Positions 1-64,000 of a DNA stretch of 64,000 nucleotides are shown piece after piece. The DNA comes from a virus. The translations under genes and the position numbers were made by a program. The notes beneath the pieces were generated by a model. It saw only the letters and a program-made list of their open reading frames with translations, searched no databases and was not told where the DNA came from. How positions within the stretch are numbered: the stretch's first letter is position 1; each line of letters begins with the position of its first letter. The stretch lies in the IMG/VR virus record IMGVR_UViG_3300045988_174813. One strand, given 5' to 3'.

Positions 1-207
1 AAGTAAAATGTGTGTTCTAAATGTAATAATGCCCCAAAAATTTTTCTTTCCGCCCCATATAGGGGGATGCTTCGGAGGCTCTTTGGGGGGTAGGGATTGA
101 GGGATATATATCCCAAATTTTTTCCAAAGTCAAATTTTTTTTACACAATAAATTTCTTCCAAAATTTAGATTTTTTATATAAAAAATAGCAAAACGTATA
201 CTAAAAT

Positions 208-236
208 TTGACAAGTTCAAAAATGTATGGTATAAT
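208..236 (+). promoter_or_regulatory. sigma70-type promoter (TTGACA-17-TATAAT), product unknown
   Basis: TTGACA 208-213, 17-nt spacer, TATAAT 231-236, AAAA tract just upstream of -35; only a 7-codon ORF follows before hairpin 283-306. Confidence 0.4.
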
Positions 237-261
237 AAAAGGGGAAGGATATGTGTCCCGC

Positions 262-306
262 GCGAGAAAAAAAATAAAAGTAAAACCTCGGAGTGATCCG
301 AGGTTT
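262..306 (-). terminator. rho-independent terminator (second of two behind CDS 469-954)
   Basis: 10-bp stem AAACCTCGGA/TCCGAGGTTT (283-292/297-306) with GTGA loop; on the minus strand followed by a T-rich run (262-282). Confidence 0.6.
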
Positions 307-423
307 AAATTTCTCCCATAAAAGGGTGGGGTTTTTCGGTTTTTCTGGCTTTTACAGGCGTTGTCAAATTTTATGTTATGTCAAATTTTTTCTAGACAAA
401 TAAAAAAATTCCAAAATAAAAAT

Positions 424-444
424 AGCAGAGTAAAATACTCTGCT
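424..444 (-). terminator. hairpin terminator directly after stop of CDS 469-954, possibly bidirectional
   Basis: AGCAGAGTA-AAA-TACTCTGCT flanked by an A-run on one side and a T-run on the other. Confidence 0.6.
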
Positions 445-468
445 ATTTTCTATATATAAAGTTGCAAC

Positions 469-954
469 TTACTCTTCAACAATAGGAAGTTGGTTCCATT
501 TTTCCAAAAATTCGTGTTCAGGAATCTCTTTAGTAAGTAAGCCCTTGAGTTCATTATAAGTTACATTGCGCGGGCCGTTCTTAGTCTGTACTGTACGGAC
601 TTCTGGCTTTAGAAGAATATCTTCTGTGGTAAGCGGAGGGTCGTGAGGCGTTTCATAGAAATTGAGCTTCCCATCTTCCTCAATTATATACCCACAGTTT
701 ACTAGGTCTGCTGGCGCGCGCCGGGCAGCATCAACTGATAATCCATATACATTTGAAAAATCTCGTGGAGAATAATCTTTCTCATAGTTATTCTGATTAG
801 ATGCAAGGTATAAGTATAGTTTGAATCCAGAGGGTGTAAGTAACCTCGCGGCAGTAGCTAATGCTTGACAGTCAATAGCAAGGTATTGCTTTTTTTCTGA
901 GAGCGGATTAGAACGGTGGATAATGATAGTCTTTTGATTTTGATAGTGAGCCAT
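469..954 (-). CDS. putative winged-helix DNA-binding protein (replication-organiser/initiator-like), 161 aa
   Basis: Intact ORF with SD (AAAGGAG) before ATG, TAA stop and two terminators downstream. The central segment FKLYLYLAS..YSPRDFSNVYGLSVDAARRAPADLVNCGYI looks like a wHTH. It sits next to iteron array 1090-1390. Function is inferred. Confidence 0.7.
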   Translation of the reverse strand: MAHYQNQKTIIIHRSNPLSEKKQYLAIDCQALATAARLLTPSGFKLYLYLASNQNNYEKDYSPRDFSNVYGLSVDAARRAPADLVNCGYIIEEDGKLNFYETPHDPPLTTEDILLKPEVRTVQTKNGPRNVTYNELKGLLTKEIPEHEFLEKWNQLPIVEE

Positions 955-1004
955 AGTGAGTACTCCTTTTTTGATAAAATAAAATGATAAACTACTGATG
1001 ATAG

Positions 1005-1060
1005 TGAGCCAGCTTTTGGCGAGCGCGCCTTAGCAAAGCGAGCCAGAAAAAGCTGGCTCA
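1005..1060. repeat. 13-bp inverted repeat in the leader of CDS 469-954
   Basis: TGAGCCAGCTTTT (1005-1017) and AAAAGCTGGCTCA (1048-1060) separated by a GC-rich 30 nt that contains a third GAGCCAG copy. Confidence 0.6.
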
Positions 1061-1089
1061 TATTTAGCTTTTTGCGCATATTTCTTTAT

Positions 1090-1390
1090 ATTACTTATGT
1101 AAATTTTACATAAGGATGTAGGAAAATTTACATAAGGATGTAGGAAAATTTACATATACTTTGCTTATTTTTCGTTTTTTTATGGTCGCTATGCGCGGCT
1201 CCTATAGCTAAATTTACATAAGGGTTAGGAAAATTTACATATACTTTGGTATACCTTATGTAAGTTTTACATAAGGTTATGGCTAATTTTACATATACCT
1301 ATAGCTAGTTTTGCGTATACCTTATGTAAAATTTGCGTATACCTATAGCTAAATTTACATATACCTTATGTAAATTTTACATATACCCTC
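1090..1390. repeat. iteron-like array, at least 15 copies of about 12 bp AWTTTACATAWRS in both orientations
   Basis: Repeated AAATTTACATAAGG / AAATTTACATATAC units. Several form palindromes such as CTTATGTAAATTTTACATAAG (1094-1116) and CCTTATGTAAGTTTTACATAAGG (1253-1276). No coding potential. Confidence 0.8.
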
Positions 1391-1405
1391 TTCTATTATA
1401 TATAT

Positions 1406-1434
1406 ATTATATCATAATTTTTAGAAAATTTCAA
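1406..1434 (-). promoter_or_regulatory. extended -10 promoter (TTGAAA-17-TGaTATAAT) reading into the iteron array
   Basis: Minus strand: TTGAAA (1429-1434), 17-nt spacer ending TGA, TATAAT (1406-1411). Confidence 0.55.
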
Positions 1435-1490
1435 ATTCTTCTCAGCTTTCGGGGATTACTCGTGCGCTCGCTCGATAGTATGCTACTTCT

Positions 1491-1519
1491 ATTATATCAT
1501 AAAATCTCCAAAAAATCAA
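1491..1519 (-). promoter_or_regulatory. extended -10 promoter (TTGATT-17-TGaTATAAT) reading into the iteron array
   Basis: Minus strand: TTGATT (1514-1519), 17-nt spacer ending TGA, TATAAT (1491-1496); shares the TTTTATGATATAAT core with promoters at 47012, 57878 and 60317. Confidence 0.55.
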
Positions 1520-1530
1520 ATTTTCTGGCG

Positions 1531-1589
1531 CAGCTCCCCAGCTCTCAAAATTTGCCTATACTCCCCGCCCAGCTTTCCAGCTTCCAGCT
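1531..1589. repeat. CAGCT-rich short repeat patch (5 copies), related to 10439-10475
   Basis: CAGCT at 1531, 1539, 1570, 1578 and 1585; CCAGCTTCCAGCTTTC resembles CCAGCTTCAGCTTTCAGCTC at 10.45 kb. Confidence 0.6.
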
Positions 1590-1833
1590 TTCTTGCGCCC
1601 AAAATTTGACAGGCCTATCCAATGTTCTCCCTATGTGGTGCGCGCATCATAAAATTTGACACGCAACAAAATTTGCGTTGGTGGTTTACGATAATAATGT
1701 TATGTAAACTTTAGTTGTGTGATGAATTAGTGATTTAGTGTGTTAGTAGTTTACTATGCTAAAGAAAATTTGACAAAAATGAAAATCTAACCTAAGATAG
1801 GTTAGATTTTGGGGTAAAAGAAAAGAGGGAAAA

Positions 1834-2016
1834 TTAGATTTCCCCCTCAATAGAATAATTTTCGTATTTATAATGTAAATCAATCTGGTATTCTTTTTCA
1901 CACTGCGGGCAATAATAGATACAACATTCTGTATGATAATCATCACCATATAAATCATCATACGTATCATCAAGAGCAAGAACCGCACCACAATTCGGGC
2001 ATCTAATCTCTTCCAT
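1834..2016 (-). CDS. small zinc-ribbon protein, 60 aa
   Basis: CPNC...CPQC pairs; last gene of a three-gene unit; start abuts the stop of the upstream gene (TAAATG). Confidence 0.65.
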   Translation of the reverse strand: MEEIRCPNCGAVLALDDTYDDLYGDDYHTECCIYYCPQCEKEYQIDLHYKYENYSIEGEI

Positions 2017-2178
2017 TTATTCTTCATCCTCCAAACAAGAATCATTATTTTCACCAGTAGGAAAATAGAAACTTCCTTTCCAGAGAGGACAATTATTAAT
2101 ACATTCCCCTTTAAGGCAATCATTTACGTTGCATCTCTCTATAAAGAAAATAATTTCCTCATTACTTAGATTTTTCAT
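2017..2178 (-). CDS. hypothetical Cys-rich protein, 53 aa (below the track cutoff)
   Basis: Hand translation MKNLSNEEIIFFIERCNVNDCLKGECINNCPLWKG...; exactly fills the gap between neighbours 2016 and 2179. Confidence 0.5.
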   Translation of the reverse strand: MKNLSNEEIIFFIERCNVNDCLKGECINNCPLWKGSFYFPTGENNDSCLEDEE

Positions 2179-2298
2179 TTACTCTTCCTCCTCATACTCA
2201 CACGGTGGAATATCTCCCGCGCACTTTGCTTCAAACTTACAAGTTGGATAACTTTCGTCCTCTTCGCACCAGCAATATGGACAATCCTTGCAACTCAT
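2179..2298 (-). CDS. hypothetical Cys-rich acidic peptide, 39 aa
   Basis: AGGAGG lies 7 nt before the internal ATG (MSCKDCPYCWCEED...). The track ORF 2179-2367 starts inside the promoter. Confidence 0.5.
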   Translation of the reverse strand: MSCKDCPYCWCEEDESYPTCKFEAKCAGDIPPCEYEEEE

Positions 2299-2438
2299 AC
2301 ACTTACCTCCTTTAGATGATACAATTATATCGCGCCCGCGCCATAAAGTCAAGAAAAACATTTCCATAACCTAACCTATCTTAGGTTAGAAATGCACCAA
2401 AAACTTTCCCTCGCTAAAGTATTAGCAAGGGAAAATTT

Positions 2439-3296
2439 TCAAATATCGGCGCGTCCTACGATGCGGAACGGGAAAGCAATAATTCCGTAGGAAAATTTTC
2501 CTTTCGTGCGCTTGTGGATAAGGGAAAAAATTTCGGTTTCTATCTCGGCATCATTCAATGCCGTGTGCGCTTCTTCAAAATCAGTTTCCCCAGTGATAAA
2601 CCGGAAAGACGTTTCCGCGCTTGTCTTGTAGTATTTCCCACTTTCGGTAATCCAACCGTTAGCTTTGCACGCTTCGCGGTAATCGTCGCTATCAAGAATA
2701 TGCTCACAAGCCAAACCCCAGAGGTCAAACAGAGGATACGACCGACCACGGAAACGGAACACTTCCGGCTCATATTCTTTCTTGGAGGTATAGCGCGTCT
2801 TGCTTGCAATGTTGTCGCAGATGCGGTTCTGGAGGGCTTCCCAGTTGTGGAAGTCTGCGCTATACAGTTTGGAAATATAAAGCTCGGTAAACGGGATTGC
2901 TTTCTTGAAGTCAAAGTTGGCGTTATAAGCTCCGACGCCTACCACGTCGGCGAGGTCTGCTTCAAGTTTTGCGGACGCTTCGCGCCACGTTGCAAGCTCA
3001 ATCGTTCCCGCTTCCAGAGCTTCAAGGTAAATCGGACGCTTAGACGCATAGTAAGCAGTATTGAAAATCGCAGGAACGGAGAAAATCTCGGTAATGAGAT
3101 AGTTACGGCGGCGATAAACGTTACCCTTGGCGTCGCAAATCGTCCAGCCCAAATCATAAATAAGCGGCTTTGCGATAGCTACGGATTTTTTCGCTTCCGC
3201 GGACAGCTCCGACGCATAGGGAAGCGTTGCGGTTTCGCAATCGAGGACGCAATAGTATTTGCGGCGGCGGTCAAGTTTCTTCTCGGCAATAGACAT
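2439..3296 (-). CDS. DEDDh 3'-5' exonuclease (DnaQ-like), 285 aa
   Basis: Exo I VLDCET, Exo II YNANFDF, Exo III HTALNDAEIE. SD AAGGAG before the ATG at 3296; the track start at 3380 is a TTG inside the -35 box. Confidence 0.8.
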   Translation of the reverse strand: MSIAEKKLDRRRKYYCVLDCETATLPYASELSAEAKKSVAIAKPLIYDLGWTICDAKGNVYRRRNYLITEIFSVPAIFNTAYYASKRPIYLEALEAGTIELATWREASAKLEADLADVVGVGAYNANFDFKKAIPFTELYISKLYSADFHNWEALQNRICDNIASKTRYTSKKEYEPEVFRFRGRSYPLFDLWGLACEHILDSDDYREACKANGWITESGKYYKTSAETSFRFITGETDFEEAHTALNDAEIETEIFSLIHKRTKGKFSYGIIAFPFRIVGRADI

Positions 3297-3441
3297 AATA
3301 TATACTCCTTTTCTGTCGGGGCGTAACTTCTTTTCCCTCCTGACATTATATATATTACCACACCCTATACAGGAAGTCAAGAAAAATGTGTCCGGCTTCT
3401 AACCTATCTTAGGTTAGAAAAATTCCAAAAAAAGCAGGGAA

Positions 3442-3813
3442 TTACTCCCCTGCTTTTTCTTCCTCTGCCTTTTCCGCCTTGGCTTTTTCCTTTTCGGCTT
3501 TCTTCCGTTCCCGCTCGGCTTCTTTGCGCTTCCGTTCGGCTTCCTTGGCTTCGGCTTTCTCCGCCTTGTCTGCGAGCTTGGCGCGATACTCGTTAGCGAG
3601 CGCGTAACCGTCCGTGCCGTCCTCTTCGTCGGCTTTCTTCGGGATAATCACCGACAGCTTCACCCACCTATCCTCCCCAGCTTCGACAGTCGGGAACATA
3701 AGCGTTCCGGAAGCGGTCTGCATGACCTCTTCGCCGTCCTCCGTGAGAACTTCCACCAGACGCGCAAGCATGCGCGCACGCAGAGCATCATTCACATTTA
3801 CTTTCTTTTCCAT
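3442..3813 (-). CDS. hypothetical protein with K/E-rich C-terminal tail, 123 aa
   Basis: Intact ORF, AGGAGG SD, own promoter and palindrome; tail is KAEKAEAKEAERKRKEAERERKKAEKEKAKAEKAEEEK. Confidence 0.7.
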   Translation of the reverse strand: MEKKVNVNDALRARMLARLVEVLTEDGEEVMQTASGTLMFPTVEAGEDRWVKLSVIIPKKADEEDGTDGYALANEYRAKLADKAEKAEAKEAERKRKEAERERKKAEKEKAKAEKAEEEKAGE

Positions 3814-3928
3814 TTGGGATACCTCCTTTATCTTTGTGAGTATATGATACTATATATTGAGGGAAAAGTCAAGAAAAACTTTCGGTAGTTCTAACCTATG
3901 TTAGGTTAGATATAGATGGCTCGCGCCA

Positions 3929-4147
3929 TCAATGAATAGTGAGTTCTACATCGAGTTTTTCGACAAAATCAGAGTTCTCAAAAGAAGCGAAACTACCATC
4001 CGCAATATTTACTGTATTGCACAAAATATTTTTTGACATGCAAAATTTCGTCCGCATATAGAGTTCGCCTTCCCAAGAAAAAACTTCTCCAACTTTGACG
4101 AGTTCAAATACCATATTGCTCTTTCTTCTCGTATCATTGACCTGCAT
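3929..4147 (-). CDS. paralog family 1 member, 72 aa
   Basis: MQVNDTRR..GEVFSWEGELYMR..LCNTVNIADG..VEKLDVELTIH; close paralog of 5125-5343; own promoter, SD and palindrome. Confidence 0.75.
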   Translation of the reverse strand: MQVNDTRRKSNMVFELVKVGEVFSWEGELYMRTKFCMSKNILCNTVNIADGSFASFENSDFVEKLDVELTIH

Positions 4148-4176
4148 TATACGTTCCTCCTTTATTTTGTAATCTT

Positions 4177-4205
4177 ATTATATCAAATCTCTTTAGTTGT
4201 GTCAA
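4177..4205 (-). promoter_or_regulatory. representative early promoter (TTGACA-17-TATAAT) 6 nt downstream of palindrome 4212-4232
   Basis: Minus strand: TTGACA 4200-4205, TATAAT 4177-4182, AGGAGG about 4157-4162, ATG 4147. The same layout precedes nearly every early gene. Confidence 0.75.
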
Positions 4206-4243
4206 TTGTAGTCTAACCTATATTAGGTTAGAATAGTTGGGTG

Positions 4244-4462
4244 TCAGAATGACACCCGTGCGGGAATGGGAATAACTTCCGTATCGACATTGTAAGAGTG
4301 AAAAACGCCGTCGGAAAGAGAAACTGCATTGAGGTAGCAATCTTCTTTTTCGTCGAAGACAACTTCGGTTTTCATAAGCAGACGCTTATCCGCATTGTTT
4401 GCAAGAAGAAAGCATTCACCTTTAGACAATTCCCCAAAAGAATTACTAGTTTCAATAATCAT
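4244..4462 (-). CDS. paralog family 1 member (divergent), 72 aa
   Basis: ..GECFLLAN..LLMKT..NAVSLSDG.. matches the family pattern; own promoter, SD and palindrome. Confidence 0.7.
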   Translation of the reverse strand: MIIETSNSFGELSKGECFLLANNADKRLLMKTEVVFDEKEDCYLNAVSLSDGVFHSYNVDTEVIPIPARVSF

Positions 4463-4569
4463 ATTATTTCCTCCTTTTCTTTATGGTCGTATTATACTAT
4501 ATTATACGCGCATTGTCAACTAATCTCTAACCTATATTAGGTTAGAAGCCTCCAAAAAATTGTCTACCC

Positions 4570-5007
4570 TCAACCGAGGGCAGACAAAATTTCCATAATC
4601 TGCGACGGGTCAAAACTGTATTCTCCCCAGTTTTCGCGGTTCTTCTCTTCATCATCGAAAAGAATATCTTCCGCGCCGAGCTTGAAAGTTTCTTTCGGTG
4701 TGCCATACTCTACGACGTGGATAGCGTCCCACTTGACAGAGTGGAGATGCTTGTCAAGCCATTTCTTTTTGGCTTCGCGCACGGCTTCAAGATAGGCTTT
4801 CGAGCTTGTCTTGCTTCCCCACGAGATAACGCCGATAGTGTAGCCTGCGCGGTGGAGCTTGTTGAGCTTGCGCGCGAGCGTGCGCATATCACCGAGCGGT
4901 CGCGCCTGGGCATAGGGTCTTGGATTTTCTGCGCGAAGCATAGAAAGCCAATTTTCCACGGCGTAAAGGTCTGAAATTGTGCCGTCCATATCGAACCAAA
5001 TCGTCAT
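4570..5007 (-). CDS. HAD-superfamily phosphatase (5'(3')-deoxyribonucleotidase-like), 145 aa
   Basis: N-terminal FDMDGT (DxDxT) motif; size and later D-rich motif (FDDEE) fit small HAD nucleotidases. Confidence 0.7.
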   Translation of the reverse strand: MTIWFDMDGTISDLYAVENWLSMLRAENPRPYAQARPLGDMRTLARKLNKLHRAGYTIGVISWGSKTSSKAYLEAVREAKKKWLDKHLHSVKWDAIHVVEYGTPKETFKLGAEDILFDDEEKNRENWGEYSFDPSQIMEILSALG

Positions 5008-5124
5008 TTCGTTGTGTCCTCCTTTATCTTTGTGAGTATATGATACTACATAATGAGTAAAAAGTCAAGAAAAAATTGTGTGGTTTCTAACCTATATTAG
5101 GTTAGATTATGATGGCTTATGCCA

Positions 5125-5343
5125 TCAATGAATAATGAGTTCTGTATCGAGTTTTTCAACAAGCTCGGAATTTGCAAAGTAAACCAACATGCCATCCGCA
5201 ATATCGACTGTATTACACAAAGTATCACCAACTTTGCAAGGTCGTATCCTCATCCAAAGTTTACCCTCCCAACAAAAAACTTCTCCTTTTTTGATTGCTT
5301 CAAAAAAAACGTGTTCTTTCATTCTCGTATCTTTGACTTGCAT
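5125..5343 (-). CDS. paralog family 1 member, 72 aa
   Basis: MQVKDTRM..GEVFCWEGKLWMR..LCNTVDIADG..VEKLDTELIIH. Confidence 0.75.
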   Translation of the reverse strand: MQVKDTRMKEHVFFEAIKKGEVFCWEGKLWMRIRPCKVGDTLCNTVDIADGMLVYFANSELVEKLDTELIIH

Positions 5344-5466
5344 TATAGTTTCCTCCTTTATTTTGTAATTGTATTATACTCCACTATGCACTCCTTGTCA
5401 ACTATCCTCTAACCTATTTTAGGTTAGAAACCCTCCAAAAAAGAGAGGGGAGAAAACTCCCCTCAC

Positions 5467-5832
5467 TTACTCCGCGTCCACGTCCGCGGGATGGGCAACG
5501 TAACACTTCTGCGCGCCCTTGCCCTTGACCTTGACATCCTCCACGTCAAGCTCACCGAGCGCGACAAGCTGACGGAGCAGGGCGGACGCCTTAGGTGTGG
5601 ACAGCTCAAGCTCCACAGCGACCTCGGAGGCGAGACGCTTCTTGTTGTCGTCCATCAGATTGCGGATGGCGTCGAGGATGGGCGCGTTTTCGGCGAGCTT
5701 CTTGGAGTTGACGCGAGCCGAAGCCTTTTCGCGCTCTTTGGTAAGCTGGTCAAGCATAGCCTGCGCCTTTTCGTTCATTTCGTCGGAGAGGTTCGCGCTA
5801 ATCACGTTCGCAAAAAATTCCTTATTGGTCAT
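5467..5832 (-). CDS. hypothetical protein with C-terminal winged-helix-like domain, 121 aa
   Basis: GC-rich ORF. ..LASEVAVELELSTPKASALLRQLVALGELD.. resembles MarR-type wHTH. Separate terminator at 5445-5464 plus T-run. Confidence 0.65.
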   Translation of the reverse strand: MTNKEFFANVISANLSDEMNEKAQAMLDQLTKEREKASARVNSKKLAENAPILDAIRNLMDDNKKRLASEVAVELELSTPKASALLRQLVALGELDVEDVKVKGKGAQKCYVAHPADVDAE

Positions 5833-5991
5833 GATGTATTCCTTTCTGGTTTTTCGGTCTTGTCCTTGACCTTGAATTTTAGGGGATTTTGTATCCCCCT
5901 TACGAGTATTATATTACCACATACTCTAAAAAATTGCAAGCAAAATTTTTTGGGTTCTAACCTATTTTAGGTTAGAATGGAAGTGGAGGAA

Positions 5992-6267
5992 TTATTCCTC
6001 CACTTCATCATTTGCGAGCCGAACCTCATAGGGCCCATACACGTCATCATCTTCTGCTTTTTCGTGTGCCCAATCTTCAAATTGCAGGCGCGCCTCTTCG
6101 CGGTCTGCGTCGGTAAACTCAAAGATTTCATCAATGTAATAGTTTTCTTCAAGAAAAACATTGAAGTTATCTTTTGTTTTCCAATCGTCCACAAGACCAT
6201 TGAAGTATTCTTCGTGCGCGCGGTCGGACATCATGTCATTGTCGAAAGAACTATACCATACTGTCAT
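5992..6267 (-). CDS. highly acidic small protein (paralog family 2), 91 aa
   Basis: AGGAGG before the ATG at 6267 (MTVWYSSF...); about one third D/E; shares the EEYF..W..ENY..EIF pattern with 7900-8151. Confidence 0.7.
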   Translation of the reverse strand: MTVWYSSFDNDMMSDRAHEEYFNGLVDDWKTKDNFNVFLEENYYIDEIFEFTDADREEARLQFEDWAHEKAEDDDVYGPYEVRLANDEVEE

Positions 6268-6366
6268 TTGGGTATCCTCCTTTGTCTTTGTGAGTATACT
6301 ATACCACACTTTGCGCGGAGTGTCAATTCTCTTCTAACCTATATTAGGTTAGATGCCCAATTGGAA

Positions 6367-6765
6367 TTATTTTCCAATCGGGCAGACAGTAAGTCCGCGT
6401 TCTTTGAGATACTGAATTGCAATAGTGGCATCGTAATAATCAAAAATTTCTTTGAGACTTGCTTCATATGGGATATAATTGTATTCCACTACAAGGGTAT
6501 GCGGTTTTTTATCAAGAGAACTCCACATAAAAGGTTTACTTTCCACTTCCAGCCCATAAAATTCTTTTTTGAAAAGTTTCTTCCATGTCCATGTGAAGAC
6601 GCCTGCGTTTGCTGGAAGAGAATCAATAGCTTCTTTGAGATTAGTGAATGTCCAGGTTTTTGTGCTGATGTCGGCTTCATCTGCAAGAACAAAGCCATGT
6701 GTGCGGGACTGCATTTCTTCTCCATCAAAGAGAACGCGCACCTTGAGACGATAAGACTTAATCAT
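6367..6765 (-). CDS. hypothetical protein, 132 aa
   Basis: SD AAAGGGGA before the ATG at 6765 (MIKSYRLKV...). The longer track ORF starts inside the promoter. Confidence 0.65.
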   Translation of the reverse strand: MIKSYRLKVRVLFDGEEMQSRTHGFVLADEADISTKTWTFTNLKEAIDSLPANAGVFTWTWKKLFKKEFYGLEVESKPFMWSSLDKKPHTLVVEYNYIPYEASLKEIFDYYDATIAIQYLKERGLTVCPIGK

Positions 6766-6871
6766 TGGTTTATCCCCTTTCTTTTGATGATACAAATATA
6801 CCATATTTGCACTATAAAGTCAATCCCTATCTAACCTAATATAGGTTAGAAAAATAAGGGGCATAAGTCCC

Positions 6872-7189
6872 TTACTTCATAATTGCATAATTTTTTGCAT
6901 ACCAGAATTTTTCTGGAATTTCCATAACCGTGATAAGCACGATACCCTCTTCAACCTTGCCATAGATAAATACATAATTTTTATACACTTTGAAAAACTG
7001 ATTGTTCCCGCGGAATTTTTCAGCCGTATATCTCAAGTAGCTTTCAAACGGCGTTCCCTCGTAGCGTTCAAACTCTACTCCGCGCGCGTAGGCTTGGCGC
7101 GCGATTTTAGATATAGAAATATTGTAGGTGAGATTTTTGCGCTCGCGCCATCTTTTGAAAGCGTGGTCTGAAATGATAATGGTTTCCAT
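6872..7189 (-). CDS. hypothetical protein, 105 aa (weak resemblance to DUF4258-type small toxins)
   Basis: The N-terminal ISDHAFKRWRER motif is reminiscent of the H-A-x-x-R-x-x-E-R signature. Resemblance only, not verified. Confidence 0.55.
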   Translation of the reverse strand: METIIISDHAFKRWRERKNLTYNISISKIARQAYARGVEFERYEGTPFESYLRYTAEKFRGNNQFFKVYKNYVFIYGKVEEGIVLITVMEIPEKFWYAKNYAIMK

Positions 7190-7298
7190 AATTTTGGGAT
7201 ACCTCCTTTTCTTTATGGTCTTATTATACCATATGGAAAGAAAAAGTCAACACCCCTCTAACCTATGTTAGGTTAGAAATGCGCGCGGTCTCCGCGCG

Positions 7299-7514
7299 TT
7301 AGTGGATGACAAGGTCAGCATCGACGAACCGAACGACTTCATCTCCCATGAAGCAAGTAATTGTACCATCCTCAAGACAAATTGCGTTATATATATGACC
7401 ATTAGAGACGGTCTCTCTGAACCTCATAAAAATGCTATTGTTATATTCAAAAATTCCGCCTACGTCTACGTCGTCAAAAAAATGATTCTCATTTTCTTTT
7501 CTAATAATATTCAT
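7299..7514 (-). CDS. paralog family 1 member, 71 aa
   Basis: AGGAGG before the ATG at 7514 (MNIIRKEN..GGIFEYNNSIFMR..NAICLEDG..DADLVIH). Confidence 0.7.
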   Translation of the reverse strand: MNIIRKENENHFFDDVDVGGIFEYNNSIFMRFRETVSNGHIYNAICLEDGTITCFMGDEVVRFVDADLVIH

Positions 7515-7621
7515 AACTTGTTCCTCCTTTATTTTGTAATTATAATATACCATAAAAAATTCCAACTGTCAATACCACTCTAACCTAATATAGGTTAGAA
7601 TTTATGCTGGCTCGCGCCAGC

Positions 7622-7798
7622 TTAGTAGATAGAATATTCAGCTTCCAGGCGCCAGCTCTCACTCTCGCGCAGTTCCATTTCTACGAGCGTTGGCATCTGA
7701 CCAATGAGTGCCATGAGTTGCTTTCCGATGTCTATCGTAGTGATGTAGGGCAAACGTTGCGCGGGCATATCTTTGAACCATGCGGTAAGTGTATACAT
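7622..7798 (-). CDS. hypothetical protein, 58 aa (below the track cutoff)
   Basis: GGGAGG SD 7 nt before ATG; MYTLTAWFKDMPAQRLPYITTIDIGKQLMAL...; replaces plus-strand track ORF 7604-7873, which has no signals. Confidence 0.55.
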   Translation of the reverse strand: MYTLTAWFKDMPAQRLPYITTIDIGKQLMALIGQMPTLVEMELRESESWRLEAEYSIY

Positions 7799-7899
7799 TT
7801 GGAATACCTCCCTTTACTTTGTACTGTAAGTATACTATATCTATACGAAAAAGTCAACCCACTTCTAACCTAAGATAGGTTAGAAAAAAAAGAGGAAGA

Positions 7900-8151
7900 T
7901 TACTCTTCCTCTTCCATGGGTTCATAGTCCATGTCCTCAATAGCCTCTTCCCGCACAGCGTCATAAAACTCTTCGTAAACGTTCTGCCGTTCCATCTCGC
8001 ACATAGAGAAAATCTCGTGAGCGTTATAGTTTTCATCAATCCAGCGCTCAAAGAAATACTCATCCAGTTGCGCCTCCATCTCTTCCTCTACCAGCTCGTC
8101 AAAACGCTCCTCGTCAATAACCTCACCAGTGATAGCATGCTTGTACATCAT
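7900..8151 (-). CDS. highly acidic small protein (paralog family 2), 83 aa
   Basis: 31 of 83 residues are D/E by hand count; DEYFFERWIDENYNAHEIF matches 5992-6267. Confidence 0.7.
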   Translation of the reverse strand: MMYKHAITGEVIDEERFDELVEEEMEAQLDEYFFERWIDENYNAHEIFSMCEMERQNVYEEFYDAVREEAIEDMDYEPMEEEE

Positions 8152-8315
8152 AGTAAAATACCTCTTTTCAAATATTTGAGACGTTCGGTTTGTTTCCTCT
8201 ATCTCTTTACATTATGAATTATACTATATATCGTCCCGAATGTCAACTCATTTCTAACCTATAATAGGTTAGAATATATCCTGCGCAGAAACTAAAAGTG
8301 CCCCTATTGGGGCAC

Positions 8316-8519
8316 TTATTTGAGCACCTTACACTCACGAATCTCAAAAGGCTTGACCCCATTATTATCCGACAATGATTTCCACCACCGTTCAGGGGTG
8401 AGCCATTTCTGCTGGTTCTCTGTGGCAAAACAATCATATAGCGTGTTGATTGCGTCTTTCTTGTTGTTGGCAACTGCGAAAAACGGATGTCCACTTGTTG
8501 TTCTAAAAACTGCTACCAT
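8316..8519 (-). CDS. hypothetical protein, 67 aa
   Basis: SD AAGGAGAAG before the ATG at 8519 (MVAVFRTTSGHPFF...). Confidence 0.6.
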   Translation of the reverse strand: MVAVFRTTSGHPFFAVANNKKDAINTLYDCFATENQQKWLTPERWWKSLSDNNGVKPFEIRECKVLK

Positions 8520-8641
8520 ATCTTTCTTCTCCTTTTGGTTATTTCTTTTATCTTTGTGATTATAATATACCATACTTTTAGAAAGAAGTCAACTAACTTC
8601 TAACCTATATTAGGTTAGAAAAGGATTGATGGCTCGCGCCA

Positions 8642-8863
8642 TCAAATCCGAACCGTGATGTCAGCCCTCACCGGCATGACAATGGTACCGGAGTCATACA
8701 CCGTCATCTCACAGGTGTCAAAATCAAATGCATTGCGTCTCCAGCCGTCACTGGTGTAGGTGTCTGCCAGTTTGAGGCACGGCTTGCCGCAACAAAGAAA
8801 AGTGTCGCCAACTTTCAGTTCACTAAATTCGACGGTTTTACGGTACTGATAAAAGATGTTCAT
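8642..8863 (-). CDS. paralog family 1 member (divergent), 73 aa
   Basis: MNIFYQYRK..VGDTFLCCGKPCLKL..; same length class and G-[DE]-x-F core; stop sits in a GATGGC-N4-GCCATC hairpin as in 3929 and 5125. Confidence 0.6.
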   Translation of the reverse strand: MNIFYQYRKTVEFSELKVGDTFLCCGKPCLKLADTYTSDGWRRNAFDFDTCEMTVYDSGTIVMPVRADITVRI

Positions 8864-8971
8864 TGGTATATCCCCTTTCAAGTTTGTATACACATTATAA
8901 CGCATATGCGCCCGTTTGTCAACCGGTTTCTAACCTATTTTAGGTTAGAAGTCCCCCTTGCGGGGGAACGC

Positions 8972-9157
8972 TTACCGCATATCCTGTCCCATATAGATAA
9001 ATTCCACACGCTTACCGACAAGATTGTGCTCCTGTCTGAACTTTTTCTTAGCGGTAGTCATAGAATACCCATAATAGACAGTATGCGCGCCGTCATAGCA
9101 AAAAGTAAGAGACGCGTTGCGCGGATTGGAACTGATGAACACGGTAGACATAGACAT
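8972..9157 (-). CDS. hypothetical protein, 61 aa
   Basis: AGGAGG SD, own promoter and palindrome. Confidence 0.6.
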   Translation of the reverse strand: MSMSTVFISSNPRNASLTFCYDGAHTVYYGYSMTTAKKKFRQEHNLVGKRVEFIYMGQDMR

Positions 9158-9302
9158 GGTAGAAACCTCCTTGTTTTTATACTTGAATTATACTATATGA
9201 TTATGGGATAGTCAAGAAAAAAATTCCCATATCTAACCTATATTAGGTTAGAAAAAATTGCAAAAAAAATTCCATACCATTATGGGATACAAAAAATTGC
9301 AA

Positions 9303-9358
9303 GAAAAAATTCCATTGCGCGGGCACCATAAAATTACTACAAAGTATGGTGTCCGCGC
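9303..9358 (-). terminator. hairpin terminator after CDS 9373-9540
   Basis: 14-bp stem GCGCGGGCACCATA / TATGGTGTCCGCGC (one mismatch) followed on the minus strand by a T-run. Confidence 0.55.
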
Positions 9359-9372
9359 CGTGTATGTATGTC

Positions 9373-9540
9373 TCAATATCTTACTTCTGTATAAAGATGT
9401 GCTACGCCAGAAATCAGAGAATACACACCTACTAACTCTTGAATTATAAACCGCGCCATAGAAATATTGCCCATATCAATCGCGCCAACACTACCAAAAA
9501 TAAGTGCAATCCCAACAATGATTTTTATCCATTTACTCAT
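9373..9540 (-). CDS. small membrane protein, 55 aa, two predicted TM segments
   Basis: SD AAGGAGAG before the ATG at 9540; MSKWIKIIVGIALIFGSVGAI...LVGVYSLISGVAHLY. Confidence 0.6.
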   Translation of the reverse strand: MSKWIKIIVGIALIFGSVGAIDMGNISMARFIIQELVGVYSLISGVAHLYTEVRY

Positions 9541-9644
9541 TAGAATACTCTCCTTTCGTTTTCTACTTATAGTATATATTATGGAAACCAAATTGTCAAT
9601 ACAGAATTATGTGAACCGCGCGAAACTCTAACCTATATTAGGTT

Positions 9645-9693
9645 AGAAAATATAGTGAAAAGAAACTTCACTACGGTAAAGTAGTGAAGTTTC
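9645..9693 (-). terminator. canonical rho-independent terminator after CDS 9700-9864, immediately followed by palindrome 9627-9647
   Basis: 13-bp stem GAAACTTCACTAC/GTAGTGAAGTTTC (9662-9693), then TTTTCACTATATTTTC on the minus strand. Confidence 0.75.
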
Positions 9694-9699
9694 CTCTAC

Positions 9700-9864
9700 T
9701 TAGTACGTATCGTACCCCATCATTTCCGCCGTGTAATCATCATCAATGGAAATAAATTCCGGGTCGTCAAAATAGAAATAAGCGATTTGGTCGGCGCTGT
9801 CGATGCTGTTGGCGACCACATAGAAATATTCTCCGGTCTGATTGTCATAATACAAATAATTCAT
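9700..9864 (-). CDS. hypothetical acidic protein, 54 aa (below the track cutoff)
   Basis: Hand translation MNYLYYDNQTGEYFYVVANSIDSADQIAYFYFDDPEF...; SD AAGGGGAAA; bracketed by a promoter and a terminator. Confidence 0.55.
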   Translation of the reverse strand: MNYLYYDNQTGEYFYVVANSIDSADQIAYFYFDDPEFISIDDDYTAEMMGYDTY

Positions 9865-10036
9865 AGTAGTTTCCCCTTGTATTTAGTTTGTGGACAAGGA
9901 ATAGGGGTCGGATGGCGGTATCACATAACGCTCTCCATCGGGTCTTTTTCCCTGTCCACATTATGAATTATACCACATTATATGGAAAAGTCAAATGGTT
10001 TCTAACCTATTTTAGGTTAGAATTATGGGATAGGAA

Positions 10037-10066
10037 AAACTTTTCCACACTAAAGTGGAAAAGTTT
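10037..10066 (-). terminator. hairpin terminator after CDS 10077-10247, followed by palindrome 10001-10021
   Basis: 12-bp stem AAACTTTTCCAC/GTGGAAAAGTTT, T-rich 3' side on the minus strand. Confidence 0.5.
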
Positions 10067-10076
10067 CCCCAAAAAA

Positions 10077-10247
10077 TTACTGGTCAATGGTGTATTCGAT
10101 TTTCCCCGTCTTGTCATTTTTCACGACAACCACGCCCGCGCCCGGAAAAGTGGCATAATTTTCGGCAAGATTTTTTGCGGTTTTGAGGGTTGCCACGCCA
10201 GAATGAAATACGGTGCGAGATTTGAAATTGATTTCGATAGTGTACAT
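10077..10247 (-). CDS. hypothetical protein, 56 aa (below the track cutoff)
   Basis: GGAGGT SD 7 nt before ATG; MYTIEINFKSRTVFHSGVATLKTAKNLAENYATFPGAGVVVVKND... Confidence 0.55.
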   Translation of the reverse strand: MYTIEINFKSRTVFHSGVATLKTAKNLAENYATFPGAGVVVVKNDKTGKIEYTIDQ

Positions 10248-10438
10248 TGTATGTACCTCCTTGATTTATTGTACCTATATGATACTATATATATACTATA
10301 TTGTCAATACCCTATCGGGATATTTCTAACCTATGTTAGGTTAGAAAAAAATTTGAGCGGGACAAAATTTCCAGCCTGTAGCTTTCATACTTTAGTGTAT
10401 GAAAGTACGGGCTCTCGCGCGGGTGCGCGAAAAAATTT

Positions 10439-10475
10439 CCAGCTCAGCTCCAGCTTCAGCTTTCAGCTCAGCTCC
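10439..10475. repeat. CAGCT short repeat patch (6 copies)
   Basis: CCAGCTCAGCTCCAGCTTCAGCTTTCAGCTCAGCTCC; related to 1531-1589. Confidence 0.7.
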
Positions 10476-10568
10476 CCTGTGAGTGGTAGGTGATGGGTGG
10501 GTTATGGGTGCATAATATATATACTATGGGCGCGCTTTGCACCTTGACGCCAAATTTCTACTTTATCC

Positions 10569-10614
10569 TGCTAAATCGTTATACTTTCGCGTGCTAAATC
10601 GCTACACTTTCACG
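10569..10614. repeat. tandem 23-bp direct repeat x2
   Basis: TGCTAAATCGTTATACTTTCGCG / TGCTAAATCGCTACACTTTCACG (20 of 23 identical). Confidence 0.8.
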
Positions 10615-10662
10615 ATGTAAAGTGCGACAGTTTATTACACTAAAGTATTATTCCATACTACA

Positions 10663-10691
10663 ATTATAACACATAATGCATAGATATGCAA
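10663..10691 (-). promoter_or_regulatory. early-type promoter (TTGCAT-17-TATAAT) 17 nt downstream of palindrome 10709-10729
   Basis: Minus strand: TTGCAT 10686-10691, TATAAT 10663-10668. Confidence 0.55.
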
Positions 10692-10912
10692 GAAAAATTT
10701 CCCCCGTTTCTAACCTATATTAGGTTAGAGAATATTTATGCATTTTGGGCGCGAATAATGCATAAACATTCAAAAAATCATAGGTTAGAAACGATTTTTT
10801 GCATAAATATTCATGCATAATATTCATGCATATTCATTCATTATGTATGGATATTTATGCAAAGTTGATTATAGGATGTATACTTTCATGCTTTAGTGTA
10901 CTAAAGTGACAG

Positions 10913-10944
10913 GATAAAAAAAGAGAGACGGATTACTCCGTCTC
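10913..10944 (-). terminator. rho-independent terminator overlapping the stop of CDS 10933-11172
   Basis: GAGACGGA-TTAC-TCCGTCTC (10925-10944) followed on the minus strand by TCTTTTTTTATCC. Confidence 0.8.
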
Positions 10945-11172
10945 CCTCTTGTTTCTCTTGCCAAACCAGTATTCGGCGTCAATTTCCGGCATATCCATAC
11001 CAGCGTACCAGTCATGCCGGTAGAAAATGTCGTATTCATCGACAACGTCGACAACGAACCAGTACGCATTTTCGGCCTCATTAATACTCACAAAACCGCG
11101 CTCTTTAATGACGCCGGTAGTGTTGGAACGGATACGAACGACAGCATTGTACTTTTTGATTTTGCTTTTCAT
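10933..11172 (-). CDS. hypothetical protein, 79 aa
   Basis: Intact ORF with a strong terminator; SD GGAG upstream. Confidence 0.65.
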   Translation of the reverse strand: MKSKIKKYNAVVRIRSNTTGVIKERGFVSINEAENAYWFVVDVVDEYDIFYRHDWYAGMDMPEIDAEYWFGKRNKRETE

Positions 11173-11220
11173 TTTTCAAACTCCTATCTAAAATTTGTAT
11201 TTTGGGATATGGCGGATTTT

Positions 11221-11493
11221 TCAATCCGCCATATCTTCCAACAACCAGCTAAAATGCTTAACCAAAATAGGCAAGTATTCAACAGCGTCATCCGCCAACA
11301 TATAGGCGGCGATCATATCGCTATTGTAGGCGATCTGCCGTTCGATCATGCCATAGCGCTTGCGGTTGTCTTTCGTGATAGGCTTGCTATTCAACATCTC
11401 AAGCGTTTTCTCAAGTGCCCTATTTTCTTTTCGCAAGGTTTCAAGGGTGTTTTCGATCTGATCGTTCATGCGTTCCATAGTAGCAATTTTCAT
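11221..11493 (-). CDS. hypothetical coiled-coil protein, 90 aa
   Basis: Intact ORF; heptad-like N-terminus (NDQIENTLETLRKENRALEKTLEML). Confidence 0.6.
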   Translation of the reverse strand: MKIATMERMNDQIENTLETLRKENRALEKTLEMLNSKPITKDNRKRYGMIERQIAYNSDMIAAYMLADDAVEYLPILVKHFSWLLEDMAD

Positions 11494-11555
11494 TTTACAT
11501 AAACCCCTATTCTTTATTTGTTGGGCGCGGTTTGCCCGCGCCCTTGTAGCTTAGT

Positions 11556-11813
11556 TTACGGCCTGTCGTATTTCGGGGATACACTGACAACCAATTCCCC
11601 GTCACCAATGCCAAAATCAAAGATACTGTAATCACGATCAAGCGCGTTGATATCGCGCACGGTAACGCCGTAATCGTCAACTAATTTACCGTCAACGACA
11701 TAGCCCGTAAGCGCAACGCGAAACGGCCTATAGTGGTAAACTTTTAAGCGCATAGGTTTACCGAAATTGTAACGCATGATAAAATCATTAAGCTCCATTT
11801 TTACACACTCCAT
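11556..11813 (-). CDS. hypothetical protein, 85 aa (alternative start at 11798)
   Basis: Intact ORF. GGAG lies 9 nt before the second ATG (MELNDF...), so 11798 may be the true start. Confidence 0.6.
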   Translation of the reverse strand: MECVKMELNDFIMRYNFGKPMRLKVYHYRPFRVALTGYVVDGKLVDDYGVTVRDINALDRDYSIFDFGIGDGELVVSVSPKYDRP

Positions 11814-11859
11814 TCTTATTTATGCGGCGCGGGAATGTATCCCGCGCCGCTTTTGCTTG

Positions 11860-12438
11860 TTAATCAATCAGTGCATAGGACAAAAGCACGGCTTTTTCGT
11901 CAGTGCTCCACGTCTTGCTGATATCAATTTTGCCTTGCGGCGTAGCGCGGTTTTTCCATCTACTATGCGGCGTTAAAATAGCTTTAATAGCCAATTCAAA
12001 AGCAACGCCGTCATAACCGCAATAACCACTATCCGGTTTTTCAACTTTTTCAAGTTGCTTGTTGAAAAGCTCTATGAATTCCGTTTCACTGATAATGTAT
12101 CCCATTTCAGCGAGAACGTCAAAGAGCTTGTCATGTTCCGACACCCAATTACGGATACGCATTTCAGATTTATTTCCCGCGGCGGCGCGATAGGTGACGC
12201 CGTTCTCACAGCTCCACTTGAACACGCGGAAACGATAGGTTTTCTTGTCCGTATCAAAACGGATAAGCTCCGCGCCGTAGCCGCCGGTAAGCATATCCCG
12301 CACACTCTCTTTGTGCATGAGAATGGCGTTCCGGTACAGCTCCGCGGGAGTGTAGCCAAACGACAATACCGTAAGCGCCGGGTTGTTGCGTTCGTTTTCC
12401 GTGAAGTTGCTAATATTTGTTTTAATCTCAAGTTTCAT
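11860..12438 (-). CDS. hypothetical protein, 192 aa, first gene of the leftward early unit
   Basis: Intact GC-rich ORF, GGAG SD, GC-rich hairpin 11824-11850 downstream; no family recognised. Confidence 0.7.
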   Translation of the reverse strand: MKLEIKTNISNFTENERNNPALTVLSFGYTPAELYRNAILMHKESVRDMLTGGYGAELIRFDTDKKTYRFRVFKWSCENGVTYRAAAGNKSEMRIRNWVSEHDKLFDVLAEMGYIISETEFIELFNKQLEKVEKPDSGYCGYDGVAFELAIKAILTPHSRWKNRATPQGKIDISKTWSTDEKAVLLSYALID

Positions 12439-12640
12439 TGTTTTAGCTCCATTCTTTAATATGATAAAGTACAGCTTAGCGTTTTGGCGGTTATTGCCAC
12501 GCTACAACATCCCCGCACCGTTGCGAAAAGGGTATAGTAACCCCTTTGCCGGCGCTCCGTCCTTGCGCGATTTACGCAAACGCATATTTACTTGACAAAG
12601 AACACCCGCCGCCGGAACTCTCGTTCCCTTGACTGTGCCC

Positions 12641-12669
12641 ATATTAACATATGCTCTAACCTATGTCAA
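12641..12669 (-). promoter_or_regulatory. leftward promoter (TTGACA-17-TAATAT) with a TCTAACCTA half site in its spacer
   Basis: Minus strand: TTGACA 12664-12669, TAATAT 12641-12646; about 195-nt GC-rich leader to the ATG at 12438. Confidence 0.5.
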
Positions 12670-12724
12670 GCACTTTTTTCGATTTTTAAAAACTTTTTTT
12701 CGCCGTGCTTATGGCGTTCTAAGC

Positions 12725-12734
12725 GGGGGGGGGG
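12725..12734. repeat. G10 homopolymer tract
   Basis: Ten consecutive G in the divergent intergenic region. Confidence 0.9.
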
Positions 12735-12744
12735 CATATCCCGC

Positions 12745-12772
12745 GCCCTTGCCCTTGCCCTTGCCCTTGCCC
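12745..12772. repeat. hexamer tandem repeat (GCCCTT) x4.5
   Basis: GCCCTTGCCCTTGCCCTTGCCCTTGCCC. Confidence 0.9.
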
Positions 12773-12847
12773 GTGACGGGGGAAGGTTTTCCGGCAGGCG
12801 GGCACACACGAATCGTGTACCCCGCCTACCTGGTACATTCTCTTCAC

Positions 12848-12931
12848 AAACCTAAAATTCCAAACCTAAAATTCCAAACCTAAAATTCCAAACCTAAAAT
12901 TCCAAACCTAAAATTCCAAACCTAAAATTTG
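12848..12931. repeat. 14-bp tandem repeat AAACCTAAAATTCC x6 (last unit degenerate)
   Basis: Five perfect units plus AAACCTAAAATTTG; the last unit overlaps the -35 of the rightward promoter. Confidence 0.95.
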
Positions 12932-12958
12932 AAATTCCTCACCCACCTGTGGTATAAT
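12929..12958 (+). promoter_or_regulatory. rightward promoter of the recoded operon (TTGAAA-18-TGgTATAAT)
   Basis: TTGAAA 12929-12934, TGG 12950-12952, TATAAT 12953-12958. Confidence 0.6.
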
Positions 12959-13023
12959 ATAAGTATGGGGCAGGAATACGCTTCTTCCCCAACCACATAC
13001 AATGGAGGTGAATTACCAAATAG

Positions 13024-14316
13024 ATGTCGGACACAAAACAAAAACGCAATCCAGCGAAGTATGTTCCGCCCTACACTCTGGATTTCTCGCTAAACGATGC
13101 AACCGCACGTTAGAAACTTGTAGATAATGTGCTGAGCGCAATGGAACGCTCTGGACGCAAGCCCAACCAAAAAGACCTAGACTTACTATCTAACTATATT
13201 TTGTGCGGAGAAGATCCCGATGGCTACAACCCAGTACGCTCCAAAGACATAGAACTTGTCGGCTACTCCACTCCCGCACGGCCAAAAGAGTAGTCCCTGG
13301 AAGCCCTAGTGGAAAGTCCCACTTTTTCGGAGTCTCTCTTTCGCCAAGGCCCAACACGTTACACCATCCCAAAACCCAATCTGGAGCGCGCATCCTTCGA
13401 TCCATCCCTAAGTGTTGCGCCTGTCCCCCAAAACGATGGGGCCCGCGCTACACAATCAAACCAACAATCCGATTCTTCTCCTGCCTTGGAGTGTATGAGA
13501 GCTCTTTGGAAGCGTATTGACCGCCTAGATGATGCACTTACTAACCAAGGTCTAACCTCCCAACAAACCTACCACCTACGCAAACTTCTCCTCGAACTTC
13601 GTCGAGAACAATACACCATTGGCGACTTCATAAAACCCCAAATACAACTCCATTCAGTTGTGTAGGATAAATATCGAGGGGGAGAAGAAACCCAAGGACT
13701 TCTTTGGGATACGGACGCATTTCCCATACTTCCTATGGGCCTGTATAATGCGCGTCATCCTTAGACTAAATTCTCTAAACCATATACTATAAACTTACCT
13801 GATGAGCCTTTGCGCGAGCCAAAGAACAATTGCTTCTTGGACTTCCGTAATTGGAAGCACATTTACTGGATGAATGAGTTTAGAGAAGATTTGGAAGATT
13901 GGAGTGTGGGTGATGCGGAAAGCGCGATCCCCGCCTTATACGCCACGTTGGACTTTTACACTAATCTTGCCCATTTGCGCCCCGCGCAAAAACTTATATT
14001 CCAACTAAAATCCCAAAATTACACCAACGAGTTCATTTGTAGGGTACTACACGAAAAGTTGGGGGTAGACTACAGTGAACCCTACATTTCCACTATATAT
14101 ACCAAGCAAATTTGTAAAGGAATAGCCAATGCCGCGCAACTCCATTGGGATACTTTTTGCGCGCGTAAGAACCCCAAAAGCTTCAAACAGTGTAAGGATT
14201 GTGGAGCAGTGCTACTTATGGATGGGCGCAATTTTGCCCAGTCTTCCCGTAATGCGGGGGGATGGAATTGCAGGTGTAAGTGGTGTGAGAGATAGAAACG
14301 TAAGGCCCAGTAGTAA
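13024..14316 (+). CDS. first gene of the rightward operon, 430 aa with 6 in-frame TAG; HTH-like segment plus C-terminal zinc ribbon (regulator or DNA-recognition subunit?)
   Basis: Joins track ORFs 13309-13665 and 13810-14295 (same frame, separated only by TAG) and ends in TAA. ..LRPAQKLIFQLKSQNYTNEFICRVLHEKLGVDYSEPYISTIY.. resembles sigma region 4 / HTH. CKDC...CRCKWC. The SD is far (15 nt) from the ATG. Confidence 0.55.
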
Positions 14317-14482
14317 TTGGGCATTTTATACAATAATCTATATAAAAGATGGATAAATTTTTGGACTGCGCGCACAGACAATTGCGTAGTCTTGGAGGAA
14401 CACATTGCGTTATAGTAAGATAAAGAAATAGATTGGAGTTGAAGTAAGCTCCGAAGAACTACTTCACTTTGTGGAGTAGAGT

Positions 14483-14983
14483 ATGAAGTTGAATCCTGTA
14501 GAGTTTATGGGACTTTTGAAGATTATGTGTGTTGATGGCTGGGTGAGAGGATGTCCTAGGGTGGGGGGTAGTTTATTGGGAAACTAGGAAAATGAAGTGC
14601 CTAGTAGTTCCCCTCTTGAGCCTGCTACGCAGGCTCAAGAGGCAGAAGAAATTGGATTTACTTCCGAATCGCAGGTGCGCGAGCCCATGAATTTGTAGAA
14701 TGGAGAGATATCCATTGAGGAAAATGATGCTACCCGCGCCCTCAAAATAGATAGTGTAAGTGAGACATCCAATTGTGAGTCTAATTTAGATTGCGCGGGC
14801 TCCATAAAAATGGAGCATGAAACCAAACTAAAATCTAAATCTCACCGAACTACGCGGCCTCTTGAGGAAATGTTATCTGAGGTAATTGATACATACCTCA
14901 CCCTTGGACGAAAACAACGTCAAGAAATAGCGGTTCTCTTATATTAGATAACCGAAGAAAAGGAAAAGAAAACTTAGAAATAA
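14483..14983 (+). CDS. hypothetical protein, 166 aa with 4 in-frame TAG
   Basis: Single frame open except for TAG, ends in TAA. Low-complexity acidic/Ser-rich middle. The start is uncertain because the frame stays open upstream. Confidence 0.4.
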
Positions 14984-14994
14984 GGAGGCTAGAT

Positions 14995-15966
14995 ATGCCG
15001 ACACCGAAGAAAAAAGTTATTTTCCAAGATTGTGAGAAATGCGGGCGCACGTATGATAGTTCTAATTATCTTCCCACCCGCTCTCCGCTTTGTCCTTCTG
15101 GATATATTCATATTTGTAATAGGTGTTTAGAAAAGTGGTTCGCAGAACAGCCAGAAGAAACCAAATGGGAGGCTATTGATAAGATTTGTTAGTTAGTTGA
15201 TGTTCCATTTATTCCTGCACGATGGTAGAAATTGTATGATGACCAAAAAGAAAAAGCAATTTCTACTTATGTAGCAATATTCTAGTCTGCGGAGTATTCT
15301 CATATTGGTTGGCGCGAATACCAAAAAAAGTATGAAGAACTACGAGAAGAAGGTACATTAGACTACCAAGTTATCCCCGGATTAGAAGCTCAACGGCGCG
15401 AAGAACTAAAATCCAAATGGGGTTCGAACTATGATGATGAAGAGCTACAATATCTAGAACGTCTTTTCTAGGGTGTATAGAATACCCAAAACATCAATGG
15501 TGACCTTCAAATGGACCAAGCGTTGAAACTTTGTAAGTTGAGCTTGATTATTGATAGTCGTATTCGTGAAGGCGCGGATATTGATAAGATGCTTGGGTCT
15601 TATGAAAAGTTGGTAAAAATCGGAGAATTTACACCTAAGAACGCAAAGAATGCAGAGGATTTTGATAGTATTGGCGAGCTTGCGGCTTATCTTGAAAAGA
15701 CTGGTTTTGTAAATAAGTTTTATGATGGAGTAAAACGAGATATTGTTGATATTACAATGAACAATATTTAGAATTTTTGCCAAAGGCTTTATACTCAAGA
15801 GCCAGGTATTGGCGAAGAAATTACAAAACGTATTGAGGCTCTCCAAACGGCAAAAGATATTGAAGATTCTATGGGTCTATTGGATAATTATGCAAGTGAT
15901 GAAATGACTCAAGAAGTTGATGATTATTTTGAGTCGGAAGATTTTGACCCAGGGGTGATTGAATGA
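14995..15966 (+). CDS. putative terminase small subunit / DNA-recognition protein, 323 aa with 6 in-frame TAG (hand count)
   Basis: AGGAGG SD; N-terminal zinc ribbon CEKCG...CNRC; joins track ORFs 14995 and 15511 in frame; stop TGA overlaps the terL ATG (ATGA). Function inferred from position only. Confidence 0.5.
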
Positions 15967-17759
15967 TTGACACACCTGGTAGCATAATTACTAAAAGCTG
16001 TTTAGTAGCTACTTAGAAATTTTATAAGAATGGATTTGAAGTTGAAAAGGGAGTTATATTGACTCAACAAAAGATTGAATCTAATCGTAAATTATATGAA
16101 TATTATATAAATTTATTTACGGCTTACCCCGATCTTTATCTTGATTTGATCACTCCTTCTTATGATAGCTTTAGTCTCTTCTTTTATCAACGCATATTTA
16201 TTCGTGCGTCTATGCGTTATCGCTATCACTTTTGTACAGCTACACGCGCGTTCTCAAAAACTTTTGTATCAGTTTTAGCACTCATCTTGAAGTGCATTTT
16301 TCTTCCTGGCACTAAAGCATTCGTAGTTGCCCCTAATAAAAGCTAGGCTGCAAAAAATACTAAGGAAAAAATAGTTGAGATTTATTAGCATTTCCCTCTT
16401 TTGAGAAAAGAGATAATTGGTGGAGATATAAGCGATATGCCTGGCAATTTCGGCAAAGATTATATTACTTTGACTTTTAAAAATCATTCAGTACTTGATA
16501 TAGTCGGCGCATTAGATTCTACTCGTGGCGGACGTAGAAATGCTGGCCTGATTGATGAGGTGCGCGACCACGATGCGGATGCATTGAATAGCGTTGTTAT
16601 TCCTCTATTGAACGTTGCACGTCGTATGCCAAACGGAGAAGTAAATCCTTATGAACCACATCAAGCATAGTTATATATGACATCAGCTTCAATGAAATCT
16701 ACATATTGTTATGAAAAATTGGTTGAGCTTTTTGAACAAGAAATAATTGACCCACATAGTTGTTTCGTATGGGGGACTTCTTATCAAGTACCAATGGCTC
16801 ATGGTCTTATAAGTAAATAGTTTATTAATGAAGTACGTAGTGCGAGTACTTTCAAATCTGATGATTTTGCAAGAGAATATTGTAGTATATATACAGGCGG
16901 TTCGAATGAGTCTTGGTTCAACTACGACCGTATTTCTAAATATCGAAAAATTGTAAATCCAGAAACTCATCGAAAAAATATGAGCGACCACGATTTTTTC
17001 TACTTATTATCAGTGGATGTTGGCCGAATCGGTTGTCAAACTGTTGTTAGTGTTTTCAAGGTTTTTCGAAATCCAGAGGGCTTCAGAAGTAACCTTGTAA
17101 ATATGTATATACTTGGCAAACACGATTATGACCGCCATATGGAATACCAAGTGCGCGATTTGAAACGTATTATAAAAGCTTTTGATCCATTAGAGGTTGT
17201 GATAGATGGTAATGGACTTGGGGTATCAATGCTTGATTTTATGGCGCGACCCACTTTCGATAGTGAAGAAGGTATAATGTATTCTGCATACGGTAGTTTC
17301 AATGATGAAGATATGAAGAAAACTCAACCTCGTGATGCTATTTAGATTATTTATGTTATCAAAGCAAATACAAAGTTGAATAGTGAAATTCATAGTAATT
17401 GCTATTCGCGCCTTTATAGCGGGAAAGTTGGCTTACTCATAAAAGAACAAGAAGCTAAAAATAAGTTGATGGCAACTAAAGTAGGCCAAAAAATGAGCGT
17501 AGAAGACCGCGCGAAGCGCTTACTGCCCCATGAAATAACTACACGCCTATGCGATGAGTTAGGTAATTTACGTCTCAAACAAACTGGCAATCAGCAAGAT
17601 ATCGTGCTTGAACAAATCAATTCTCGATTTGGAAAAGATAAATTCTCTTCTTTCGAATATGGGCTATGGCGCATCAAAGAATTAGAAGATGAATACACTA
17701 AAAAGAAAGCCAAACGAATTGGCAAACGTATTTTGACCTTCTATACGGAGGCGAAATAA
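15963..17759 (+). CDS. terL: terminase large subunit, 598 aa with 6 in-frame TAG
   Basis: Joins track ORFs 16059, 16401, 16980 and 17376 (all in frame with 15963, breaks only at TAG). P-loop-like TATRAFSKT, Walker B GLIDEVRD, C-terminal nuclease-like LSVDVGR..VIDGNGLG. Confidence 0.8.
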
Positions 17760-17771
17760 AAGGAGGTATAA

Positions 17772-19292
17772 ATGGAAAACCAAAATGAAACCCCTAAACG
17801 CCTCCATGACTTTTCACTTGACGCTTTCAAAGCTTCTATAAATGCTATGATAGCCACTAGTGATAGTGGTTATCGTAGTATATATGAAATTGGAAGATTG
17901 CGCCGAGTAAAAGAATACAACGAGGAAGAAATAAAACGTATTATAGATAGTGGCACTTTACAATAGCAATAGGATTTATCTTACTCTTATTATTCTATTG
18001 ATGGCTTCTATCGTAGAATTTGCATTTATTATGCAACAATTCTAAAGTATTTAGGTATACTAATTCCAGACCCTGTATTTGGACATAGCATTATAGAAGA
18101 AAATATCTCTCGTCGTTATCACAAAGCCTTAGACTTTATTGACAAAGCGTCTATCCCCGCCTTAGCAACTAATATGATGATAAAGGCAGTAGTATATGGC
18201 GTATATTACGGAGTAATACAAACGCTGGACAAGGAACATTTTGCAATTTTAGACTTACCTGTTGGTTATTGTTATACACGGTATAAAGATGCTAGTGGAA
18301 ATGACCTTATTGAGTTTGATTTACGCTATTTTGCCACTTTGAGCGAAGCTGACGGTACTAGAGAGCGTGCTCTACGCGCTTATCCAAAAGAGATAGTGCG
18401 CGCTTGGAAACGCTGGGAGAATGGAAAGGGGAGCCAATATTATCTCATTCCTTCATCTATTGGAATTTGTATTCCCTTTTTTGATGGCCGTCCTTTTTTC
18501 TTGCCCGCTATTCCCTCAATTGTAAATTATCGTGATTATGAAGCAATGGAAAAAAAGAAGGACGCAGATGAAATAAAGAAAATACTTATTCAAAAAATTC
18601 CCCATCTTACAACCAACGGTGAACTTCTTTTTGAACCTCCTGAAGCTGAAGAAATTCATCGTGGCACTGTCAATATGTTGAAGAATAATAGTAATATTAG
18701 TGTGCTTACAACATACGCAGATGTAGATGTATAGGGAACTAACACTCAAAATGAAAGTGTGACAAAAAATAATCTTGAAAAGATTGCAAATACCGTTTAT
18801 CGCTCTGCTGGAGTAAGTGCTAATATTTTTGCTTCTACAAGCAATTTAGCTTTGACGGTATCGCTTCAAAATGACCTTGCGATGGTTATGCCCGTTGCGC
18901 AAAAAATTGCAAATGTGTTTACTAACGCAGTAAATGCTATGTTTAGCAACTCTAATATAAGGTTCAAATATAATATTTTACCTATTAGTTACTACAACGA
19001 AAAAGAATTTCTTGATAACACTTATAAAGGTGCGACTACTGGATATAGTTTTATTCTTCCGGCTTTGGCTATGGGGCTAAATCAAAAGGATATTGTAAAT
19101 GTGAAAGACCTTGAGAATGATTTACTTGGTTTGCGCGAACGCCTTATTCCACTTCAAACCTCATATACTGAAAGTAATAAAACTACTGGTAATGGTGCAG
19201 GGAGACCTACCTTACCAGATGATTAGAAATCAGATAAAACAATTCGCAATATCCAATCTCAAGGTGCGAGTGATGAAGGGGGCAATGAATAA
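17772..19292 (+). CDS. portal protein, 506 aa with 4 in-frame TAG
   Basis: AGGAGG SD; joins track ORFs 17772, 18174 and 18759 in frame; position directly after terL; length and composition are typical of a portal; ends in TAA. Confidence 0.7.
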
Positions 19293-20683
19293 TGGAAGAC
19301 CAGTTGAAAGACTTTCAACGGCAACTTCAAGTAGTTGTCTACGAAATAAAATCAAAATTTAACGAAATTAGTAGCATAGCCCGTGCACGCATTTTTTATA
19401 AGGGGTAGAATAGGAATGCTACTTATATAACAGAGGAGTTCGCGGAAAAACTTTTGGCTACAGTTCCTTATACTCCAGTAAAGGGTATTTGGGATGAAAC
19501 TAAAGGAGATTTTCTTGACCACGGCGAAAGTCGCACGCAAGGTAAGATTTACGGCGTTGTGCTGGCTGAACCTAATTTTGCTTGGGAAGACTTCATAGAT
19601 AAGGATGGAATTACGCGCACCTATGCTTGTGTTGATGTTCTTGTGTATACTGAAATCTATCCTGAAGCAAAATATATTGTCGGGAAATCATTGTCGATGG
19701 AATTACTTCCAAAGACAATAAAAGGTAAATGGGAAGATATAGATGGAACACAAGTTTATGTGTTTTCTGAAGCTTCTTTTGCCGGCCTCCAAGCTTTAGG
19801 TGATGATGTGGAGCCTTGCTTTGAGGGCGCGGCCTTCTTCGAACTTTTCAACCAAATGTAGGAACTCTACAGTAAAATACAGCAATATAATTTGAAATCA
19901 GGAGGAAAGAGCATGGAAATCAATTTCAAGCTTTCTGATAGTCAGAAGTATGATTTGATTTGGAAAGCCGTAAATCCTGAATATACAGAGGAAGGCGGTT
20001 GGGTGTGTTCCACCTCCGTTTGCGATGTATATGATGATTACGCATTGTGCTATGACTACGAAAATTCACAATATTTTCGTCAGTATTACACAAAGAATGA
20101 GGATAGCATTACTCTCGGTGATAAAGTAAATGCCTATATTATTGAAGTCAATGAGAGTGAAATGAATGCCCTTAATGCTCTGCGCGCCCTCAATGGTGGC
20201 AACTATGAGAAGATTGATGAGAATTACACTGCTTTGAAAGAGCAAAATGAGCAATTCTCTGCTACTATTACTGAGCGTGATGCGAGTATCGAGGAGTACA
20301 ACACGCAGATTACCAATCTCCAGAATGAGCTTGAAACTGCGAATAATAATTTAGCTACTGCGCAGGCTGACCTTGAAGTTGCAAATAATTCTCTTAACGA
20401 AGTCACCACAGAGCGTGATAGCTTGAAAGATTACCAGCATACTGTTGAAACTGGTAACAAGCAAAAGATTATTGAAAAATATGCTTTGAAGTTGGATGAT
20501 GAAGTCGTCGCTAACTACACTGCGAAGATTGATGAGTATACTGTGGAAAGCCTTGAAAAGGACCTCTCTTATGAGCTTGTTAAGGCCACACCGTCTATCT
20601 TTTCGGCTACTGAGCCGACTGTTATTCCCAAGGCGGACACCCCGCTCTCTGGAATTGAAGCAATTTTGAATCAATATAAGTAA
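19292..20683 (+). CDS. putative prohead protease (XkdF-like?) fused in frame through TAG to a coiled-coil scaffold protein, 463 aa if read through
   Basis: TAATG coupling to the portal; joins track ORFs 19454 and 19892 in frame. The C-terminal half is a coiled coil (NLQNELETANNNLATAQADLEVANNSL). An internal AGGAGG plus ATG at 19913 could also give a separate scaffold product. The protease call is weak. Confidence 0.5.
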
Positions 20684-20699
20684 TGGAGGGTAAAACCTA

Positions 20700-21245
20700 A
20701 TGAGCAAGAAATTTGAAATCGATCTCTACTCTCAGTTAGAGTTGAATAACGTTGCCTTCCGCCGCGATGGTCGTATTGAGGCCCAGTGTGCGTTAGATGA
20801 AGGCTTTAGTGAAGCCCCTGCCGAAAATGGTATGCTTCTTGCCGTTGACAAGGCCAATGGTCTTATCAAGCTTCCTGTTGATGGCTCTCTTCCAATTGCT
20901 CTGAATTATACTGCTGAGCATATGTATGACGAGCGCAAGATGGGTCTGAAGAACTTCTGCCTCCGTCCTGAAGATGGCTTCTATCCTCGCATGGGCTATC
21001 TTTCTGTGGGAGATCTTTTTACCACAAACTGCCTTTGCTATAATGAGACAGATTATACTACTCAGAATGCTCTTGAAGAGGCTCTTGGCAAGCTTGGCGA
21101 GACTGCTGTTTATGGTGGCGCTGATGCTTCTGGCCGTATCTGCCTCTCGAAGGAAAAGCCTGCCTTTGGTCCTGTGCTCAAGGCCGTCAAGTTCTATACC
21201 ATGCCTAACGGCGAGCCTGGCGTGAAGTTCCAGGTTATTGGTTAA
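20700..21245 (+). CDS. virion protein (head decoration or accessory?), 181 aa, no TAG
   Basis: Intact ORF with SD GGAGGG, between the scaffold and the major capsid gene. Confidence 0.65.
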   Translation: MSKKFEIDLYSQLELNNVAFRRDGRIEAQCALDEGFSEAPAENGMLLAVDKANGLIKLPVDGSLPIALNYTAEHMYDERKMGLKNFCLRPEDGFYPRMGYLSVGDLFTTNCLCYNETDYTTQNALEEALGKLGETAVYGGADASGRICLSKEKPAFGPVLKAVKFYTMPNGEPGVKFQVIG

Positions 21246-21266
21246 TCTAAGGAGGAGGTAAATATA

Positions 21267-22316
21267 ATGGCTACTATTGCTGAAATCAAAGAATTAGCTC
21301 TTCATGCAGCCAAGGGTACTGCTCCTGCTAATTTTAGTGAGAAGAATGTAAATGATGCTCTTCGTGGCGAAATGGCCGCGATGTGCAGTTCTATCAATGA
21401 GTTCCGTCGTAATCAATATGATATTTTCCAGATTATGATTGAGACTGCGGATGAGGTTGTTCCTCCCAAAGTCATTGCCCGTATGGGTTCTTTCGCGGAA
21501 ATCAAGTCTGTTTCTCAGGGAACAAAGGCTATCTTCCGTAAGAAGCTCGGCAAGAACCGCGCGAAGAGCTTTGTAACTCGCGTTGGTCTTTCTGGCGTAT
21601 ATGAAACCTTCCGTCTTGATGCTGAAGAGTATGAAGTCAGTGCGAAGGCTGTTGGCTCTGCCGGCACGATTGACTTTGAACGTTTCCTTGATGGCGCTGA
21701 AAGCATGGCTGATATTATGGAGATTATTGTTGAAGGTCTTGAAGATGCGGCCTACATTGAAGTTGCTCGTTGCTTGATAGGTAGCTTGAATAATGTCAAG
21801 CGTCCTGCCGCGAACCAGTATATTGATAGCGCTTTCAATGCTGCGAACCTTCAGAAGCTTGTCAACACCGTGAAGATGTATGGCGATGGCGCTGTTATTT
21901 TCGCGGCTCCTGAGTTCATCGCTGCTATGGGTCCTGACGCGATTGTTCCTGCGATTGCTGGTGTCGCCCAGGGTATTTATTCTCCTGATGATATCGAGAG
22001 CATTCACAATCTTGGCCGTATTCGTATTTTCCGTGGTTGCCCGATTGTGGAGATTCCTCAAGGTTTTGTTGACGAAAGCAATACTTCTACTTGGATTAAT
22101 CCTCAGTTTGCTTATGTCTTCCCCGCTGGCCGTGAGAAGGTTGTTAAGTTCGTATTCGAGGGCGATACTCAGATGTGGCTTAGTGATAACCGCGACCAGT
22201 CTATGGAGGTTAACTTCTATAAGAAGATGGGCGCCGCCATCCATACTTTCAATAACTGGGGTATCTATCAGAATACCGGCATTGCCGATACTTCTGCTCA
22301 ACCCTACGGTTTCTAA
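21267..22316 (+). CDS. major capsid protein, 349 aa, no TAG
   Basis: AGGAGGAGG SD; position after the scaffold; size and strong codon bias (long stop-free antisense shadow) are typical of a highly expressed HK97-fold capsid gene. Confidence 0.75.
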   Translation: MATIAEIKELALHAAKGTAPANFSEKNVNDALRGEMAAMCSSINEFRRNQYDIFQIMIETADEVVPPKVIARMGSFAEIKSVSQGTKAIFRKKLGKNRAKSFVTRVGLSGVYETFRLDAEEYEVSAKAVGSAGTIDFERFLDGAESMADIMEIIVEGLEDAAYIEVARCLIGSLNNVKRPAANQYIDSAFNAANLQKLVNTVKMYGDGAVIFAAPEFIAAMGPDAIVPAIAGVAQGIYSPDDIESIHNLGRIRIFRGCPIVEIPQGFVDESNTSTWINPQFAYVFPAGREKVVKFVFEGDTQMWLSDNRDQSMEVNFYKKMGAAIHTFNNWGIYQNTGIADTSAQPYGF

Positions 22317-22390
22317 TCTAGATAACTAATTTATAATATAGGTGGGGAGGTTATCAACCTCCCCAACCGGAGTAAAAGGAGAGAATTATA

Positions 22391-22873
22391 ATGGATGCTG
22401 AATATAAAGTAAAAGTTTCCAGTCAGTGTACTGGTCATGTGGGACTTACAGTTCCAAATCGCAATTTTGTGCGCAATTGGTCAAAGAAAGGACAAACAAT
22501 ACCTATTCCTTTTGAAGTCCTTGAAGAAGCAATTTTTGATGAGGGCTTTATGAATATGATAAATCAAGGTATACTTCATATTGATGACCTTGCGGCTGCT
22601 AAAGCTCTTGGTATTGAGCCAGAGGACGCAAAGATGCCTGTAAATCATAAAGTATATTCTGACGGTGATTTGAAGTATATGTTGAATTTTGATAAGCAAG
22701 CTGACTTTGAAGAAAAGTTTTTGACTATGCCTCGTGAATAGCAAATGCAGTTAGTTGATATGGCTGTAGATATGCGTGTGCGCGATGGCGATAAAATTGC
22801 TTTTATCAAGAAGATTCTTGGAGTAGATATTGATAAGGAGATTTCTTTTGACCTTCGAATGAAGGAGGAGTAA
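22391..22873 (+). CDS. hypothetical head-associated protein, 160 aa with 1 TAG
   Basis: Track ORF 22391-22741 continues in frame through TAG to the TAA at 22871. Confidence 0.6.
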
Positions 22874-22874
22874 T

Positions 22875-23306
22875 ATGAGCACTCCTTATTCACAAGTGTA
22901 TGATGCATTCACTTCGAAAATTCTCGACGATGAATGGCAGACTTGGGATGACCCTGAAATGGTTGCTGCGGATATGCGCCAACTACTTGAAGATGGGATT
23001 GTACATTTCAAGTTCCCCCGAACTTCTCTTACAAGAGATGACGATGGTTTTATCAATACTCTGAATGCCACTGAAATTCAGATTATTGCTACATATATGA
23101 AAATTGAGTGGTTAGATAGATGTATTTTGACGTGGCAACATTTGAAGCCACTGTATAGTGAAGCTGACTTTTCTCAAGCAAATCTTATTGACAAGTTTAC
23201 CAAATTACTTGATAAGGAATGGACACGCGCCCGCAAACTGGAAGCAAATTACTACCGTTCTGTGGATGAAAAGCCGTGGCCTTTCCGTAATATGGCGGGT
23301 AATTGA
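22875..23306 (+). CDS. putative head-tail connector/adaptor, 143 aa
   Basis: AGGAGGAG SD; position and N-terminus (YSQVYDAFTSKILDDEW) are typical of gp6-like connectors. Inferred. Confidence 0.55.
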   Translation: MSTPYSQVYDAFTSKILDDEWQTWDDPEMVAADMRQLLEDGIVHFKFPRTSLTRDDDGFINTLNATEIQIIATYMKIEWLDRCILTWQHLKPLYSEADFSQANLIDKFTKLLDKEWTRARKLEANYYRSVDEKPWPFRNMAGN

Positions 23307-23307
23307 T

Positions 23308-23580
23308 ATGGAACAACTTGATGAAAAGACAGTATGGGATGGGTATATAAATTAGTTTCGCAATAAATTATTTGGACTTCTTTGTGAATTTGAGAAACAG
23401 GGAGAATGGGAAAAATTTCTCGATAGCCTATTGATTGAATTAGGTGGTTTTGATAGCTCCCATAGGTCTATAAATTATTATAAATTGTCTCATAATATGA
23501 ATTAGTTGCGCTATGTGAGATATGAATATTTTCGTAGCATAATTTTTGAATGTATGGGACTTTTGTCGAAGATAAAATGA
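23308..23580 (+). CDS. hypothetical neck protein, 90 aa with 2 TAG
   Basis: Starts 1 nt after the previous TGA; single frame broken only by TAG; its TGA overlaps the next ATG (ATGA). Confidence 0.5.
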
Positions 23581-24281
23581 ATTATTATGATGAAGTTTAT
23601 TTGAAACGTCTAAATAGATATGGGACTGATTTTGCTTCACGGGTGCAAGGTCAGCGCGAAGCTGATTGGATGAGATATAAGTCTATGTCTACTTACAGGG
23701 TTGAATTTGAGGATGAAGAAGGGAATAAACTTTCTGGAACTCTTGAACCAAATAAGTAGGATGAGACGGAAACTACTCAATGGTTGCTTTTAGATTTGGA
23801 TAAAAAGTATCCTGGAGGTACTATTTTTCTAATTTCTGGAAAGCATAGCGAGAATCGCTGGATGATTTTGTTTTTGCGCGAGACACAATCAAAAGGCTAT
23901 AACAAATATATGGTGCTAAAACTGACCCATCTTATTCAGTGGAAAGATAGGGCGGGCGCGCAACATGAAAGTTGGGGATACTTTTATGGGAAAATGGACC
24001 GCATTATTTATGATGTAATTCGTTCTACAGCAAAGAACCCCAATTATCAAGACCCAGATAAAGAAACTCATATTATTATGCCGACCACTAAAGATTTGAA
24101 ACGAGAAGATTATCTCGTTATTGATGAAGAGGGGTATATTGTAACTGGTTATGATTTGAGTTCTACGCCTGGAGTTGAATATTTTAGTTTGAAAGAGACA
24201 ATGGTGCGAGATACTACACCAGTTGATATTGTTGGTGAAACTGGTGATGATACTTTCTGGCTTACAGGAGGTAATGAGTGA
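23577..24281 (+). CDS. hypothetical neck/tail-joining protein, 234 aa with 1 TAG
   Basis: Joins track ORFs 23550 and 23784 in frame; TGATG coupling to the next gene. Confidence 0.55.
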
Positions 24282-24760
24282 TGGGAGTAAGAAATCTAGG
24301 AGAAATGGGGCAAAACTTACAAAAGATAATAAAGCGTTTACTTGCTAATTAGAACCTTTGTAAGTTATTATATTATACTGATAAAGACCCCTTGAACGGA
24401 GAAGATATCTCTGATACTACAATTCTTTATGGTAAGCAAATTACTATAAATCCACAATATAATCCCGCTGAAAAGGATTATAGTGTTGTTATTCCAATGG
24501 TATAGCATGGTCGGCGCGGAAAGAATGATGAATTTACAGATATACTTATTCGTATTTATATCTATGTTCCGCAAACCCAGTGGATTATAAAAAGTGATAA
24601 TTTGCGCCCGTATCTTATTCTTGGCGAATTACAAAACAGTTTGGAAGATAAGAATATAAATGGGCTAGGAACCATCAATTGTAGTGATTTTGTTTTGAAC
24701 ATGGTTACAGAACAAATGACTAGCTACTATATAGATTTCAACATTACTCAATTTGCATAA
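24281..24760 (+). CDS. hypothetical tail-completion/neck protein, 159 aa with 2 TAG
   Basis: Single frame broken only by TAG; TAATG coupling to the next gene. Confidence 0.5.
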
Positions 24761-25473
24761 TGATTGAAGAAGCATTCATAGGTTATCCAATAAACTTTTA
24801 GGATATTTGCTTGGTATATCCGCCTTTCAATAAAGATATAATTGCATTTGGATATTAGAAATTTATGGTGCTTACGTCTCTTTTGACACAAACCCAAGAC
24901 GACATAGATGATTAGTTAGCTGATGCAAAGTTAGACCAAAATCCAACTCCTTTTTAGCAACTATTTCTTTAGGCTACTTTATATCCTCCAATGAAATCAC
25001 ATATTTGTGAAATTTTGAAGTTTTTTACTCATATGGATATCAGGCTATTACCAGAGATTGGTGGTATAGTATTTGGAGAAGTGACTGAAAAGCGCATTAT
25101 TACAGAAGAGAACTTTTTTGATTTTCAAAATGTAATTCGCGCGGTCATAGGCAATAAACTAGAAGAAAAGCCTAAAGAAAATGAAAACCCACGTATTCGA
25201 CGTATGAAAGCATTATCTCGAAAAAGAGATAGAATAAAAGCTAAGTAGCATAAAGCACCACAAGAACTACTTACTTTACTTACTTCGGTATGCTGTATGA
25301 ATACTGGACTAAATCCATCTAATGTCGGTGAAATTACTTATGCAGCGACTAAGTCGCTTATAGATAGATATACCGAAAAGGATGCGTATGAGACACGCAC
25401 CGCTGCGATGCTTGCTGGAGCAGAGAGTGAAGGCAAGGAACAAACTTATTGGATTCGAGACTTAGATAGCTGA
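24760..25473 (+). CDS. hypothetical structural protein, 237 aa with 6 TAG
   Basis: Contains track ORF 24991-25248 in frame; ends in TGA at 25471. Confidence 0.5.
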
Positions 25474-25499
25474 AAACTTCTATATAGGAGGTTACCTAA

Positions 25500-26303
25500 A
25501 TGGCTTCTATTTTAGATAGATATGGCATTAAAGAGGTTGCTGACGTAACATTCTGGCACCTCAATGAGCATGGTGAACCTGATTTCCCCGTGCTTTATCT
25601 TGACACACTGAAGGTTTCTACAATTGAGCAGACCGCTTCTACTGCTGATGCTACTGGCGGTAAGGGCAATGCCAAGCTCGTAAGCTGGGATTATGGTAAG
25701 GAAATCAATGTTACTCTTGAAGATGCGTTGTTCTCTCCTAAGTCCATGTCACTTATGTTTAGTGGCTCAAAGGGTACAATTGATACCACAGCTAAGAAAA
25801 TAAAGAAGACCATCAATTATTTGAATACTACAGATGATGCTGCGCTCCCTCAGAAGCTTATCAAGCAAGAAGATGGAACATACCGTGTTGCCACTGCGGA
25901 AGAAATTACCAATGGTGGAGAAAATCTTGTTGCTGTTGAATGGTATAAAGCTGATGCGAAGGATGCCAAAGATGGTAAAGTTGGAGAAACTGCTACAGCC
26001 AAAGCTGGCGAGCGCTTTATTGGCGTGTATGTTGTGGATGTTGCTGTGGGCAATGGTAAGACCATTACAATCGACGCGGCGCACTTCCCTGGCACTTATC
26101 GTGTTGTTGGCGACACTTATAGCCGTAGTGAAGCGAGTGGCGAGGATGAATTCTTCCAGTTCGTAATTTACAAGGCTAAGGTTTCTGCTGAGAATACCAT
26201 TACTCTTCAGGCTGATGGCGATCCTTCTACCTTTAATCTTAACCTCACTGTTCTTCGTAATAGTGACGGTAAGATGATGGACCTTATTCAGTACAAGGTG
26301 TAA
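25500..26303 (+). CDS. major tail (tube) protein, 267 aa, no TAG
   Basis: AGGAGG SD, strong codon bias, strong terminator downstream, position upstream of the tape measure. Confidence 0.65.
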   Translation: MASILDRYGIKEVADVTFWHLNEHGEPDFPVLYLDTLKVSTIEQTASTADATGGKGNAKLVSWDYGKEINVTLEDALFSPKSMSLMFSGSKGTIDTTAKKIKKTINYLNTTDDAALPQKLIKQEDGTYRVATAEEITNGGENLVAVEWYKADAKDAKDGKVGETATAKAGERFIGVYVVDVAVGNGKTITIDAAHFPGTYRVVGDTYSRSEASGEDEFFQFVIYKAKVSAENTITLQADGDPSTFNLNLTVLRNSDGKMMDLIQYKV

Positions 26304-26318
26304 TTTATATAACATATT

Positions 26319-26348
26319 AGAGAGGGAGAATTCCCTCTCTTTTTTTAT
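26319..26348 (+). terminator. rho-independent terminator after the tail tube gene
   Basis: AGAGAGGGA-GAAT-TCCCTCTCT followed by TTTTTTTAT. Confidence 0.85.
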
Positions 26349-26432
26349 TGATTTGATTGCGCGGGCTCAACAAAAATGTAGGAACTATATGTATAAAAAT
26401 CCACTTATATATGAGAAAGGAGGCTTTAGCAC

Positions 26433-27215
26433 ATGAGTGAACAATTATTTGGTGCCAAAGAACTCTATGACGTAGTTTTACGAACAACCTTTGAAACTAC
26501 TATAAATGGGAAGCATTATGATGAAGGAGAAGTCGTAGTTAGATTTGGACGACTTCAAATCGCGCAATTGAACGGACGTTATTCATATGTCGCTGCGAAA
26601 GGCGGTTATGATAATAGAGAATTAGTTACTTGGGAAAATATGAATAGCGTGTCGCTTACTTTTTCTCAAGGAGTTTTTTCTAAAACTTAGTTGGCTTTTC
26701 TTATGAATAGTAGTATTAACCAGTAGGCTATGCCAGAAAAGAAATTGGTTCCTAAAACAGAAACTCTAGAAGCAGATGATGAAGGGGCTGTAAATCTTCA
26801 TTTTATACCTCAAAAATTATTTGTGTATTAGAAAGATGGCTCTCGCGTAAAGGATTTTGTTCTTGAAGGACAAAAAATAAAGGGTTTAACTACATATGAA
26901 GAATATGTATGTGACTATTATTATGAATATCAAGAAGATATAGTTTATCTCCAAAGTGGGCTTGGAATAACTAATGGTTATTTACGCTTGGAGGGTAAAA
27001 CGAGATTAAAGGATGATAATACTGGGCATATTGTAACGGGATTGATTACAATACCGAGACTAAAGTTGAAAACTGGTATATCAGCAAGATTGGGAGCTAA
27101 TGCGGAACCTATTATTGGAACTTTCCAAGGTGAGGGCTACCCAGTTGGGACAAGGGAAAATAAGACGGTGTGTAGTCTTACTATATTGTCTGATGATATA
27201 GATAGTGATTTTTGA
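26433..27215 (+). CDS. tail tube paralog / tail accessory protein, 260 aa with 3 TAG
   Basis: AGGAGG SD; joins track ORFs 26433 and 26988 in frame. AAKGGYDNRELVTWENMNSVSLTFSQGVFS parallels ATGGKGNAKLVSWDYGKEINVTLEDALFS of 25500-26303. Confidence 0.55.
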
Positions 27216-27250
27216 CGGTATTGGTTAAGAACAATACCGTCATTTTTATT
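27214..27250 (+). terminator. rho-independent terminator/attenuator just upstream of the tape measure gene
   Basis: GACGGTATTG-N8-CAATACCGTC followed by ATTTTTATT. Confidence 0.75.
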
Positions 27251-27262
27251 GGGTGGTGAATT

Positions 27263-30200
27263 ATGGCACAGAATACGTTAGAGATTGTTGCGAAAGTAAG
27301 GGCTGATACTACAGAGGCTCAGAAGAAATTTTAGCAACTGTTTGCAGAGTTTAAGAATTTTAACATAGATTCACGCGCAGGAACAGAAGTAGCAAAAAGT
27401 TTTGAATAGGTCAATAAAGCCCTTGATAAATTGTCTATGGCTGGCAATAATATTGCTGGGGGCAAGGCTAGTGTAGATTAGCTACAAGCACTGTAGCGTG
27501 CAAGTATAGACGTCGATAAAGCAATTGGCAATTTAAATCATACTTTAGGTAAGATTAGTGGGTCTAGTTTTAATTTTGATATAGATACGCCAGCAATTAC
27601 AAAAACAAAATAGGAAATTGAATCACTTTAGAAAACTCTTTCTGGGTCGTATGTTGACGCTTTAGAGAAAGCCAAACAAGCTTAGATAAAACTTTCTGCA
27701 AGTGGCTATGAGAAACCTATTGGGGGCTATTCTGATTTACTTGATGCTCTTTCGGCGCAAGATTTTGATAAAGCAAAACAAAATCTTACAAAGTTAGAGA
27801 ATAATATTGATATAACTGCGAACTAGATTGGTGCAAAAATCTAGAACCTAAAAACTTCTATTGAAAATTCTGTAAAAAGCAAAGAGGGCACTTTAGTTCC
27901 TTTTGAAACATTTCGTAACGATATAAAGTCTGCTTTAAATAAGGTTAAAGCAGATTTAGATGATTTTAATCAATCTATTGAGAATACTGCGAAAAAAAAT
28001 GATATTTTTACGAATTTTCTCGGGAAACTGGGCGATAATAAAGGGGTTGAAGAATTAAAAAGCTAGCTAGAAGAAGTAAAACGCACTTTAGCTAATTTCA
28101 CTCTAAAAGACGCCACAAAACTGAAAACCCAACTCGAATAGATTTGGGAAACATATACAGACACTAAACGTCCAGACAGCATCTCTGCATAGGCATGGTC
28201 GGGTTTTGGTCGTGCTTTTTAGACACGAATGGGAGATGGCGGTGCTTTCCAAGAACTAATTCAATCTGGAGAGAGGGCATCATAGATAGTTGATAATTTA
28301 AAAACTAAATTAAGTTCTTTTATGGGTGAAGCTGCAAATTTAAAAATCAAGGGCGACTTTACTAATATGGTTAAAGGGCTTAATTTAGATAATTTAGATA
28401 TAGGCAATTTTGACCAACTAATTGATCAAAAAATATAGAATATTAAAAAGTCTATTGCAAATTTACGCATAACTTCTAGTGATGCTTTAACTATAAAGGA
28501 TTAGGAAAAATAGCTTGCCGCGTTGCAGAATTTTAAGACTGCTATTCACGATGCTTTTGGACAGACAACCTAGAATTTAGTGACAGATACTCGTGATAAA
28601 CTACAGCAAGCATTAACAACACTTAGCGGACAAAACCAGGAGCGAGCGTAGGGCGCGCTAGAAACATTTCAGTAGTATTTTCAAACAGTATCCTCTACAG
28701 GAGATAATCTCCTTGGTGCTACTAGCAGCATAGAAACAACTACTTAGGCGATAATAAGATAGAAAGAAGAACTAAGTCAGGTAGTTTCACGTTTTGCTTA
28801 TTTTGGAACCGCTGCTGGTATCTTGAGAACCTTTAGTAGAGTTGTTCGTAGTGCTTTCTAGTCAGTAAAAGAGTTAGACGAAGCAATGAATAATATTGCA
28901 GTCGTAACAGATTATACAACAAAAGATTTGTGGAATTAGATTGATGCATATACTGCCATGGCTCAAGCTACAGGTTCTACAATCAAGGGCTCTTATGAGG
29001 TCGCACAATTATATTACCAGCAAGGTCTTACTGATGCAGAGGTAATGGCGGCTACGAATGAGACACTTAAAATGGCTCGCATTTCAAATATTGATTATGC
29101 GGCAGCGACTGACTATGCGACAGCGGCAGTCAAAGGATTTGGATTGGCTTACCAAGACTTGGCGCATATCAATGATGTGTATTCTAACCTTGCGGCAAAA
29201 ACTGCGGCGGACACCGAGGAAATATCTATTGCTATGAGTAAGGTGGCTTCCATTGCACATAGTACTGGTATGGAATTAGAGACTACAGCAGCATTCTTGA
29301 CATAGATTATCGCCACAACACGAGAGGCTCCTGAAACTGCTGGTACGGCATTGAAGACAGTTATTGCAAGATTTGCTGAAGTTAAAAAGTTAATTTCGCA
29401 AGGAGAAGTTACAGGTACTGACGAAGAAGGTACTGAAGTTAGTGTAAATAAGATTGAAGAGGCATTAAAAACTGCTGGTGTTGCATTACGTGATACTACT
29501 GGTTAGATGCGTGATTTAGATGATGTATTTATTGAACTTGCTTCTCGTTGGGACAGTTTGGATACTATGTAGCAGAGATATATTGCTACTTAGGCTGCGG
29601 GTTCGCGCCAGCAAAGCCGTTTCTTGGCAATGATGAATGACTATGAAGGATTGCAAGAGACATTGGGCTATGCTATGGATAGTGCGGGTGCATCACAAGA
29701 ATAGTTTAATAAGACATTAGATAGTTTGCAAAGTAAGTTAAATAATTTATCTAACGCCTGGACAGAATTTACTACTGGTATTGCTAATTCTGCGGCTATA
29801 AAAGGTACGGTTGATATTCTTACCAAAATACTTGATGTTATAAATGATTTGACTGGCGCACTTGGCAATTTCGGAGGAACTACTTCGAAAATTTTATTAC
29901 TTTTTAGCGGATTGAGATATGGCACTGGTGCAATGGGGAATATATTGAAATTGTTAGGAGTGCCTACAAAAGTTCCAACTATAGGAGATTAGTGGAGTAC
30001 TGGTTTTGGGAGCATTTTTAATGGTCTAAAAGCCGTAAAAAGTAGTAAGCTTGTTCGCACCCAAGAAGTATTATTTGCTCAAAATGAACTAGCCGGTTTT
30101 GAAAGAATGCGCAGTTCATTGGCACAGCAGCTTTTTGCCGCTGAAGATGCGGGCGATATTTTAGGCGCACAAAAATATGGTAAATCATTAGAAGAGTCGA

Positions 30201-33200
30201 ATGCCGAATTACTTGTTTTATAGACAAATTTAGCAAATGCATCAGCAGCCGCCGGAAGCGCGGGGGCGAGCTTTAAGGCCTTTTGGGGCGCATTATCTGC
30301 TCCAGCAAAAGTGTCTGTTGTAATTGCGGGGTTGACTGCTGTAGTTGCTATTATTTAGTTATTCGCAAAATGGATAAAAACTGCAAAAGAGCGAGCAGAA
30401 GAATTTTAGCAACAAATCCAAGACCTGACTTCGATGGCGCAAGAGCTTAATGATTTAGAATCTACCCTTAGAGACTACTAGAGCTATAATGAGGGGATAA
30501 AAAATAAGAACGGCAAGGTAGTTGAGCAAGATTTTTCCACTTTGGTAAAAGGGGTTGGGACATATGGTCAAAATCTTACTCTTACCACAGATGAGTATGA
30601 TAGATATCTAGAAATTTGTGATGCCATTATTGCGAAAAATCCGAAATTGGCGGAAGGATATGATAGTAATGCCGAAGCTATTGCTAACAATAAAGAAGCA
30701 TTAATAGAACTAATTGCAGAGTAGCAAAAGTAGATTCAAACGTAGGGAAAATAGATAAGCGCCCAAATGGATGCTAATTTTTTCAAAAACACTAAAGGTC
30801 AAGCAAAAACTTATTAGAATGAGATAAAATAGGCTAATCAAGATAAAGCTATGCTTGGTGCCGAAAATCTTGGAGACATTTGGAATAAGGCTGGTATATC
30901 ATTCAAAGACTTCAATCTGTTTGGTCGAGCGATAGATGTTAACTAGACTTCCTTATCGGGTCTTATACAAAATTATGATTATTATAGGGACCAAATTAAA
31001 TAGAGACTTAAAGATAAAGATAAGTAGGAGAGAGCACTGTTAGCTCTTCAAACTTATTAGAGCTATTATAATAATGAGATGGAAAAATATGACTCTGTAA
31101 TAGATAACGCTAATTAGGGATTAGAAGACTAGAAAGATACTATAAAGGATATGTATATAGCAATGCTTCCTGGTATTGATGGATGGACTGAATTGTCAGA
31201 TGCTCAGCAATCTTTTATAGAGCAAAGTATTAGGAACCAAGATGTAAATATTTTTGATGCGGGTTCAATGAGCCGGTAGAAACAAGAAATCAAAAACTCT
31301 GTGGAAGAAATGTAGGAAACTTTTAAGATTAAAATTCCTGTTTCTTTTGGGGAAGAACCATCAGTAAATTATAGTTTTGGGGATATAATTGAGGAGCTTG
31401 GTTCTGGAGAATTTTAGTCATTAGGAATAAATGCTGGACTAGAGTGGCTTGATGGATTTTATTAGGCAATATTGAGTTATGGTGAGAAACATACAGATGC
31501 CCAACAATCTATAATGAATTTATTTGGTTTTTCTGGAAGTTGGGAAGATTTTGGCAAATTGGGAGCAAGCGGCTTTGCAGAGACAACTTATGGTTCTTCT
31601 TATACTGATAGAAAAGATGATATGCAAAAATTTGCTATGAAAAGACAAGAAGAGCGTTATGGCACATAGAGTTTACCATATACAGAAAGTGGGCTTGAGG
31701 GTACTGCATCAAGTTGGTATAATTGGCTTGCTGGACTAAGTGGCGATACAGCGAATATAATAATAGACCATTATAGTGAATTAGTTACAGCCCTAAATAA
31801 TAAAGGTGAAGAAGTTACTAAAAATACCTTAGAGCAGGCCGCCAAAGAATATCTAGATGCTGTTACTAATGTAGAAGAAATGATTAAAAAAGCGACAAAA
31901 GCTGGTTTGGATGAAGATAATATTAAGGCTGTTAAGGAATACTATGATGACTTATATAAAGACGAAGATATTGGTTCGTCCTTAACAACAGAGGTAGCAA
32001 TCAATGCGATAGCCTAGAAAGAAGCAGTTGATGAAATATCTTCAAGCTATGAGAATTGGGTTAGTTTATTAGAAGATGCTGGTAATGATATAGACCATCT
32101 AACTACAGATTAGATACTTGCTTTTGACGAAATGAGCGATGCGTTAAGAAAGCTTTTTGGATTAAATGAAAACTTTAAAATTAATAAAGATATTCTAAAA
32201 AGTCCAAAAGTTTTTGATTTAATGCAGAAAGCTGCTGAGGGAGATGCAGACGCAATAGAAGAATTAGGCGATATAATTAGTGAAGACTTTGGTAAGGCTA
32301 TCAATAAAACCGCTAAAGAACTTAATGAGGCTAATAAAGAAACAGAAAATTATACGCCAATTATGGAAGATTTAGCTGGAGGAATGGATCGGCTAGGCGA
32401 AATGATGCAAACTGGCGAATATCTTTCTTTTGCAGATATGGACCAAGGTATGTAGGACACTATTTCTGGTTTTTAGACTTTACTTGATGCTGGAGTGGCG
32501 ACTGTTGATTAGGTACAAGCATACGCATCTGCTAATGGTATTGTCCTTGATATTCAAGAAAGTGATGCTGAAATGGAAGATGTACCTGGTAAGATTAGTT
32601 ATGAAGCTAAAGGCGTTACCACATTAATGGGATAGGAGTATCCTTCAGAAATGACTATGACTGGTACTTCTTCAGTTCCTATGCCTAAAATTGTTGGAGC
32701 ATCCAAGCCTGGCAGTAGTGGTGGAAAGAAACCTTCTGGTGGTGGAGGCGGAGGCGGTTCAAAACCCACTAAACCCAAACAAGACCCCTTCTACAACTAC
32801 ATCAAAACCGTAGATGACTACAAAAAGCATCTCGAATCTCTCCAAGACGTCCAAGAGCTCCTCACCAAACCCGTTGATATCTTCAATAACACCAAAGCCC
32901 AAGAAGACTACTACAAAACTCTCCTTGGCTCTAACCAATCCTACCTCAATCACGTCAATTCCGAACTCGAACGTCTCCAAAAAGAAGCTCAATCTAAATA
33001 TTCCAAATACATCGAAGTATCTATTGACGGCTCTCTCCGTCTAACCGAAGAGTATTGGGCATCCACTGGTGATATCACCGAAGAACTTGATGAATGGATT
33101 GACGCTTATGATGACGTCCTTGGTCGTTAGAAAGACCTTACTGATGAAATCAACGATTATAAGAAAGAGCTAAAAGAACTTTGGGAAGGCTGGCGCGATA

Positions 33201-34321
33201 GTTTCATTGACCTCACTAATGATATTGCAGATGTGTTCCAAGAGCTTGATGAAAAATAGCTTGAAGACCGTCAAGAGTTTTATGAGAAGCTTGAAGAACA
33301 AGACCAACGCTATCTTGAAAGTGTGCGTAATAACATTGAGGAAGAACGTAAGGCGCGCGAACGTGCAAATAGTTTTGAAGACCTTCAAAAGAAGCAAAAT
33401 CGCTTAGCCCTGCTCCAGCGTGATAGTTCTGGTCGTTATGTAAATGATATTGCAGAACTTCAAGAAGAAATAAATTCCGACCAGCAAGATTTAGCTGATT
33501 AGAATGTGGATAATATTCTTGACACTCTTGAAAAGCAAATGGATAAAGATGCTGAGCGCCATCAAGATATTCTTGATGCAATGTAGAAGCAAATTGACAG
33601 TAATGTTGAAAATCGTATATACATTGAGCGCGCAGAGCAAACCATTGCGCAAGGCGAATAGGCTATTCTCGATGCCATTCATATGGGTGAGGATTGGCGT
33701 AATGCTTCTAACGCCGAACGTGAAAAGATGGATGAAGAGTAGGCTACAAATATTGCTGGGTCAAAGAACTATCTTGAAAAGTTGAATGAAGGTATTACTT
33801 CGTCTAGTGAGTATATATCTAAGATGGTTACAGATGCGCTTACTAAATAGACCGAAAGTCTTATTTGGACTATTGGTGATATTCCTCAAAATGATGAAGC
33901 CCATGTGGCACACGCAATGGAGACGACACTGCCTTCAATTCTTGAATAGTTCTTCGCGCGGACCAATACGGCCCAAGACATGGCAGATGACAATAAAGTT
34001 AGTGGTGCTAGATACGCTACAGGTGGTCTTGTAGACTACACTGGCCCCGCTTGGGTTGATGGCACTCCTGGTAAACCAGAAGCATTCCTCAATGCCAATC
34101 AAACTGCTATGATTGCTTCATTTACTGCTAATCTTGCAAAAATGATTTCTGGTAAATTCCCCTCTTCTAACGTAGAAGCAGGAAGTAATTGTGAAATCAA
34201 TATTGATATTGGTTCAATTGGCGCGGACTATGATATTGACCAAGCTATCAATAAAGTCAAACAAGAAATTGTAAATAGCGCGCAGTTCCGTAATGTAACA
34301 TTACTCAATCGCAGACGCTAA
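27263..34321 (+). CDS. tail tape measure protein, 2352 aa, dense in-frame TAG
   Basis: Track ORFs 28958, 29726, 30542, 31472, 32132, 32651 and 33980 are all in frame with the ATG at 27263, and breaks occur only at TAG. ORF 28958 (..AQLYYQQGLTDAEVMAATNETLKMARISNIDYAAATDYATAAVKGFG..) is the TP901-type tape-measure core. Ends in TAA. Confidence 0.85.
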
Positions 34322-34340
34322 ACACAAGGGAGGAAATAAA

Positions 34341-35414
34341 ATGAGAAATATTTACTAGAAAGACGACTATACAGGCTTTGTATATAATGGCATACATTCC
34401 TCTCAATTTGGCCTGTTTAGCGTCGCTAATGGGGACAGATACTCACGAGGTCTGTCCCCGACCTTTCAAGACCTGACACAATCTGTGCCAGGTCAGGATG
34501 GAACACACTACTTTGGAACACAAATGACGCAACGAGTTATTACATTATAGGTTGCTTTTGATAGTGTAACGGAGACAGAGTTTCATTAGTTAAAGCGCTG
34601 GTTGAATTGTGGCATCAAGCCACTCATTCTTGACGAGACGCCTTATATTCAATACTATGCAAAAATTCAAACCGCGCCAACCATATAGTTCGTGCCTTTT
34701 GAAGAAGATGTAGATGAACGGATATATAAGGGAGAAAGTACAATTACTTTTGTATGTTATGACCCATATGGATATTCTGTTTCTAAATGGCTAAGTTCTT
34801 ATGGCGTATATGGTGAAACTGGACTCTAGCCAGTGAGTTTATATAGTGAAAATGTGCGTGAATGGGCATTAGCAAGTAGATTACAACCGCGCCAGTCTAC
34901 AAAGCAATATACTATTGATACTTATCAAGAAGATAATGAGCTTAGTGCGAATGCATATAACGGGCTAATTACAATATATAATGCAGGAGATTTACCTGTA
35001 GATTATATATTGAATTTTACATTGTCTGATGCGGTAACTACTAGTCAAGAAATCAAAATCACACTGACTCATAACGACGTGACCATTGTTGAAAATGCTA
35101 TTGACTTTTCAGTTGCTTCAAATTTACTCAAAAAGGCAATGAAGAATGTTGATACTAATGCCATAATGGTAGGCATCAATTTTTCACTAGACACAAAGAA
35201 AAGATTACTTTTTGCCTCGCGCATATATACAGTTACAACCAATGGTGAAGTAGAATAGAAAGTTTCAGATAGAGTTATTGCGAACCATGCTTTGCGCGGA
35301 GACTTTTCAAAAATCCCGCTTTCAGAAAATAAAGATGATATGTCTTATATGTAGTTGAGTTGTGACAAGCCTATTAGCAAAGTAAGTATTGATTATCTAT
35401 ATAAATACTACTAA
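34341..35414 (+). CDS. distal tail protein (Dit, Sipho_tail-like), 357 aa with about 7 TAG
   Basis: GGGAGG SD; directly after the tape measure; N-terminus ..FVYNGIHSSQFGLFSV.. is typical of Dit; contains track ORF 34833 in frame. Confidence 0.7.
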
Positions 35415-35425
35415 GGAGGTGCCAA

Positions 35426-38400
35426 ATGGCATATACATATTATATACAAACTGGCATACAAACATATGATAGCACTACTGGCACCTGGGTTATCATTGAT
35501 GGAGAAAAAATTACTGCATCTACAACTAAATCAATATTATATTATAGCCTTGATGAAGATACAAATGAGATTTTAGGTAATGTTACAAATATTACAACTG
35601 AGTAGGCGAAAAGTAACCGAGTACCTAGAGTGCGGTATAACATAAATGTTGATAAAGTGCTTGGAAAGCTTACTGAAGCAGAACCTTATTTGACAGTTTA
35701 TGTTGATTATCTTCAACAATTCATTATAGATTACTATTATAAAAATGAGGAAGGCGCGCTAGTAAAAGACCAAGAATCTGGCATAAAGTATGTTGACTAG
35801 GGATATACAATTCGAAATACTTCGCGCCTAAAGGAAGAAACTTACTCTATATATACCAACATGAATGGAACCCAAACATTCCAAAAGAAATACTACTATC
35901 GCCCGATTGCAAAATGGATCTCGCAAACTGAAGATGATAGTACTATTTACAATGCTGGTGACCTTTATAATGGTAATGCCAATTTATCACTTGTGCTTGA
36001 TAATACAAGTTCTTATGTATTGCAAGGAAATTATATTGATGACATTCCGAATCCCAGTCGTGAACCGGATAAAGTTGCAAATGCAATTCTGGTAAAACTT
36101 TATCCCCAAGGTGGCGACTTAAGTTCAACGAGTGATTTAAAGTATATTGATGGCTATAAATCTTATCACTTTTTAGGATGGACAGACACACTAGGTGGTA
36201 TAGTTTTACCTGATGGATATTAGTTAGGTAAACTACCCAATGATGGAGATAGTCTTATTTTATATCCAGTTTGGCAAGAAAGTCCATGCTAGAGGGCCTT
36301 ACTCTCGGCGCAAAGTGATTTATCAAAGCCATCTGCTCCGACTCGCGCGGGCTATCGCTTTTAGATATGGTCCGCGCGCTCACAAGAAGAAAACTTGCCA
36401 ATACTTCAAGACAATACAACAGGAGTAGAAAATCCAGAGCCAATTCCTATCTTTGCTCTATGGCAGAGCGAACTAGAGTATGCCAATGAATATGAGCAGA
36501 CTATTCGTAAAGTACCCTATAAAATTGAAATATGGGAAGACCAATTCAATGAAGAAAACAATAGATGGGAAGAAATACGTTTGGTAACTCTTGGCGCGGA
36601 CACCATGGAGGATTAGGGACGCGCCTTCAATATCAAGTTCAAATAGACCGTATATGGTGAGTTGACGCTTACTTTCTCCCTCTATGGAACATATATTGAT
36701 AATCAAACAGGTCAGCGCGTAGAAAACTATCTTATGCCATATTGCTTCAATGAAGCCAAAGTAAAACTTTGGTATGATGGAGAGTGGTATGATTTTATTA
36801 TAAAAGATATTCAAGAAACTCATAATCAATAGTTTACTAAAACATACACTTGCTAGTATTTACCTATTTATGAACTAAGTAAGATTGGATATACTCAAGT
36901 ATTTAGCTTAGATAACCGTGATGGGAGCGGTATTCAAAGCGCGCCTGAATTTATGGAAAGTATTCTTGAAGATACTGAATGGCGTTATGTGTAGGCAGGA
37001 AGTGATAAAGTTCCTACTGTGGCAGACTTGGAAGTAAATCTAACTGAAACAAGTGAAGAAGTAGTTTATTCTACTGATGTAAAAGACGTAGAAAATGGAC
37101 GTATCAATTATGAAACCTACTCTATTGATGAAAATGGTATTTTACATCCTGGCATCAGTGGTACTATATCTAGTGGTAAGGTGTATATTCCATATAGTTA
37201 GCTAAATAAAGAAGGAAAGATTTTTGGTTGCTTTTCTGAGGGTCTTATTGAAGTTGATGGTGACCTAATTCTACAGCAAAGTTTGGTTACTTTCACAATG
37301 GACTGGGCACTATATCCTCTAACAGATTTTACTATTACAAAATTCACTGCGGAAGTCCCTAAAAAGAGTAATGTTAGTGAGTGGATTGAAGCATCTATCA
37401 AAGAAAATGATAGCACAATTGATACTATTAGTCAGTATTGCAATAAAGGTTCTTCTCCTAAGTATCCATCTTTATATTATCGTGTAAAGACTGCTACTAC
37501 AGATACAGCAATGACCTATTCATCTACTTAGGATAAAAAGCCGTGTTATTTTGGAACGATAGATAGCGTAACTTATGGTAGTGAAAAAACCAAACTTGCC
37601 AGTTTAGGTACAAATACTGTATTTGCCTTTACAAATGGAGATAATTTCTATACCTTCAAATTGAATTAGCTTACTGTCGCGAATGAACTTCCCTTAGGAA
37701 CAGAATATAGATATTATTTTACCGGTAGTACAAATAATTCAATGGTTGCTATTATTGGAGAAGTAGATAGTAGTGTAACCGCAGAGCAATGGGCTAGCAC
37801 GTCAGCCACTTCTGTAGTAGTAAATGGGAAAACGACTTATATTCTACCGCTTACTGGATTTACTGTGTCAGATAATCGTTTTGCTTCTGAGTAGGTATCT
37901 ACGGCTGTCTTTCTTAGTGCTTCTCCAAAGACCTACTACCAAAAATCAGGTTCTGCTGGAGATGAATATTATCGTCCTTACATTGATTTGGCTATTCCTG
38001 CAACAGCAAACTTTCCAACAAATTTTTATGAAGCTTCAATAAATACTGAAGGATTATCGGCAAATAGTAGTCAAGTTCATTCTATTCGGCAGTATTTTAC
38101 TCTCAATGGAAATACTGCTACTGTAGTTGGAACTGCGCCCGTCGATGAAACAGATGGATTTTATATAAAGGATGCTAATGGTCTATACTATTATGATACC
38201 GCAAATCTAAATTATACTCTTATTGCGCCGCCTACGTGGAAAAATGGGGGAGACCGTTATACTCGCGTATCATTTACTCAATTAGAGAGCTATATAATGT
38301 ACCGTAGTCTTGAAAGTTCAAATAGTAACTGTTTTGACCTTACTCAAAAAGTTGCCGAGACTTTTGAAGTTTGGTGTAAGTATATCATTGAGCATAATGA

Positions 38401-39769
38401 TGACGGTAGTATTGCTTATGATGATACAGACCAAATAACTCTTGAACCGCGCAGAAAAAAGTGGGTAACACTTACATCTTATGCGGGCGCAGAAAATCCA
38501 GTAGGTTTTACATATGGTATCAATCTCACCAATCTTTCACGTACCATAAAAACAGATAGCTTGGTTACAAAGCTTTATGTTGACTATAGTGAAAATAACT
38601 ATACTTCTGACGGCTATGTTGCTATTAGTGGTGCAGAGGATAATATAAGTAAGGAAAATGTTCTTTACAATTTTGATTATTTTATTCAAGTTGGCTTGCT
38701 TGAAAAGATGCAGGTATATAACGATTTTTATAAAATAGAGAGTAGTGAGGTGTCCGCGCAAGACCCATTAGAAATGAAGTGCGTAATTGAGGCTAATGGT
38801 AAAAATGGTCCAGGTTACCTTCGTTTGCTTGGCTTGCTGAATACTTAGTATGATAAATTGAGCGAACAAATAAATGGCGCAACAGGATACAGTTATCAAG
38901 CCATCCATTTGAAAGAAATGCTTTCTGCATATAGCTATGCTTCTGCTTTTACAGTAGATGCAACTATTACAGGGCAGGGGGTTGCTCCTTCAATTGGTAC
39001 TTCTACAACAGAGGATTAGGAAACGCTTTAGCGTCTCACTAAAGAGTATAATCGTGTTTCTGCATAGCTGGCCGCCGCGAAAAAGCAACTTGCAAAAATT
39101 GTGGCTCGTAAACAAGAGCTTGAACGTAAATTCAATCAACGCTATGCACGCTATATTCAAGAAGGTAACTGGACAAGTAGTGACTATATTGATAGTGATA
39201 GCTACTATGCAGATGCCTTGAAGGTTAGTAATGATGGCGCGAAGCCTAGTATCAATTATAACTTTACTGCAATTGACCTTTATGCATTACCAGAGTATAA
39301 AGATTATAAGTTCTGTATAGGTGACCGCACTTGGATAGAAGATACAGAGTATTTTGGTTATGAAGAGGATGGCACACCATACCATGAAAGTGTTATTCTT
39401 ACGGAAATAAATTATGACTTGGATAATGCATCTGCATCTACCTTTGCAGTATAGAATTATTCTAACAAGTTTGATGATTTGTTCTAGACCCTTTCTGCAA
39501 CGGCAAATTCATTCAGTCTCAATCAACAGATGTATGGGCGCGCGAGCAAGCTTCTTACTTCTGGCGGGTTGAATGATGAAACTACCCAGAAGAGCCTTAC
39601 ATCTAATAAAGAACTAACTCTTATGTCAAGTTCTGCTATTTAGTTTGATAATGATGGTATTATATTTACCAATGTAGCAAACCCAAATCAAATATTACGC
39701 ATAGGTAGTGATGGTATTTCAATGTCAAATAACGGTGGCGCGAGCTACGACCAACGCCTAATGTGGTAA
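35426..39769 (+). CDS. tail-associated/minor structural protein (Tal, prophage-tail endopeptidase family), 1447 aa, many TAG
   Basis: AGGAGG SD. Track ORFs 35861, 36395, 37019, 37283, 37988 and 39101 are all in frame. Segments such as ..IQEGNWTSSDYIDSDSYYADA.. are typical of Gram-positive siphophage minor structural proteins. Ends in TAA. Confidence 0.75.
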
Positions 39770-39779
39770 TAATTCACTT

Positions 39780-40079
39780 ATGAAAGAATTGACAACACTC
39801 TATCAAATTATCTATGATGATTTGAAAGATAGTGATATGCTTATTGGATATGCGAAAGAACTAAAAGATAGCAACAAATAGCTTGCGGATATTTATATGA
39901 CAGATGCTAAGAATAGGCTTGCGCATTCTCAATAGATGCATAAATAGTTTACCTCTATCGTTCAAGCAATGGGAGAGAATGGTGAGAAAGAAAAGGTGGC
40001 AGATTGTTTATGGGAAGCAACTCATAAACATTATATGGAATGGTTTGAAAATTTAGAAAATTGTATAAAGAAATGGTAA
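39780..40079 (+). CDS. hypothetical protein, 99 aa with 3 TAG, last gene of the rightward operon
   Basis: Single frame broken only by TAG; TAA followed by a strong terminator. Confidence 0.45.
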
Positions 40080-40082
40080 GAG

Positions 40083-40112
40083 AAAAGAGGACACTTTCGA
40101 GTGTCCTCTTTT
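40083..40112. terminator. bidirectional terminator at the convergence of the late (+) and replication (-) modules
   Basis: 13-bp stem AAAAGAGGACACT/AGTGTCCTCTTTT with TTCG loop, T-runs on both strands; abuts the ruvC-like stop at 40113. Confidence 0.85.
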
Positions 40113-40856
40113 TTATGCCCAATCAAGCATTTCACTCTATTTTGTATGGCTGGCGCAAGCATACTTACCAATACAAATTGCTTCTGCTTCATCAAGTGAG
40201 CACATTTGCCCATACCACACTTGAACTTTTAGCTATGCACTTTTCTTACGGTCATCTCGACTGCGCCCTTTGATACCACAATATTGGCGCCAAGTACCTA
40301 CTGGAGTAATCTCATAAGCTATATTATTAGCATAAAGTAAATTTATTAGCACGCCTTGTAAATGTGCGAGAGACTTATAAGTTGTTACGCCTATCTCCGC
40401 ACCCTTTATTCCTTCTGCTTTGTTGTCTTGAAACTATATGTCCTCAATACATACAAAGTCTATACGCCATGCAGTAATCATATTTAGAACCCAATTGCGA
40501 ATCTCATTTATACGATTTGCTTCACTATCAAAATTTACTCCGTAAGTGCCATGCCGAATTAGCTCTCCATTTTCAAAAATAGCCCAACCAGTAATATACG
40601 TTGCCTAGTCTAAGGCAAGAATGCGGTAAGCGCCTTTGGGTTTAGGAGAACTAATTGTAGTCGTGGCTTTTTGCTTTTCGGCGCAAACAGGACAAAAAGG
40701 CCGTTTGCGCCATTTTTCATAGGGGGTAAGGACTTTGTGGCCTTCTGGACATCGCCACTCCATTTCTTCTTTGAGATTTTTATATTCTGTTGAAAGGACT
40801 TTCCACTATATATTTTCGGCTTCTTGCTGAATTTGTGTTAGTAGAATGCGTGCCAT
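40113..40856 (-). CDS. ruvC: RuvC-like Holliday junction resolvase with N-terminal zinc ribbon, 247 aa with 5 TAG
   Basis: Hand translation: ..CPEGH..CPVC.., ILALD[TAG]ATYITGWAIFE, CIEDI[TAG]FQ, DEAEAICIG (RuvC-type acidic catalytic motifs). The frame is broken only by TAG. Confidence 0.65.
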
Positions 40857-40859
40857 AAT

Positions 40860-41720
40860 TCACTTCCCTGAAGAGCCAAACCCGCCAGAACCACGGGTAG
40901 TTTCATCTTCATCAATGGATTTTACTTCCATAAAGCTTGCAAGAGGAACTTCGTTGAGGACCATTTGCGCGATCCTCATACCTTTCGTGATATAGAATGG
41001 ATAAGTACCAATATTGTCAATAATAAGACCAACATCCCCTCGATAATTACTATCTATAGTTCCAGGTGTGTTAGCAACACGTATTTTGGTTTTCAGACTC
41101 ATACCACTGCGCGGACGCATTTGAAGCTCATATCCCTTTGGAATAGCTACTTTGAAACCAAGAGGAATCATCATCGTTTGATGAGGCTCAACAGTATAGT
41201 CATCTAAAGCATACACATCGCATCCAGCATCACCATCATGCGCATAAGTTGGCACATGAGCATCTGGACTAGTAAGCTCAATAGGAATACGAATAATTTT
41301 ATTGCTTGATGCCTTTGCGCTTTGCAACCCATTCACAGCAAGAGTAAGTACTTGCTTGACGAAATCTCTGCGAGACTGGTCATAATCTTTGAACTGCTCA
41401 TCAATCTTTGCAATACTGTCTTCAAATGCTTTATTGAGTTCTGCAACGGACATTCCTGACATATTCAGTGCGAGCGCCATGTCATACTTTGCATTGGAAT
41501 TATTGAACCCACGTTCCATCTCTTCAAGCATAAGTGGCTTCATTGCTTCAAAAGCATCGTCTGGCATAGAGAGAAAAGAAGCAAGAGCTTCAAGCCCATC
41601 CATTCCAGGGATTTTAGTTGCAAGGTCACGAAAATAAGCTTCGCTACTTTCTTCAGTCGCTTCATCCACTACGTCGGCAGTAGGAATAGTTGGCATAGCT
41701 ACAATTTTATTTTCGTCCAT
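40860..41720 (-). CDS. dut: dUTPase with about 150-aa N-terminal extension, 286 aa
   Basis: The C-terminal half carries trimeric dUTPase motifs (AHDGDAGCDVYA, RPRSGMS, GTIDSNYRGD, RIAQMVL, RGSGGFGSSG). Confidence 0.85.
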   Translation of the reverse strand: MDENKIVAMPTIPTADVVDEATEESSEAYFRDLATKIPGMDGLEALASFLSMPDDAFEAMKPLMLEEMERGFNNSNAKYDMALALNMSGMSVAELNKAFEDSIAKIDEQFKDYDQSRRDFVKQVLTLAVNGLQSAKASSNKIIRIPIELTSPDAHVPTYAHDGDAGCDVYALDDYTVEPHQTMMIPLGFKVAIPKGYELQMRPRSGMSLKTKIRVANTPGTIDSNYRGDVGLIIDNIGTYPFYITKGMRIAQMVLNEVPLASFMEVKSIDEDETTRGSGGFGSSGK

Positions 41721-41914
41721 TATTCCATCTCCTTTTTACCGCAATAAATGCATTTTCCAGACTGGAAACAATGCGGACATAAGTTTTGAAGCTCTTTAAT
41801 ACGCTCCATATTTTTACTGATAGTGGAATTGAGGGTGAAGAAGCCCTGAGTGATAATATCTGTATTTTCTTGAAGCAGTTGATTTACTTCATTTTGAATC
41901 TGATTTACTGTCAT
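41720..41914 (-). CDS. hypothetical small Cys-containing protein, 64 aa
   Basis: Intact ORF, translationally coupled on both sides; CPHC..CIYC. Confidence 0.55.
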   Translation of the reverse strand: MTVNQIQNEVNQLLQENTDIITQGFFTLNSTISKNMERIKELQNLCPHCFQSGKCIYCGKKEME

Positions 41915-42894
41915 ATCTTTCCTCCATTTTCAACAAATTCTTTTGGATTACATCTCATTAGTTTATCAATTTCATTGTATTTATTACACAAAGTTATTAT
42001 TGCATATCTTGCATCCATTGTGGGGCGCGCGGTATATAGTTGAGGGGCAAGTACTTCAATCAATCTATCATAAAGACTTCTAGTCTCAACTTTTGAAGCG
42101 TTGTTTGTCTTATTCATCTTTTGGGTTATATATATCCAAGCCATATACCATCCGCCAAGTCCAGGTGCCATTATTGGTGGCTCTAACTTATATTTTATGC
42201 GCGAGCCCATACACCAAATAACACTTTTCAATCCATCAATAAATAGGTCATAAGCTTCTTCAGTTGTTGAAGGTATTTTTTGTTCTTGGAAGTAAATAAT
42301 ATCCAGCCAATTCTTGCCGGGCATACCTTGTAATTCTTGAAGCTATTCAAAAGTTGGGCGCTCTAGGCAAGTAATTCGAGCTTGAAATTTACTCTCAGTT
42401 TTACTGGTGTAAAATTGAAATAATGGACGAAGCTCTTCTAGTGATGAAAAAATAATTGGATAACAAAAGACAACGCTACGCTTCATGGTATATTTATCTA
42501 ACTAGAGGTACTTTGGCAATTCTTCTGCCCAATTATTTGGTAGTTCATGGTCATGGATATATAATGTACTGCCGGCTTCAAAATTGAAATCATTATATGG
42601 ATATGCGCGAGTTCCATCAGAAAGAAGAATGTGTTGCCCGCGCGAAAAAGTTTTATCATTTTTATTATCTATAGGCCTTTCACTTTTTGTATATATATAA
42701 GCCATTGGATTTAGCGGACATAGTTCTGCTTCTTTTTTCATTGGTTTATATTTTTTATTTACTGCATATCCACATAACTCAATATTTTCATATTGCACTA
42801 TTTCCGGCGAAAAAGGAATAGATATATCTTCTTGAAAGTAATATACCTTTTCATAGTAGGGCGCGCGAGAAAGGTCAGAAATAAAACTGACCAT
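41911..42894 (-). CDS. hypothetical protein, 327 aa if two in-frame TAG are read through (track ORFs 42502-42894 and 41911-42324 fused)
   Basis: ORF 42502-42894 stops at TAG. The frame continues without another stop through an SD-less ATG at 42486 and a second TAG into ORF 41911-42324. No family recognised. Confidence 0.45.
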
Positions 42895-43007
42895 TTCTCG
42901 CTAACGGTTGAGGTAAGTAGATAATTTCATAAGTTGAAAGTTGGGTGGCGGAATAGGCTTTTTATTTTTTAGCGCATATATTCTATCTGCGTCATACAAT
43001 GCAATAC

Positions 43008-46000
43008 TCATTCTCTTACCCTCGTTATAATCTGTCCATCTGGAAGTATTTCATCAATAGTTTCTACCAAATGCCAAGGAGTACGAGTATATTTCTTAGC
43101 AATAAAGGTTGAACCGCGACGAATACCGCTGATAATAATTTTATTACCTCGCTTGAACATAGATGGTTCAATTACGTGTTTTTTCCCATCAGACCCGCGC
43201 TCACTAATTTGACGGTCATATTTTGTAAATGCGTCACCAAACATACGAATTGTTACTACTCCTGTTGTGGTGAGTATTGTAATAAGACGCTTAGTTTTAT
43301 CTCGGTCAAGAACTGTTCCTGCGATACGCTCAATATGGAACATAGGAATAGTCTTTCCATCTTTTGTAGTAAAAGTATATTCTGGCTCTGGCTCTTCAGA
43401 AAGTCTATTGAAGTCAGCCCATCCTTGCGCGATTTGGTCAACCTGCGCAAGCTCATGGGGATGATTATAATAGGAGACACTATCCATTTCCCACTTACTA
43501 ATTGAACCAAGACAATACTTATTATATACTTCTTGATAAAGTATATTGTTCAAATTGGTCAGAAGTTCTTCTTTATTTGCTTTGATATAGTCGCGCACGG
43601 GGTTCATAAGTTTCGTATATGTTTTATCCCACCTTGAAGCATCTATACGACCGCAATCATCATTCTCATAAATTATAGCATCTTCGTCAAAATGGGTCTT
43701 ATAAAATTCAAGAGGATAATCTTCTAATTTATAATATAAGCCATCTTTACAATTCTTTTTGAGATATTTTTGAAAGTTGAATATTTTTACCTCAAGCGAA
43801 AGCTCATTGGGGAGTAAATTATATCCAATAAGCATTTGCATATTGCGTAAATTCAATTCTTTTTTCTGGTCTGCAATAGAAGAAATATAGTGCTCCATTA
43901 CTTCTTCGCGTGAAGAGCCAAATTTATCAAAAGCACCAGCTTTGATAAGGTTTACCATTTGGGTTTTATTTATTTTGATTTTAGCTAAAAAGTCTTCAAT
44001 AGAGGTATAGGGACGCGCGTCTATAATCGAAGAAACTAGCTCTGCTCCAATTTTTACAATGCCGCTCAACCCGTAAATAATAGTATTATTGTCTACGTCA
44101 GGAACGAAAGTAAAATCTGAAGCATTTACATCTGGAGGTTCAATAGAAACACCAGCGTTTTTCATTTTATTGATAGCGGTACTTACTTTTCCATAGTTGG
44201 TTGTAGAAGTCTTTTTTTTCTTTTTCTTTTCTATTGATACAACTTCTTCTGATTCGTCATCATCTTCATCTTCTTCTGTTTCTTCTTCTACCAATTCTCC
44301 AACACATGAGACAGGGTCTACATAATCATCAACTTCGGTAATATCTTCTTCGTTGCCAGCGCTATCACAAATAAGACAAGCACAATTCCAAAAAATAATA
44401 GGAAAGTGGAAAGCGAGATTCATTTCTTGAAGAGCAACAAGACTATAGGCAAGGGTATGAGATTTATTGAATCCATATCCTCTACTTGTAGCTACAAGAA
44501 CATTCCATACATAATTACATAAATGCTCACTCAAGTTCTTTTCTCGCATATTTTCAAAATATTGCTTAGTAAGTTTTTCATATTCTGCGGGATTCTTTTT
44601 AGCAATAGATTTTCTAAGTTTATCTGCAAAAGTAAGGTCAAAGCCACCGCATTCGGGAATTTGTACCAATTGCATAAAGCCTTCTTGACTTTCACAAATA
44701 CCATTAGAAGTGAGAAGAACGGGTTCAAGAATTTTTTGTTCTTCCTTAGTCAGTCCATAATTATCCATTTCATCATACCAATCTTGGATATTATGTTTGA
44801 ATCGTGCGAATTTGTGAAGTGGCTGTTCTGCCCCCTTTTCTGGAGCCATCAATCGAATTACTGAATTTAGAGTAGCAAGGTCATCGACGGATGTGGGTTT
44901 AGCCAATGCAATACCTTGAATACCACTTTGCTGTTCCATTTGGAAAAGAGCATTGATTTTGTGCTCCCAGACCATTTTCCACATCTTTTGATTCTCACGC
45001 TCAAGATTATATATTCCAATAATTTTTTCGTAAGTATCCTTCAAAGTAGCTTCTGGCTGAATGTAATTTTGTTTTATCAAAAGGTCAAGACAAGTATGAA
45101 TTTTGTCTAGAGCTTCAACACTCAGTACATCATACTTTATCAAGCTAACTTTTTCTGCATCGTGGAGGTCATATTGTGTAATAATTGTTCCATCGGGTGC
45201 GCGCATAAGCGCAGTAGAATTTTCAAAAGGCTCATCAACAAAAATTACACCGCCTGCATGGATACCAGTTCGACAGATAAGCCCTTCAATTTTATGAGCT
45301 ACTTTCCAAAGTTCTGGATAATTTTGTGTCATTTCTTCTACAAATTTCTTATTAGGAAGAATACCATTTTCTTCATCTCCATAAAAAGTTTGGTCAAGGG
45401 TTTGCATAATACCACGCTCAGATTTTATCATAGAGGCAAGGTAAGAAGCAACATCTACATCAATACCTAGTCCTCGTGCGGCGGTAAGAATGGCACTTTT
45501 AGATTTTTCAGTTCCAAGAGTAAGTACATTAGCCACTCTATCACTACCATAAACTTCGCGGAAATGATTGAGCACTTGCGCTCTGCGCCCGCCCTCAATA
45601 TCAATATCTACGTCTAATACAGATACACGGGCAGGATTTAGAAAACGCCATGGAAAGGTTTGGGTTCGTTCCCAAAGAGGGTTGATTTGTGTAATATCTA
45701 AGAGGTAAAGTAAAATAAATCCTACACCTGAACCACGTCCAGGCCCTACTAGAGTTCCTGCTTCCCAGCAAGCTTCAATTATCTTTTGAAGATTGAGATA
45801 GTAGGCACTCCAATGAGCTTTATTCACGTCAGAAGAAATGCGAGTCATTTCAAGACAAGTATTTATTGCATCATAAGTTGCCTGATTTTGAAGGCGCGCG
45901 TCAGAATTTATTTTTTGAATAATTGCTTTTACAAGCTCTTTATCTCCAATATATTTTGATGAAAGGAACGATTCAAATTCGGGAATCTTTTTGCACCAAT

Positions 46001-46979
46001 TATCAGCATCTACAATATCATCGAAATTTTTCCAAGGCAATTGAGGAATTTTCAACGGCTTTTTGAGACTATAATTTTCGCATTTATTTTGAATTTCAAT
46101 AATAGAATTATATGCTTCTTGAATTTGCTCTATAGACAGCTCAGACATATAAGAACGTATTTCTTCATGCCCCATAAGATAAGTAGTGGCATAGAATCCA
46201 TCTACTTCTCGGTCACCATTTTGTGAATTGAGATATGCCTTGTGGATTGCACGGTCTTCTTTTTTGAGATAGTGAGCATCAAGAGTAATCGTGTATTTGA
46301 CATCTAACTCTTTTGCAAGACGTAATAATGTGCAATTCACTAATTTTTGTTCGGGGTTCGGTGAAGGTTGCATTTCTAAATAGAAATTTTCTTTTCCAAA
46401 AACCTCTTCCATGCGCCGACACCATCGTATAATATAGTCCCACTTCGATTCATCATTAGTGGGCGCCCAATCAAGAATCAAATGAGGAAGAAACCCACCA
46501 AGACAAGCAGTCATTCCAATTACATGACCTGGGTTTTTCCCAATTACATCAATTATATCTTGATAATAAGTAGGTACTCTACGCATACCTCGTGCCATAT
46601 ATGACCTACGCCACGCACGGGTTGAAATTTCACGAATTTGCTGATGCCCTACTAAATCTTTAGCAAGCAGAATAAAGTGCCAATAACGGTCTTTTTTGCT
46701 GTCATAGTTTTCGCTATTTAGGCCATTACGGACGAGATATATCTCATTGCCACGAATAAGTTTGAGATTAGGGTATTTTTCATGGGCTTTCTCGATAGCT
46801 TCTTCTGCTTTTATATGTCCTGCTATGGTTTCATGGTCAGTTATTGCAATGCAAGAATAACCAAGTTCTCCTGCATAATTAATTAGGTCTGGTATCTTAT
46901 TGATACAATCACGCAAACGGAAATTTGAAAAATCAGTATGCGAATGTAATGAACCTGGATATGTTATTTGATTACTCAA
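43008..46979 (-). CDS. dnaE: DNA polymerase III alpha subunit (DnaE-type, PHP domain), 1323 aa, no TAG
   Basis: N-terminal PHP motif LHSHTDFS; polymerase core and OB/HhH regions; TTG start with AGGTGG SD; acidic/Lys-rich low-complexity insert. Confidence 0.9.
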   Translation of the reverse strand: MSNQITYPGSLHSHTDFSNFRLRDCINKIPDLINYAGELGYSCIAITDHETIAGHIKAEEAIEKAHEKYPNLKLIRGNEIYLVRNGLNSENYDSKKDRYWHFILLAKDLVGHQQIREISTRAWRRSYMARGMRRVPTYYQDIIDVIGKNPGHVIGMTACLGGFLPHLILDWAPTNDESKWDYIIRWCRRMEEVFGKENFYLEMQPSPNPEQKLVNCTLLRLAKELDVKYTITLDAHYLKKEDRAIHKAYLNSQNGDREVDGFYATTYLMGHEEIRSYMSELSIEQIQEAYNSIIEIQNKCENYSLKKPLKIPQLPWKNFDDIVDADNWCKKIPEFESFLSSKYIGDKELVKAIIQKINSDARLQNQATYDAINTCLEMTRISSDVNKAHWSAYYLNLQKIIEACWEAGTLVGPGRGSGVGFILLYLLDITQINPLWERTQTFPWRFLNPARVSVLDVDIDIEGGRRAQVLNHFREVYGSDRVANVLTLGTEKSKSAILTAARGLGIDVDVASYLASMIKSERGIMQTLDQTFYGDEENGILPNKKFVEEMTQNYPELWKVAHKIEGLICRTGIHAGGVIFVDEPFENSTALMRAPDGTIITQYDLHDAEKVSLIKYDVLSVEALDKIHTCLDLLIKQNYIQPEATLKDTYEKIIGIYNLERENQKMWKMVWEHKINALFQMEQQSGIQGIALAKPTSVDDLATLNSVIRLMAPEKGAEQPLHKFARFKHNIQDWYDEMDNYGLTKEEQKILEPVLLTSNGICESQEGFMQLVQIPECGGFDLTFADKLRKSIAKKNPAEYEKLTKQYFENMREKNLSEHLCNYVWNVLVATSRGYGFNKSHTLAYSLVALQEMNLAFHFPIIFWNCACLICDSAGNEEDITEVDDYVDPVSCVGELVEEETEEDEDDDESEEVVSIEKKKKKKTSTTNYGKVSTAINKMKNAGVSIEPPDVNASDFTFVPDVDNNTIIYGLSGIVKIGAELVSSIIDARPYTSIEDFLAKIKINKTQMVNLIKAGAFDKFGSSREEVMEHYISSIADQKKELNLRNMQMLIGYNLLPNELSLEVKIFNFQKYLKKNCKDGLYYKLEDYPLEFYKTHFDEDAIIYENDDCGRIDASRWDKTYTKLMNPVRDYIKANKEELLTNLNNILYQEVYNKYCLGSISKWEMDSVSYYNHPHELAQVDQIAQGWADFNRLSEEPEPEYTFTTKDGKTIPMFHIERIAGTVLDRDKTKRLITILTTTGVVTIRMFGDAFTKYDRQISERGSDGKKHVIEPSMFKRGNKIIISGIRRGSTFIAKKYTRTPWHLVETIDEILPDGQIITRVRE

Positions 46980-47011
46980 AATACCACCTACCTTTCCTAT
47001 TTTATATTTAT

Positions 47012-47040
47012 ATTATATCATAAAATTCTCAAATTTTCAA
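47012..47040 (-). promoter_or_regulatory. extended -10 promoter upstream of dnaE (TTGAAA-17-TGaTATAAT)
   Basis: Minus strand: TTGAAA 47035-47040, TATAAT 47012-47017, TGA immediately upstream of -10; no palindrome nearby. Confidence 0.6.
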
Positions 47041-47074
47041 ATTTCTCTACTAAGGAAAAAGTGTGATTGAATAT

Positions 47075-48520
47075 TCAATCACACTTACTCCATCCACAAT
47101 TCTTGCAAATAATGCAACCGCCTTCTTGTATCAATTCCTCGCCACATTGCGGGCATTTATTTATCTTTGCCTTTTGCTTTTCATGCTCTACCCTTGGAAT
47201 ACGAATTTCATTGCTCTCATTATTTTCCATCCAGTCTCTAAATTCATCACTCATTTCGAGAAGCGCACGCCCAATAGCCATCGGACAACAGGCTCCAGGT
47301 GAAGTATCATGTTTAGTTGCATGACGCGTTGCATAAGATGGGCAAGCACCACAAGAATTTAGTTGGTCTACGATATCTTCTAGACCCACACCGGCGCGTG
47401 AAGCAAGAGAAATCATACGTGATAATCCAATCATAAAGTTGTTGCATCCGCCTGTGCTTCCTTTAGAAAAATATGTTTCTTGAAGTAAGCCAGTATTAGG
47501 GTCAAAGAAAGCTTGAACGTGAAGAGAACCACAACCAGAAGTGAGTTTGCGCTTGAGGCCAATTACATTATCATCAGCTACAAGAATATCGCCACGACCA
47601 AGGATGGTACTTGATTTTTTTTCTTCTTTTTTAGGCTTTTCTGTGGTAAGTATACCTTCGCGCATACATCCACTACGATAAACTGTAATTCCTTTCAGCC
47701 CTTGTTTCCAGGCAGTGAGATAAATTTCTTTCACATCATCTACTGTGGCTTCTTTGGGTAGATTGACAGTACTACTAATAGAGGCATCAATATGAGACTG
47801 CCAAACACCTTGCATACAAACGCGGTCTTTTGGAATGATAGTTGCAGATGTTTCAAACCAGGCAGGCAATTCTTCTTCTTCTGTTAGTCCATTCGCTTTC
47901 ATATATCTATCAACAATTGGAGTATAGATTTTATAGTATTCATCATGCCCATGTAGCGACTCTGTTTTTCTCGTATATGAATTAGCAAAAATTGGCTCCA
48001 TTCCCCCAGATACTCCGAGCATTGTGGAAATTGTTCCAGTCGGCGCGATAGTAAGTAATTGGGAATTGCGAAGTCCATAGTGATCTACTAGTTCATCTAC
48101 CTCTGGGATGACATTTTTTTTATAAAATGGAGTTTCACGGACGGCTTTTGTATATTTGGGGTAGGCTCCATCTTTTTTAGCAAGCATCGCACTCGTTGCA
48201 AGAGCGCTATTGATAAGGTGTAAGCCAATTTCATCACTAATTTCTCTTGCACGCTGACTACTATATGGAATTTCCATTTCAATTAGCATATCGGCCAATC
48301 CCATAATACCTAATCCGCACTGGCGCCAATCACGGACAGTTTCTCGTTGTTCTTTTAGAGGATGCTTAGGTAGCCCTTCATCCAAAACATCATTCAAAAA
48401 ACGAATACCAATATCTACTGTTTCAATGAAACTGTCAATATCAAATTCTTTATCTTTTACAAACATTGAAAGATTGATACTACCTAATAGGCAGGAGCCT
48501 CCCGCTGGGAGGGGCTCTTC
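47075..48520 (-). CDS. nrdJ: B12-dependent (class II) ribonucleotide reductase NrdJ, exon 2
   Basis: Begins EEPLPAGGSCLLGSINL, continuing the ..TNPCA end of exon 1 (the NrdJ active-site signature TNPC-x-E-x-P-L..C.LGS.NL); C-terminal zinc ribbon CPQCG..CKNCG. Confidence 0.85.
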   Translation of the reverse strand, partial: EEPLPAGGSCLLGSINLSMFVKDKEFDIDSFIETVDIGIRFLNDVLDEGLPKHPLKEQRETVRDWRQCGLGIMGLADMLIEMEIPYSSQRAREISDEIGLHLINSALATSAMLAKKDGAYPKYTKAVRETPFYKKNVIPEVDELVDHYGLRNSQLLTIAPTGTISTMLGVSGGMEPIFANSYTRKTESLHGHDEYYKIYTPIVDRYMKANGLTEEEELPAWFETSATIIPKDRVCMQGVWQSHIDASISSTVNLPKEATVDDVKEIYLTAWKQGLKGITVYRSGCMREGILTTEKPKKEEKKSSTILGRGDILVADDNVIGLKRKLTSGCGSLHVQAFFDPNTGLLQETYFSKGSTGGCNNFMIGLSRMISLASRAGVGLEDIVDQLNSCGACPSYATRHATKHDTSPGACCPMAIGRALLEMSDEFRDWMENNESNEIRIPRVEHEKQKAKINKCPQCGEELIQEGGCIICKNCGWSKCD

Positions 48521-49667
48521 CATTGTATTATCATAGAGACTTTTTATTCTCTACATCTGGAGATTTCTCTCATATCTCTTATTGAGAATACGTCTGTCAA
48601 TTCAGACCAGTTTAGCATATATTTTCAGAAATTTCTTTCAGATATTCCAATAATTTTTTCTTTGAGGGGTTATTACATAAAGCTGTGCTAATACTTCTCC
48701 AATCAGAAAAGCCATATTTTGAAGAAGCAATTTCTTGTATTCCCTGCAAAGTAGTTGCTATTCTATTGCCAGGACAATTTTGAACTAAAGACTAATGAGA
48801 CAATACCCATTCAGCTATATCTTTCTAAAATTCTTTATTACGCTGAGTGGTTTTTTCTTTTTTCTGCTCAGTGGCAACCTAAGAAGCTTTTTTAGCATTT
48901 ACCTTATTAGCACATTGAAGAGAACAATATTTCCTATTACTCTCATATGGTGGAACAAAGAAAGGCTCTCCACAACATTGGCAAATGATTTTTATCCTTT
49001 GAGCTTCACATTTTTCTTGCCAAGCTTTTGTGGCTTTTATAAGACCTTTTTTCATTTTCTCTGCTATTATTGGGTCTTGCCAATTTTCTTTTTTCCTAGC
49101 ACCAATTTTTTGTTTTGTTTCTTCACTTTTTGTACCACTTTTTCCACCAGGCATTAGATTGTATCCTATATCATGATTTGTAGAATTATAGAAATCAATC
49201 CAATAAATTTCTCTATCATTTAGCTACTCTAAAGAACTACATTCTTCTAAAAGTTCTATAGAAAAATTTTCTTTTCCATATTTGAGTAAAGCATTATGAA
49301 AATAGTTTTCAGGCCTATTGCCTTCTGCCTGATATAAAGCTTCTTTCCAGTGTTTCTCAAAGCGCTATTCTATAGTTTTAGTAGTTTGTCCTATATAAAT
49401 CTTATTATTTATCTTATTGGTTATTTTGTAAATATACATATTCTACCTCCATTTATCATTCTCCAATTATAAGTGGCGGTTGTAGAATATCTATCCTAAA
49501 AAATTCCTGTCGAGCACTCGTGGTGAAATTATATTTATTCATTCACTATGCGTTACACTGCCTATATACCTTTCGCAATTATATAGGTTAGCACGGTATT
49601 CCCATATTATAAAAGACTTAGGGTTCACCGTTTTTGCTCGATGTTTTACGTGCGCCCAAGAACTTTA
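48521..49667 (-). mobile_element. putative group I intron (about 1.15 kb) with GIY-YIG homing endonuclease, splitting nrdJ
   Basis: It interrupts nrdJ inside the catalytic NPC-x-E motif. Exon 1 ends in T and the intron ends in G, as group I splicing requires. The exons fuse in frame. Boundaries are inferred. Confidence 0.65.
48879..49439 (-). CDS. GIY-YIG homing endonuclease with NUMOD3-like C-terminus, 186 aa with 2 TAG
   Basis: GGAGG SD. MYIYKITNKINNKIYIGQT.. (GIY..YIG), ..R..KH.., N-terminal part joined in frame through two TAG to track ORF 48879-49154 (SEETKQKIGARKKENW). Confidence 0.75.
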
Positions 49668-50456
49668 AGCACACGGATTCGTACCTGCATACTTGAATTT
49701 AGGGTTATTTGAAAGTAAATTCCAATTTTCAATTCTATCCCAGAATAATATTCCAGGCTCTGCCCAATTCCAGTTATTTTCGCATAATCTATCAAAAAGC
49801 TTATCAGCCATAGCAGTCTTGATAATTGTTTCATTAGTTTCTGGTCGGCTAAACTCCATTATCCATTCTTTATGTTCAACTGCACACTGCATAAAATCAT
49901 TTGTAATACGAGTTGAAATGTTTGCTTTGGTAACGCTATCTGGTTTAGCTTTGATATCAATAAATTCTGGGAAGTCGGGATGATGGCAATCCAAAGAAAT
50001 CATTAGTGCTCCACGTCTTCCTTGCTGCCCTATTTCTTCTGTTACTTGACTATAGCCCGCCATAAAGCTAACTGCGCCTGAACTTTCTCGTGCAGCATTG
50101 CCCACTTTAGCTCCGCGTGGAGCAAGTTTAGATATATCTATGCCACATCCGCCACCATAGGAATAAGTTCGTGCAAGTTTTTTCCGACTATCATAAATTG
50201 ATTCCAAATTATCTTTTGGGGGTTCAACAACGTAGCAATTGCTCAAGCTCATCTTACAATCGTCCACCCCGCGTCCGCTAAGAATACGGCCACCAGGGAT
50301 AAATTTTTTGCTACGAATAGCGTCTTTATATGTGTCGACTCCGCCACTTACGCGGTCAAGCCACTCTTCAAAACTTTCGTTATTATGTTGATATTTACGC
50401 TTCCAGATATCAATACCAATTTGATTATTGGGGCCAAGCCACTGTTCTACTGTCAT
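49668..50456 (-). CDS. nrdJ: class II ribonucleotide reductase NrdJ, exon 1
   Basis: GGGAGAG SD before the ATG at 50456 (MTVEQWLGPNN..); ends ..KYAGTNPCA; the track start at 50474 overlaps the upstream gene. Confidence 0.85.
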
Positions 50457-50470
50457 GCAGTTCTCTCCCT

Positions 50471-52192
50471 TCAAAACATAAGACGATTATCATATACATT
50501 ATAATCATCTACAAAAATTTGGGGTGTATATTGTCCGCCCCATTCATTTACATTTGCACGCCCTACTACTTCTAAACGCATAGATGATAAATTTTCTATT
50601 TGTTCGATAAACGCACTTGCGCGGAAAAACATATATGCTATACCATTTTGAATTATCTTCACAGTATCTTTATTTTTACCCATTATTTGGACATCTTTCT
50701 TTTCAACATCAATATTAGTTATTGCAATAATTGGTTCTTGGCAACCTTGACCATAAATTGAATGATATTTATCTATATCATAGATTATATCCTCTATATC
50801 ACTATCAAAAGCTTTGCGCTCAAAATTTACTTTATAATATGTTGTGCCAAAATTATATTGAGCTAAATCCTTATCTGCGCGCGCTAATAAATCAGGAATA
50901 AGGTTGTGTTTGATAGATGAACCAAATGCCTAAGAATGTCCTTGGCAATATTCAAATAAGCCAAGCTCTGTAAGATAGCCCTTCAAATCTTCAAGTTTTG
51001 AATTATTTATTCCTCGCGCGGAACCGCGAGAATAGCCTTCATTATTTTCTCGAAGTACAAGAGTTGGCTTTTGGTATCTCGCCGCGCACTTCATTGCAAG
51101 TAACCCATTGAGTGTTGGATTGAGACAATCTTCATCATTCAACTCAACAACTAGTAAATTATGCTTGTCTAGTCCTTGGTCTTGAATACGAAAATCAATT
51201 TGTTCAAGTGCGCACTCTAATTCTTTATTCTAACGAGCCCGCGCGTTCACACAGTTACGAACTACTTGAGTAGCCAATTTTTCACTCATTCCTTTTTCTC
51301 CACGTTTTGTTGAGGGGACAATTTTTTCTCCATCGATAAACGCAAGGAACAAATTTTCTTTTTCTTCCATTGTCCCAACACGAATAAGCGCATTGATAAG
51401 TGGAGTAACATAAAAGGCAATAGAAATATAATTCATGCGCGCACCGATAGAGTAAGACTGCTTGTCAAGAAAAGATTGAAAAAGGAAATTCTTTATTGGC
51501 TTTTCTAAACCCTGCTTTACAAGATAAGCAATTTCTGGTTCAACCATTTGCGCCATATCGCTTATAAGCCCAAGGGCTACCAAGTCAATATAGTCATCAG
51601 CATAATTTACTCCATAAAGGCTATCTAAATAACGACAAAATTGGTAAACTACGCCCGCACCAGTGAGCTGTTTGTTTTTGTAATTTGGTGAAGATTGGTT
51701 ATTGATTATAATTGCATTTTTAGATTGTACATCTACTTCATGATGGTCAAGACAAAGAACAGGTATGCCACAATCGTGGAGTACAGTATGTTGTTCTTCA
51801 TCATTACTACCTGCGTCAGGGACAAGAATTAGGTCAAGAGTTTCACTCTCTTCAATTAGTTCATCAATAAGGTCAGATAGGCCATGTTGCTTAGCAGTAT
51901 GAATTTTGAAATCCAATTGTGCTTCTGGATATAGTCTTTTGATATACATCCATATGGTACTAGCACTTGTCATTCCATCAACATCGCAATCGCAAATAAC
52001 TACAATATGCCCATTTTTTTGGAGCACCTATTTGAGTAAATGCGCGCCTTCTCGAATATTTTCTAAATCTAAGGGAGATTGCAATACTGATTTAGATGGG
52101 TCGCGCAAAACATCTGCATCAGCGCCCCAACTAGCTACTAACTACTTCACATAATTGCTTTTATAATTTTCATTACATAATTTATATTCCAT
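50471..52192 (-). CDS. recJ: RecJ-like DHH single-strand exonuclease, 573 aa with 4 TAG
   Basis: Track ORFs 51230-52027, 50930-51142 and 50471-50683 are in one frame, separated only by TAG. DHH motifs ICDCDVDG, VPDAGSND, CLDHHE, GHS[TAG]AFG. The ATG overlaps the dnaG stop (TAATG). Confidence 0.8.
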
Positions 52193-53247
52193 TATCCACG
52201 TATCACCACTTTCTTTTCCATTAGTCGTTGGAATATTTCTGGCCCTTTATCAATAGGACTATCCTTATAAGCTAGAAGTCCTTCTCTATCAGCAATATAA
52301 TAAAATTGATAATATTTACTATATTTTTCACCAATAGCTCTAATTTTATTCAAATATTTTTCACATTCTGGCGTTCCAATTTTTTCATATTCTTTATCAA
52401 AAGCTAAAATTACATTTTTTACTTTACAATTATGAAGCAGAATTAGTAATTGGTTTTTATTGAGATTACTGCCACAAACGGCTACACTATTATTTTTAGG
52501 AAAATAGCTATCCATGAGCATAACACTCTTTTCGGCCTCAAAAATAATTACAGTCTCATAATAATTTATATCTTCTTTTGTCCAATTCAATCCATATAGA
52601 TTGAGAGACAACGGATGATTATATTGTTTACCTTCTACATATACAGGCCGGTATTTTCCTTGTGATGCTTCTTCTGGATTGAGGGCGCGCCCTCTAATCC
52701 CGACAAGTCTTCCAGCAACATCATAATGAGGTATAATAATCTTATTTTGGCGAATAGAATATCGTATATTGAATTTATCCATAGTTTTTGGTGTTATACC
52801 TTCGCGTAACCATTCTTCGCAATAGGTTTTTGAAAAAGTGTCTAACACTCCAGCAGGGTATTCAGGCAATTCAATAAGTTTACGTTTGAGATATTTCTTT
52901 TGCTTTTCATAGTGAAAAAATTCAAAACCCTCTTCTTCTATTCCACTATCATTCATTATATCAGAAAGAATAGAATAGAAAGGTTTATCTACTCCACGCA
53001 AAGCCCAATATTTTCGGTATAGTTCAAAAATATCAAAGCAATCTCCACACTCTGTATAGCATTGAAACAATTTTGAGTTCCTATAATAATAGAGCTTCAT
53101 ACTTGCTTCTTCGATATTTATATTGTGGCATAAAGTCGGAAAAATAACTGCCGAAGGAGTTTCAATATAATTAGTCGCACCAAGCTTGATAAGTAAATGA
53201 ATTACTTGTTCATCTGTAAGAGACAATCGTACCTCATTAGCTTTCAT
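52192..53247 (-). CDS. dnaG: DnaG-type primase (CHC2 zinc finger plus Toprim), 351 aa
   Basis: LCHN..(17)..CYTECG zinc finger; Toprim-like IIFEAEKSVM...DKEYE. Confidence 0.75.
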   Translation of the reverse strand: MKANEVRLSLTDEQVIHLLIKLGATNYIETPSAVIFPTLCHNINIEEASMKLYYYRNSKLFQCYTECGDCFDIFELYRKYWALRGVDKPFYSILSDIMNDSGIEEEGFEFFHYEKQKKYLKRKLIELPEYPAGVLDTFSKTYCEEWLREGITPKTMDKFNIRYSIRQNKIIIPHYDVAGRLVGIRGRALNPEEASQGKYRPVYVEGKQYNHPLSLNLYGLNWTKEDINYYETVIIFEAEKSVMLMDSYFPKNNSVAVCGSNLNKNQLLILLHNCKVKNVILAFDKEYEKIGTPECEKYLNKIRAIGEKYSKYYQFYYIADREGLLAYKDSPIDKGPEIFQRLMEKKVVIRG

Positions 53248-53248
53248 A

Positions 53249-54895
53249 TTATATCAATCCCACGAATGGGTCTCCTTTCTTCTCTTGTATTTTTTCAAGA
53301 AGCTGGTCAGTAATAAGAAGCTTTTCTTTCTTTTCCACAGGAGGAAGTATTTCACCTGTATTTAGGTCAACTACTGTTTTTTGAATATTCCAAGTAGTAT
53401 CTTCCATCACATACTCTTGCTTGAGTTCACCTATATCTACTCGTTTGAAGAATTGGTCTGTAGCAAATAAATCTGTTCTACGACAAGTTCCTAAATCAAC
53501 TAAACTCCAAATTCTTACCTATGTGTATTTACCTCTACGCATCTTGTATATATCTGTTACAAGGTTTGGTCTAATATTAGATAAAGTTTCAAGTTTATGA
53601 ATTTCTTCGTCTGTTGGCCGTGCCATAATACAACCCATATCTGCTTTATCAGCTAGACTGCGCGCGCCTCGAATAACACTTTCATTTTTTATTTGACGTC
53701 CACCATCTTCTACTTGGGCATTAGTCTGAGTAGACGAAAGAATAAATACATTGAGTTCTACAGCTAAATCTTTTAGCGCAGACCCCATTAGGCCAAGAGC
53801 AACATCTTCTCGAATACGCAAATCACGAAATTCATTCAGCAAAGCAGGATTAGAAAAAATATAGTCATAAAATACATATCCAATATCATTTTCAAGTACC
53901 TGCTGACGCAGCATATACTGTAATTGGGAAATATTTGGATTAGCCATTCGCGCGAGAGTAAGATTATCAGAATATGTATCCATAAGCCAAATAGCTTTTT
54001 GGATTCTTTTTTCTTCTTCACTGTCATAAGTACCAAAAAGTATTTTGTTTTCATTCACACCTGAAAGATAAGCAACTATCATGGTTTGAATTTCATCAAG
54101 CTCTTGCTCTGTCGCAATATATAATACTTTTTCGCAGGCGCCTGCCCATTCCCACGCTTGTTTTTCATTATCATATCTAATTGGGTAAGCTAAATAACAA
54201 GCATCACCAACCATTGTACGGCTTTTACCTATGCCACTAGACGCAGTTCGCAAATAGAATTTTCCTTTGCGCGCCCCACGCACCATTGTATTGAATATTT
54301 TCCCTTGAAGGCGCGCACCCGTATCTGGTTCATTTTTGAGAGTTTGAATAAGTTGAGCTACCTTGAAGTTAGCAGTTTCAACTTTATTTTCTTGAGTAAC
54401 GCCAGCCTTAGTTTCTGCTCCAGTAATTTGCCGACGCAAAGCATTCACAATATCTTGGGGTTTGAGTGCATCAAATAATTCATTGATTTTCTTATCATCA
54501 TCAGTAATAATTGTCTCTACATAGAACCTTGAAGTATCATAACCTAACTTTTTGAGTTCAAAAAGAAGATTGACTTTTTTCATTCTATTATAGTAGTAAT
54601 CAAAGTTACCAAGGTCACTTAGAGCTTCTGCATCATCAAGAAATTCATGCCCATTTTCTTTTTCCCAAACAGCCCAATTAGTGGGATTTTCTTTGAGAAC
54701 ATTTTCAATATCTATAGCGGAAACGCTTTTCGCACCACGCTCATAGAGATTGAAAATTATACCAAATACTTTACGATAAAATGTATTATGAAAATCTGCA
54801 AGAGAAAGAGCATATTTATCTGTTTGGCCAAGGATAGATGGCTGTTTGAGTAAACAACCGATTATTTGGATATATAAATCTTTTTCTTCAAGCAT
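53249..54895 (-). CDS. dnaB: DnaB-type replicative helicase, 548 aa with 1 TAG
   Basis: DnaB N-domain, Walker A SGIGKS. Track ORF 53519-54895 stops at TAG and continues in frame for 89 codons to the TAA at 53249. Confidence 0.8.
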
Positions 54896-54900
54896 TTATA

Positions 54901-55380
54901 TCACTCAATTTCATCTATGTTATATTTAGGTTTACGCTCTTTTTGTTTAGGGATAGGAACCACCTTTATAATCTTTTCCTGTGCTTCTGCTTTTTCAGTA
55001 TCTTTTCTAAACTGCTCATTGATTTTATCGGCGCGCGCATAATAAGCTTGGGCATCATTATAGACATATGGAATGATGCCTATTGTTCTATCTTCAATAG
55101 GACGATTCTCTGGATTATGTTTGACTTCTATCCAATACCTGAGTGCGCGCTCCATACCTAAAAAGCTATATCCATATTTTTCATTATACATTTTGGCTTG
55201 AGTGATAATAGTTGGGCCAGGTGATTTCAAACAAAAAATATAGTTTATATACTCATAGAAATGAGCTCTTTGCTTCGCAATTTCTACACATTCTATATGG
55301 TAATTATGCCCATTGTAAGAAGCCCAATCATTGCTGCCTTTTTCTACTTTTTCTTTACAGTACCAACATTTTACAAGCAT
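54901..55380 (-). CDS. hypothetical zinc-finger protein (helicase loader or accessory?), 159 aa
   Basis: CWYC...H..H.IEC N-terminus; position directly upstream of dnaB. Function is a guess. Confidence 0.55.
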   Translation of the reverse strand: MLVKCWYCKEKVEKGSNDWASYNGHNYHIECVEIAKQRAHFYEYINYIFCLKSPGPTIITQAKMYNEKYGYSFLGMERALRYWIEVKHNPENRPIEDRTIGIIPYVYNDAQAYYARADKINEQFRKDTEKAEAQEKIIKVVPIPKQKERKPKYNIDEIE

Positions 55381-55399
55381 AAATATCCCTCTCTTTCAT

Positions 55400-55432
55400 A
55401 TAAAATAAAAAGAGAGGGAAATAACCCCTCTC
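55400..55432 (-). terminator. rho-independent terminator after the ATPase gene
   Basis: GAGAGGG-N7-CCCTCTC (55412-55432) followed on the minus strand by TTTTTATTTT. Confidence 0.7.
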
Positions 55433-55437
55433 TTATA

Positions 55438-56403
55438 TTACACTAAATCGCGCATTTCAGCAACAACAACCTCATAAAGGTCTTTTTGTGCCGGAGTAAT
55501 ATTGGAGAGTTTCATTTTTTGACCAAAAACCTTTTCAACAATTTCCATTATTCTTTCGGCATTGCGCTCGTCTTTAGAAACAGCCTTACCCCATAGCTCA
55601 CGGGCTTCAGCTTCAACCTCTTCAAAGGAGCGCTCTTCCTGAATGACTGGAGTGCGATTATCTACGACAACGGCACCATCATCCTTTTCAGAACGCTCAA
55701 TTGCACGGCCAATCGCATCTACAAGTTCCTGATAACCAAAAGGAATTACGGGGTCAAGATATTTCCAACGGGAACCAGCCATTACAGTGGGCGTGCGACG
55801 AGTATAGAGAAAACGTTCAGATGTTCCATCTTCCTTGAAACGAACGTCAATATATCCAATAATATCGACAAGCTGATTGACAATAGAATAGCAACGCTTG
55901 TCAAGGTCGGGGCTAAAGAACTCAATTTCACTATCATCAGACTGCTTTTCAACTCTACGAGAAGAATGCGCAATAAGGATAATACCAAGACCCATCATAG
56001 AAATCTTACGAAGAGTTTCTTCAAACTCCTGCTTGACCATCGCATAGCCGCGACCCCAAGGGATATCAGAAATAGACTGTACTCCATTCTGGGCGCAAAT
56101 ATACTTTTCACAAAGCCCATATGCAATGCCAACAGTATCAAAAGTTACTGTATGGAATTTAGCTTGAACTTCTGGCTTTTCTAACTGCTTGACAGCTAAC
56201 TTCAATTCAGACCATTTAGTAATGGGAAGGGCATAAATGCCCGAAAGAGCATTAGTACCAATTTCAAAACTAAAAATCAAATTGTTGGGCAGAGAGGCCG
56301 CGAAAGAAGTCTTTCCGGCTTTCGGCTGAGAATAAATCAGAAGATACTTTGAACGAAGGTCTCGGCTAATTGTTGTAGGCTGAAGGTTCAGTAAATCAAC
56401 CAT
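55438..56403 (-). CDS. phage AAA ATPase (Sak4/AAA_24-like recombination ATPase), 321 aa
   Basis: Walker A YSQPKAGKTS, Walker B-like GIILIAHS; typical neighbour of phage SSB. Confidence 0.6.
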   Translation of the reverse strand: MVDLLNLQPTTISRDLRSKYLLIYSQPKAGKTSFAASLPNNLIFSFEIGTNALSGIYALPITKWSELKLAVKQLEKPEVQAKFHTVTFDTVGIAYGLCEKYICAQNGVQSISDIPWGRGYAMVKQEFEETLRKISMMGLGIILIAHSSRRVEKQSDDSEIEFFSPDLDKRCYSIVNQLVDIIGYIDVRFKEDGTSERFLYTRRTPTVMAGSRWKYLDPVIPFGYQELVDAIGRAIERSEKDDGAVVVDNRTPVIQEERSFEEVEAEARELWGKAVSKDERNAERIMEIVEKVFGQKMKLSNITPAQKDLYEVVVAEMRDLV

Positions 56404-56422
56404 AATTTACCTACCTCCCAAT

Positions 56423-57319
56423 TCAAAATCCTAGGTCTGCACCCTTGGTGGGACGAGCATTTGCAATATTCTTCTGCGCGGCCTTGCGCTTCATCTCTTC
56501 AAGACGCACCTTACGCTCATTGAGAGCCTTAGCAATTTCATTAGTATCATAGGCCTGGTCGCCCTCAAGGCTTCCAGCAGAACCACTAGTAATGATAAGG
56601 TCGCTAGTATTGCGAGTATGAGGAGTGCGAATGGGCTCACCAAAACCTACTTCTTCTTCAGTATAGAAAGTGGTCTTAGAGAAACGAAGCTTACCGCAAA
56701 TCTTTACTGTATCGCCCTTCTGCCAATTGGTCTGAATATGGTCGATAGCATTCTTATTAGTAACCTTATATCCAACAATATCCGCACGGCCACCATACTG
56801 GACAAGAACACCAGTTACAACAAGCGCGCCAGTTGGTTCGTTTTCACGGTCAACTTCATCACGAATATTTGCAATGCAGATAGTATTCTGGAAACGGGTC
56901 TGAGGCTCACAATCAGCCTTAGAAATCTTCTGGAAGAAAGAAGCATTGACCTTCGGGAAAGAAACCGTCTGCTCCTGACGTCCAATATAAGCATTCTCCT
57001 GAATAGTACCAGAAGTAATGCGGATGCGGTCAGCAGTATCAATATCGCTCGCCGCGATAGAAACAAAATTAGAGCGCAAATCATTCACAGACTTATAAGC
57101 CGGATTTTCAGCGCCACTATTAGTATATTTAGTAACGAAGAAACTGACTGGGACATCATTTTCAACCATTCCACCGTCAAGCACTTCATTTACTTTTATA
57201 ATAATTTCACCAGAAAGGTAAGGAACCTTACTGCCGTTCTTGGTAAATTCACCTTCACGAACATTGATTTCACTAAGGATACCTTCGATAAATACTTTAT
57301 TTTCACCCTAATTCAGCAT
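56423..57319 (-). CDS. putative phage single-stranded DNA-binding protein (gp2.5/DUF2815-like), 298 aa with TAG at codon 4
   Basis: AGGAG SD plus ATG CTG AAT TAG...; in frame with track ORF 56423-57184; C-terminal ..GADLGF tail; adjacent to the AAA_24-like ATPase. The family call is inferred. Confidence 0.5.
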
Positions 57320-57440
57320 ATTTTTCTCCTTTATTTTTTCTTTTAGTCATTTTTAGTTGTTTAGAAATATATAAATTGGGACTTACCCAAGAGTATATGT
57401 GTAAGTCCCATATTTATATCAATCAATATTCGATTGTAAA

Positions 57441-57707
57441 TTACTCCGCCTTATCGGGGTCAAAAGCCATGCCTTCCTCAGTGAGGGAAACATACTTCAC
57501 CTTCGCGGTCTTGCCATCCTCAGCAGGAACCTCAGCCTCGGTGCGAATAGCATAAGCAGGATGCTTCTTGGTAGAAGCAAGGCCATTCACAGAACCAGTG
57601 ACAGCAGAGAGAGACACGCCAAGTGCGGCGGCGACATCCTGAGCAGTAACCTTTTCACCATAATGAGCACGAAGATAATCAAATACTTTACGAGAGTTCT
57701 CAGTCAT
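57441..57707 (-). CDS. small winged-helix (MarR-like) DNA-binding protein, 88 aa
   Basis: AAGGAG SD before the ATG at 57707; ..KVTAQDVAAALGVSLSAVTGSVNGLASTK.. HTH; two promoters upstream. Confidence 0.65.
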   Translation of the reverse strand: MTENSRKVFDYLRAHYGEKVTAQDVAAALGVSLSAVTGSVNGLASTKKHPAYAIRTEAEVPAEDGKTAKVKYVSLTEEGMAFDPDKAE

Positions 57708-57789
57708 AATAAACAATTCTCCTTTTACATTTTTGTATAAAATAAATAAATTTTTGGTTCGTTCGGTTGTTCCTCAACCTTACAAACAT

Positions 57790-57818
57790 ATTATATACTA
57801 AATTTTAGAAAAAGTCAA
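57790..57818 (-). promoter_or_regulatory. promoter TTGACT-17-TATAAT upstream of the wHTH gene
   Basis: Minus strand: TTGACT 57813-57818, TATAAT 57790-57795. Confidence 0.55.
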
Positions 57819-57877
57819 AATTTACAAGTTTCTTTCTCTAAAAGGTATACCGAACTCTTTCCTCATTTTCTATATAT

Positions 57878-57906
57878 ATTATATCAGAAAATTCAGAACT
57901 TTTCAA
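57878..57906 (-). promoter_or_regulatory. extended -10 promoter TTGAAA-17-TGaTATAAT
   Basis: Minus strand: TTGAAA 57901-57906, TATAAT 57878-57883, preceded by TGA. Confidence 0.55.
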
Positions 57907-57930
57907 ATTTTACGTTTCACTTTTTTCGAT

Positions 57931-60285
57931 TTAGAGTGCCAGTATATCTAGCACTCTATCTCCATTCTTGACTTTCATTCCTTTCACTCCAACCGCGCTG
58001 CGTCCAGTTTCAGCAATGCTATCACTATCTACTTTCAATGCAGTAGTGCTTGTTGTAAAAGTCAATTCAGTCTTTCCAGTAATTCCAATAAATCCGCACA
58101 TCGTATCTCCATCACCAAGTTTCTGGAGTTTATAACCTTTTACATCTCTATTTGATGTAGGGCAATCTCCAATAGGCGTCTTACTCGTCATTCCATAAGA
58201 AGATACAGATACAATACTCTTTACATCTGAATATATGGGGCGCGCGCAACATACGCTATCTCCATCATTCAATTTCATCCCGCGCACACCCATTGCAACT
58301 TTGCCAATGGGATTTATATCTTTTGTATTTATTATAGCAAATTGGCTGGATTTTGTCAAAATTCCAAGCCGTTCATCATTCATAAAGGAAATAGACACAA
58401 TTTCGTCTCCATCCTTTAGCTTGATGCCTTGTGCGCCCAGAGATTTTTTAGCTTTATATTCTTCGAGAAGAGATTTTTTGAGCATACCTTCTTTGGTTAT
58501 AAAGACAATATACTTGTAGGATTTTGCTTTTACAAAACTCATTATATTCGTAATTTGTTCTCCATCTTGGAGTTTCACCATATCATAGATACTTTGTGCG
58601 CCCTTGATATTCAATTCACTCATTGGATAAGAGTAATATCTTCCCTTATTAGAGAACAGCATCAGCGTTCCAATATTAGTGTCGGTAATCGTATCAATTA
58701 TACATTCACCACTATTGAGTTTTATTTTAGAACCAACTCCTCCTCGACGTTGAACAATAAGGGTTGAAGTTTCTTCTGCAAGAATATTTCCATAATTCGT
58801 TAGCGACACGATAAGTTGCTTTTCTTCAATAATCTCATCCTCAGAAGTAGAGTTGAGATTTAGAACTTGTGTTCTGCGCGCATCGCCAAATTTATTTGCT
58901 ACTTCATGTAGGCCCTTTTCAATTTCTTTCTTGAGTAATGTTTCATCATTGAGGATGGATGTAATGCGCTTCTGCTCAAGTTCAAGATTACCTTTTTCTT
59001 TCAAAAGTTTATCAATTTCCAAATGTGCAAGGCGCGCAAGCTTAATTTCAAGAATTGCTTTTGCCTGCACCTCATCAATGGAAAGAAGTTTCTGAAGCGC
59101 AAGATTGGCACTGCGAGTATCTGAGGATGATTTGATAGTGTGGACAACCTCATCAATCATTGAGATGGCTTTGAAAAGCCCATCAATAATATGAAGGCGC
59201 TCATTGATTTTGTTTAGATCATAATTGAAGCCACGGATGTAAACTTGTTTTTCGTGGGAAAGATAAGCAAGAAGAGCTTCACGCCAAGTAAAGACTTTAG
59301 GATAACGACCATTATCGAGCATTGTGAGATTGACTGGATAGTAATACTCTAATGAAGTATTCTTATAAAGAAACTTCATAATTTTTGCAGGATTTGCGCC
59401 TTTGCTTAGATAAATCTTGATACAAGGCTTTTCACCAGTCAAATCATTGAAACGTTCAATACCTGGATTATTATCTCCGTTGATAATCTCTTCAAGCTGT
59501 CCGCAGATAGTTTCAGTATACACCATATAAGGTATTTCTTTGACAATAAGGCATCTATCCTTACTATCAAACTCAACTACACTACGAAGCTTACAAGCTT
59601 TACCAGTTCCATTTTTATGGCTTTCTTTTACTTCATCGGCATTTAGAAGTATCGCACCTGTCGCAAAGTCAGGAATACAATAAATATCATCGAAAGATGC
59701 ATTTTCATTCCACAAAAGAGTAATAAGTGCATCATTGACTTCTTTCAAATTATATTGAGGTATAGAACTACTCGCGCCGACTCCTATGCCATACGAACCA
59801 TTTACAATATTATAGTATCCTTTGCTTGGAAGTACACTTGGATACTGCTCAGTATTATCATAGTTGTCTCGCCATTCTTCAATGGTATCTTTGTTTATAT
59901 CGGCAAAAAGATATTCACTAAGTTCCGAAAGACGAGAACCTGTATATCGTGGTGCTGCCCAACTACCAGAAGCAAGAAGCGTACCATATGAGCCTTCTAC
60001 ATCAATAAGTGGGTAGCGCATTGAAAAAGGCTGACCTGCGCGCATAATAATTCCCTCTGCGCTACTATCGCCATGGATATATAAACGGAAACTATTGCCA
60101 ATTGCCTTTACAGTCTTATGAAAAGGCTTAGAATGGATAAATTTATCTGTATAAAGGCAATAGAAGATTTGTCTTGCAGATGGTTTACAGAGGTCGCGCA
60201 CATCAACCAAAGCACGTGATTGAAGTACTGCACCTGCATATTGGAGAAAACTTTCTTTTATAATTGGTGTAAGTTCGACTTCCAT
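57931..60285 (-). CDS. gyrA: type IIA topoisomerase subunit A (GyrA/ParC-like), 784 aa, no TAG
   Basis: N-terminal ..YAGAVLQSRALVDVRDLCKPSARQIFY.. and AAPRYT catalytic-Tyr region; beta-pinwheel-like C-terminus. Confidence 0.85.
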   Translation of the reverse strand: MEVELTPIIKESFLQYAGAVLQSRALVDVRDLCKPSARQIFYCLYTDKFIHSKPFHKTVKAIGNSFRLYIHGDSSAEGIIMRAGQPFSMRYPLIDVEGSYGTLLASGSWAAPRYTGSRLSELSEYLFADINKDTIEEWRDNYDNTEQYPSVLPSKGYYNIVNGSYGIGVGASSSIPQYNLKEVNDALITLLWNENASFDDIYCIPDFATGAILLNADEVKESHKNGTGKACKLRSVVEFDSKDRCLIVKEIPYMVYTETICGQLEEIINGDNNPGIERFNDLTGEKPCIKIYLSKGANPAKIMKFLYKNTSLEYYYPVNLTMLDNGRYPKVFTWREALLAYLSHEKQVYIRGFNYDLNKINERLHIIDGLFKAISMIDEVVHTIKSSSDTRSANLALQKLLSIDEVQAKAILEIKLARLAHLEIDKLLKEKGNLELEQKRITSILNDETLLKKEIEKGLHEVANKFGDARRTQVLNLNSTSEDEIIEEKQLIVSLTNYGNILAEETSTLIVQRRGGVGSKIKLNSGECIIDTITDTNIGTLMLFSNKGRYYSYPMSELNIKGAQSIYDMVKLQDGEQITNIMSFVKAKSYKYIVFITKEGMLKKSLLEEYKAKKSLGAQGIKLKDGDEIVSISFMNDERLGILTKSSQFAIINTKDINPIGKVAMGVRGMKLNDGDSVCCARPIYSDVKSIVSVSSYGMTSKTPIGDCPTSNRDVKGYKLQKLGDGDTMCGFIGITGKTELTFTTSTTALKVDSDSIAETGRSAVGVKGMKVKNGDRVLDILAL

Positions 60286-60316
60286 TTCTTTTCTCCTTTC
60301 TTTACATTATATAAAT

Positions 60317-60345
60317 ATTATATCATAAAAAGAGAGGAAAATCAA
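60317..60345 (-). promoter_or_regulatory. extended -10 promoter upstream of gyrA (TTGATT-17-TGaTATAAT)
   Basis: Minus strand: TTGATT 60340-60345, TATAAT 60317-60322; overlaps the stop of CDS 60342-60848. Confidence 0.55.
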
Positions 60346-60848
60346 ATTTCCTCTCCAAAATCACAGTCAAAGAATAATGGCGAAAATAACATTTTCAAAC
60401 CAAAATATAGTTCTTCAACTGAATTATATTTATAATAAAAACCTTTAGGCAATTGACTGGCAATAGTAAGAAGTTCTTCATCTTTCCAGGCATTAGATGG
60501 CGCGACTTCAAGCCATTTTGGGCTAAGAAGTGCGCTAACATCTATTTTTGATACATTCAAAAGATAAAGCTCATTTTCATCACCCAAAATAAAGAAAAAA
60601 TTTTTACCAATAGGTATCTTTTCTTTATCTACTAATTTACGATAATAACAAAGAAGCTGGCATAAAATTTGTGCGCGTGTTTTTTCATTGGTGAAATTTC
60701 TCTTATATTTTAGTTCAAGAATACCAACAGGTTTCCCATCTATTCTTACAATGCCATCCGAACGATATTCATTCGTAATAGTAATATGACTGGAAGTTTT
60801 TATATCAATAGCTTGCTTGATAGCAAATTCAACGTCTTTTTCAACCAT
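60342..60848 (-). CDS. PD-(D/E)XK-like nuclease-fold protein inserted between topoisomerase subunit genes, 168 aa
   Basis: ..RIDGKPVGILELKYK.. fits a D-(x)n-E-x-K motif. The family call is inferred from the motif only. Confidence 0.5.
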   Translation of the reverse strand: MVEKDVEFAIKQAIDIKTSSHITITNEYRSDGIVRIDGKPVGILELKYKRNFTNEKTRAQILCQLLCYYRKLVDKEKIPIGKNFFFILGDENELYLLNVSKIDVSALLSPKWLEVAPSNAWKDEELLTIASQLPKGFYYKYNSVEELYFGLKMLFSPLFFDCDFGEEI

Positions 60849-60852
60849 TTTA

Positions 60853-62718
60853 TTATTCCCTTATTGTAGAAAAATCAATATTCTCAAAAATAAAATCATG
60901 CTTAGGTTCACTATCTTTACTCATAAGAGTCGTAAGCAAAGGCAAACTATCATCATCAGGTCTAAGTATATCAAGCTTTTGATATGCTGGGTCAAACATT
61001 GATTTTCGCGCTTGTTCTGCACTCAAGGAACCGAGTCCCTTATTTCTTTGCACTTCCCCTTTCACTAGACCTTTTGCTTTTGCTCGCGCGAGTTCTGCAT
61101 CACTATAATAATAGGTTTCAGTCTTACCATTAGTTGTAATATGGAGGGGCGAACGAAGCCAGCAAAGTCTACCCTCCTCGATGAACTGTGGAGCAAACTT
61201 ATAAATTGCACACATAATAAGAAGTCCAATAGCAAAACCATCACTATCAGTATCACTACATATTCCAATACGTCCATAACGAAGCTTTTTACTATCATAC
61301 TTTCCTGGCACAATATTCATCGCACTAAGTAAGAGTTTGATTTCTTCGTTTTGATAGATTTTTTCGTCATCGTTAGAAAAAGTATTTATTGGTTTTCCGC
61401 GTAAGGCTAAAATGCCCCATTTAGTGGCATCACGCGCCTGAGCAATACTGGATGCCGCGGAAAGACCTTCCACGAGAAGAAGAGTGGCATCCTGGCCGAG
61501 AAATTCTGCATCTTTGAGCTTATCACTGGCGAAGACCTTCCGCTTTTGGTTTTTTTCAATATCTTTGGACGCTTCGAGAACTTGTTTACGTGCGCGTTCT
61601 GCGGCAACCTCAGCTTTCAACTCTTTCCCAAGAAGCTCTACTATTTTCCCAAACTCGTCTTTGTGCTCAATTTCAAAACGTTCAAGCATTTTAGTGGTCA
61701 CACGCTGGCATATACCGCGAAGTGAAGGAGAAACACATTTGGTTTTTGTTTGGTTGGAATATTGAGGATTAGGCAACTTACAAGAAACTGCATAATAAAG
61801 TCCACGTCTGTAAACGTCAGAATTATCGACATCTTTCAATCTCTTTTTGAAGAAATTTGTAAGTGCAGTTTTGATTCCAGTGATATGAGTTCCGCCATCA
61901 ATATTTTCAAGACCATTAGCAAAAGCATGGGCTTCTTCTTTTCGCGAGCTAGTCCAAGCCATTACAATTTCGACTTCGGTATCTTCTTCTTTTATTTCAA
62001 TATGAAGTGGAGTCCTATGAATAAGCTTTCCACCTTCATCTTTGAGTAAGTCAACTAAACCATCTTTAGACAAGTATTTTACTTTTTCGTTAGTAATATG
62101 ATTTACTAATACAAAGGTCAAACCCTTGCAAAGATATGACCAATCTCGGCACATCTTCTTTACTTCTTCAAAGTCAATGTTGATAGGTTCAATTTTATAG
62201 ACTTCTTGAGAAGGAATAAATTCCACATAAGTGCCTGATTTTGGGTCTTTAGATGTAGTTGCGCGCACGGTCAATGAAGTTTTTATCCCATCTTTCAACT
62301 CAAGAGTAGCACATTGCCCGTCACGAAAACTTTGTGCCTTGAAATAAGACGAAGAAAGGGCTGTGCCTTTTGCCCCTATGCCATTGAGTCCTGCCACATT
62401 TTGATAAACTTTTTCATTGAATTTACCGCCTGAATGGGGGAGCATAAAAATGGCTTCCATAGCATCAGTTCCATCATCACGTGTGCCAAAGGGAACCCCT
62501 CGCGCTCTATCTGCTATAGTAATTCGATTTCCTTCATATAAATCTACATAGATTTCATTACCATAACCCATAGTATATTCATCAATGGAGTTCGTGATAA
62601 TTTCTCGAATAGCTTGAAGTACTCCTTGATTATCGGCACTACCGAGATACATTGCAATTTTAGTTCTTATTGCAGTTCTAAAATCAAGCGTTTCAATATC
62701 ATTCGCATTATAATTCAT
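60853..62718 (-). CDS. gyrB: type IIA topoisomerase subunit B (GyrB/ParE-like), 621 aa, no TAG
   Basis: GHKL ATPase motifs (EIITNSIDE, GLNGIGAKG), Toprim (LLVEGLSAA, CSDTDSDG). Confidence 0.85.
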   Translation of the reverse strand: MNYNANDIETLDFRTAIRTKIAMYLGSADNQGVLQAIREIITNSIDEYTMGYGNEIYVDLYEGNRITIADRARGVPFGTRDDGTDAMEAIFMLPHSGGKFNEKVYQNVAGLNGIGAKGTALSSSYFKAQSFRDGQCATLELKDGIKTSLTVRATTSKDPKSGTYVEFIPSQEVYKIEPINIDFEEVKKMCRDWSYLCKGLTFVLVNHITNEKVKYLSKDGLVDLLKDEGGKLIHRTPLHIEIKEEDTEVEIVMAWTSSRKEEAHAFANGLENIDGGTHITGIKTALTNFFKKRLKDVDNSDVYRRGLYYAVSCKLPNPQYSNQTKTKCVSPSLRGICQRVTTKMLERFEIEHKDEFGKIVELLGKELKAEVAAERARKQVLEASKDIEKNQKRKVFASDKLKDAEFLGQDATLLLVEGLSAASSIAQARDATKWGILALRGKPINTFSNDDEKIYQNEEIKLLLSAMNIVPGKYDSKKLRYGRIGICSDTDSDGFAIGLLIMCAIYKFAPQFIEEGRLCWLRSPLHITTNGKTETYYYSDAELARAKAKGLVKGEVQRNKGLGSLSAEQARKSMFDPAYQKLDILRPDDDSLPLLTTLMSKDSEPKHDFIFENIDFSTIRE

Positions 62719-62751
62719 CCACTCACCATCCTTTCATATCTTATTTCCATT

Positions 62752-63837
62752 TTACCACTTCATCAATCCATCATCAAATTTTGGCTTTTTTACTTTTGGC
62801 TTTCTTGTTTTTCTTGGCGCGCCCATCCACAAAAGCCCATCCATTGCGCGTGTCGCGGCGACATAAGCAATACACTTCTCTTCGACGCCAGATGCGCGCA
62901 GGCCAGTAGCAATACAATATTTCCATTCGAGTCCTTTCGATGCGTGGATAGTAAGTACCTTCACTGTATTTGCTTTCATTTTTTGAGTAAGTTCTTCTTT
63001 TGTAAGATCAGATTGTTTGAACGTATCAAATGGAATATCTGCCCCGCGCAGAATATTACAAATCATTTCCACTTGTTCATTAGTTCGCGCAAGAATAGCC
63101 CAATCACGCCATTCACCAGCAGACTTTAGGAAAACAATAATCTGTTCCGGCGAATACTCCAAAAACTTTACTCGTCCGCCCTTGCCCCTCATTGCTATTG
63201 AAGTATCAGGCGGAGAAGCTTCGGAAAGAAGCGTTCGCGCGAAATCCAATATTTCACTATGATTTCGATAGTTTTCATTCAGCTCAAATACAGTTGCACC
63301 CATTTTTTGTTTATATTGCTCCAACAATTCGGGGCGCGCGCCAGCCCAACGATAGATTGACTGACGAGTATCATACATAATAAAATATTCTCGCGCACGG
63401 AGTATATCAAACATAAACTCTAATTGTGTCTTGCTGCTGTCCTGTGTTTCATCACAAAGACAGATATCAATTACCGGAGGATTTGGCGCGATATATTGTT
63501 TCGCAAGCTCAAACAGCTTATCAAACTCTTCATCTTCTATTGCTTTTTTTGCGGCCTTGACGCCACGCATGGCAAGAAGTTTTGCGCAATAAGAGTGAAT
63601 TGTGCCGATAAATACTTGCTCATTATTTTTCAAACCAAGTCGCTGACGCATTTCTTCTGCGGCCATATTTGTGAAAGTAAAGGCAACAGTGATTTTACTC
63701 TCATGCACTGAGCGTCGAACTTTTTCACAAAGCACCTGAGTTTTTCCTACTGCACAAGAAGCTTCAATAAATTGGATGGGCTCGCGCGCAGAAAGAATTT
63801 CCTCCTACTTTTCACTTAGTTCAATATATTCACTCAT
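62752..63837 (-). CDS. UvrD/PcrA-like SF1 helicase (short), 361 aa with TAG at codon 11
   Basis: GGAGG SD plus ATG at 63837. MSEYIELSEK[TAG]EEILSA..ASCAVGKTQ (Q-motif and P-loop), in frame with track ORF 62752-63735 (..TFTNMAAEEM.., ..VLTIHASKGLEW..). Confidence 0.7.
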
Positions 63838-64000
63838 CTTCTACCTCCACAATACATAGGTTATTATTCTTCATAGGAATAGCACGAAAGCTAATATTTG
63901 TGTTGAGAGTTTGATTTGAACACATTTGCCACAAACCATAACCGCCATAGACGGTCGTATAATCAGTACTAAAATTTATAGACATAGCATCTAAATAAGG
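63830..64000 (-). CDS. 3' end of an upstream gene (partial, runs off the window)
   Basis: Frame open from 64000 to the TGA at 63830-63832, overlapping the helicase start (ATGAGTGA). Confidence 0.4.
   Translation of the reverse strand, partial: PYLDAMSINFSTDYTTVYGGYGLWQMCSNQTLNTNISFRAIPMKNNNLCIVEVEDE

Follow-up and report, generated by a model that had tools for sequence, protein, structure and literature searches.

TAG read as a sense codon, most likely glutamine, in the virion genes and some replication genes of an SPbeta-like gut siphovirus

The window, by which we mean the whole 64-kb stretch of viral DNA analysed, holds a minus-strand early region, a plus-strand virion module and a minus-strand module for replication and nucleotide metabolism (Table 1). 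A first-pass annotation had named TerL, portal, tape measure, Dit and Tal in the virion module, and profile searches back the first four. Fifteen PHROG families match the tape measure, 14 of them annotated as such, with phrog_4211 (E 1.2e-50) spanning residues 479-1968 and phrog_1272 residues 414-2115. For the fifth, the proposed Tal identity draws on gene order and the gene's sole match, a weak one to phrog_6211 ('minor tail protein', E 6.4e-10, residues 1206-1442), and received no support from Pfam Prophage_tail or from a search of PDB sequences. PHROG profiles recognized TerL, portal and capsid protein, all three of which went unrecognized by Pfam. The opening gene of the late operon, which has no Pfam match, ends with TAG as its final sense codon directly before TAA, and the gene preceding the capsid gene may be called scaffold-like on the sole basis of that position.

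The capsid and head proteins belong to the YonB, YonD and YomW families (PF27364, PF27290 and PF27256, precomputed by Pfam on identical gene calls), by which the virion module can be classed as SPbeta-like; matches in tblastn are to SPbeta-like phages of Staphylococcus, Bacillus and Enterococcus. The exact capsid protein of the window also occurs on ENA scaffold_150, and the portal is called at 506 aa in a public collection too.

Table 1 Features of the window, with the number of in-frame TAG codons
Feature	Position	Strand	Match or basis	TAG codons
Early region	1806-12669	-	22 cassettes of a 21-bp palindrome	
Sigma-factor-like, first late-operon gene	13024-14316	+	phrog_5767 'sigma factor', E 3.8e-11	6
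No known family, upstream of TerL	14483-14983	+		4
phrog_3314 match, upstream of TerL	14995-15966	+	phrog_3314	6
Terminase large subunit (TerL), 598 aa	15963-17759	+	phrog_2, E 1.5e-14, residues 66-455	6
Portal, 506 aa	17772-19292	+	phrog_2739, E 1.3e-60, residues 40-497	4
YonD_N-like head protein, 463 aa	19292-20683	+	phrog_3313; PF27290 YonD_N (identical gene call)	2
Head gene, 181 aa	20700-21245	+	no family match	0
Major capsid protein, YonB family	21267-22316	+	phrog_4088; PF27364 YonB	0
Six head-completion/connector genes	22391-25473	+	phrog_4051 (24760-25473)	1, 0, 2, 1, 2, 6
Tail-tube-like	25500-26303	+	phrog_2729, E 3.5e-50	0
Tail-tube-like paralogue	26433-27215	+	phrog_2729, E 3e-12	3
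Tape measure, 2352 codons	27263-34321	+	PHROG matches	65 (0 TAA/TGA)
Distal tail protein (Dit), 357 aa	34341-35414	+	Pfam Sipho_tail, E 2.8e-9, above cut-off; phrog_33, E 3.7e-24	7
Large tail protein in Tal position, 1447 aa	35426-39769	+	gene order; phrog_6211	21
Last gene of plus-strand block, 99 aa	39780-40079	+		3
Replication and nucleotide-metabolism module, 18 genes	40113-63837	-		21 in 7416 codons
RuvC-like	within 40113-63837	-		5
dUTPase	within 40113-63837	-		0
Pol III alpha	within 40113-63837	-		0
Ribonucleotide reductase (RNR), two parts	within 40113-63837	-	split by GIY-YIG homing endonuclease gene	
GIY-YIG homing endonuclease gene inside RNR	within 40113-63837	-		5
RecJ-like	within 40113-63837	-		4
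DnaB-like	within 40113-63837	-		1
GyrA-like, GyrB-like	within 40113-63837	-		0
UvrD-like	62752-63837	-		1 (codon 11)

The early-region palindrome reads TCTAACCTA-N3-TAGGTTAGA and in most cassettes is followed by a TTGAC(A/T)-N17-TATAAT promoter, a ribosome-binding site and a short gene. Sixteen cassette ORFs end in TAA or TGA, never in TAG, and hold no internal TAG. We dismissed the long plus-strand 'ORFs' between 2 and 12 kb, such as 5491-6834, as antisense artefacts of the minus-strand early genes. The leftmost protein (469-954) found no relative in IMG/VR, and a relaxed Rfam scan of the interrupted RNR gene returned no group I intron.

When positions 13000-40100 are read with the standard code, 0.30 of their length is covered by ORFs of 150 aa or more. 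Reading TAG as sense raises this to 0.96, a clear gain of table 15 over table 11 that the control reassignments of TGA (0.39) and TAA (0.56) do not approach, and the earlier view that this region fragments under the standard code and is restored by a sense TAG is borne out. The 8,841 codons of the 20 plus-strand genes between 13.0 and 40.1 kb contain 139 in-frame TAG and no TAA or TGA, whereas the two other frames of the same genes hold 346 and 888 TAA and TGA codons; on the assumption that in-frame stops share the off-frame stop proportions, the probability that all 139 would be TAG by chance is ~1e-94. The coordinates and TAG counts made by hand proved exact, including 24 of the tape-measure TAGs within its first 565 codons. 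Profile matches run through many TAG codons (tape measure 479-1968, portal 40-497, RecJ-like 3-568), and the predicted operon-like coupling is seen at ATGA (twice), TAATG (twice) and TGATG junctions, the remaining plus-strand genes following gaps of 10-26 nt after GGAGG. No gene in the window terminates in TAG: the 48 tabulated genes and the 16 cassette ORFs, two sets that overlap in part, all end in TAA or TGA. That rebuilt genes end this way, as had been pointed out, is partly true by construction. The cassette ORFs were extended to whichever stop codon came first. Compared with CAA/CAG, the base that follows TAG has no distinctive context (chi-square p = 0.68) and thus gives no sign of selection for weak termination contexts.

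Per 100 codons, the number of TAG climbs from 0 in early genes to 0.28 in the replication module and 1.57 in the late genes. No TAG occurs in at least 16 early genes, and ten longer early genes have none in 1,521 codons. Recoding had been described as a feature of the whole virion module; TAG occurs in 16 of its 20 genes, the other four having none, and it extends beyond the module to 9 of the 18 replication-module ORFs.

Several comparisons bear on the residue that TAG encodes. In standard-code relatives (L010, L013, L014 and L015), Gln stands opposite 19 of 95 TAG positions against a background of 3.4%, and the chance of Gln in a relative is 0.20 opposite a window TAG versus 0.25 opposite a true Gln. 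In these relatives Gln is ahead of any other residue by 30 log-likelihood units or more, and three further comparisons put the lead above 120; these differences are inflated because the relatives are not independent samples. Among near relatives (L001 and L002), 36 of 42 changes from TAG to another codon are to CAA or CAG. Individual columns agree: Gln occupies RecJ-like TAG column 321 in 120 of 120 homologues and TAG column 117 of the gene at 22391-22873 in 25 of 25 relatives; column 66 of the gene at 14995-15966 is Gln or TAG in all 16 aligned relatives, as is TerL column 128 in all aligned relatives, and TerL column 236 is Gln in most. The UvrD-like TAG precedes the Lys of GKT by 21 residues and falls on Gln16 of PcrA, within the LNxxQxxAV motif, as expected from its earlier assignment to the Q-motif. 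TAG itself recurs at the window's position in 129 relative-by-column comparisons drawn from independent assemblies and several samples; the second commonest residue facing the relatives' TAG is Glu. Judged from these alignments, TAG behaves in evolution as a synonym of CAA/CAG. The Gln residues of the closest database homologue (P0001) may themselves stem from code-15 gene calling.

Scans of the 64-kb window detected no tRNA and no Rfam family, so we infer the suppressor from relatives with a codon identity of only 73-82%, despite a capsid protein 96-97% identical to that of the window. In each of the four related genomes examined, the matching locus carries a tRNA-Gln-like tRNA(CUA) behind a sigma-70-type promoter. 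The copy in L192 (19597-19671) lies downstream of TTGACT-N17-TATAAT, has a U1.U72 mismatch, G73 and an encoded CCA, and scores 41.8 bits as an Rfam tRNA; U1 and G73 fit the tRNA-Gln identity set. A second relative has the same tRNA with one base different, and in two more the gene is split by a group I intron inserted in or next to the anticodon. Overall similarity assigns no isotype, with 0.6-0.7 identity to many, and the informative feature is the T-loop GAGCGTWAC, found in 5 of 288 predicted tRNAs: three Sup(CUA) predictions, two of which are the same gene on the overlapping loci L192 and L273, and two tRNA-Gln(UUG), one in the same genome. With residue statistics, CAA/CAG exchanges and invariant Gln columns in RecJ-like and UvrD-like proteins, the relatives' tRNA(CUA) provides a fourth independent line supporting the initial proposal that TAG is sense and most likely encodes Gln.

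We consider it very probable that the window represents about half of a ~123-kb SPbeta-like gut siphovirus that uses code 15 and reads UAG as Gln, probably through a phage suppressor tRNA. By analogy with the four related genomes, the phage would carry its own amber-suppressor tRNA(CUA), a paralogue of a phage tRNA-Gln(UUG), in a tRNA cluster outside the window. Its consensus sigma-70-type promoter would allow the host polymerase to make the tRNA early, and charging would fall to the host's glutamine pathway. Under the model of Borges et al. (bioRxiv 10.1101/2021.08.26.457843), which links late-gene TAG bias to suppressor build-up, the TAG-free early genes could be read immediately; full-length protein from the TAG-poor replication genes, and later from the TAG-rich virion genes, would appear only once the suppressor had accumulated, the sigma-like first late gene being among the products that wait for it. 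The tape measure makes the heaviest demand, since its read-throughs call for per-codon decoding of 0.93 or more to reach a yield of 1%, and of 0.99 or more to reach 50%. Decoding must then be near-complete, and release factor 1 outcompeted or disabled. The gene's 65 TAG in this way set a hard lower bound on decoding efficiency and point to some way of neutralizing release factor 1; the window proteins scanned include no release factor, aminoacyl-tRNA synthetase (aaRS) or RF1 antagonist. In many Bacillota, which have no GlnRS, Gln-tRNA arises by way of GluRS and GatCAB, and the CUA-anticodon tRNA may bring in some Glu as well.

If the TAGs were real stops, in the pseudogenes of a decayed prophage or through sequencing or assembly artefacts, short ORFs would be expected under table 11, as this region has. 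That reading is already effectively refuted and retains next to no probability: just one of the three stop codons interrupts the frames, protein sequence is conserved downstream of each TAG, the shared TAG positions come from independent assemblies, TAG exchanges specifically with Gln codons, and several contigs in ENA and Logan contain the same protein. The phage would need no decoder of its own in a host for which TAG is a sense codon already, or which has an amber suppressor; this would suit both the tRNA-free window and a detection rate of only 40% for suppressor tRNAs among TAG-recoded phage genomes (bioRxiv 10.1101/2021.08.26.457843). The tRNA(CUA) conserved in the related genomes speaks against such a host, as does a clade that includes standard-code members (L010 and L013-L015) and cultured phages of standard-code Enterococcus and Bacillus, and the TAG-free early genes fit a start in a standard-code cell. 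No bacterium is known to read TAG as Gln, and overall we regard a host decoder as highly improbable. A scan of species-representative genomes gave a single match, a recoded phage-like contig in a 'Staphylococcaceae' metagenome-assembled genome, which we do not take as host evidence.

Marginally less improbable, though still very unlikely, is that TAG is sense but encodes a residue such as Glu, Lys, pyrrolysine, Trp, Tyr or Leu. After Gln, the residues that most often face TAG are Glu and Lys, and a tRNA-Gln-like molecule in Bacillota would first receive Glu. ARAGORN labels the tRNA 'Pyl', solely from its CUA anticodon, and one phAss-1 Sup-CTA tRNA is most similar to a Dehalobacter tRNA (PMC10607447). 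The Gln model is nevertheless ahead of Ser, His, Glu and Lys by 30-36 log-likelihood units, with the wider margins already given elsewhere; Tyr, Trp and Leu stand opposite TAG in 0-6% of cases, where a true Tyr, Trp or Leu should reach ~50%; and both the exchanges with CAA/CAG in near relatives and the Gln columns of the RecJ-like and UvrD-like proteins favour Gln. A pylT-type tRNA has a 1-nt spacer, a 3-nt variable loop and a small D-loop and goes with pylS and pylBCD. The relatives' tRNA is an ordinary cloverleaf with a 2-nt acceptor-D spacer, a variable loop of ~5 nt and a T-loop in common only with tRNA-Gln, no pyl genes were found among the window proteins scanned, and a Lys-like residue pattern is rejected, so pyrrolysine decoding was discarded.

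The most abundant virion proteins shun TAG throughout the clade. Orthologues in recoded relatives contain one TAG in 3,824 codons for the 181-aa gene before the capsid gene and one in 7,327 for the capsid gene (20-21 relatives each), and four in 4,746 for the tail tube (19 relatives). Per 100 codons, the density is 0 in the capsid, tube and 181-aa genes, 0.8-1.0 for TerL and the portal, and rises to 1.5-2.8 for the tape measure, the Tal-like gene and Dit, inverse to the copies needed per virion and with the same pattern across ~20 recoded relatives. We entertain, as a tentative and rather unlikely extension of the Gln reading, that TAG is more than a synonym of CAA/CAG and acts as a graded translation brake. 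Were this so, decoder supply would gate late synthesis, including that of the sigma-like first late gene, and splicing of the mobile group I intron from the suppressor tRNA would add an RNA-level step to the code switch in some relatives. Intron-split genes would then account, too, for the many recoded phages in which standard tRNA scans see no suppressor, and the intron-bearing alleles of the relatives suggest that suppressor tRNAs are under-detected in recoded phages.

TAG-recoded phages were reportedly first noted by Ivanova et al. in 2014, and the survey by Borges et al. is said to have appeared later in Nature Microbiology. The supE tRNA of E. coli is of the tRNA-Gln type, has the anticodon CUA and places Gln at UAG codons; its suppression is partial and coexists with TAG terminators, whereas the window phage would need near-complete decoding and has purged TAG as a terminator. 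As in the gut phages of Borges et al., in-frame TAG is concentrated in structural and late genes and the early genes can be read with the standard code, recoding reaches homing endonuclease genes that lie within early genes, a suppressor tRNA would be phage-encoded (here judged from relatives), standard-code relatives lie at short phylogenetic distance and the genome is AT-rich (38% GC). The window differs from them in its SPbeta-like siphovirus lineage with a YonB capsid protein, in TAG codons within replication genes, even at a catalytic Q-motif, and in that RF2 and aaRS were not found in it. A hint of a bias in lysis genes comes from one relative, whose GH25 lysin holds two TAG. Peptide evidence for code 15 is limited to crAss-like phages, for which proteomics has proven it (Peters et al. 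2022, PMC9523058; see also Yutin et al. 2021, PMC7886860); these phages likewise read TAG as Gln in late genes with phage-encoded suppressor tRNAs; they are unrelated podovirus-like phages of Bacteroidota with direct peptide evidence, whereas our case is built from sequence alone.

A related system is the phAss-1 group, which appears at NCBI as 'Caudoviricetes code 15 clade' and has tRNA-Sup-CTA genes (Babkin et al. 2023, PMC10607447). Both are siphoviruses of the human gut, 120-140 kb in size, that encode Pol III alpha and an unusually large tape measure and have TAG codons in the genes for TerL, portal and tape measure. phAss-1 also carries its tRNA-Sup-CTA genes with no aaRS of its own, as the window phage would if it resembles its relatives. 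Neither a suppressor tRNA gene split by an intron nor an avoidance of TAG in abundant virion proteins is reported by Babkin et al. (PMC10607447). Membership in the proposed genus Phassvirus is defined by nucleotide identity above ~80%, synteny with phAss-1 and an unusual 1,700-aa Hoc-like capsid protein. The window capsid protein is 34% identical in tblastn to that of phAss-1 (31% to Enterococcus phage EF1), its 6.3-kb TerL-to-capsid segment has no blastn match to phAss-1, and its head module lacks the Hoc-like gene; the first two results place it outside Phassvirus. By these comparisons, kinship is at the level of the wider group, which contains phAss-1 and EF1. A nucleotide search of GenBank phages yielded no close relative, just a 4-kb fragment.

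TAG-to-Gln recoding is well documented (Borges, Peters, Babkin), including in this related group, and the window phage joins a known phenomenon, as the first-pass annotation had recognized. What it adds to the code-15 phages is an SPbeta-like lineage of Bacillota-type phages, in which standard-code and recoded members side by side offer good material for how recoding arises. Annotation with table 11 leaves 27 kb of virion genes, and several replication genes as well, unreadable. The forecast that a standard annotation would dismiss them as junk holds to that extent, but a public collection has full-length calls. Such mis-calls seem to be the source of fragment families in reference libraries: of the window TerL, phrog_15503 and phrog_24618 match one half apiece.

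The window has a G+C content of 38% and falls into three blocks by strand bias, with minus-strand genes at 2–13 kb, plus-strand genes at 13–40 kb and minus-strand genes again at 40–64 kb. Over 13,000–40,100, ORFs of 150 aa or longer occupy 30% of the sequence under the standard code and 96% when TAG is read as sense, compared with 39% when TGA and 56% when TAA is reassigned instead. This gain had been anticipated in the first-pass annotation, which read the block as a virion module in which TAG encodes an amino acid, most likely Gln. With TAG as sense, the plus-strand block is rebuilt as 20 genes, whose junctions are either overlaps (ATGA, TAATG or TGATG) or 10–26-nt gaps with GGAGG before them. 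Their 8841 codons include 139 in-frame TAG and no in-frame TAA or TGA (TAA and TGA total 346 and 888 in the two other frames), and, given the off-frame stop proportions, the probability that 139 of 139 in-frame stops would be TAG is ~1e-94. The tape measure becomes one frame of 2352 codons with 65 TAG, 24 of them within the first 565 codons; this hand count, like all the others and the coordinates in that annotation, proved exact, and both its observation and its interpretation are correct.

Profile searches confirmed four of the proposed virion genes, namely TerL, portal, tape measure and Dit. The 1447-aa protein encoded after Dit has a weak C-terminal match to 'minor tail protein' and none to Pfam Prophage_tail or the PDB, and its designation as Tal comes from gene order only. 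Precomputed Pfam results on identical public gene calls identify the capsid protein as YonB and its neighbors as YonD_N and YomW, which makes the virion module SPbeta-like. An identical capsid gene lies on a 122,567-bp ENA contig (ERZ28573108, BRIT16-1_SAMN02334021 scaffold_150). Full-length calls of these genes are already present in the public protein collection, so not every current pipeline dismisses the 27 kb as junk, as had been expected of a standard annotation. Each half of TerL is matched better by phrog_15503 (245 positions) or phrog_24618 (230 positions) than by the TerL family; both PHROG families are labeled 'unknown function' and may derive from pieces of TerL produced when recoded phages were annotated with table 11.

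Genes of the window, with strand and family matches
Feature	Position	Strand	Match or content
TerL	15963-17759	+	phrog_2, E 1.5e-14
Portal	17772-19292	+	phrog_2739, E 1.3e-60, residues 40-497
Capsid gene		+	phrog_4088
Tube-like structural gene	25500-26303	+	phrog_2729
Tape measure	27263-34321	+	14 tape-measure families; alignments cross dozens of TAG
Dit	34341-35414	+	phrog_33; Pfam Sipho_tail above its cut-off
Tal-like gene	35426-39769	+	
Replication module	40-64 kb	-	RuvC-like resolvase, dUTPase, Pol III alpha, split ribonucleotide reductase, RecJ-like exonuclease, DnaB-like helicase, AAA_24 protein, gyrase/topoisomerase IV-like A and B subunits, UvrD-like helicase

To assign the amino acid, we turned to 25 IMG/VR loci linked to the window by their capsid protein, the majority of which show the same TAG-specific gain in ORF coverage; four (L010, L013, L014 and L015) are standard-code relatives that are fully open. 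Opposite TAG in the window, these four carry Gln at 19 of 95 positions against a background of 3.4%, and the probability that a relative has Gln is 0.20 opposite TAG versus 0.25 opposite true Gln, although the relatives in these statistics are not independent of one another. When residues were fitted with substitution profiles drawn from the same alignments, Gln outscored every other residue: its lead was 30 natural-log units or more with the standard-code relatives and 123–210 units in three further comparisons, the reverse one among them. The same fit rules out Tyr, Trp and Leu. Where the two nearest relatives differ from the window by having a codon other than TAG, that codon is CAA or CAG in 36 of 42 cases, and in several TAG columns no relative has anything but Gln or TAG. 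Outside the virion module, a TAG column in the RecJ-like gene faces Gln in 120 of 120 database homologs, some of which may owe this residue to code-15 gene calling, in which UAG is read as glutamine. The single TAG of UvrD falls opposite Gln16 of PcrA, which belongs to the Q-motif and lies 21 residues ahead of the P-loop Lys; the first-pass annotation had likewise put this TAG at the invariant Gln of the Q-motif. All of these alignments agree in showing TAG to be a sense codon that behaves as Gln, the residue that had been expected to face it.

The recoding extends beyond the virion module. The replication genes hold 21 TAG per 7416 codons, mostly in the RuvC-like, homing endonuclease and RecJ-like genes. 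The early region (minus strand, 1.8–12.7 kb) is TAG-free: when each of the 16 ORFs there is followed to whichever stop codon comes first, all finish at TAA or TGA with no TAG, and ten longer early genes have none in 1521 codons. No gene of the window terminates in TAG. As a sense codon it is missing from the early genes, infrequent in the replication genes and abundant in the majority of late genes. Within the replication module, the ribonucleotide reductase lies in two pieces (47075-50456, minus strand; Pfam barrel positions 1-213 and 225-523) on either side of a GIY-YIG homing endonuclease gene with five TAG. Rfam detected no group I intron at this site, even at a relaxed threshold, and codon 2 of the downstream piece, a TAG, may be non-coding.

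Four genes of the late block lack TAG, namely 20700-21245 (181 aa), the capsid gene (21267-22316), 22875-23306 and the tube-like gene. Whereas the other late genes favor CAA, all of these except 22875-23306 use CAG more. Orthologs from 19–21 recoded relatives have 1 TAG per 7327 codons (capsid), 1 per 3824 (20700-21245) and 4 per 4746 (tube-like), or 6 in 15,897 codons when pooled over ~20 relatives, whereas most other late genes of these genomes have ~0.2–2.7 per 100 codons, with seven genes above 1. That the capsid, tube-like and 181-aa genes are nearly TAG-free across the clade suggests that TAG decoding is costly or limiting, and this avoidance in the most abundant virion proteins is one of the more interesting by-products of the analysis.

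The 64-kb window contains no tRNA and no Rfam family. Walking along a related 122,864-bp contig, IMGVR_UViG_3300029716_000003 (capsid protein 96% identical), led to a tRNA cluster with a CUA-anticodon tRNA (L192:19597-19671) that is preceded by TTGACT-N17-TATAAT, has a U1.U72 mismatch, G73 and an encoded CCA, and scores 41.8 bits against the Rfam tRNA model. Assuming a circular contig that is collinear with the window, this would place the gene ~19–20 kb left of the window start. A second relative carries the same tRNA with one base different. The T-loop GAGCGTWAC occurs in 5 of the 288 tRNA predictions from all DNA fetched: three suppressor Sup(CUA) predictions, two of which are one gene from overlapping loci, and two tRNA-Gln(UUG), one in the same genome as the suppressor. 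Because this unusual T-loop is common to both kinds, the suppressor of the relatives appears to be a tRNA-Gln paralog. The 'Pyl' label that ARAGORN gives it reflects the anticodon only, and its cloverleaf is ordinary.

Two further tRNA(CUA) genes in related genomes are interrupted. In L277, an ENA relative, a group I intron of 273 nt (Rfam, 53 bits) separates U33 from C34 in the gene at 9496-9843; the in silico splice product is identical to the intron-free allele of the related locus L272, from which the L192 gene differs by one base. A different tRNA(CUA), at L193:17998-18269, has a group I intron of 196 nt (58.2 bits) inserted between U35 and A36. Default ARAGORN missed both split genes, and suppressor tRNAs may for this reason be under-counted in recoded phages. 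The searchable literature yielded no description of intron-split amber-suppressor tRNA genes, and the coexistence of intron-containing and intron-free alleles among relatives is a second by-product of greater interest. A tmRNA called by ARAGORN at L193:16425-16822 (tag peptide ESALLETARVEAG) is probably a false positive, with no Rfam match at the gathering threshold.

These elements could act in sequence. The sigma-70-type promoter would let host polymerase transcribe the phage tRNA(CUA), host enzymes would charge it, and full-length products of TAG-bearing genes would appear only as the suppressor accumulates, in keeping with the temporal model that Borges et al. put forward (bioRxiv 10.1101/2021.08.26.457843). 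The sigma-like first late gene (13024-14316) would be among those awaiting the suppressor, because it contains six TAG, including the final sense codon, which TAA directly follows; its TAG could couple late transcription to the code switch. To make the 65-TAG tape measure at a yield of 1%, per-codon decoding has to reach 0.93 or more, and a yield of 50% requires 0.99 or more. Classical suppression is partial and far below such values, so RF1 must be outcompeted or neutralized. The window proteins scanned include no release factor, aminoacyl-tRNA synthetase or candidate RF1 inhibitor, and the base after TAG has no context bias.

Recoding of TAG to Gln in gut phages was reportedly described by Ivanova in 2014. 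It is now well established (Borges, bioRxiv 10.1101/2021.08.26.457843; Yutin, PMC7886860) and proven by proteomics in crAss-like phages (PMC9523058), and an NCBI taxon 'Caudoviricetes code 15 clade' exists; the phenomenon is thus already known, as the first-pass annotation had acknowledged, and this phage is another lineage that displays it. The phAss-1 group described in 2023 comprises related gut siphoviruses of 120–140 kb that have TAG in TerL, portal and tape measure and carry tRNA-Sup-CTA genes (PMC10607447). Capsid protein identity is only 34% to phAss-1 and 31% to the standard-code Enterococcus phage EF1, which places this phage in a separate lineage of the same wider SPbeta-like assemblage and not in Phassvirus. 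The sole match among species-representative genomes is a 42-kb contig, L059 (CAZJKC010000007.1; capsid protein 59% identical), binned in an 'uncultured Staphylococcaceae' MAG. Its ORF coverage rises from 0.35 to 0.72 with TAG as sense and also to 0.72 with TAA as sense, which does not single out TAG, and it is probably a phage contig binned into the MAG rather than evidence of a host.

The TAG-free early genes have a distinctive arrangement, a third by-product of interest. A perfect 21-bp palindrome, TCTAACCTA-N3-TAGGTTAGA, recurs 22 times at 1806-10729 (minus strand), in most cases just upstream of a near-consensus TTGAC(A/T)-N17-TATAAT, a ribosome-binding site and a short TAG-free gene. The 22 cassettes look like an early promoter array in which one operator, for a repressor or activator, is shared. 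TAG occurs within the palindrome on either strand, and this accounts for spurious plus-strand 'TAG-containing ORFs' in the early region. At 1067-1386, a cluster of ~22-bp direct repeats resembling TTACATAAGG/ATGTAGGAAAAT adjoins a small HTH-like gene (469-954); these repeats look like iterons and may belong to an origin of replication. Just upstream of the sigma-like gene, at 12833-12944, there are ~7 tandem copies of a 14-bp unit, CAAACCTAAAATTC.

Beyond the right end of the window, a relative (L060:13104-21800) has a second late block of Ala/Gly/Thr-rich fiber-like proteins, one of which, of 1006 aa, is TAG-free. The GH25-type lysin that follows (L060:21809-22846) has two TAG, so lysis in this clade would also depend on TAG decoding.

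Follow-up and report, generated by a model that had tools for sequence, protein, structure and literature searches.

On the minus strand of the window (the whole 64,000-nt stretch of viral DNA analysed, IMG/VR record IMGVR_UViG_3300045988_174813), we found the two ORFs that the initial annotation had joined into one ribonucleotide reductase (RNR) gene: ORF 49665-50474, which runs to KYAGTNPCA and then TAA, and ORF 47075-48523, which begins M-EEPLPAGGSCLLGSINL with an in-frame ATG at 48523-48521. Between them lies an insert, earlier put at about 1147 nt and measured here as 49667..48521, exactly 1,147 nt, that contains a third reading frame. Table 1 lists the genes and the RNA helices assigned to the locus.

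Table 1. Features of the interrupted nrdJ locus, with positions in the window
Feature	Position	Strand	Sequence and remarks
Group I intron (predicted)	48521..49667	-	1,147 nt; 5' UAA in frame with exon 1; 3' end omega-G 48521
nrdJ exon 1	49668..50456	-	263 codons, ATG 50456 to GCT (Ala) 49670-49668; C-terminal GTNPCA
nrdJ exon 2	47075..48520	-	481 codons plus TGA; first codons GAA GAG CCC (EEP...)
GIY-YIG homing-endonuclease gene (predicted)	48612..49439	-	275 codons plus TAA; Shine-Dalgarno GGAGGU 49450-49445
P1	49649..49675	-	Exon CGUGUGCU (49675-49668) pairs with guide GGCGCACG (49656-49649); read directly
Candidate P10	49662-49658 with 48519-48515	-	P1-loop UUCUU with exon 2 AAGAG; putative pairing
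P3 5' strand	49635..49641	-	UCGAGCA; partner UGCUCGA 49516-49510
P3 3' strand	49510..49516	-	UGCUCGA
P4 and enclosed P5	49593..49631	-	P4 ACGGUG 49631-49626 / UACCGU 49598-49593, from alignment; P5 49623-49601
P6 and P6a	49557..49592	-	P6 GCU/AGU, then AA, P6a CCUAUAUA/UAUAUAGG, loop AUUGCGAAAGG
P7 5' strand	49547..49551	-	GCAUA, preceded by J6/7 GUAAC
P7 3' strand	48615..48619	-	UAUGC, within the last codons of the endonuclease gene
P7.1 hairpin	49523..49546	-	GUGAA/UUCAC, near-invariant loop UGAAUAAAUAUAAU; between P7 and P3'
P8	48626..49509	-	Stem CAGGAAUUU (49509-49501) / AAAUUUCUG (48634-48626), read directly; loop of ~866 nt with the endonuclease gene
3' domain	48521..48608	-	P9, small hairpin, P9.1, P9.2, conserved tail GAUAAUACAAUG ending in omega-G 48521
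P9	48608-48592	-	GGUCUG/CAGAC
Small hairpin in 3' domain	48587-48575	-	
P9.1	48571-48560	-	GAGA-GAAA-UCUC
P9.2	48554-48533	-	GUAGAGA/UCUCUAU, loop AUAAAAAG

The insert begins with TAAAGTT and ends with ACAATG. A phage contig that is 99.9% identical to the window over ~9 kb (L001) carries an unbroken nrdJ with the junction TGTGCT/GAAGAG, the slash marking the position of the insert. The gene is also unbroken in L002 and L003 (97% aa identity) and in L004 (57% aa), and the insert is missing with exact boundaries from all four contigs. Because the insert ends share 0 bases with the flanking exons and the L001 allele is uninterrupted, the boundaries cannot slide and are unambiguous; the T at 49668 and the G at 48521, proposed earlier as the ends of exon 1 and of the intron, are the only sites compatible with the intron-less sequence. 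There is no target-site duplication. Exon 1 is 100% nt-identical to the L001 allele, and exon 2 differs from it by 1 mismatch in 1,446 nt, at 47698 (99.93% identity). Given the unbroken copy in L001, so precise a pattern of insertion and absence is far beyond chance.

Joined across the insert, the exons encode a single, complete Ribonuc_red_lgC domain (Pfam 7.8e-101, covering profile positions 1-523 in one stretch) together with TSCPD. Aligned to NrdJ of Thermotoga maritima (1xje), the joined protein shows no gap at the junction, with TNPCAE facing TNPCGE, which bears out the class II signature first read from the two ORFs. Their in-frame fusion as 263 + 481 codons likewise agrees with the reading of both exons and with ATG 50456, the likely nrdJ start, which has GGGAG upstream; for exon 1 in the related contig L019 the gene caller also predicts 263 aa. 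On domain content and collinearity, the insert interrupts a B12-dependent (class II) ribonucleotide reductase gene exactly at the catalytic loop, between the catalytic Cys and Glu. Active sites of RNRs often harbor inteins, and some crAss-like-related phages are intein-rich (PMC7886860), but an intein is excluded here because the length of the insert cannot be divided by 3 and its first in-frame codon is TAA. Against a group II intron or an IS element, GIY-YIG is the only Pfam domain of the insert ORF, which has no reverse transcriptase or transposase domain. Direct reading reveals no group II boundary motifs at the insert ends, nor do these ends show the duplicated target site of an IS element. 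We consider it extremely improbable that the insert is any of these three elements.

The ORF of the insert is open only with TAG as a sense codon. It contains five in-frame TAGs, at codons 25, 72, 187, 205 and 216 (first bases 49367, 49226, 48881, 48827 and 48794), and is free of TGA and TAA ahead of codon 276. That a GIY-YIG gene lies in the intervening DNA had been noticed initially and is upheld by Pfam (PF01541, E=7.5e-10); that its frame holds only if TAG encodes Gln had escaped notice. Under the standard code the five stops would favor a decayed intron, in which splicing has been lost, nrdJ is a pseudogene and the endonuclease gene is dead. However, 5/5 stops are TAG, a codon that is plainly sense in this genome: with TAG read as sense the window is 87% coding, including a 2,352-codon ORF with 65 TAGs. 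Hundreds of homologs also align with the read-through protein from end to end, and homologs of ~275 aa match it over the full length. Many of its 842 homologs are full length, with 40-93% identity, and some carry the JGI name 'group I intron endonuclease'. Residues Y4, Y15, G17, R26, H30, E77 and N94 are invariant in a 23-sequence alignment, and the ending 'NIC-stop' is conserved throughout the family. Two codons that are CAG in the window are TAG in L019, and the closest homolog (P0001) has Q at 5/5 TAG sites, which may merely reflect the code used by the gene caller. From these reading frames we conclude that the phage reads TAG as Gln; a tRNA scan found no suppressor tRNA within the window. 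The insert ORF is, by homology, a GIY-YIG homing endonuclease with predicted activity. What looks like two 'ribonucleotide reductase' ORFs separated by a stop-riddled 'pseudogene' is thus read as one intact nrdJ and one intact endonuclease gene, an arrangement that gene callers and Rfam both overlook.

The ~320 nt of non-coding sequence flanking this gene fold into a covarying ribozyme core. The splice sites have the expected form: U49668 wobbles with G49656 at the 5' splice site, the intron closes with a G, and its first codon, in frame with exon 1, is UAA, as is common for group I introns of bacteria and phages (PMC3984707). G48521, the omega-G, is the last intron nucleotide, and its position is fixed by the intron-less allele. 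The candidate P10 comprises only 5 bp with a one-base offset, and P2 is absent from the fold. P5 bears the directly read motif CCUAAG...UAUGG of the 11-nt GAAA-tetraloop receptor, and may act as one. P7 forms a pseudoknot with P3 and includes G-C and C-G pairs that do not vary; G49551-C48615 is a candidate for the guanosine-binding pair, by analogy with td and Tetrahymena. In many family members a C-G pair extends P7 past a one-base bulge in its 3' strand; here this pair is C.A, and one base of the mismatch is part of the endonuclease stop codon. The last eight endonuclease codons (EISENIC and the stop) overlap J8/7 and the 3' strands of both P8 and P7. At the position of P8, homologous introns have a hairpin of 12-31 nt. 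P9.1 is common to L011 and L015 and reads GAAG-GUAA-CUUC in L018. Minimum-free-energy (MFE) folding of an ORF-deleted construct, used as a sanity check only, recovered P1 (extended), P6a, P7, P7.1, P8, P9, P9.1 and P9.2; it did not recover P3 and P4, as expected because the core is pseudoknotted. A first hand-drawn fold, with GGGAAUAC/GUAUUCUC as P3 and AGAC/GUCU as P7, was dropped when homologs revealed the real P3, P7 and P9.

Homologs of the 5' core found by blastn (E down to 1e-20) lie exactly at the exon 1 ends of split terL, MCP, helicase and polymerase genes in many phages, and we aligned the cores of 14 homologous introns from such genes. P3, P4, P6/P6a, P7, P7.1 and P9.2 together comprise 39 pairs with 98.7% of cells paired, and double (compensatory) changes occur in 28 of the 39. 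These include 5 of the 7 pairs of P3 (99% of cells paired), 10 of the 11 of P6/P6a, where all four Watson-Crick types occur at the middle P6 pair, and 5/5 in both P7.1 and P9.2. P7 pairs in 100% of cells, with A-U replaced by G-C in 5/14 sequences. The covariation score was 0.662 against 0.240 for shuffled alignments, none of 500 shuffles reached 0.662, and slid controls were 30-43% paired. Covariation also extends into the exon. Across three independent nrdJ carriers, the second pair of P1 is G-C here, A-U in L019 and U-A in L020, the change in the guide tracking a synonymous exon base, the third of a Pro codon. The P1-P9 group I fold on which the initial reading depended is therefore present, with a core supported by covariation.

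Extra P7.1/P7.2 pairings between P7 and P3' mark introns of subgroup IA2. They serve as the subgroup criterion in published work (PMC3984707, PMC2248736). P7.1 occupies this position here and the sequence is related to accepted IA2 introns; covariation revealed no partner for the conserved CAMGAG segment after P7.1, and hence we assign no separate P7.2. Rfam, which the initial annotation had named as a check, gave 0 hits across the whole window at the gathering threshold, and RF00028 gave no match in the region even at E<=10, where only noise appeared (snoRNA, LhrC). On five homologous loci Rfam reported only a tRNA, so that ORF-less and compact members of the intron family were missed too; the same model scores a different, td-like intron in the sister contig L002 at 35.7 bits, with a gathering threshold of 50. 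Since the model also misses ORF-less relatives, it has low power and its negative result is uninformative. Taken together, the architecture, the covariation in 14 introns, the covariation of P1 with the exon and the intron-less alleles support the group I reading proposed initially: the insert is very probably a mobile group I intron of the td-like (IA2) type with a GIY-YIG gene in its P8 loop, and it is predicted to splice. The missing Rfam match and the C.A mismatch adjoining P7 could still be taken as marks of decay. Yet the core helices are all intact in the window, and the exons are undamaged. Identity to L019 is 96-98% in the intron core and 87-92% in the flanking exons, and the change in P1 is compensated. 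Loss of splicing accordingly seems very unlikely to us.

Another reading does without RNA splicing altogether: a free-standing endonuclease gene may have split nrdJ into two fragments whose products assemble, as for nrdA-a/nrdA-b of Aeromonas phage Aeh1. Functional, intron-free split RNR genes are documented (PMC3653736), and at this locus an in-frame TAA closes exon 1 and an in-frame ATG opens the exon 2 ORF. This ATG, however, coincides with a conserved intron terminus (GAUAAYA..AUG/UUG/CUG) that recurs in homologs within unrelated genes, and it lacks the Shine-Dalgarno sequence that nrdJ and the endonuclease gene each have. Nor does a gene in pieces account for flanks that fold as a covarying ribozyme core, for a guide that covaries with the exon, or for a split between the catalytic Cys and Glu of a single loop. 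We hold this explanation to be very improbable.

For a group I intron, the proposed pathway is as follows. nrdJ would be transcribed as a single pre-mRNA, and ribosomes translating exon 1 would stop at the UAA directly past the 5' splice site. The intron would fold through P1 (with its U.G), the P3/P7 pseudoknot, P4-P6, P7.1 and P9-P9.2. An external guanosine would then attack after U49668, and the freed exon 1 would attack after the omega-G at 48521. Joining of the exons, predicted to give the junction ...CCGUGUGCU/GAAGAGCCC..., would restore UGU GCU/GAA GAG and an intact 744-aa class II RNR with TNPCAEEPL. During co-infection the endonuclease may cut an intron-less nrdJ, such as that of L001, near the junction, and repair of the cut allele would copy the intron in; the patchy distribution of the intron among near-identical genomes is the sole support for homing.

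The recoded stops bear on the timing of these events. As the endonuclease gene contains five TAGs and nrdJ contains 0 in frame, production of the full-length endonuclease probably requires TAG suppression and, following published proposals, would begin only once suppression is active, presumably late in infection. Agate phages offer a precedent: an early gene of these stop-codon-recoded gut phages holds a group I intron endonuclease in which the recoded codon is abundant, and in-frame stops were proposed to hold the endonuclease back until late infection (Borges et al., bioRxiv 10.1101/2021.08.26.457843). The nrdJ intron would be a TAG-recoded counterpart to this idea that stop-codon recoding delays intron endonuclease production. 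The two cases differ in that Agate phages recode TGA to Trp and here TAG is recoded to Gln, in the host gene and in the intron; furthermore, unlike in the Agate case, the ORF of the nrdJ intron runs into the ribozyme at P8, J8/7 and P7. A more speculative idea, which we put forward tentatively and hold to be less likely true than false, is that the TAG codons and the overlap of ORF and ribozyme form a code-gated switch. Early in infection, with TAG not suppressed, translation would end at codon 25, well short of the core, leaving the intron free to fold and splice and allowing production of NrdJ. Read-through of the five TAGs late in infection would carry ribosomes into P8 and P7; the endonuclease would be made, the ribozyme unfolded and nrdJ maturation turned off. 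If such a switch exists, a change in the genetic code times both homing and host-gene expression.

A close known parallel is td/I-TevI of phage T4, also a phage intron (group IA2) in a nucleotide-metabolism gene with a GIY-YIG endonuclease. The two introns share a layout with CCGUGCUAA in P4'-P6, GUAAC-G... in J6/7-P7 and a P7.1 between P7 and P3'. The predicted endonuclease resembles I-TevI in its N-terminal catalytic domain and in a Cys4 element, here judged by sequence. They differ in the placement of the ORF (P8 here, P6a in td), in P7 (GCAUA/UAUGC here, GACUAU/AUAGUC in td), in the lack of P2 from the nrdJ intron and in the host gene. Endonuclease production is expected to be delayed in both (PMC3984707, citing Gibb and Edgell 2010), but the delay would stem from TAG codons here and stems from late promoters and sequestration of the ribosome-binding site in td.

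A group I intron has reportedly also been described in a cyanobacterial RNR gene, by Meng and colleagues in 2007. Group I introns with homing endonucleases lie beside conserved catalytic residues of RNR genes in T4 (nrdB/nrdD), Twort (nrdE), SPbeta (bnrdE/bnrdF) and the Bacillus cereus group (nrdE/nrdF) (PMC3653736, PMC2248736). Those genes belong to class I or III, whereas the gene interrupted here is the class II nrdJ, split at NPC-A/E between the Ala and Glu codons; the catalytic loop of class II RNR thereby joins the RNR sites colonised by group I introns. A 2013 phage survey records only two split nrdJ genes, of which the one in Thermus phage phiYS40 has no intron (PMC3653736). While this type of selfish element is well known, the nrdJ site is new for RNR introns, and it occurs in an uncultured, TAG-recoded phage.

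Relatives of the intron are spread across many phages. A near-identity search of the whole locus against GenBank phages gave no match. Exact-pattern scans of a viral contig collection gave 0 hits for an 18-mer of the intron core and 1 match for the intron-family pattern; as that collection is poor in family members, we used an annotated phage collection instead. The terL introns of the crAss-like phages cr7_1 and cr131_1 belong to the same RNA family, with 70-80% core identity, helices laid out identically and conserved loops in common. The same holds for introns in terL, MCP, helicase or polymerase genes of Staphylococcus, Clostridium, Leptolyngbya and other phages; all these differ from the nrdJ intron in their host genes and in the ORF, which is absent, in P5 or elsewhere. 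The family with P7 GCAUA/UAUGC is thus widespread, spanning crAss-like, Staphylococcus, Clostridium and cyanobacterial phages, and the Rfam group I model is blind to it. GenBank mostly lists each of these terL, MCP, helicase and polymerase loci as a pair of CDS, without an intron feature.

At the nrdJ site itself, L019 (92% nt identity) carries the same intron. A member of the same RNA family also occupies this site in the Clostridioides phage pCD1602_4 (and in ES-S-0107-01), where nrdJ is 50% identical and the codon junction is the same (TGTGCT/...G/GAAGAG). LIBA6276, which is related to pCD1602_4, lacks the intron. The pCD1602_4 intron differs in having an HNH-type ORF in P5 rather than a GIY-YIG ORF in P8, and its region apparently uses the standard code. 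One RNA family has thus come to carry two endonuclease types at one nrdJ site in distant phages, and this same-site GIY-YIG/HNH pair is a clear example of independent evolution of intron and endonuclease.

We used the joined protein of the two nrdJ ORFs as a query against viral contigs and recovered five loci. One of these (L001) encoded all 750 residues in one open frame with 100% identity, the count starting from an upstream TTG at 50474, six codons ahead of the probable ATG. At the DNA level, its exon 1 was 100% and its exon 2 99.93% identical to the window, and its uninterrupted junction read ...AATCCGTGTGCT/GAAGAGCCCC... (slash, insertion point). In three further relatives (L002 and L003, 97% amino acid identity; L004, 57%), nrdJ was likewise uninterrupted, with the junction NPCAEEPLPAGG. 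These alleles show that the nrdJ insert is an optional, precisely bounded element within one phage population. Since neither insert end has a base in common with the adjoining exon, the insert can only be bounded at 49667 and 48521; the initial annotation had placed the end of exon 1 at T49668, the end of the intron at G48521 and the length at about 1147 nt, all of which the intron-less alleles fix exactly.

Both ORF termini that had been proposed to flank the insert were present (see table). The ATG at 50456, with GGGAG upstream, is the probable nrdJ start and yields the predicted in-frame fusion of 263 + 481 codons. The joined NrdJ forms a single unbroken Ribonuc_red_lgC domain (7.8e-101, profile positions 1-523) plus a TSCPD domain, and aligns without gaps across the junction with the Thermotoga maritima B12-dependent reductase 1xje (GTNPCAEEPL versus STNPCGEIGL). 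An intein was ruled out by the length of the insert and its in-frame TAA.

Features of the split nrdJ locus, its intron family and the TAG-rich region
Feature	Location	Strand	Description
nrdJ exon 1 (upstream ORF)	49665-50474	minus	C-terminus ...KYAGTNPCA, then TAA
Insert	49667..48521	minus	1,147 nt; 5' end UAAAGUU, 3' end ACAAUG
Endonuclease ORF	ATG 49439 to TAA 48612	minus	inside P8 loop; Shine-Dalgarno GGAGGU; GIY-YIG domain
P8 stem		minus	CAGGAAUUU/AAAUUUCUG; closes loop of ~866 nt
nrdJ exon 2 (downstream ORF)	47075-48523	minus	N-terminus M-EEPLPAGGSCLLGSINL
TAG-rich region, examples	27263-34321, 35426-39769 (within 1-40000)	plus	
Shared order, part 1			P1, P3 (UCGAGCA/UGCUCGA), J3/4 (AAAA), P4 (ACGGUG/UACCGU), variable P5
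Shared order, part 2			P6 (GCU/AGU), AA, P6a, loop AUUGCGAAAGG, J6/7 (GUAAC)
Shared order, part 3			P7 (GCAUA/UAUGC), P7.1 with loop UGAAUAAAUAUAAU, CAMGAG, P3'
Shared order, part 4			P8, J8/7, P7', P9, optional P9.1, P9.2 with loop AUAAAAAG, tail GAUAAYA..AUG
Split terL, homologous intron (blastn)			crAss-like cr7_1, cr131_1; Staphylococcus phages SA2, vB-SscS-F1; Clostridium phage 1181
Split MCP gene, homologous intron (blastn)			bajarodcaudo virus 1
Split helicase, homologous intron (blastn)			cr6_1
Split polymerase genes, homologous intron (blastn)			Dulem virus 41; a Leptolyngbya phage

As had been claimed, the insert belongs to the group I introns; its fold is conserved and covarying. 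By blastn against GenBank phages, its first ~170 nt matched at 70-80% (E down to 1e-20), each match falling exactly at the 3' end of the exon-1 ORF of a split gene, and a side-by-side comparison of these introns gave one shared order of elements from P1 to the tail. In a core alignment of 14 introns, from which the variable hairpins P5, P8 and P9/P9.1 were excised and whose pair count included the P3/P7 pseudoknot, standard pairs filled 98.7% of 541 cells, compared with 77.7% after shuffling and 30-43% when one strand was slid by 1-3 columns. Both sides changed in 28 of the 39 pairs, and the covariation score was 0.662 versus 0.240 shuffled, a value reached by 0 of 500 shuffles. The middle pair of P6 took all four Watson-Crick types among the 14 introns, and in P7 an A-U pair became G-C in five. 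The Rfam group I models, suggested earlier as a check, gave no match anywhere in the window; they also missed the homologous phage introns, compact ORF-less members included, and are uninformative for this family. A split nrdJ that functions without splicing is unlikely: the downstream ORF does open with an ATG at the junction, but this ATG is the conserved intron terminus and has no preceding Shine-Dalgarno, and the flanks of the insert ORF are conserved ribozyme.

In P1, exon CGUGUGCU is paired with intron GGCGCACG; U49668 lies opposite G49656 as a canonical U.G wobble and the last intron base is G, in agreement with the U/omega-G rule invoked in the initial annotation. The same intron occupies the same site in L019 (ENA ERZ28436086 NODE_8, 119 kb, 92% identical to the window), where the exon has CCA for the window's CCG (both Pro) and the guide GGCUCAUG compensates, G-C to A-U. 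The nrdJ of Clostridioides phage pCD1602_4, only 50% identical at the protein level, is also interrupted at this junction (TGTGCT/...G/GAAGAG), by a member of the same RNA family, with exon CCU and guide GGCUCAAG giving a U-A pair. Three different Watson-Crick pairs thus track one synonymous exon position, a pattern difficult to account for if P1 did not form or did not matter. Each guide sequence is adapted to its own exon; the window and L019 share 96-98% identity in the intron core and 87-92% in the adjoining exon segments. That the intron is dead is improbable given its intact helices, the compensated P1 change and the undamaged exons.

The GIY-YIG gene expected in the insert was recovered by its domain, and is open only when five stops of the standard code, all TAG (codons 25, 72, 187, 205 and 216), are read through. 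The read-through protein of 275 aa has 842 database homologs, many of them 270-280 aa and aligned end to end; the closest (P0001, 93% identical) has Q at all five TAG sites, which may merely mirror its gene caller's code. The endonuclease gene is intact under the phage's own code. Nearly all full-length homologs in the endonuclease alignment (A2; window 48612-48634) end in NIC or NVC, whose codons AAU AUA/GUA UGC are also J8/7 and the P7 3' strand of the ribozyme, so the ORF always enters the ribozyme core, and the overlap is therefore ancient. In members of the intron family that have no P8 ORF, UGC is still followed in this frame by UGA or UAA.

TAG is a sense codon in this phage. Read this way, the window is 87% coding, and plus-strand ORFs extend to 2,352 codons (65 TAGs) and 1,447 codons (21 TAGs); no ORF in the window requires read-through of TGA or TAA. 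The minus-strand replication block (40860-64000), encoding dUTPase, PolIII-alpha, NrdJ, a RecJ-like protein and DnaB, has few or no TAGs. In nrdJ, TAG accounts for 0 of 744 codons and CAA/CAG for 20; in the endonuclease, TAG makes up 5 of 18 Gln-equivalent codons. Two endonuclease codons, near 48866 and 48746, are CAG in the window and TAG in L019, direct evidence pointing to Gln as the reading of TAG in this lineage. No tRNA genes, and so no suppressor tRNA(CUA), were found in the 64-kb window, placing any suppressor elsewhere in the ~119-kb genome or implying recoding by other means.

Guanosine-initiated self-splicing would restore TNPC-A-E, and the intron could home into intron-less nrdJ alleles. 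Endonuclease output may be delayed until TAG is suppressed (after Borges et al. and, as cited in PMC3984707, Gibb and Edgell), and such a delay would also hold ribosomes off P8 and P7 during nrdJ mRNA maturation.

[quoted passage not shown] On these resemblances, we read it as IA2-like with a variant P7. Group I introns carrying homing endonucleases are a classic finding in phage RNR genes (T4 nrdB and nrdD, Twort nrdE, SPbeta; PMC3653736). Recoded, intron-rich gut phages have been described (PMC7886860), and so has an early gene whose intron endonuclease is recoded (bioRxiv 10.1101/2021.08.26.457843). New here are the host gene and site, class II nrdJ split where the Ala codon of NPC-A-E meets the Glu codon, and the fact that they recur in phages that are distant and have different endonucleases. 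The extension of the recoding idea to TAG is likewise new, as is the description of an intron family invisible to Rfam.

P5 of the window intron (49601-49623) contains the canonical 11-nt GAAA-tetraloop receptor CCUAAG...UAUGG and P9.1 (48560-48571) ends in a GAAA tetraloop; together they hint that a long-range clamp might form. Other family members do not consistently have both. Many deposited phage genomes in GenBank (L006, L007, L008, L013, L015-L018) carry introns of this family with no intron feature annotated, their terL, MCP, helicase or polymerase being given as two CDS or a truncated CDS. The L008 terL apparently holds two introns of different types, and L013 (MCP) and L011 have two copies each of this family.

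In L001, the RecJ-like gene is interrupted by a td-like group I intron (2267-3377, 1,111 nt) distinct from the one in nrdJ, with in-frame TAGs again in its GIY-YIG gene; the intron is absent from the window, where the site falls at ~51098-51100 within the RecJ-like gene (50471-52192). In L002 this intron is ORF-less (~3133-3377, 245 nt), and Rfam RF00028 scores it at 35.7 bits (E=1.5e-7), short of the gathering threshold of 50. The PolIII-alpha gene of L001 also contains a 1,120-nt insert (8862-9981), in which R/S-like motifs of the classical group I type (GTTCAGAGACTATA ... GGTATAGTCC) accompany a LAGLIDADG-type ORF with TAG codons; the window site (44467/44468, gene 43008-46979) lacks this insert. 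Together with nrdJ, there are therefore three presence/absence intron polymorphisms in ~10 kb of 99.9%-identical genomes. In L002, PolIII-alpha positions 6357-9263 gave no blastn alignment with window 46971-44027, with flanks ~92% identical; this stretch could reflect divergence or another insertion.
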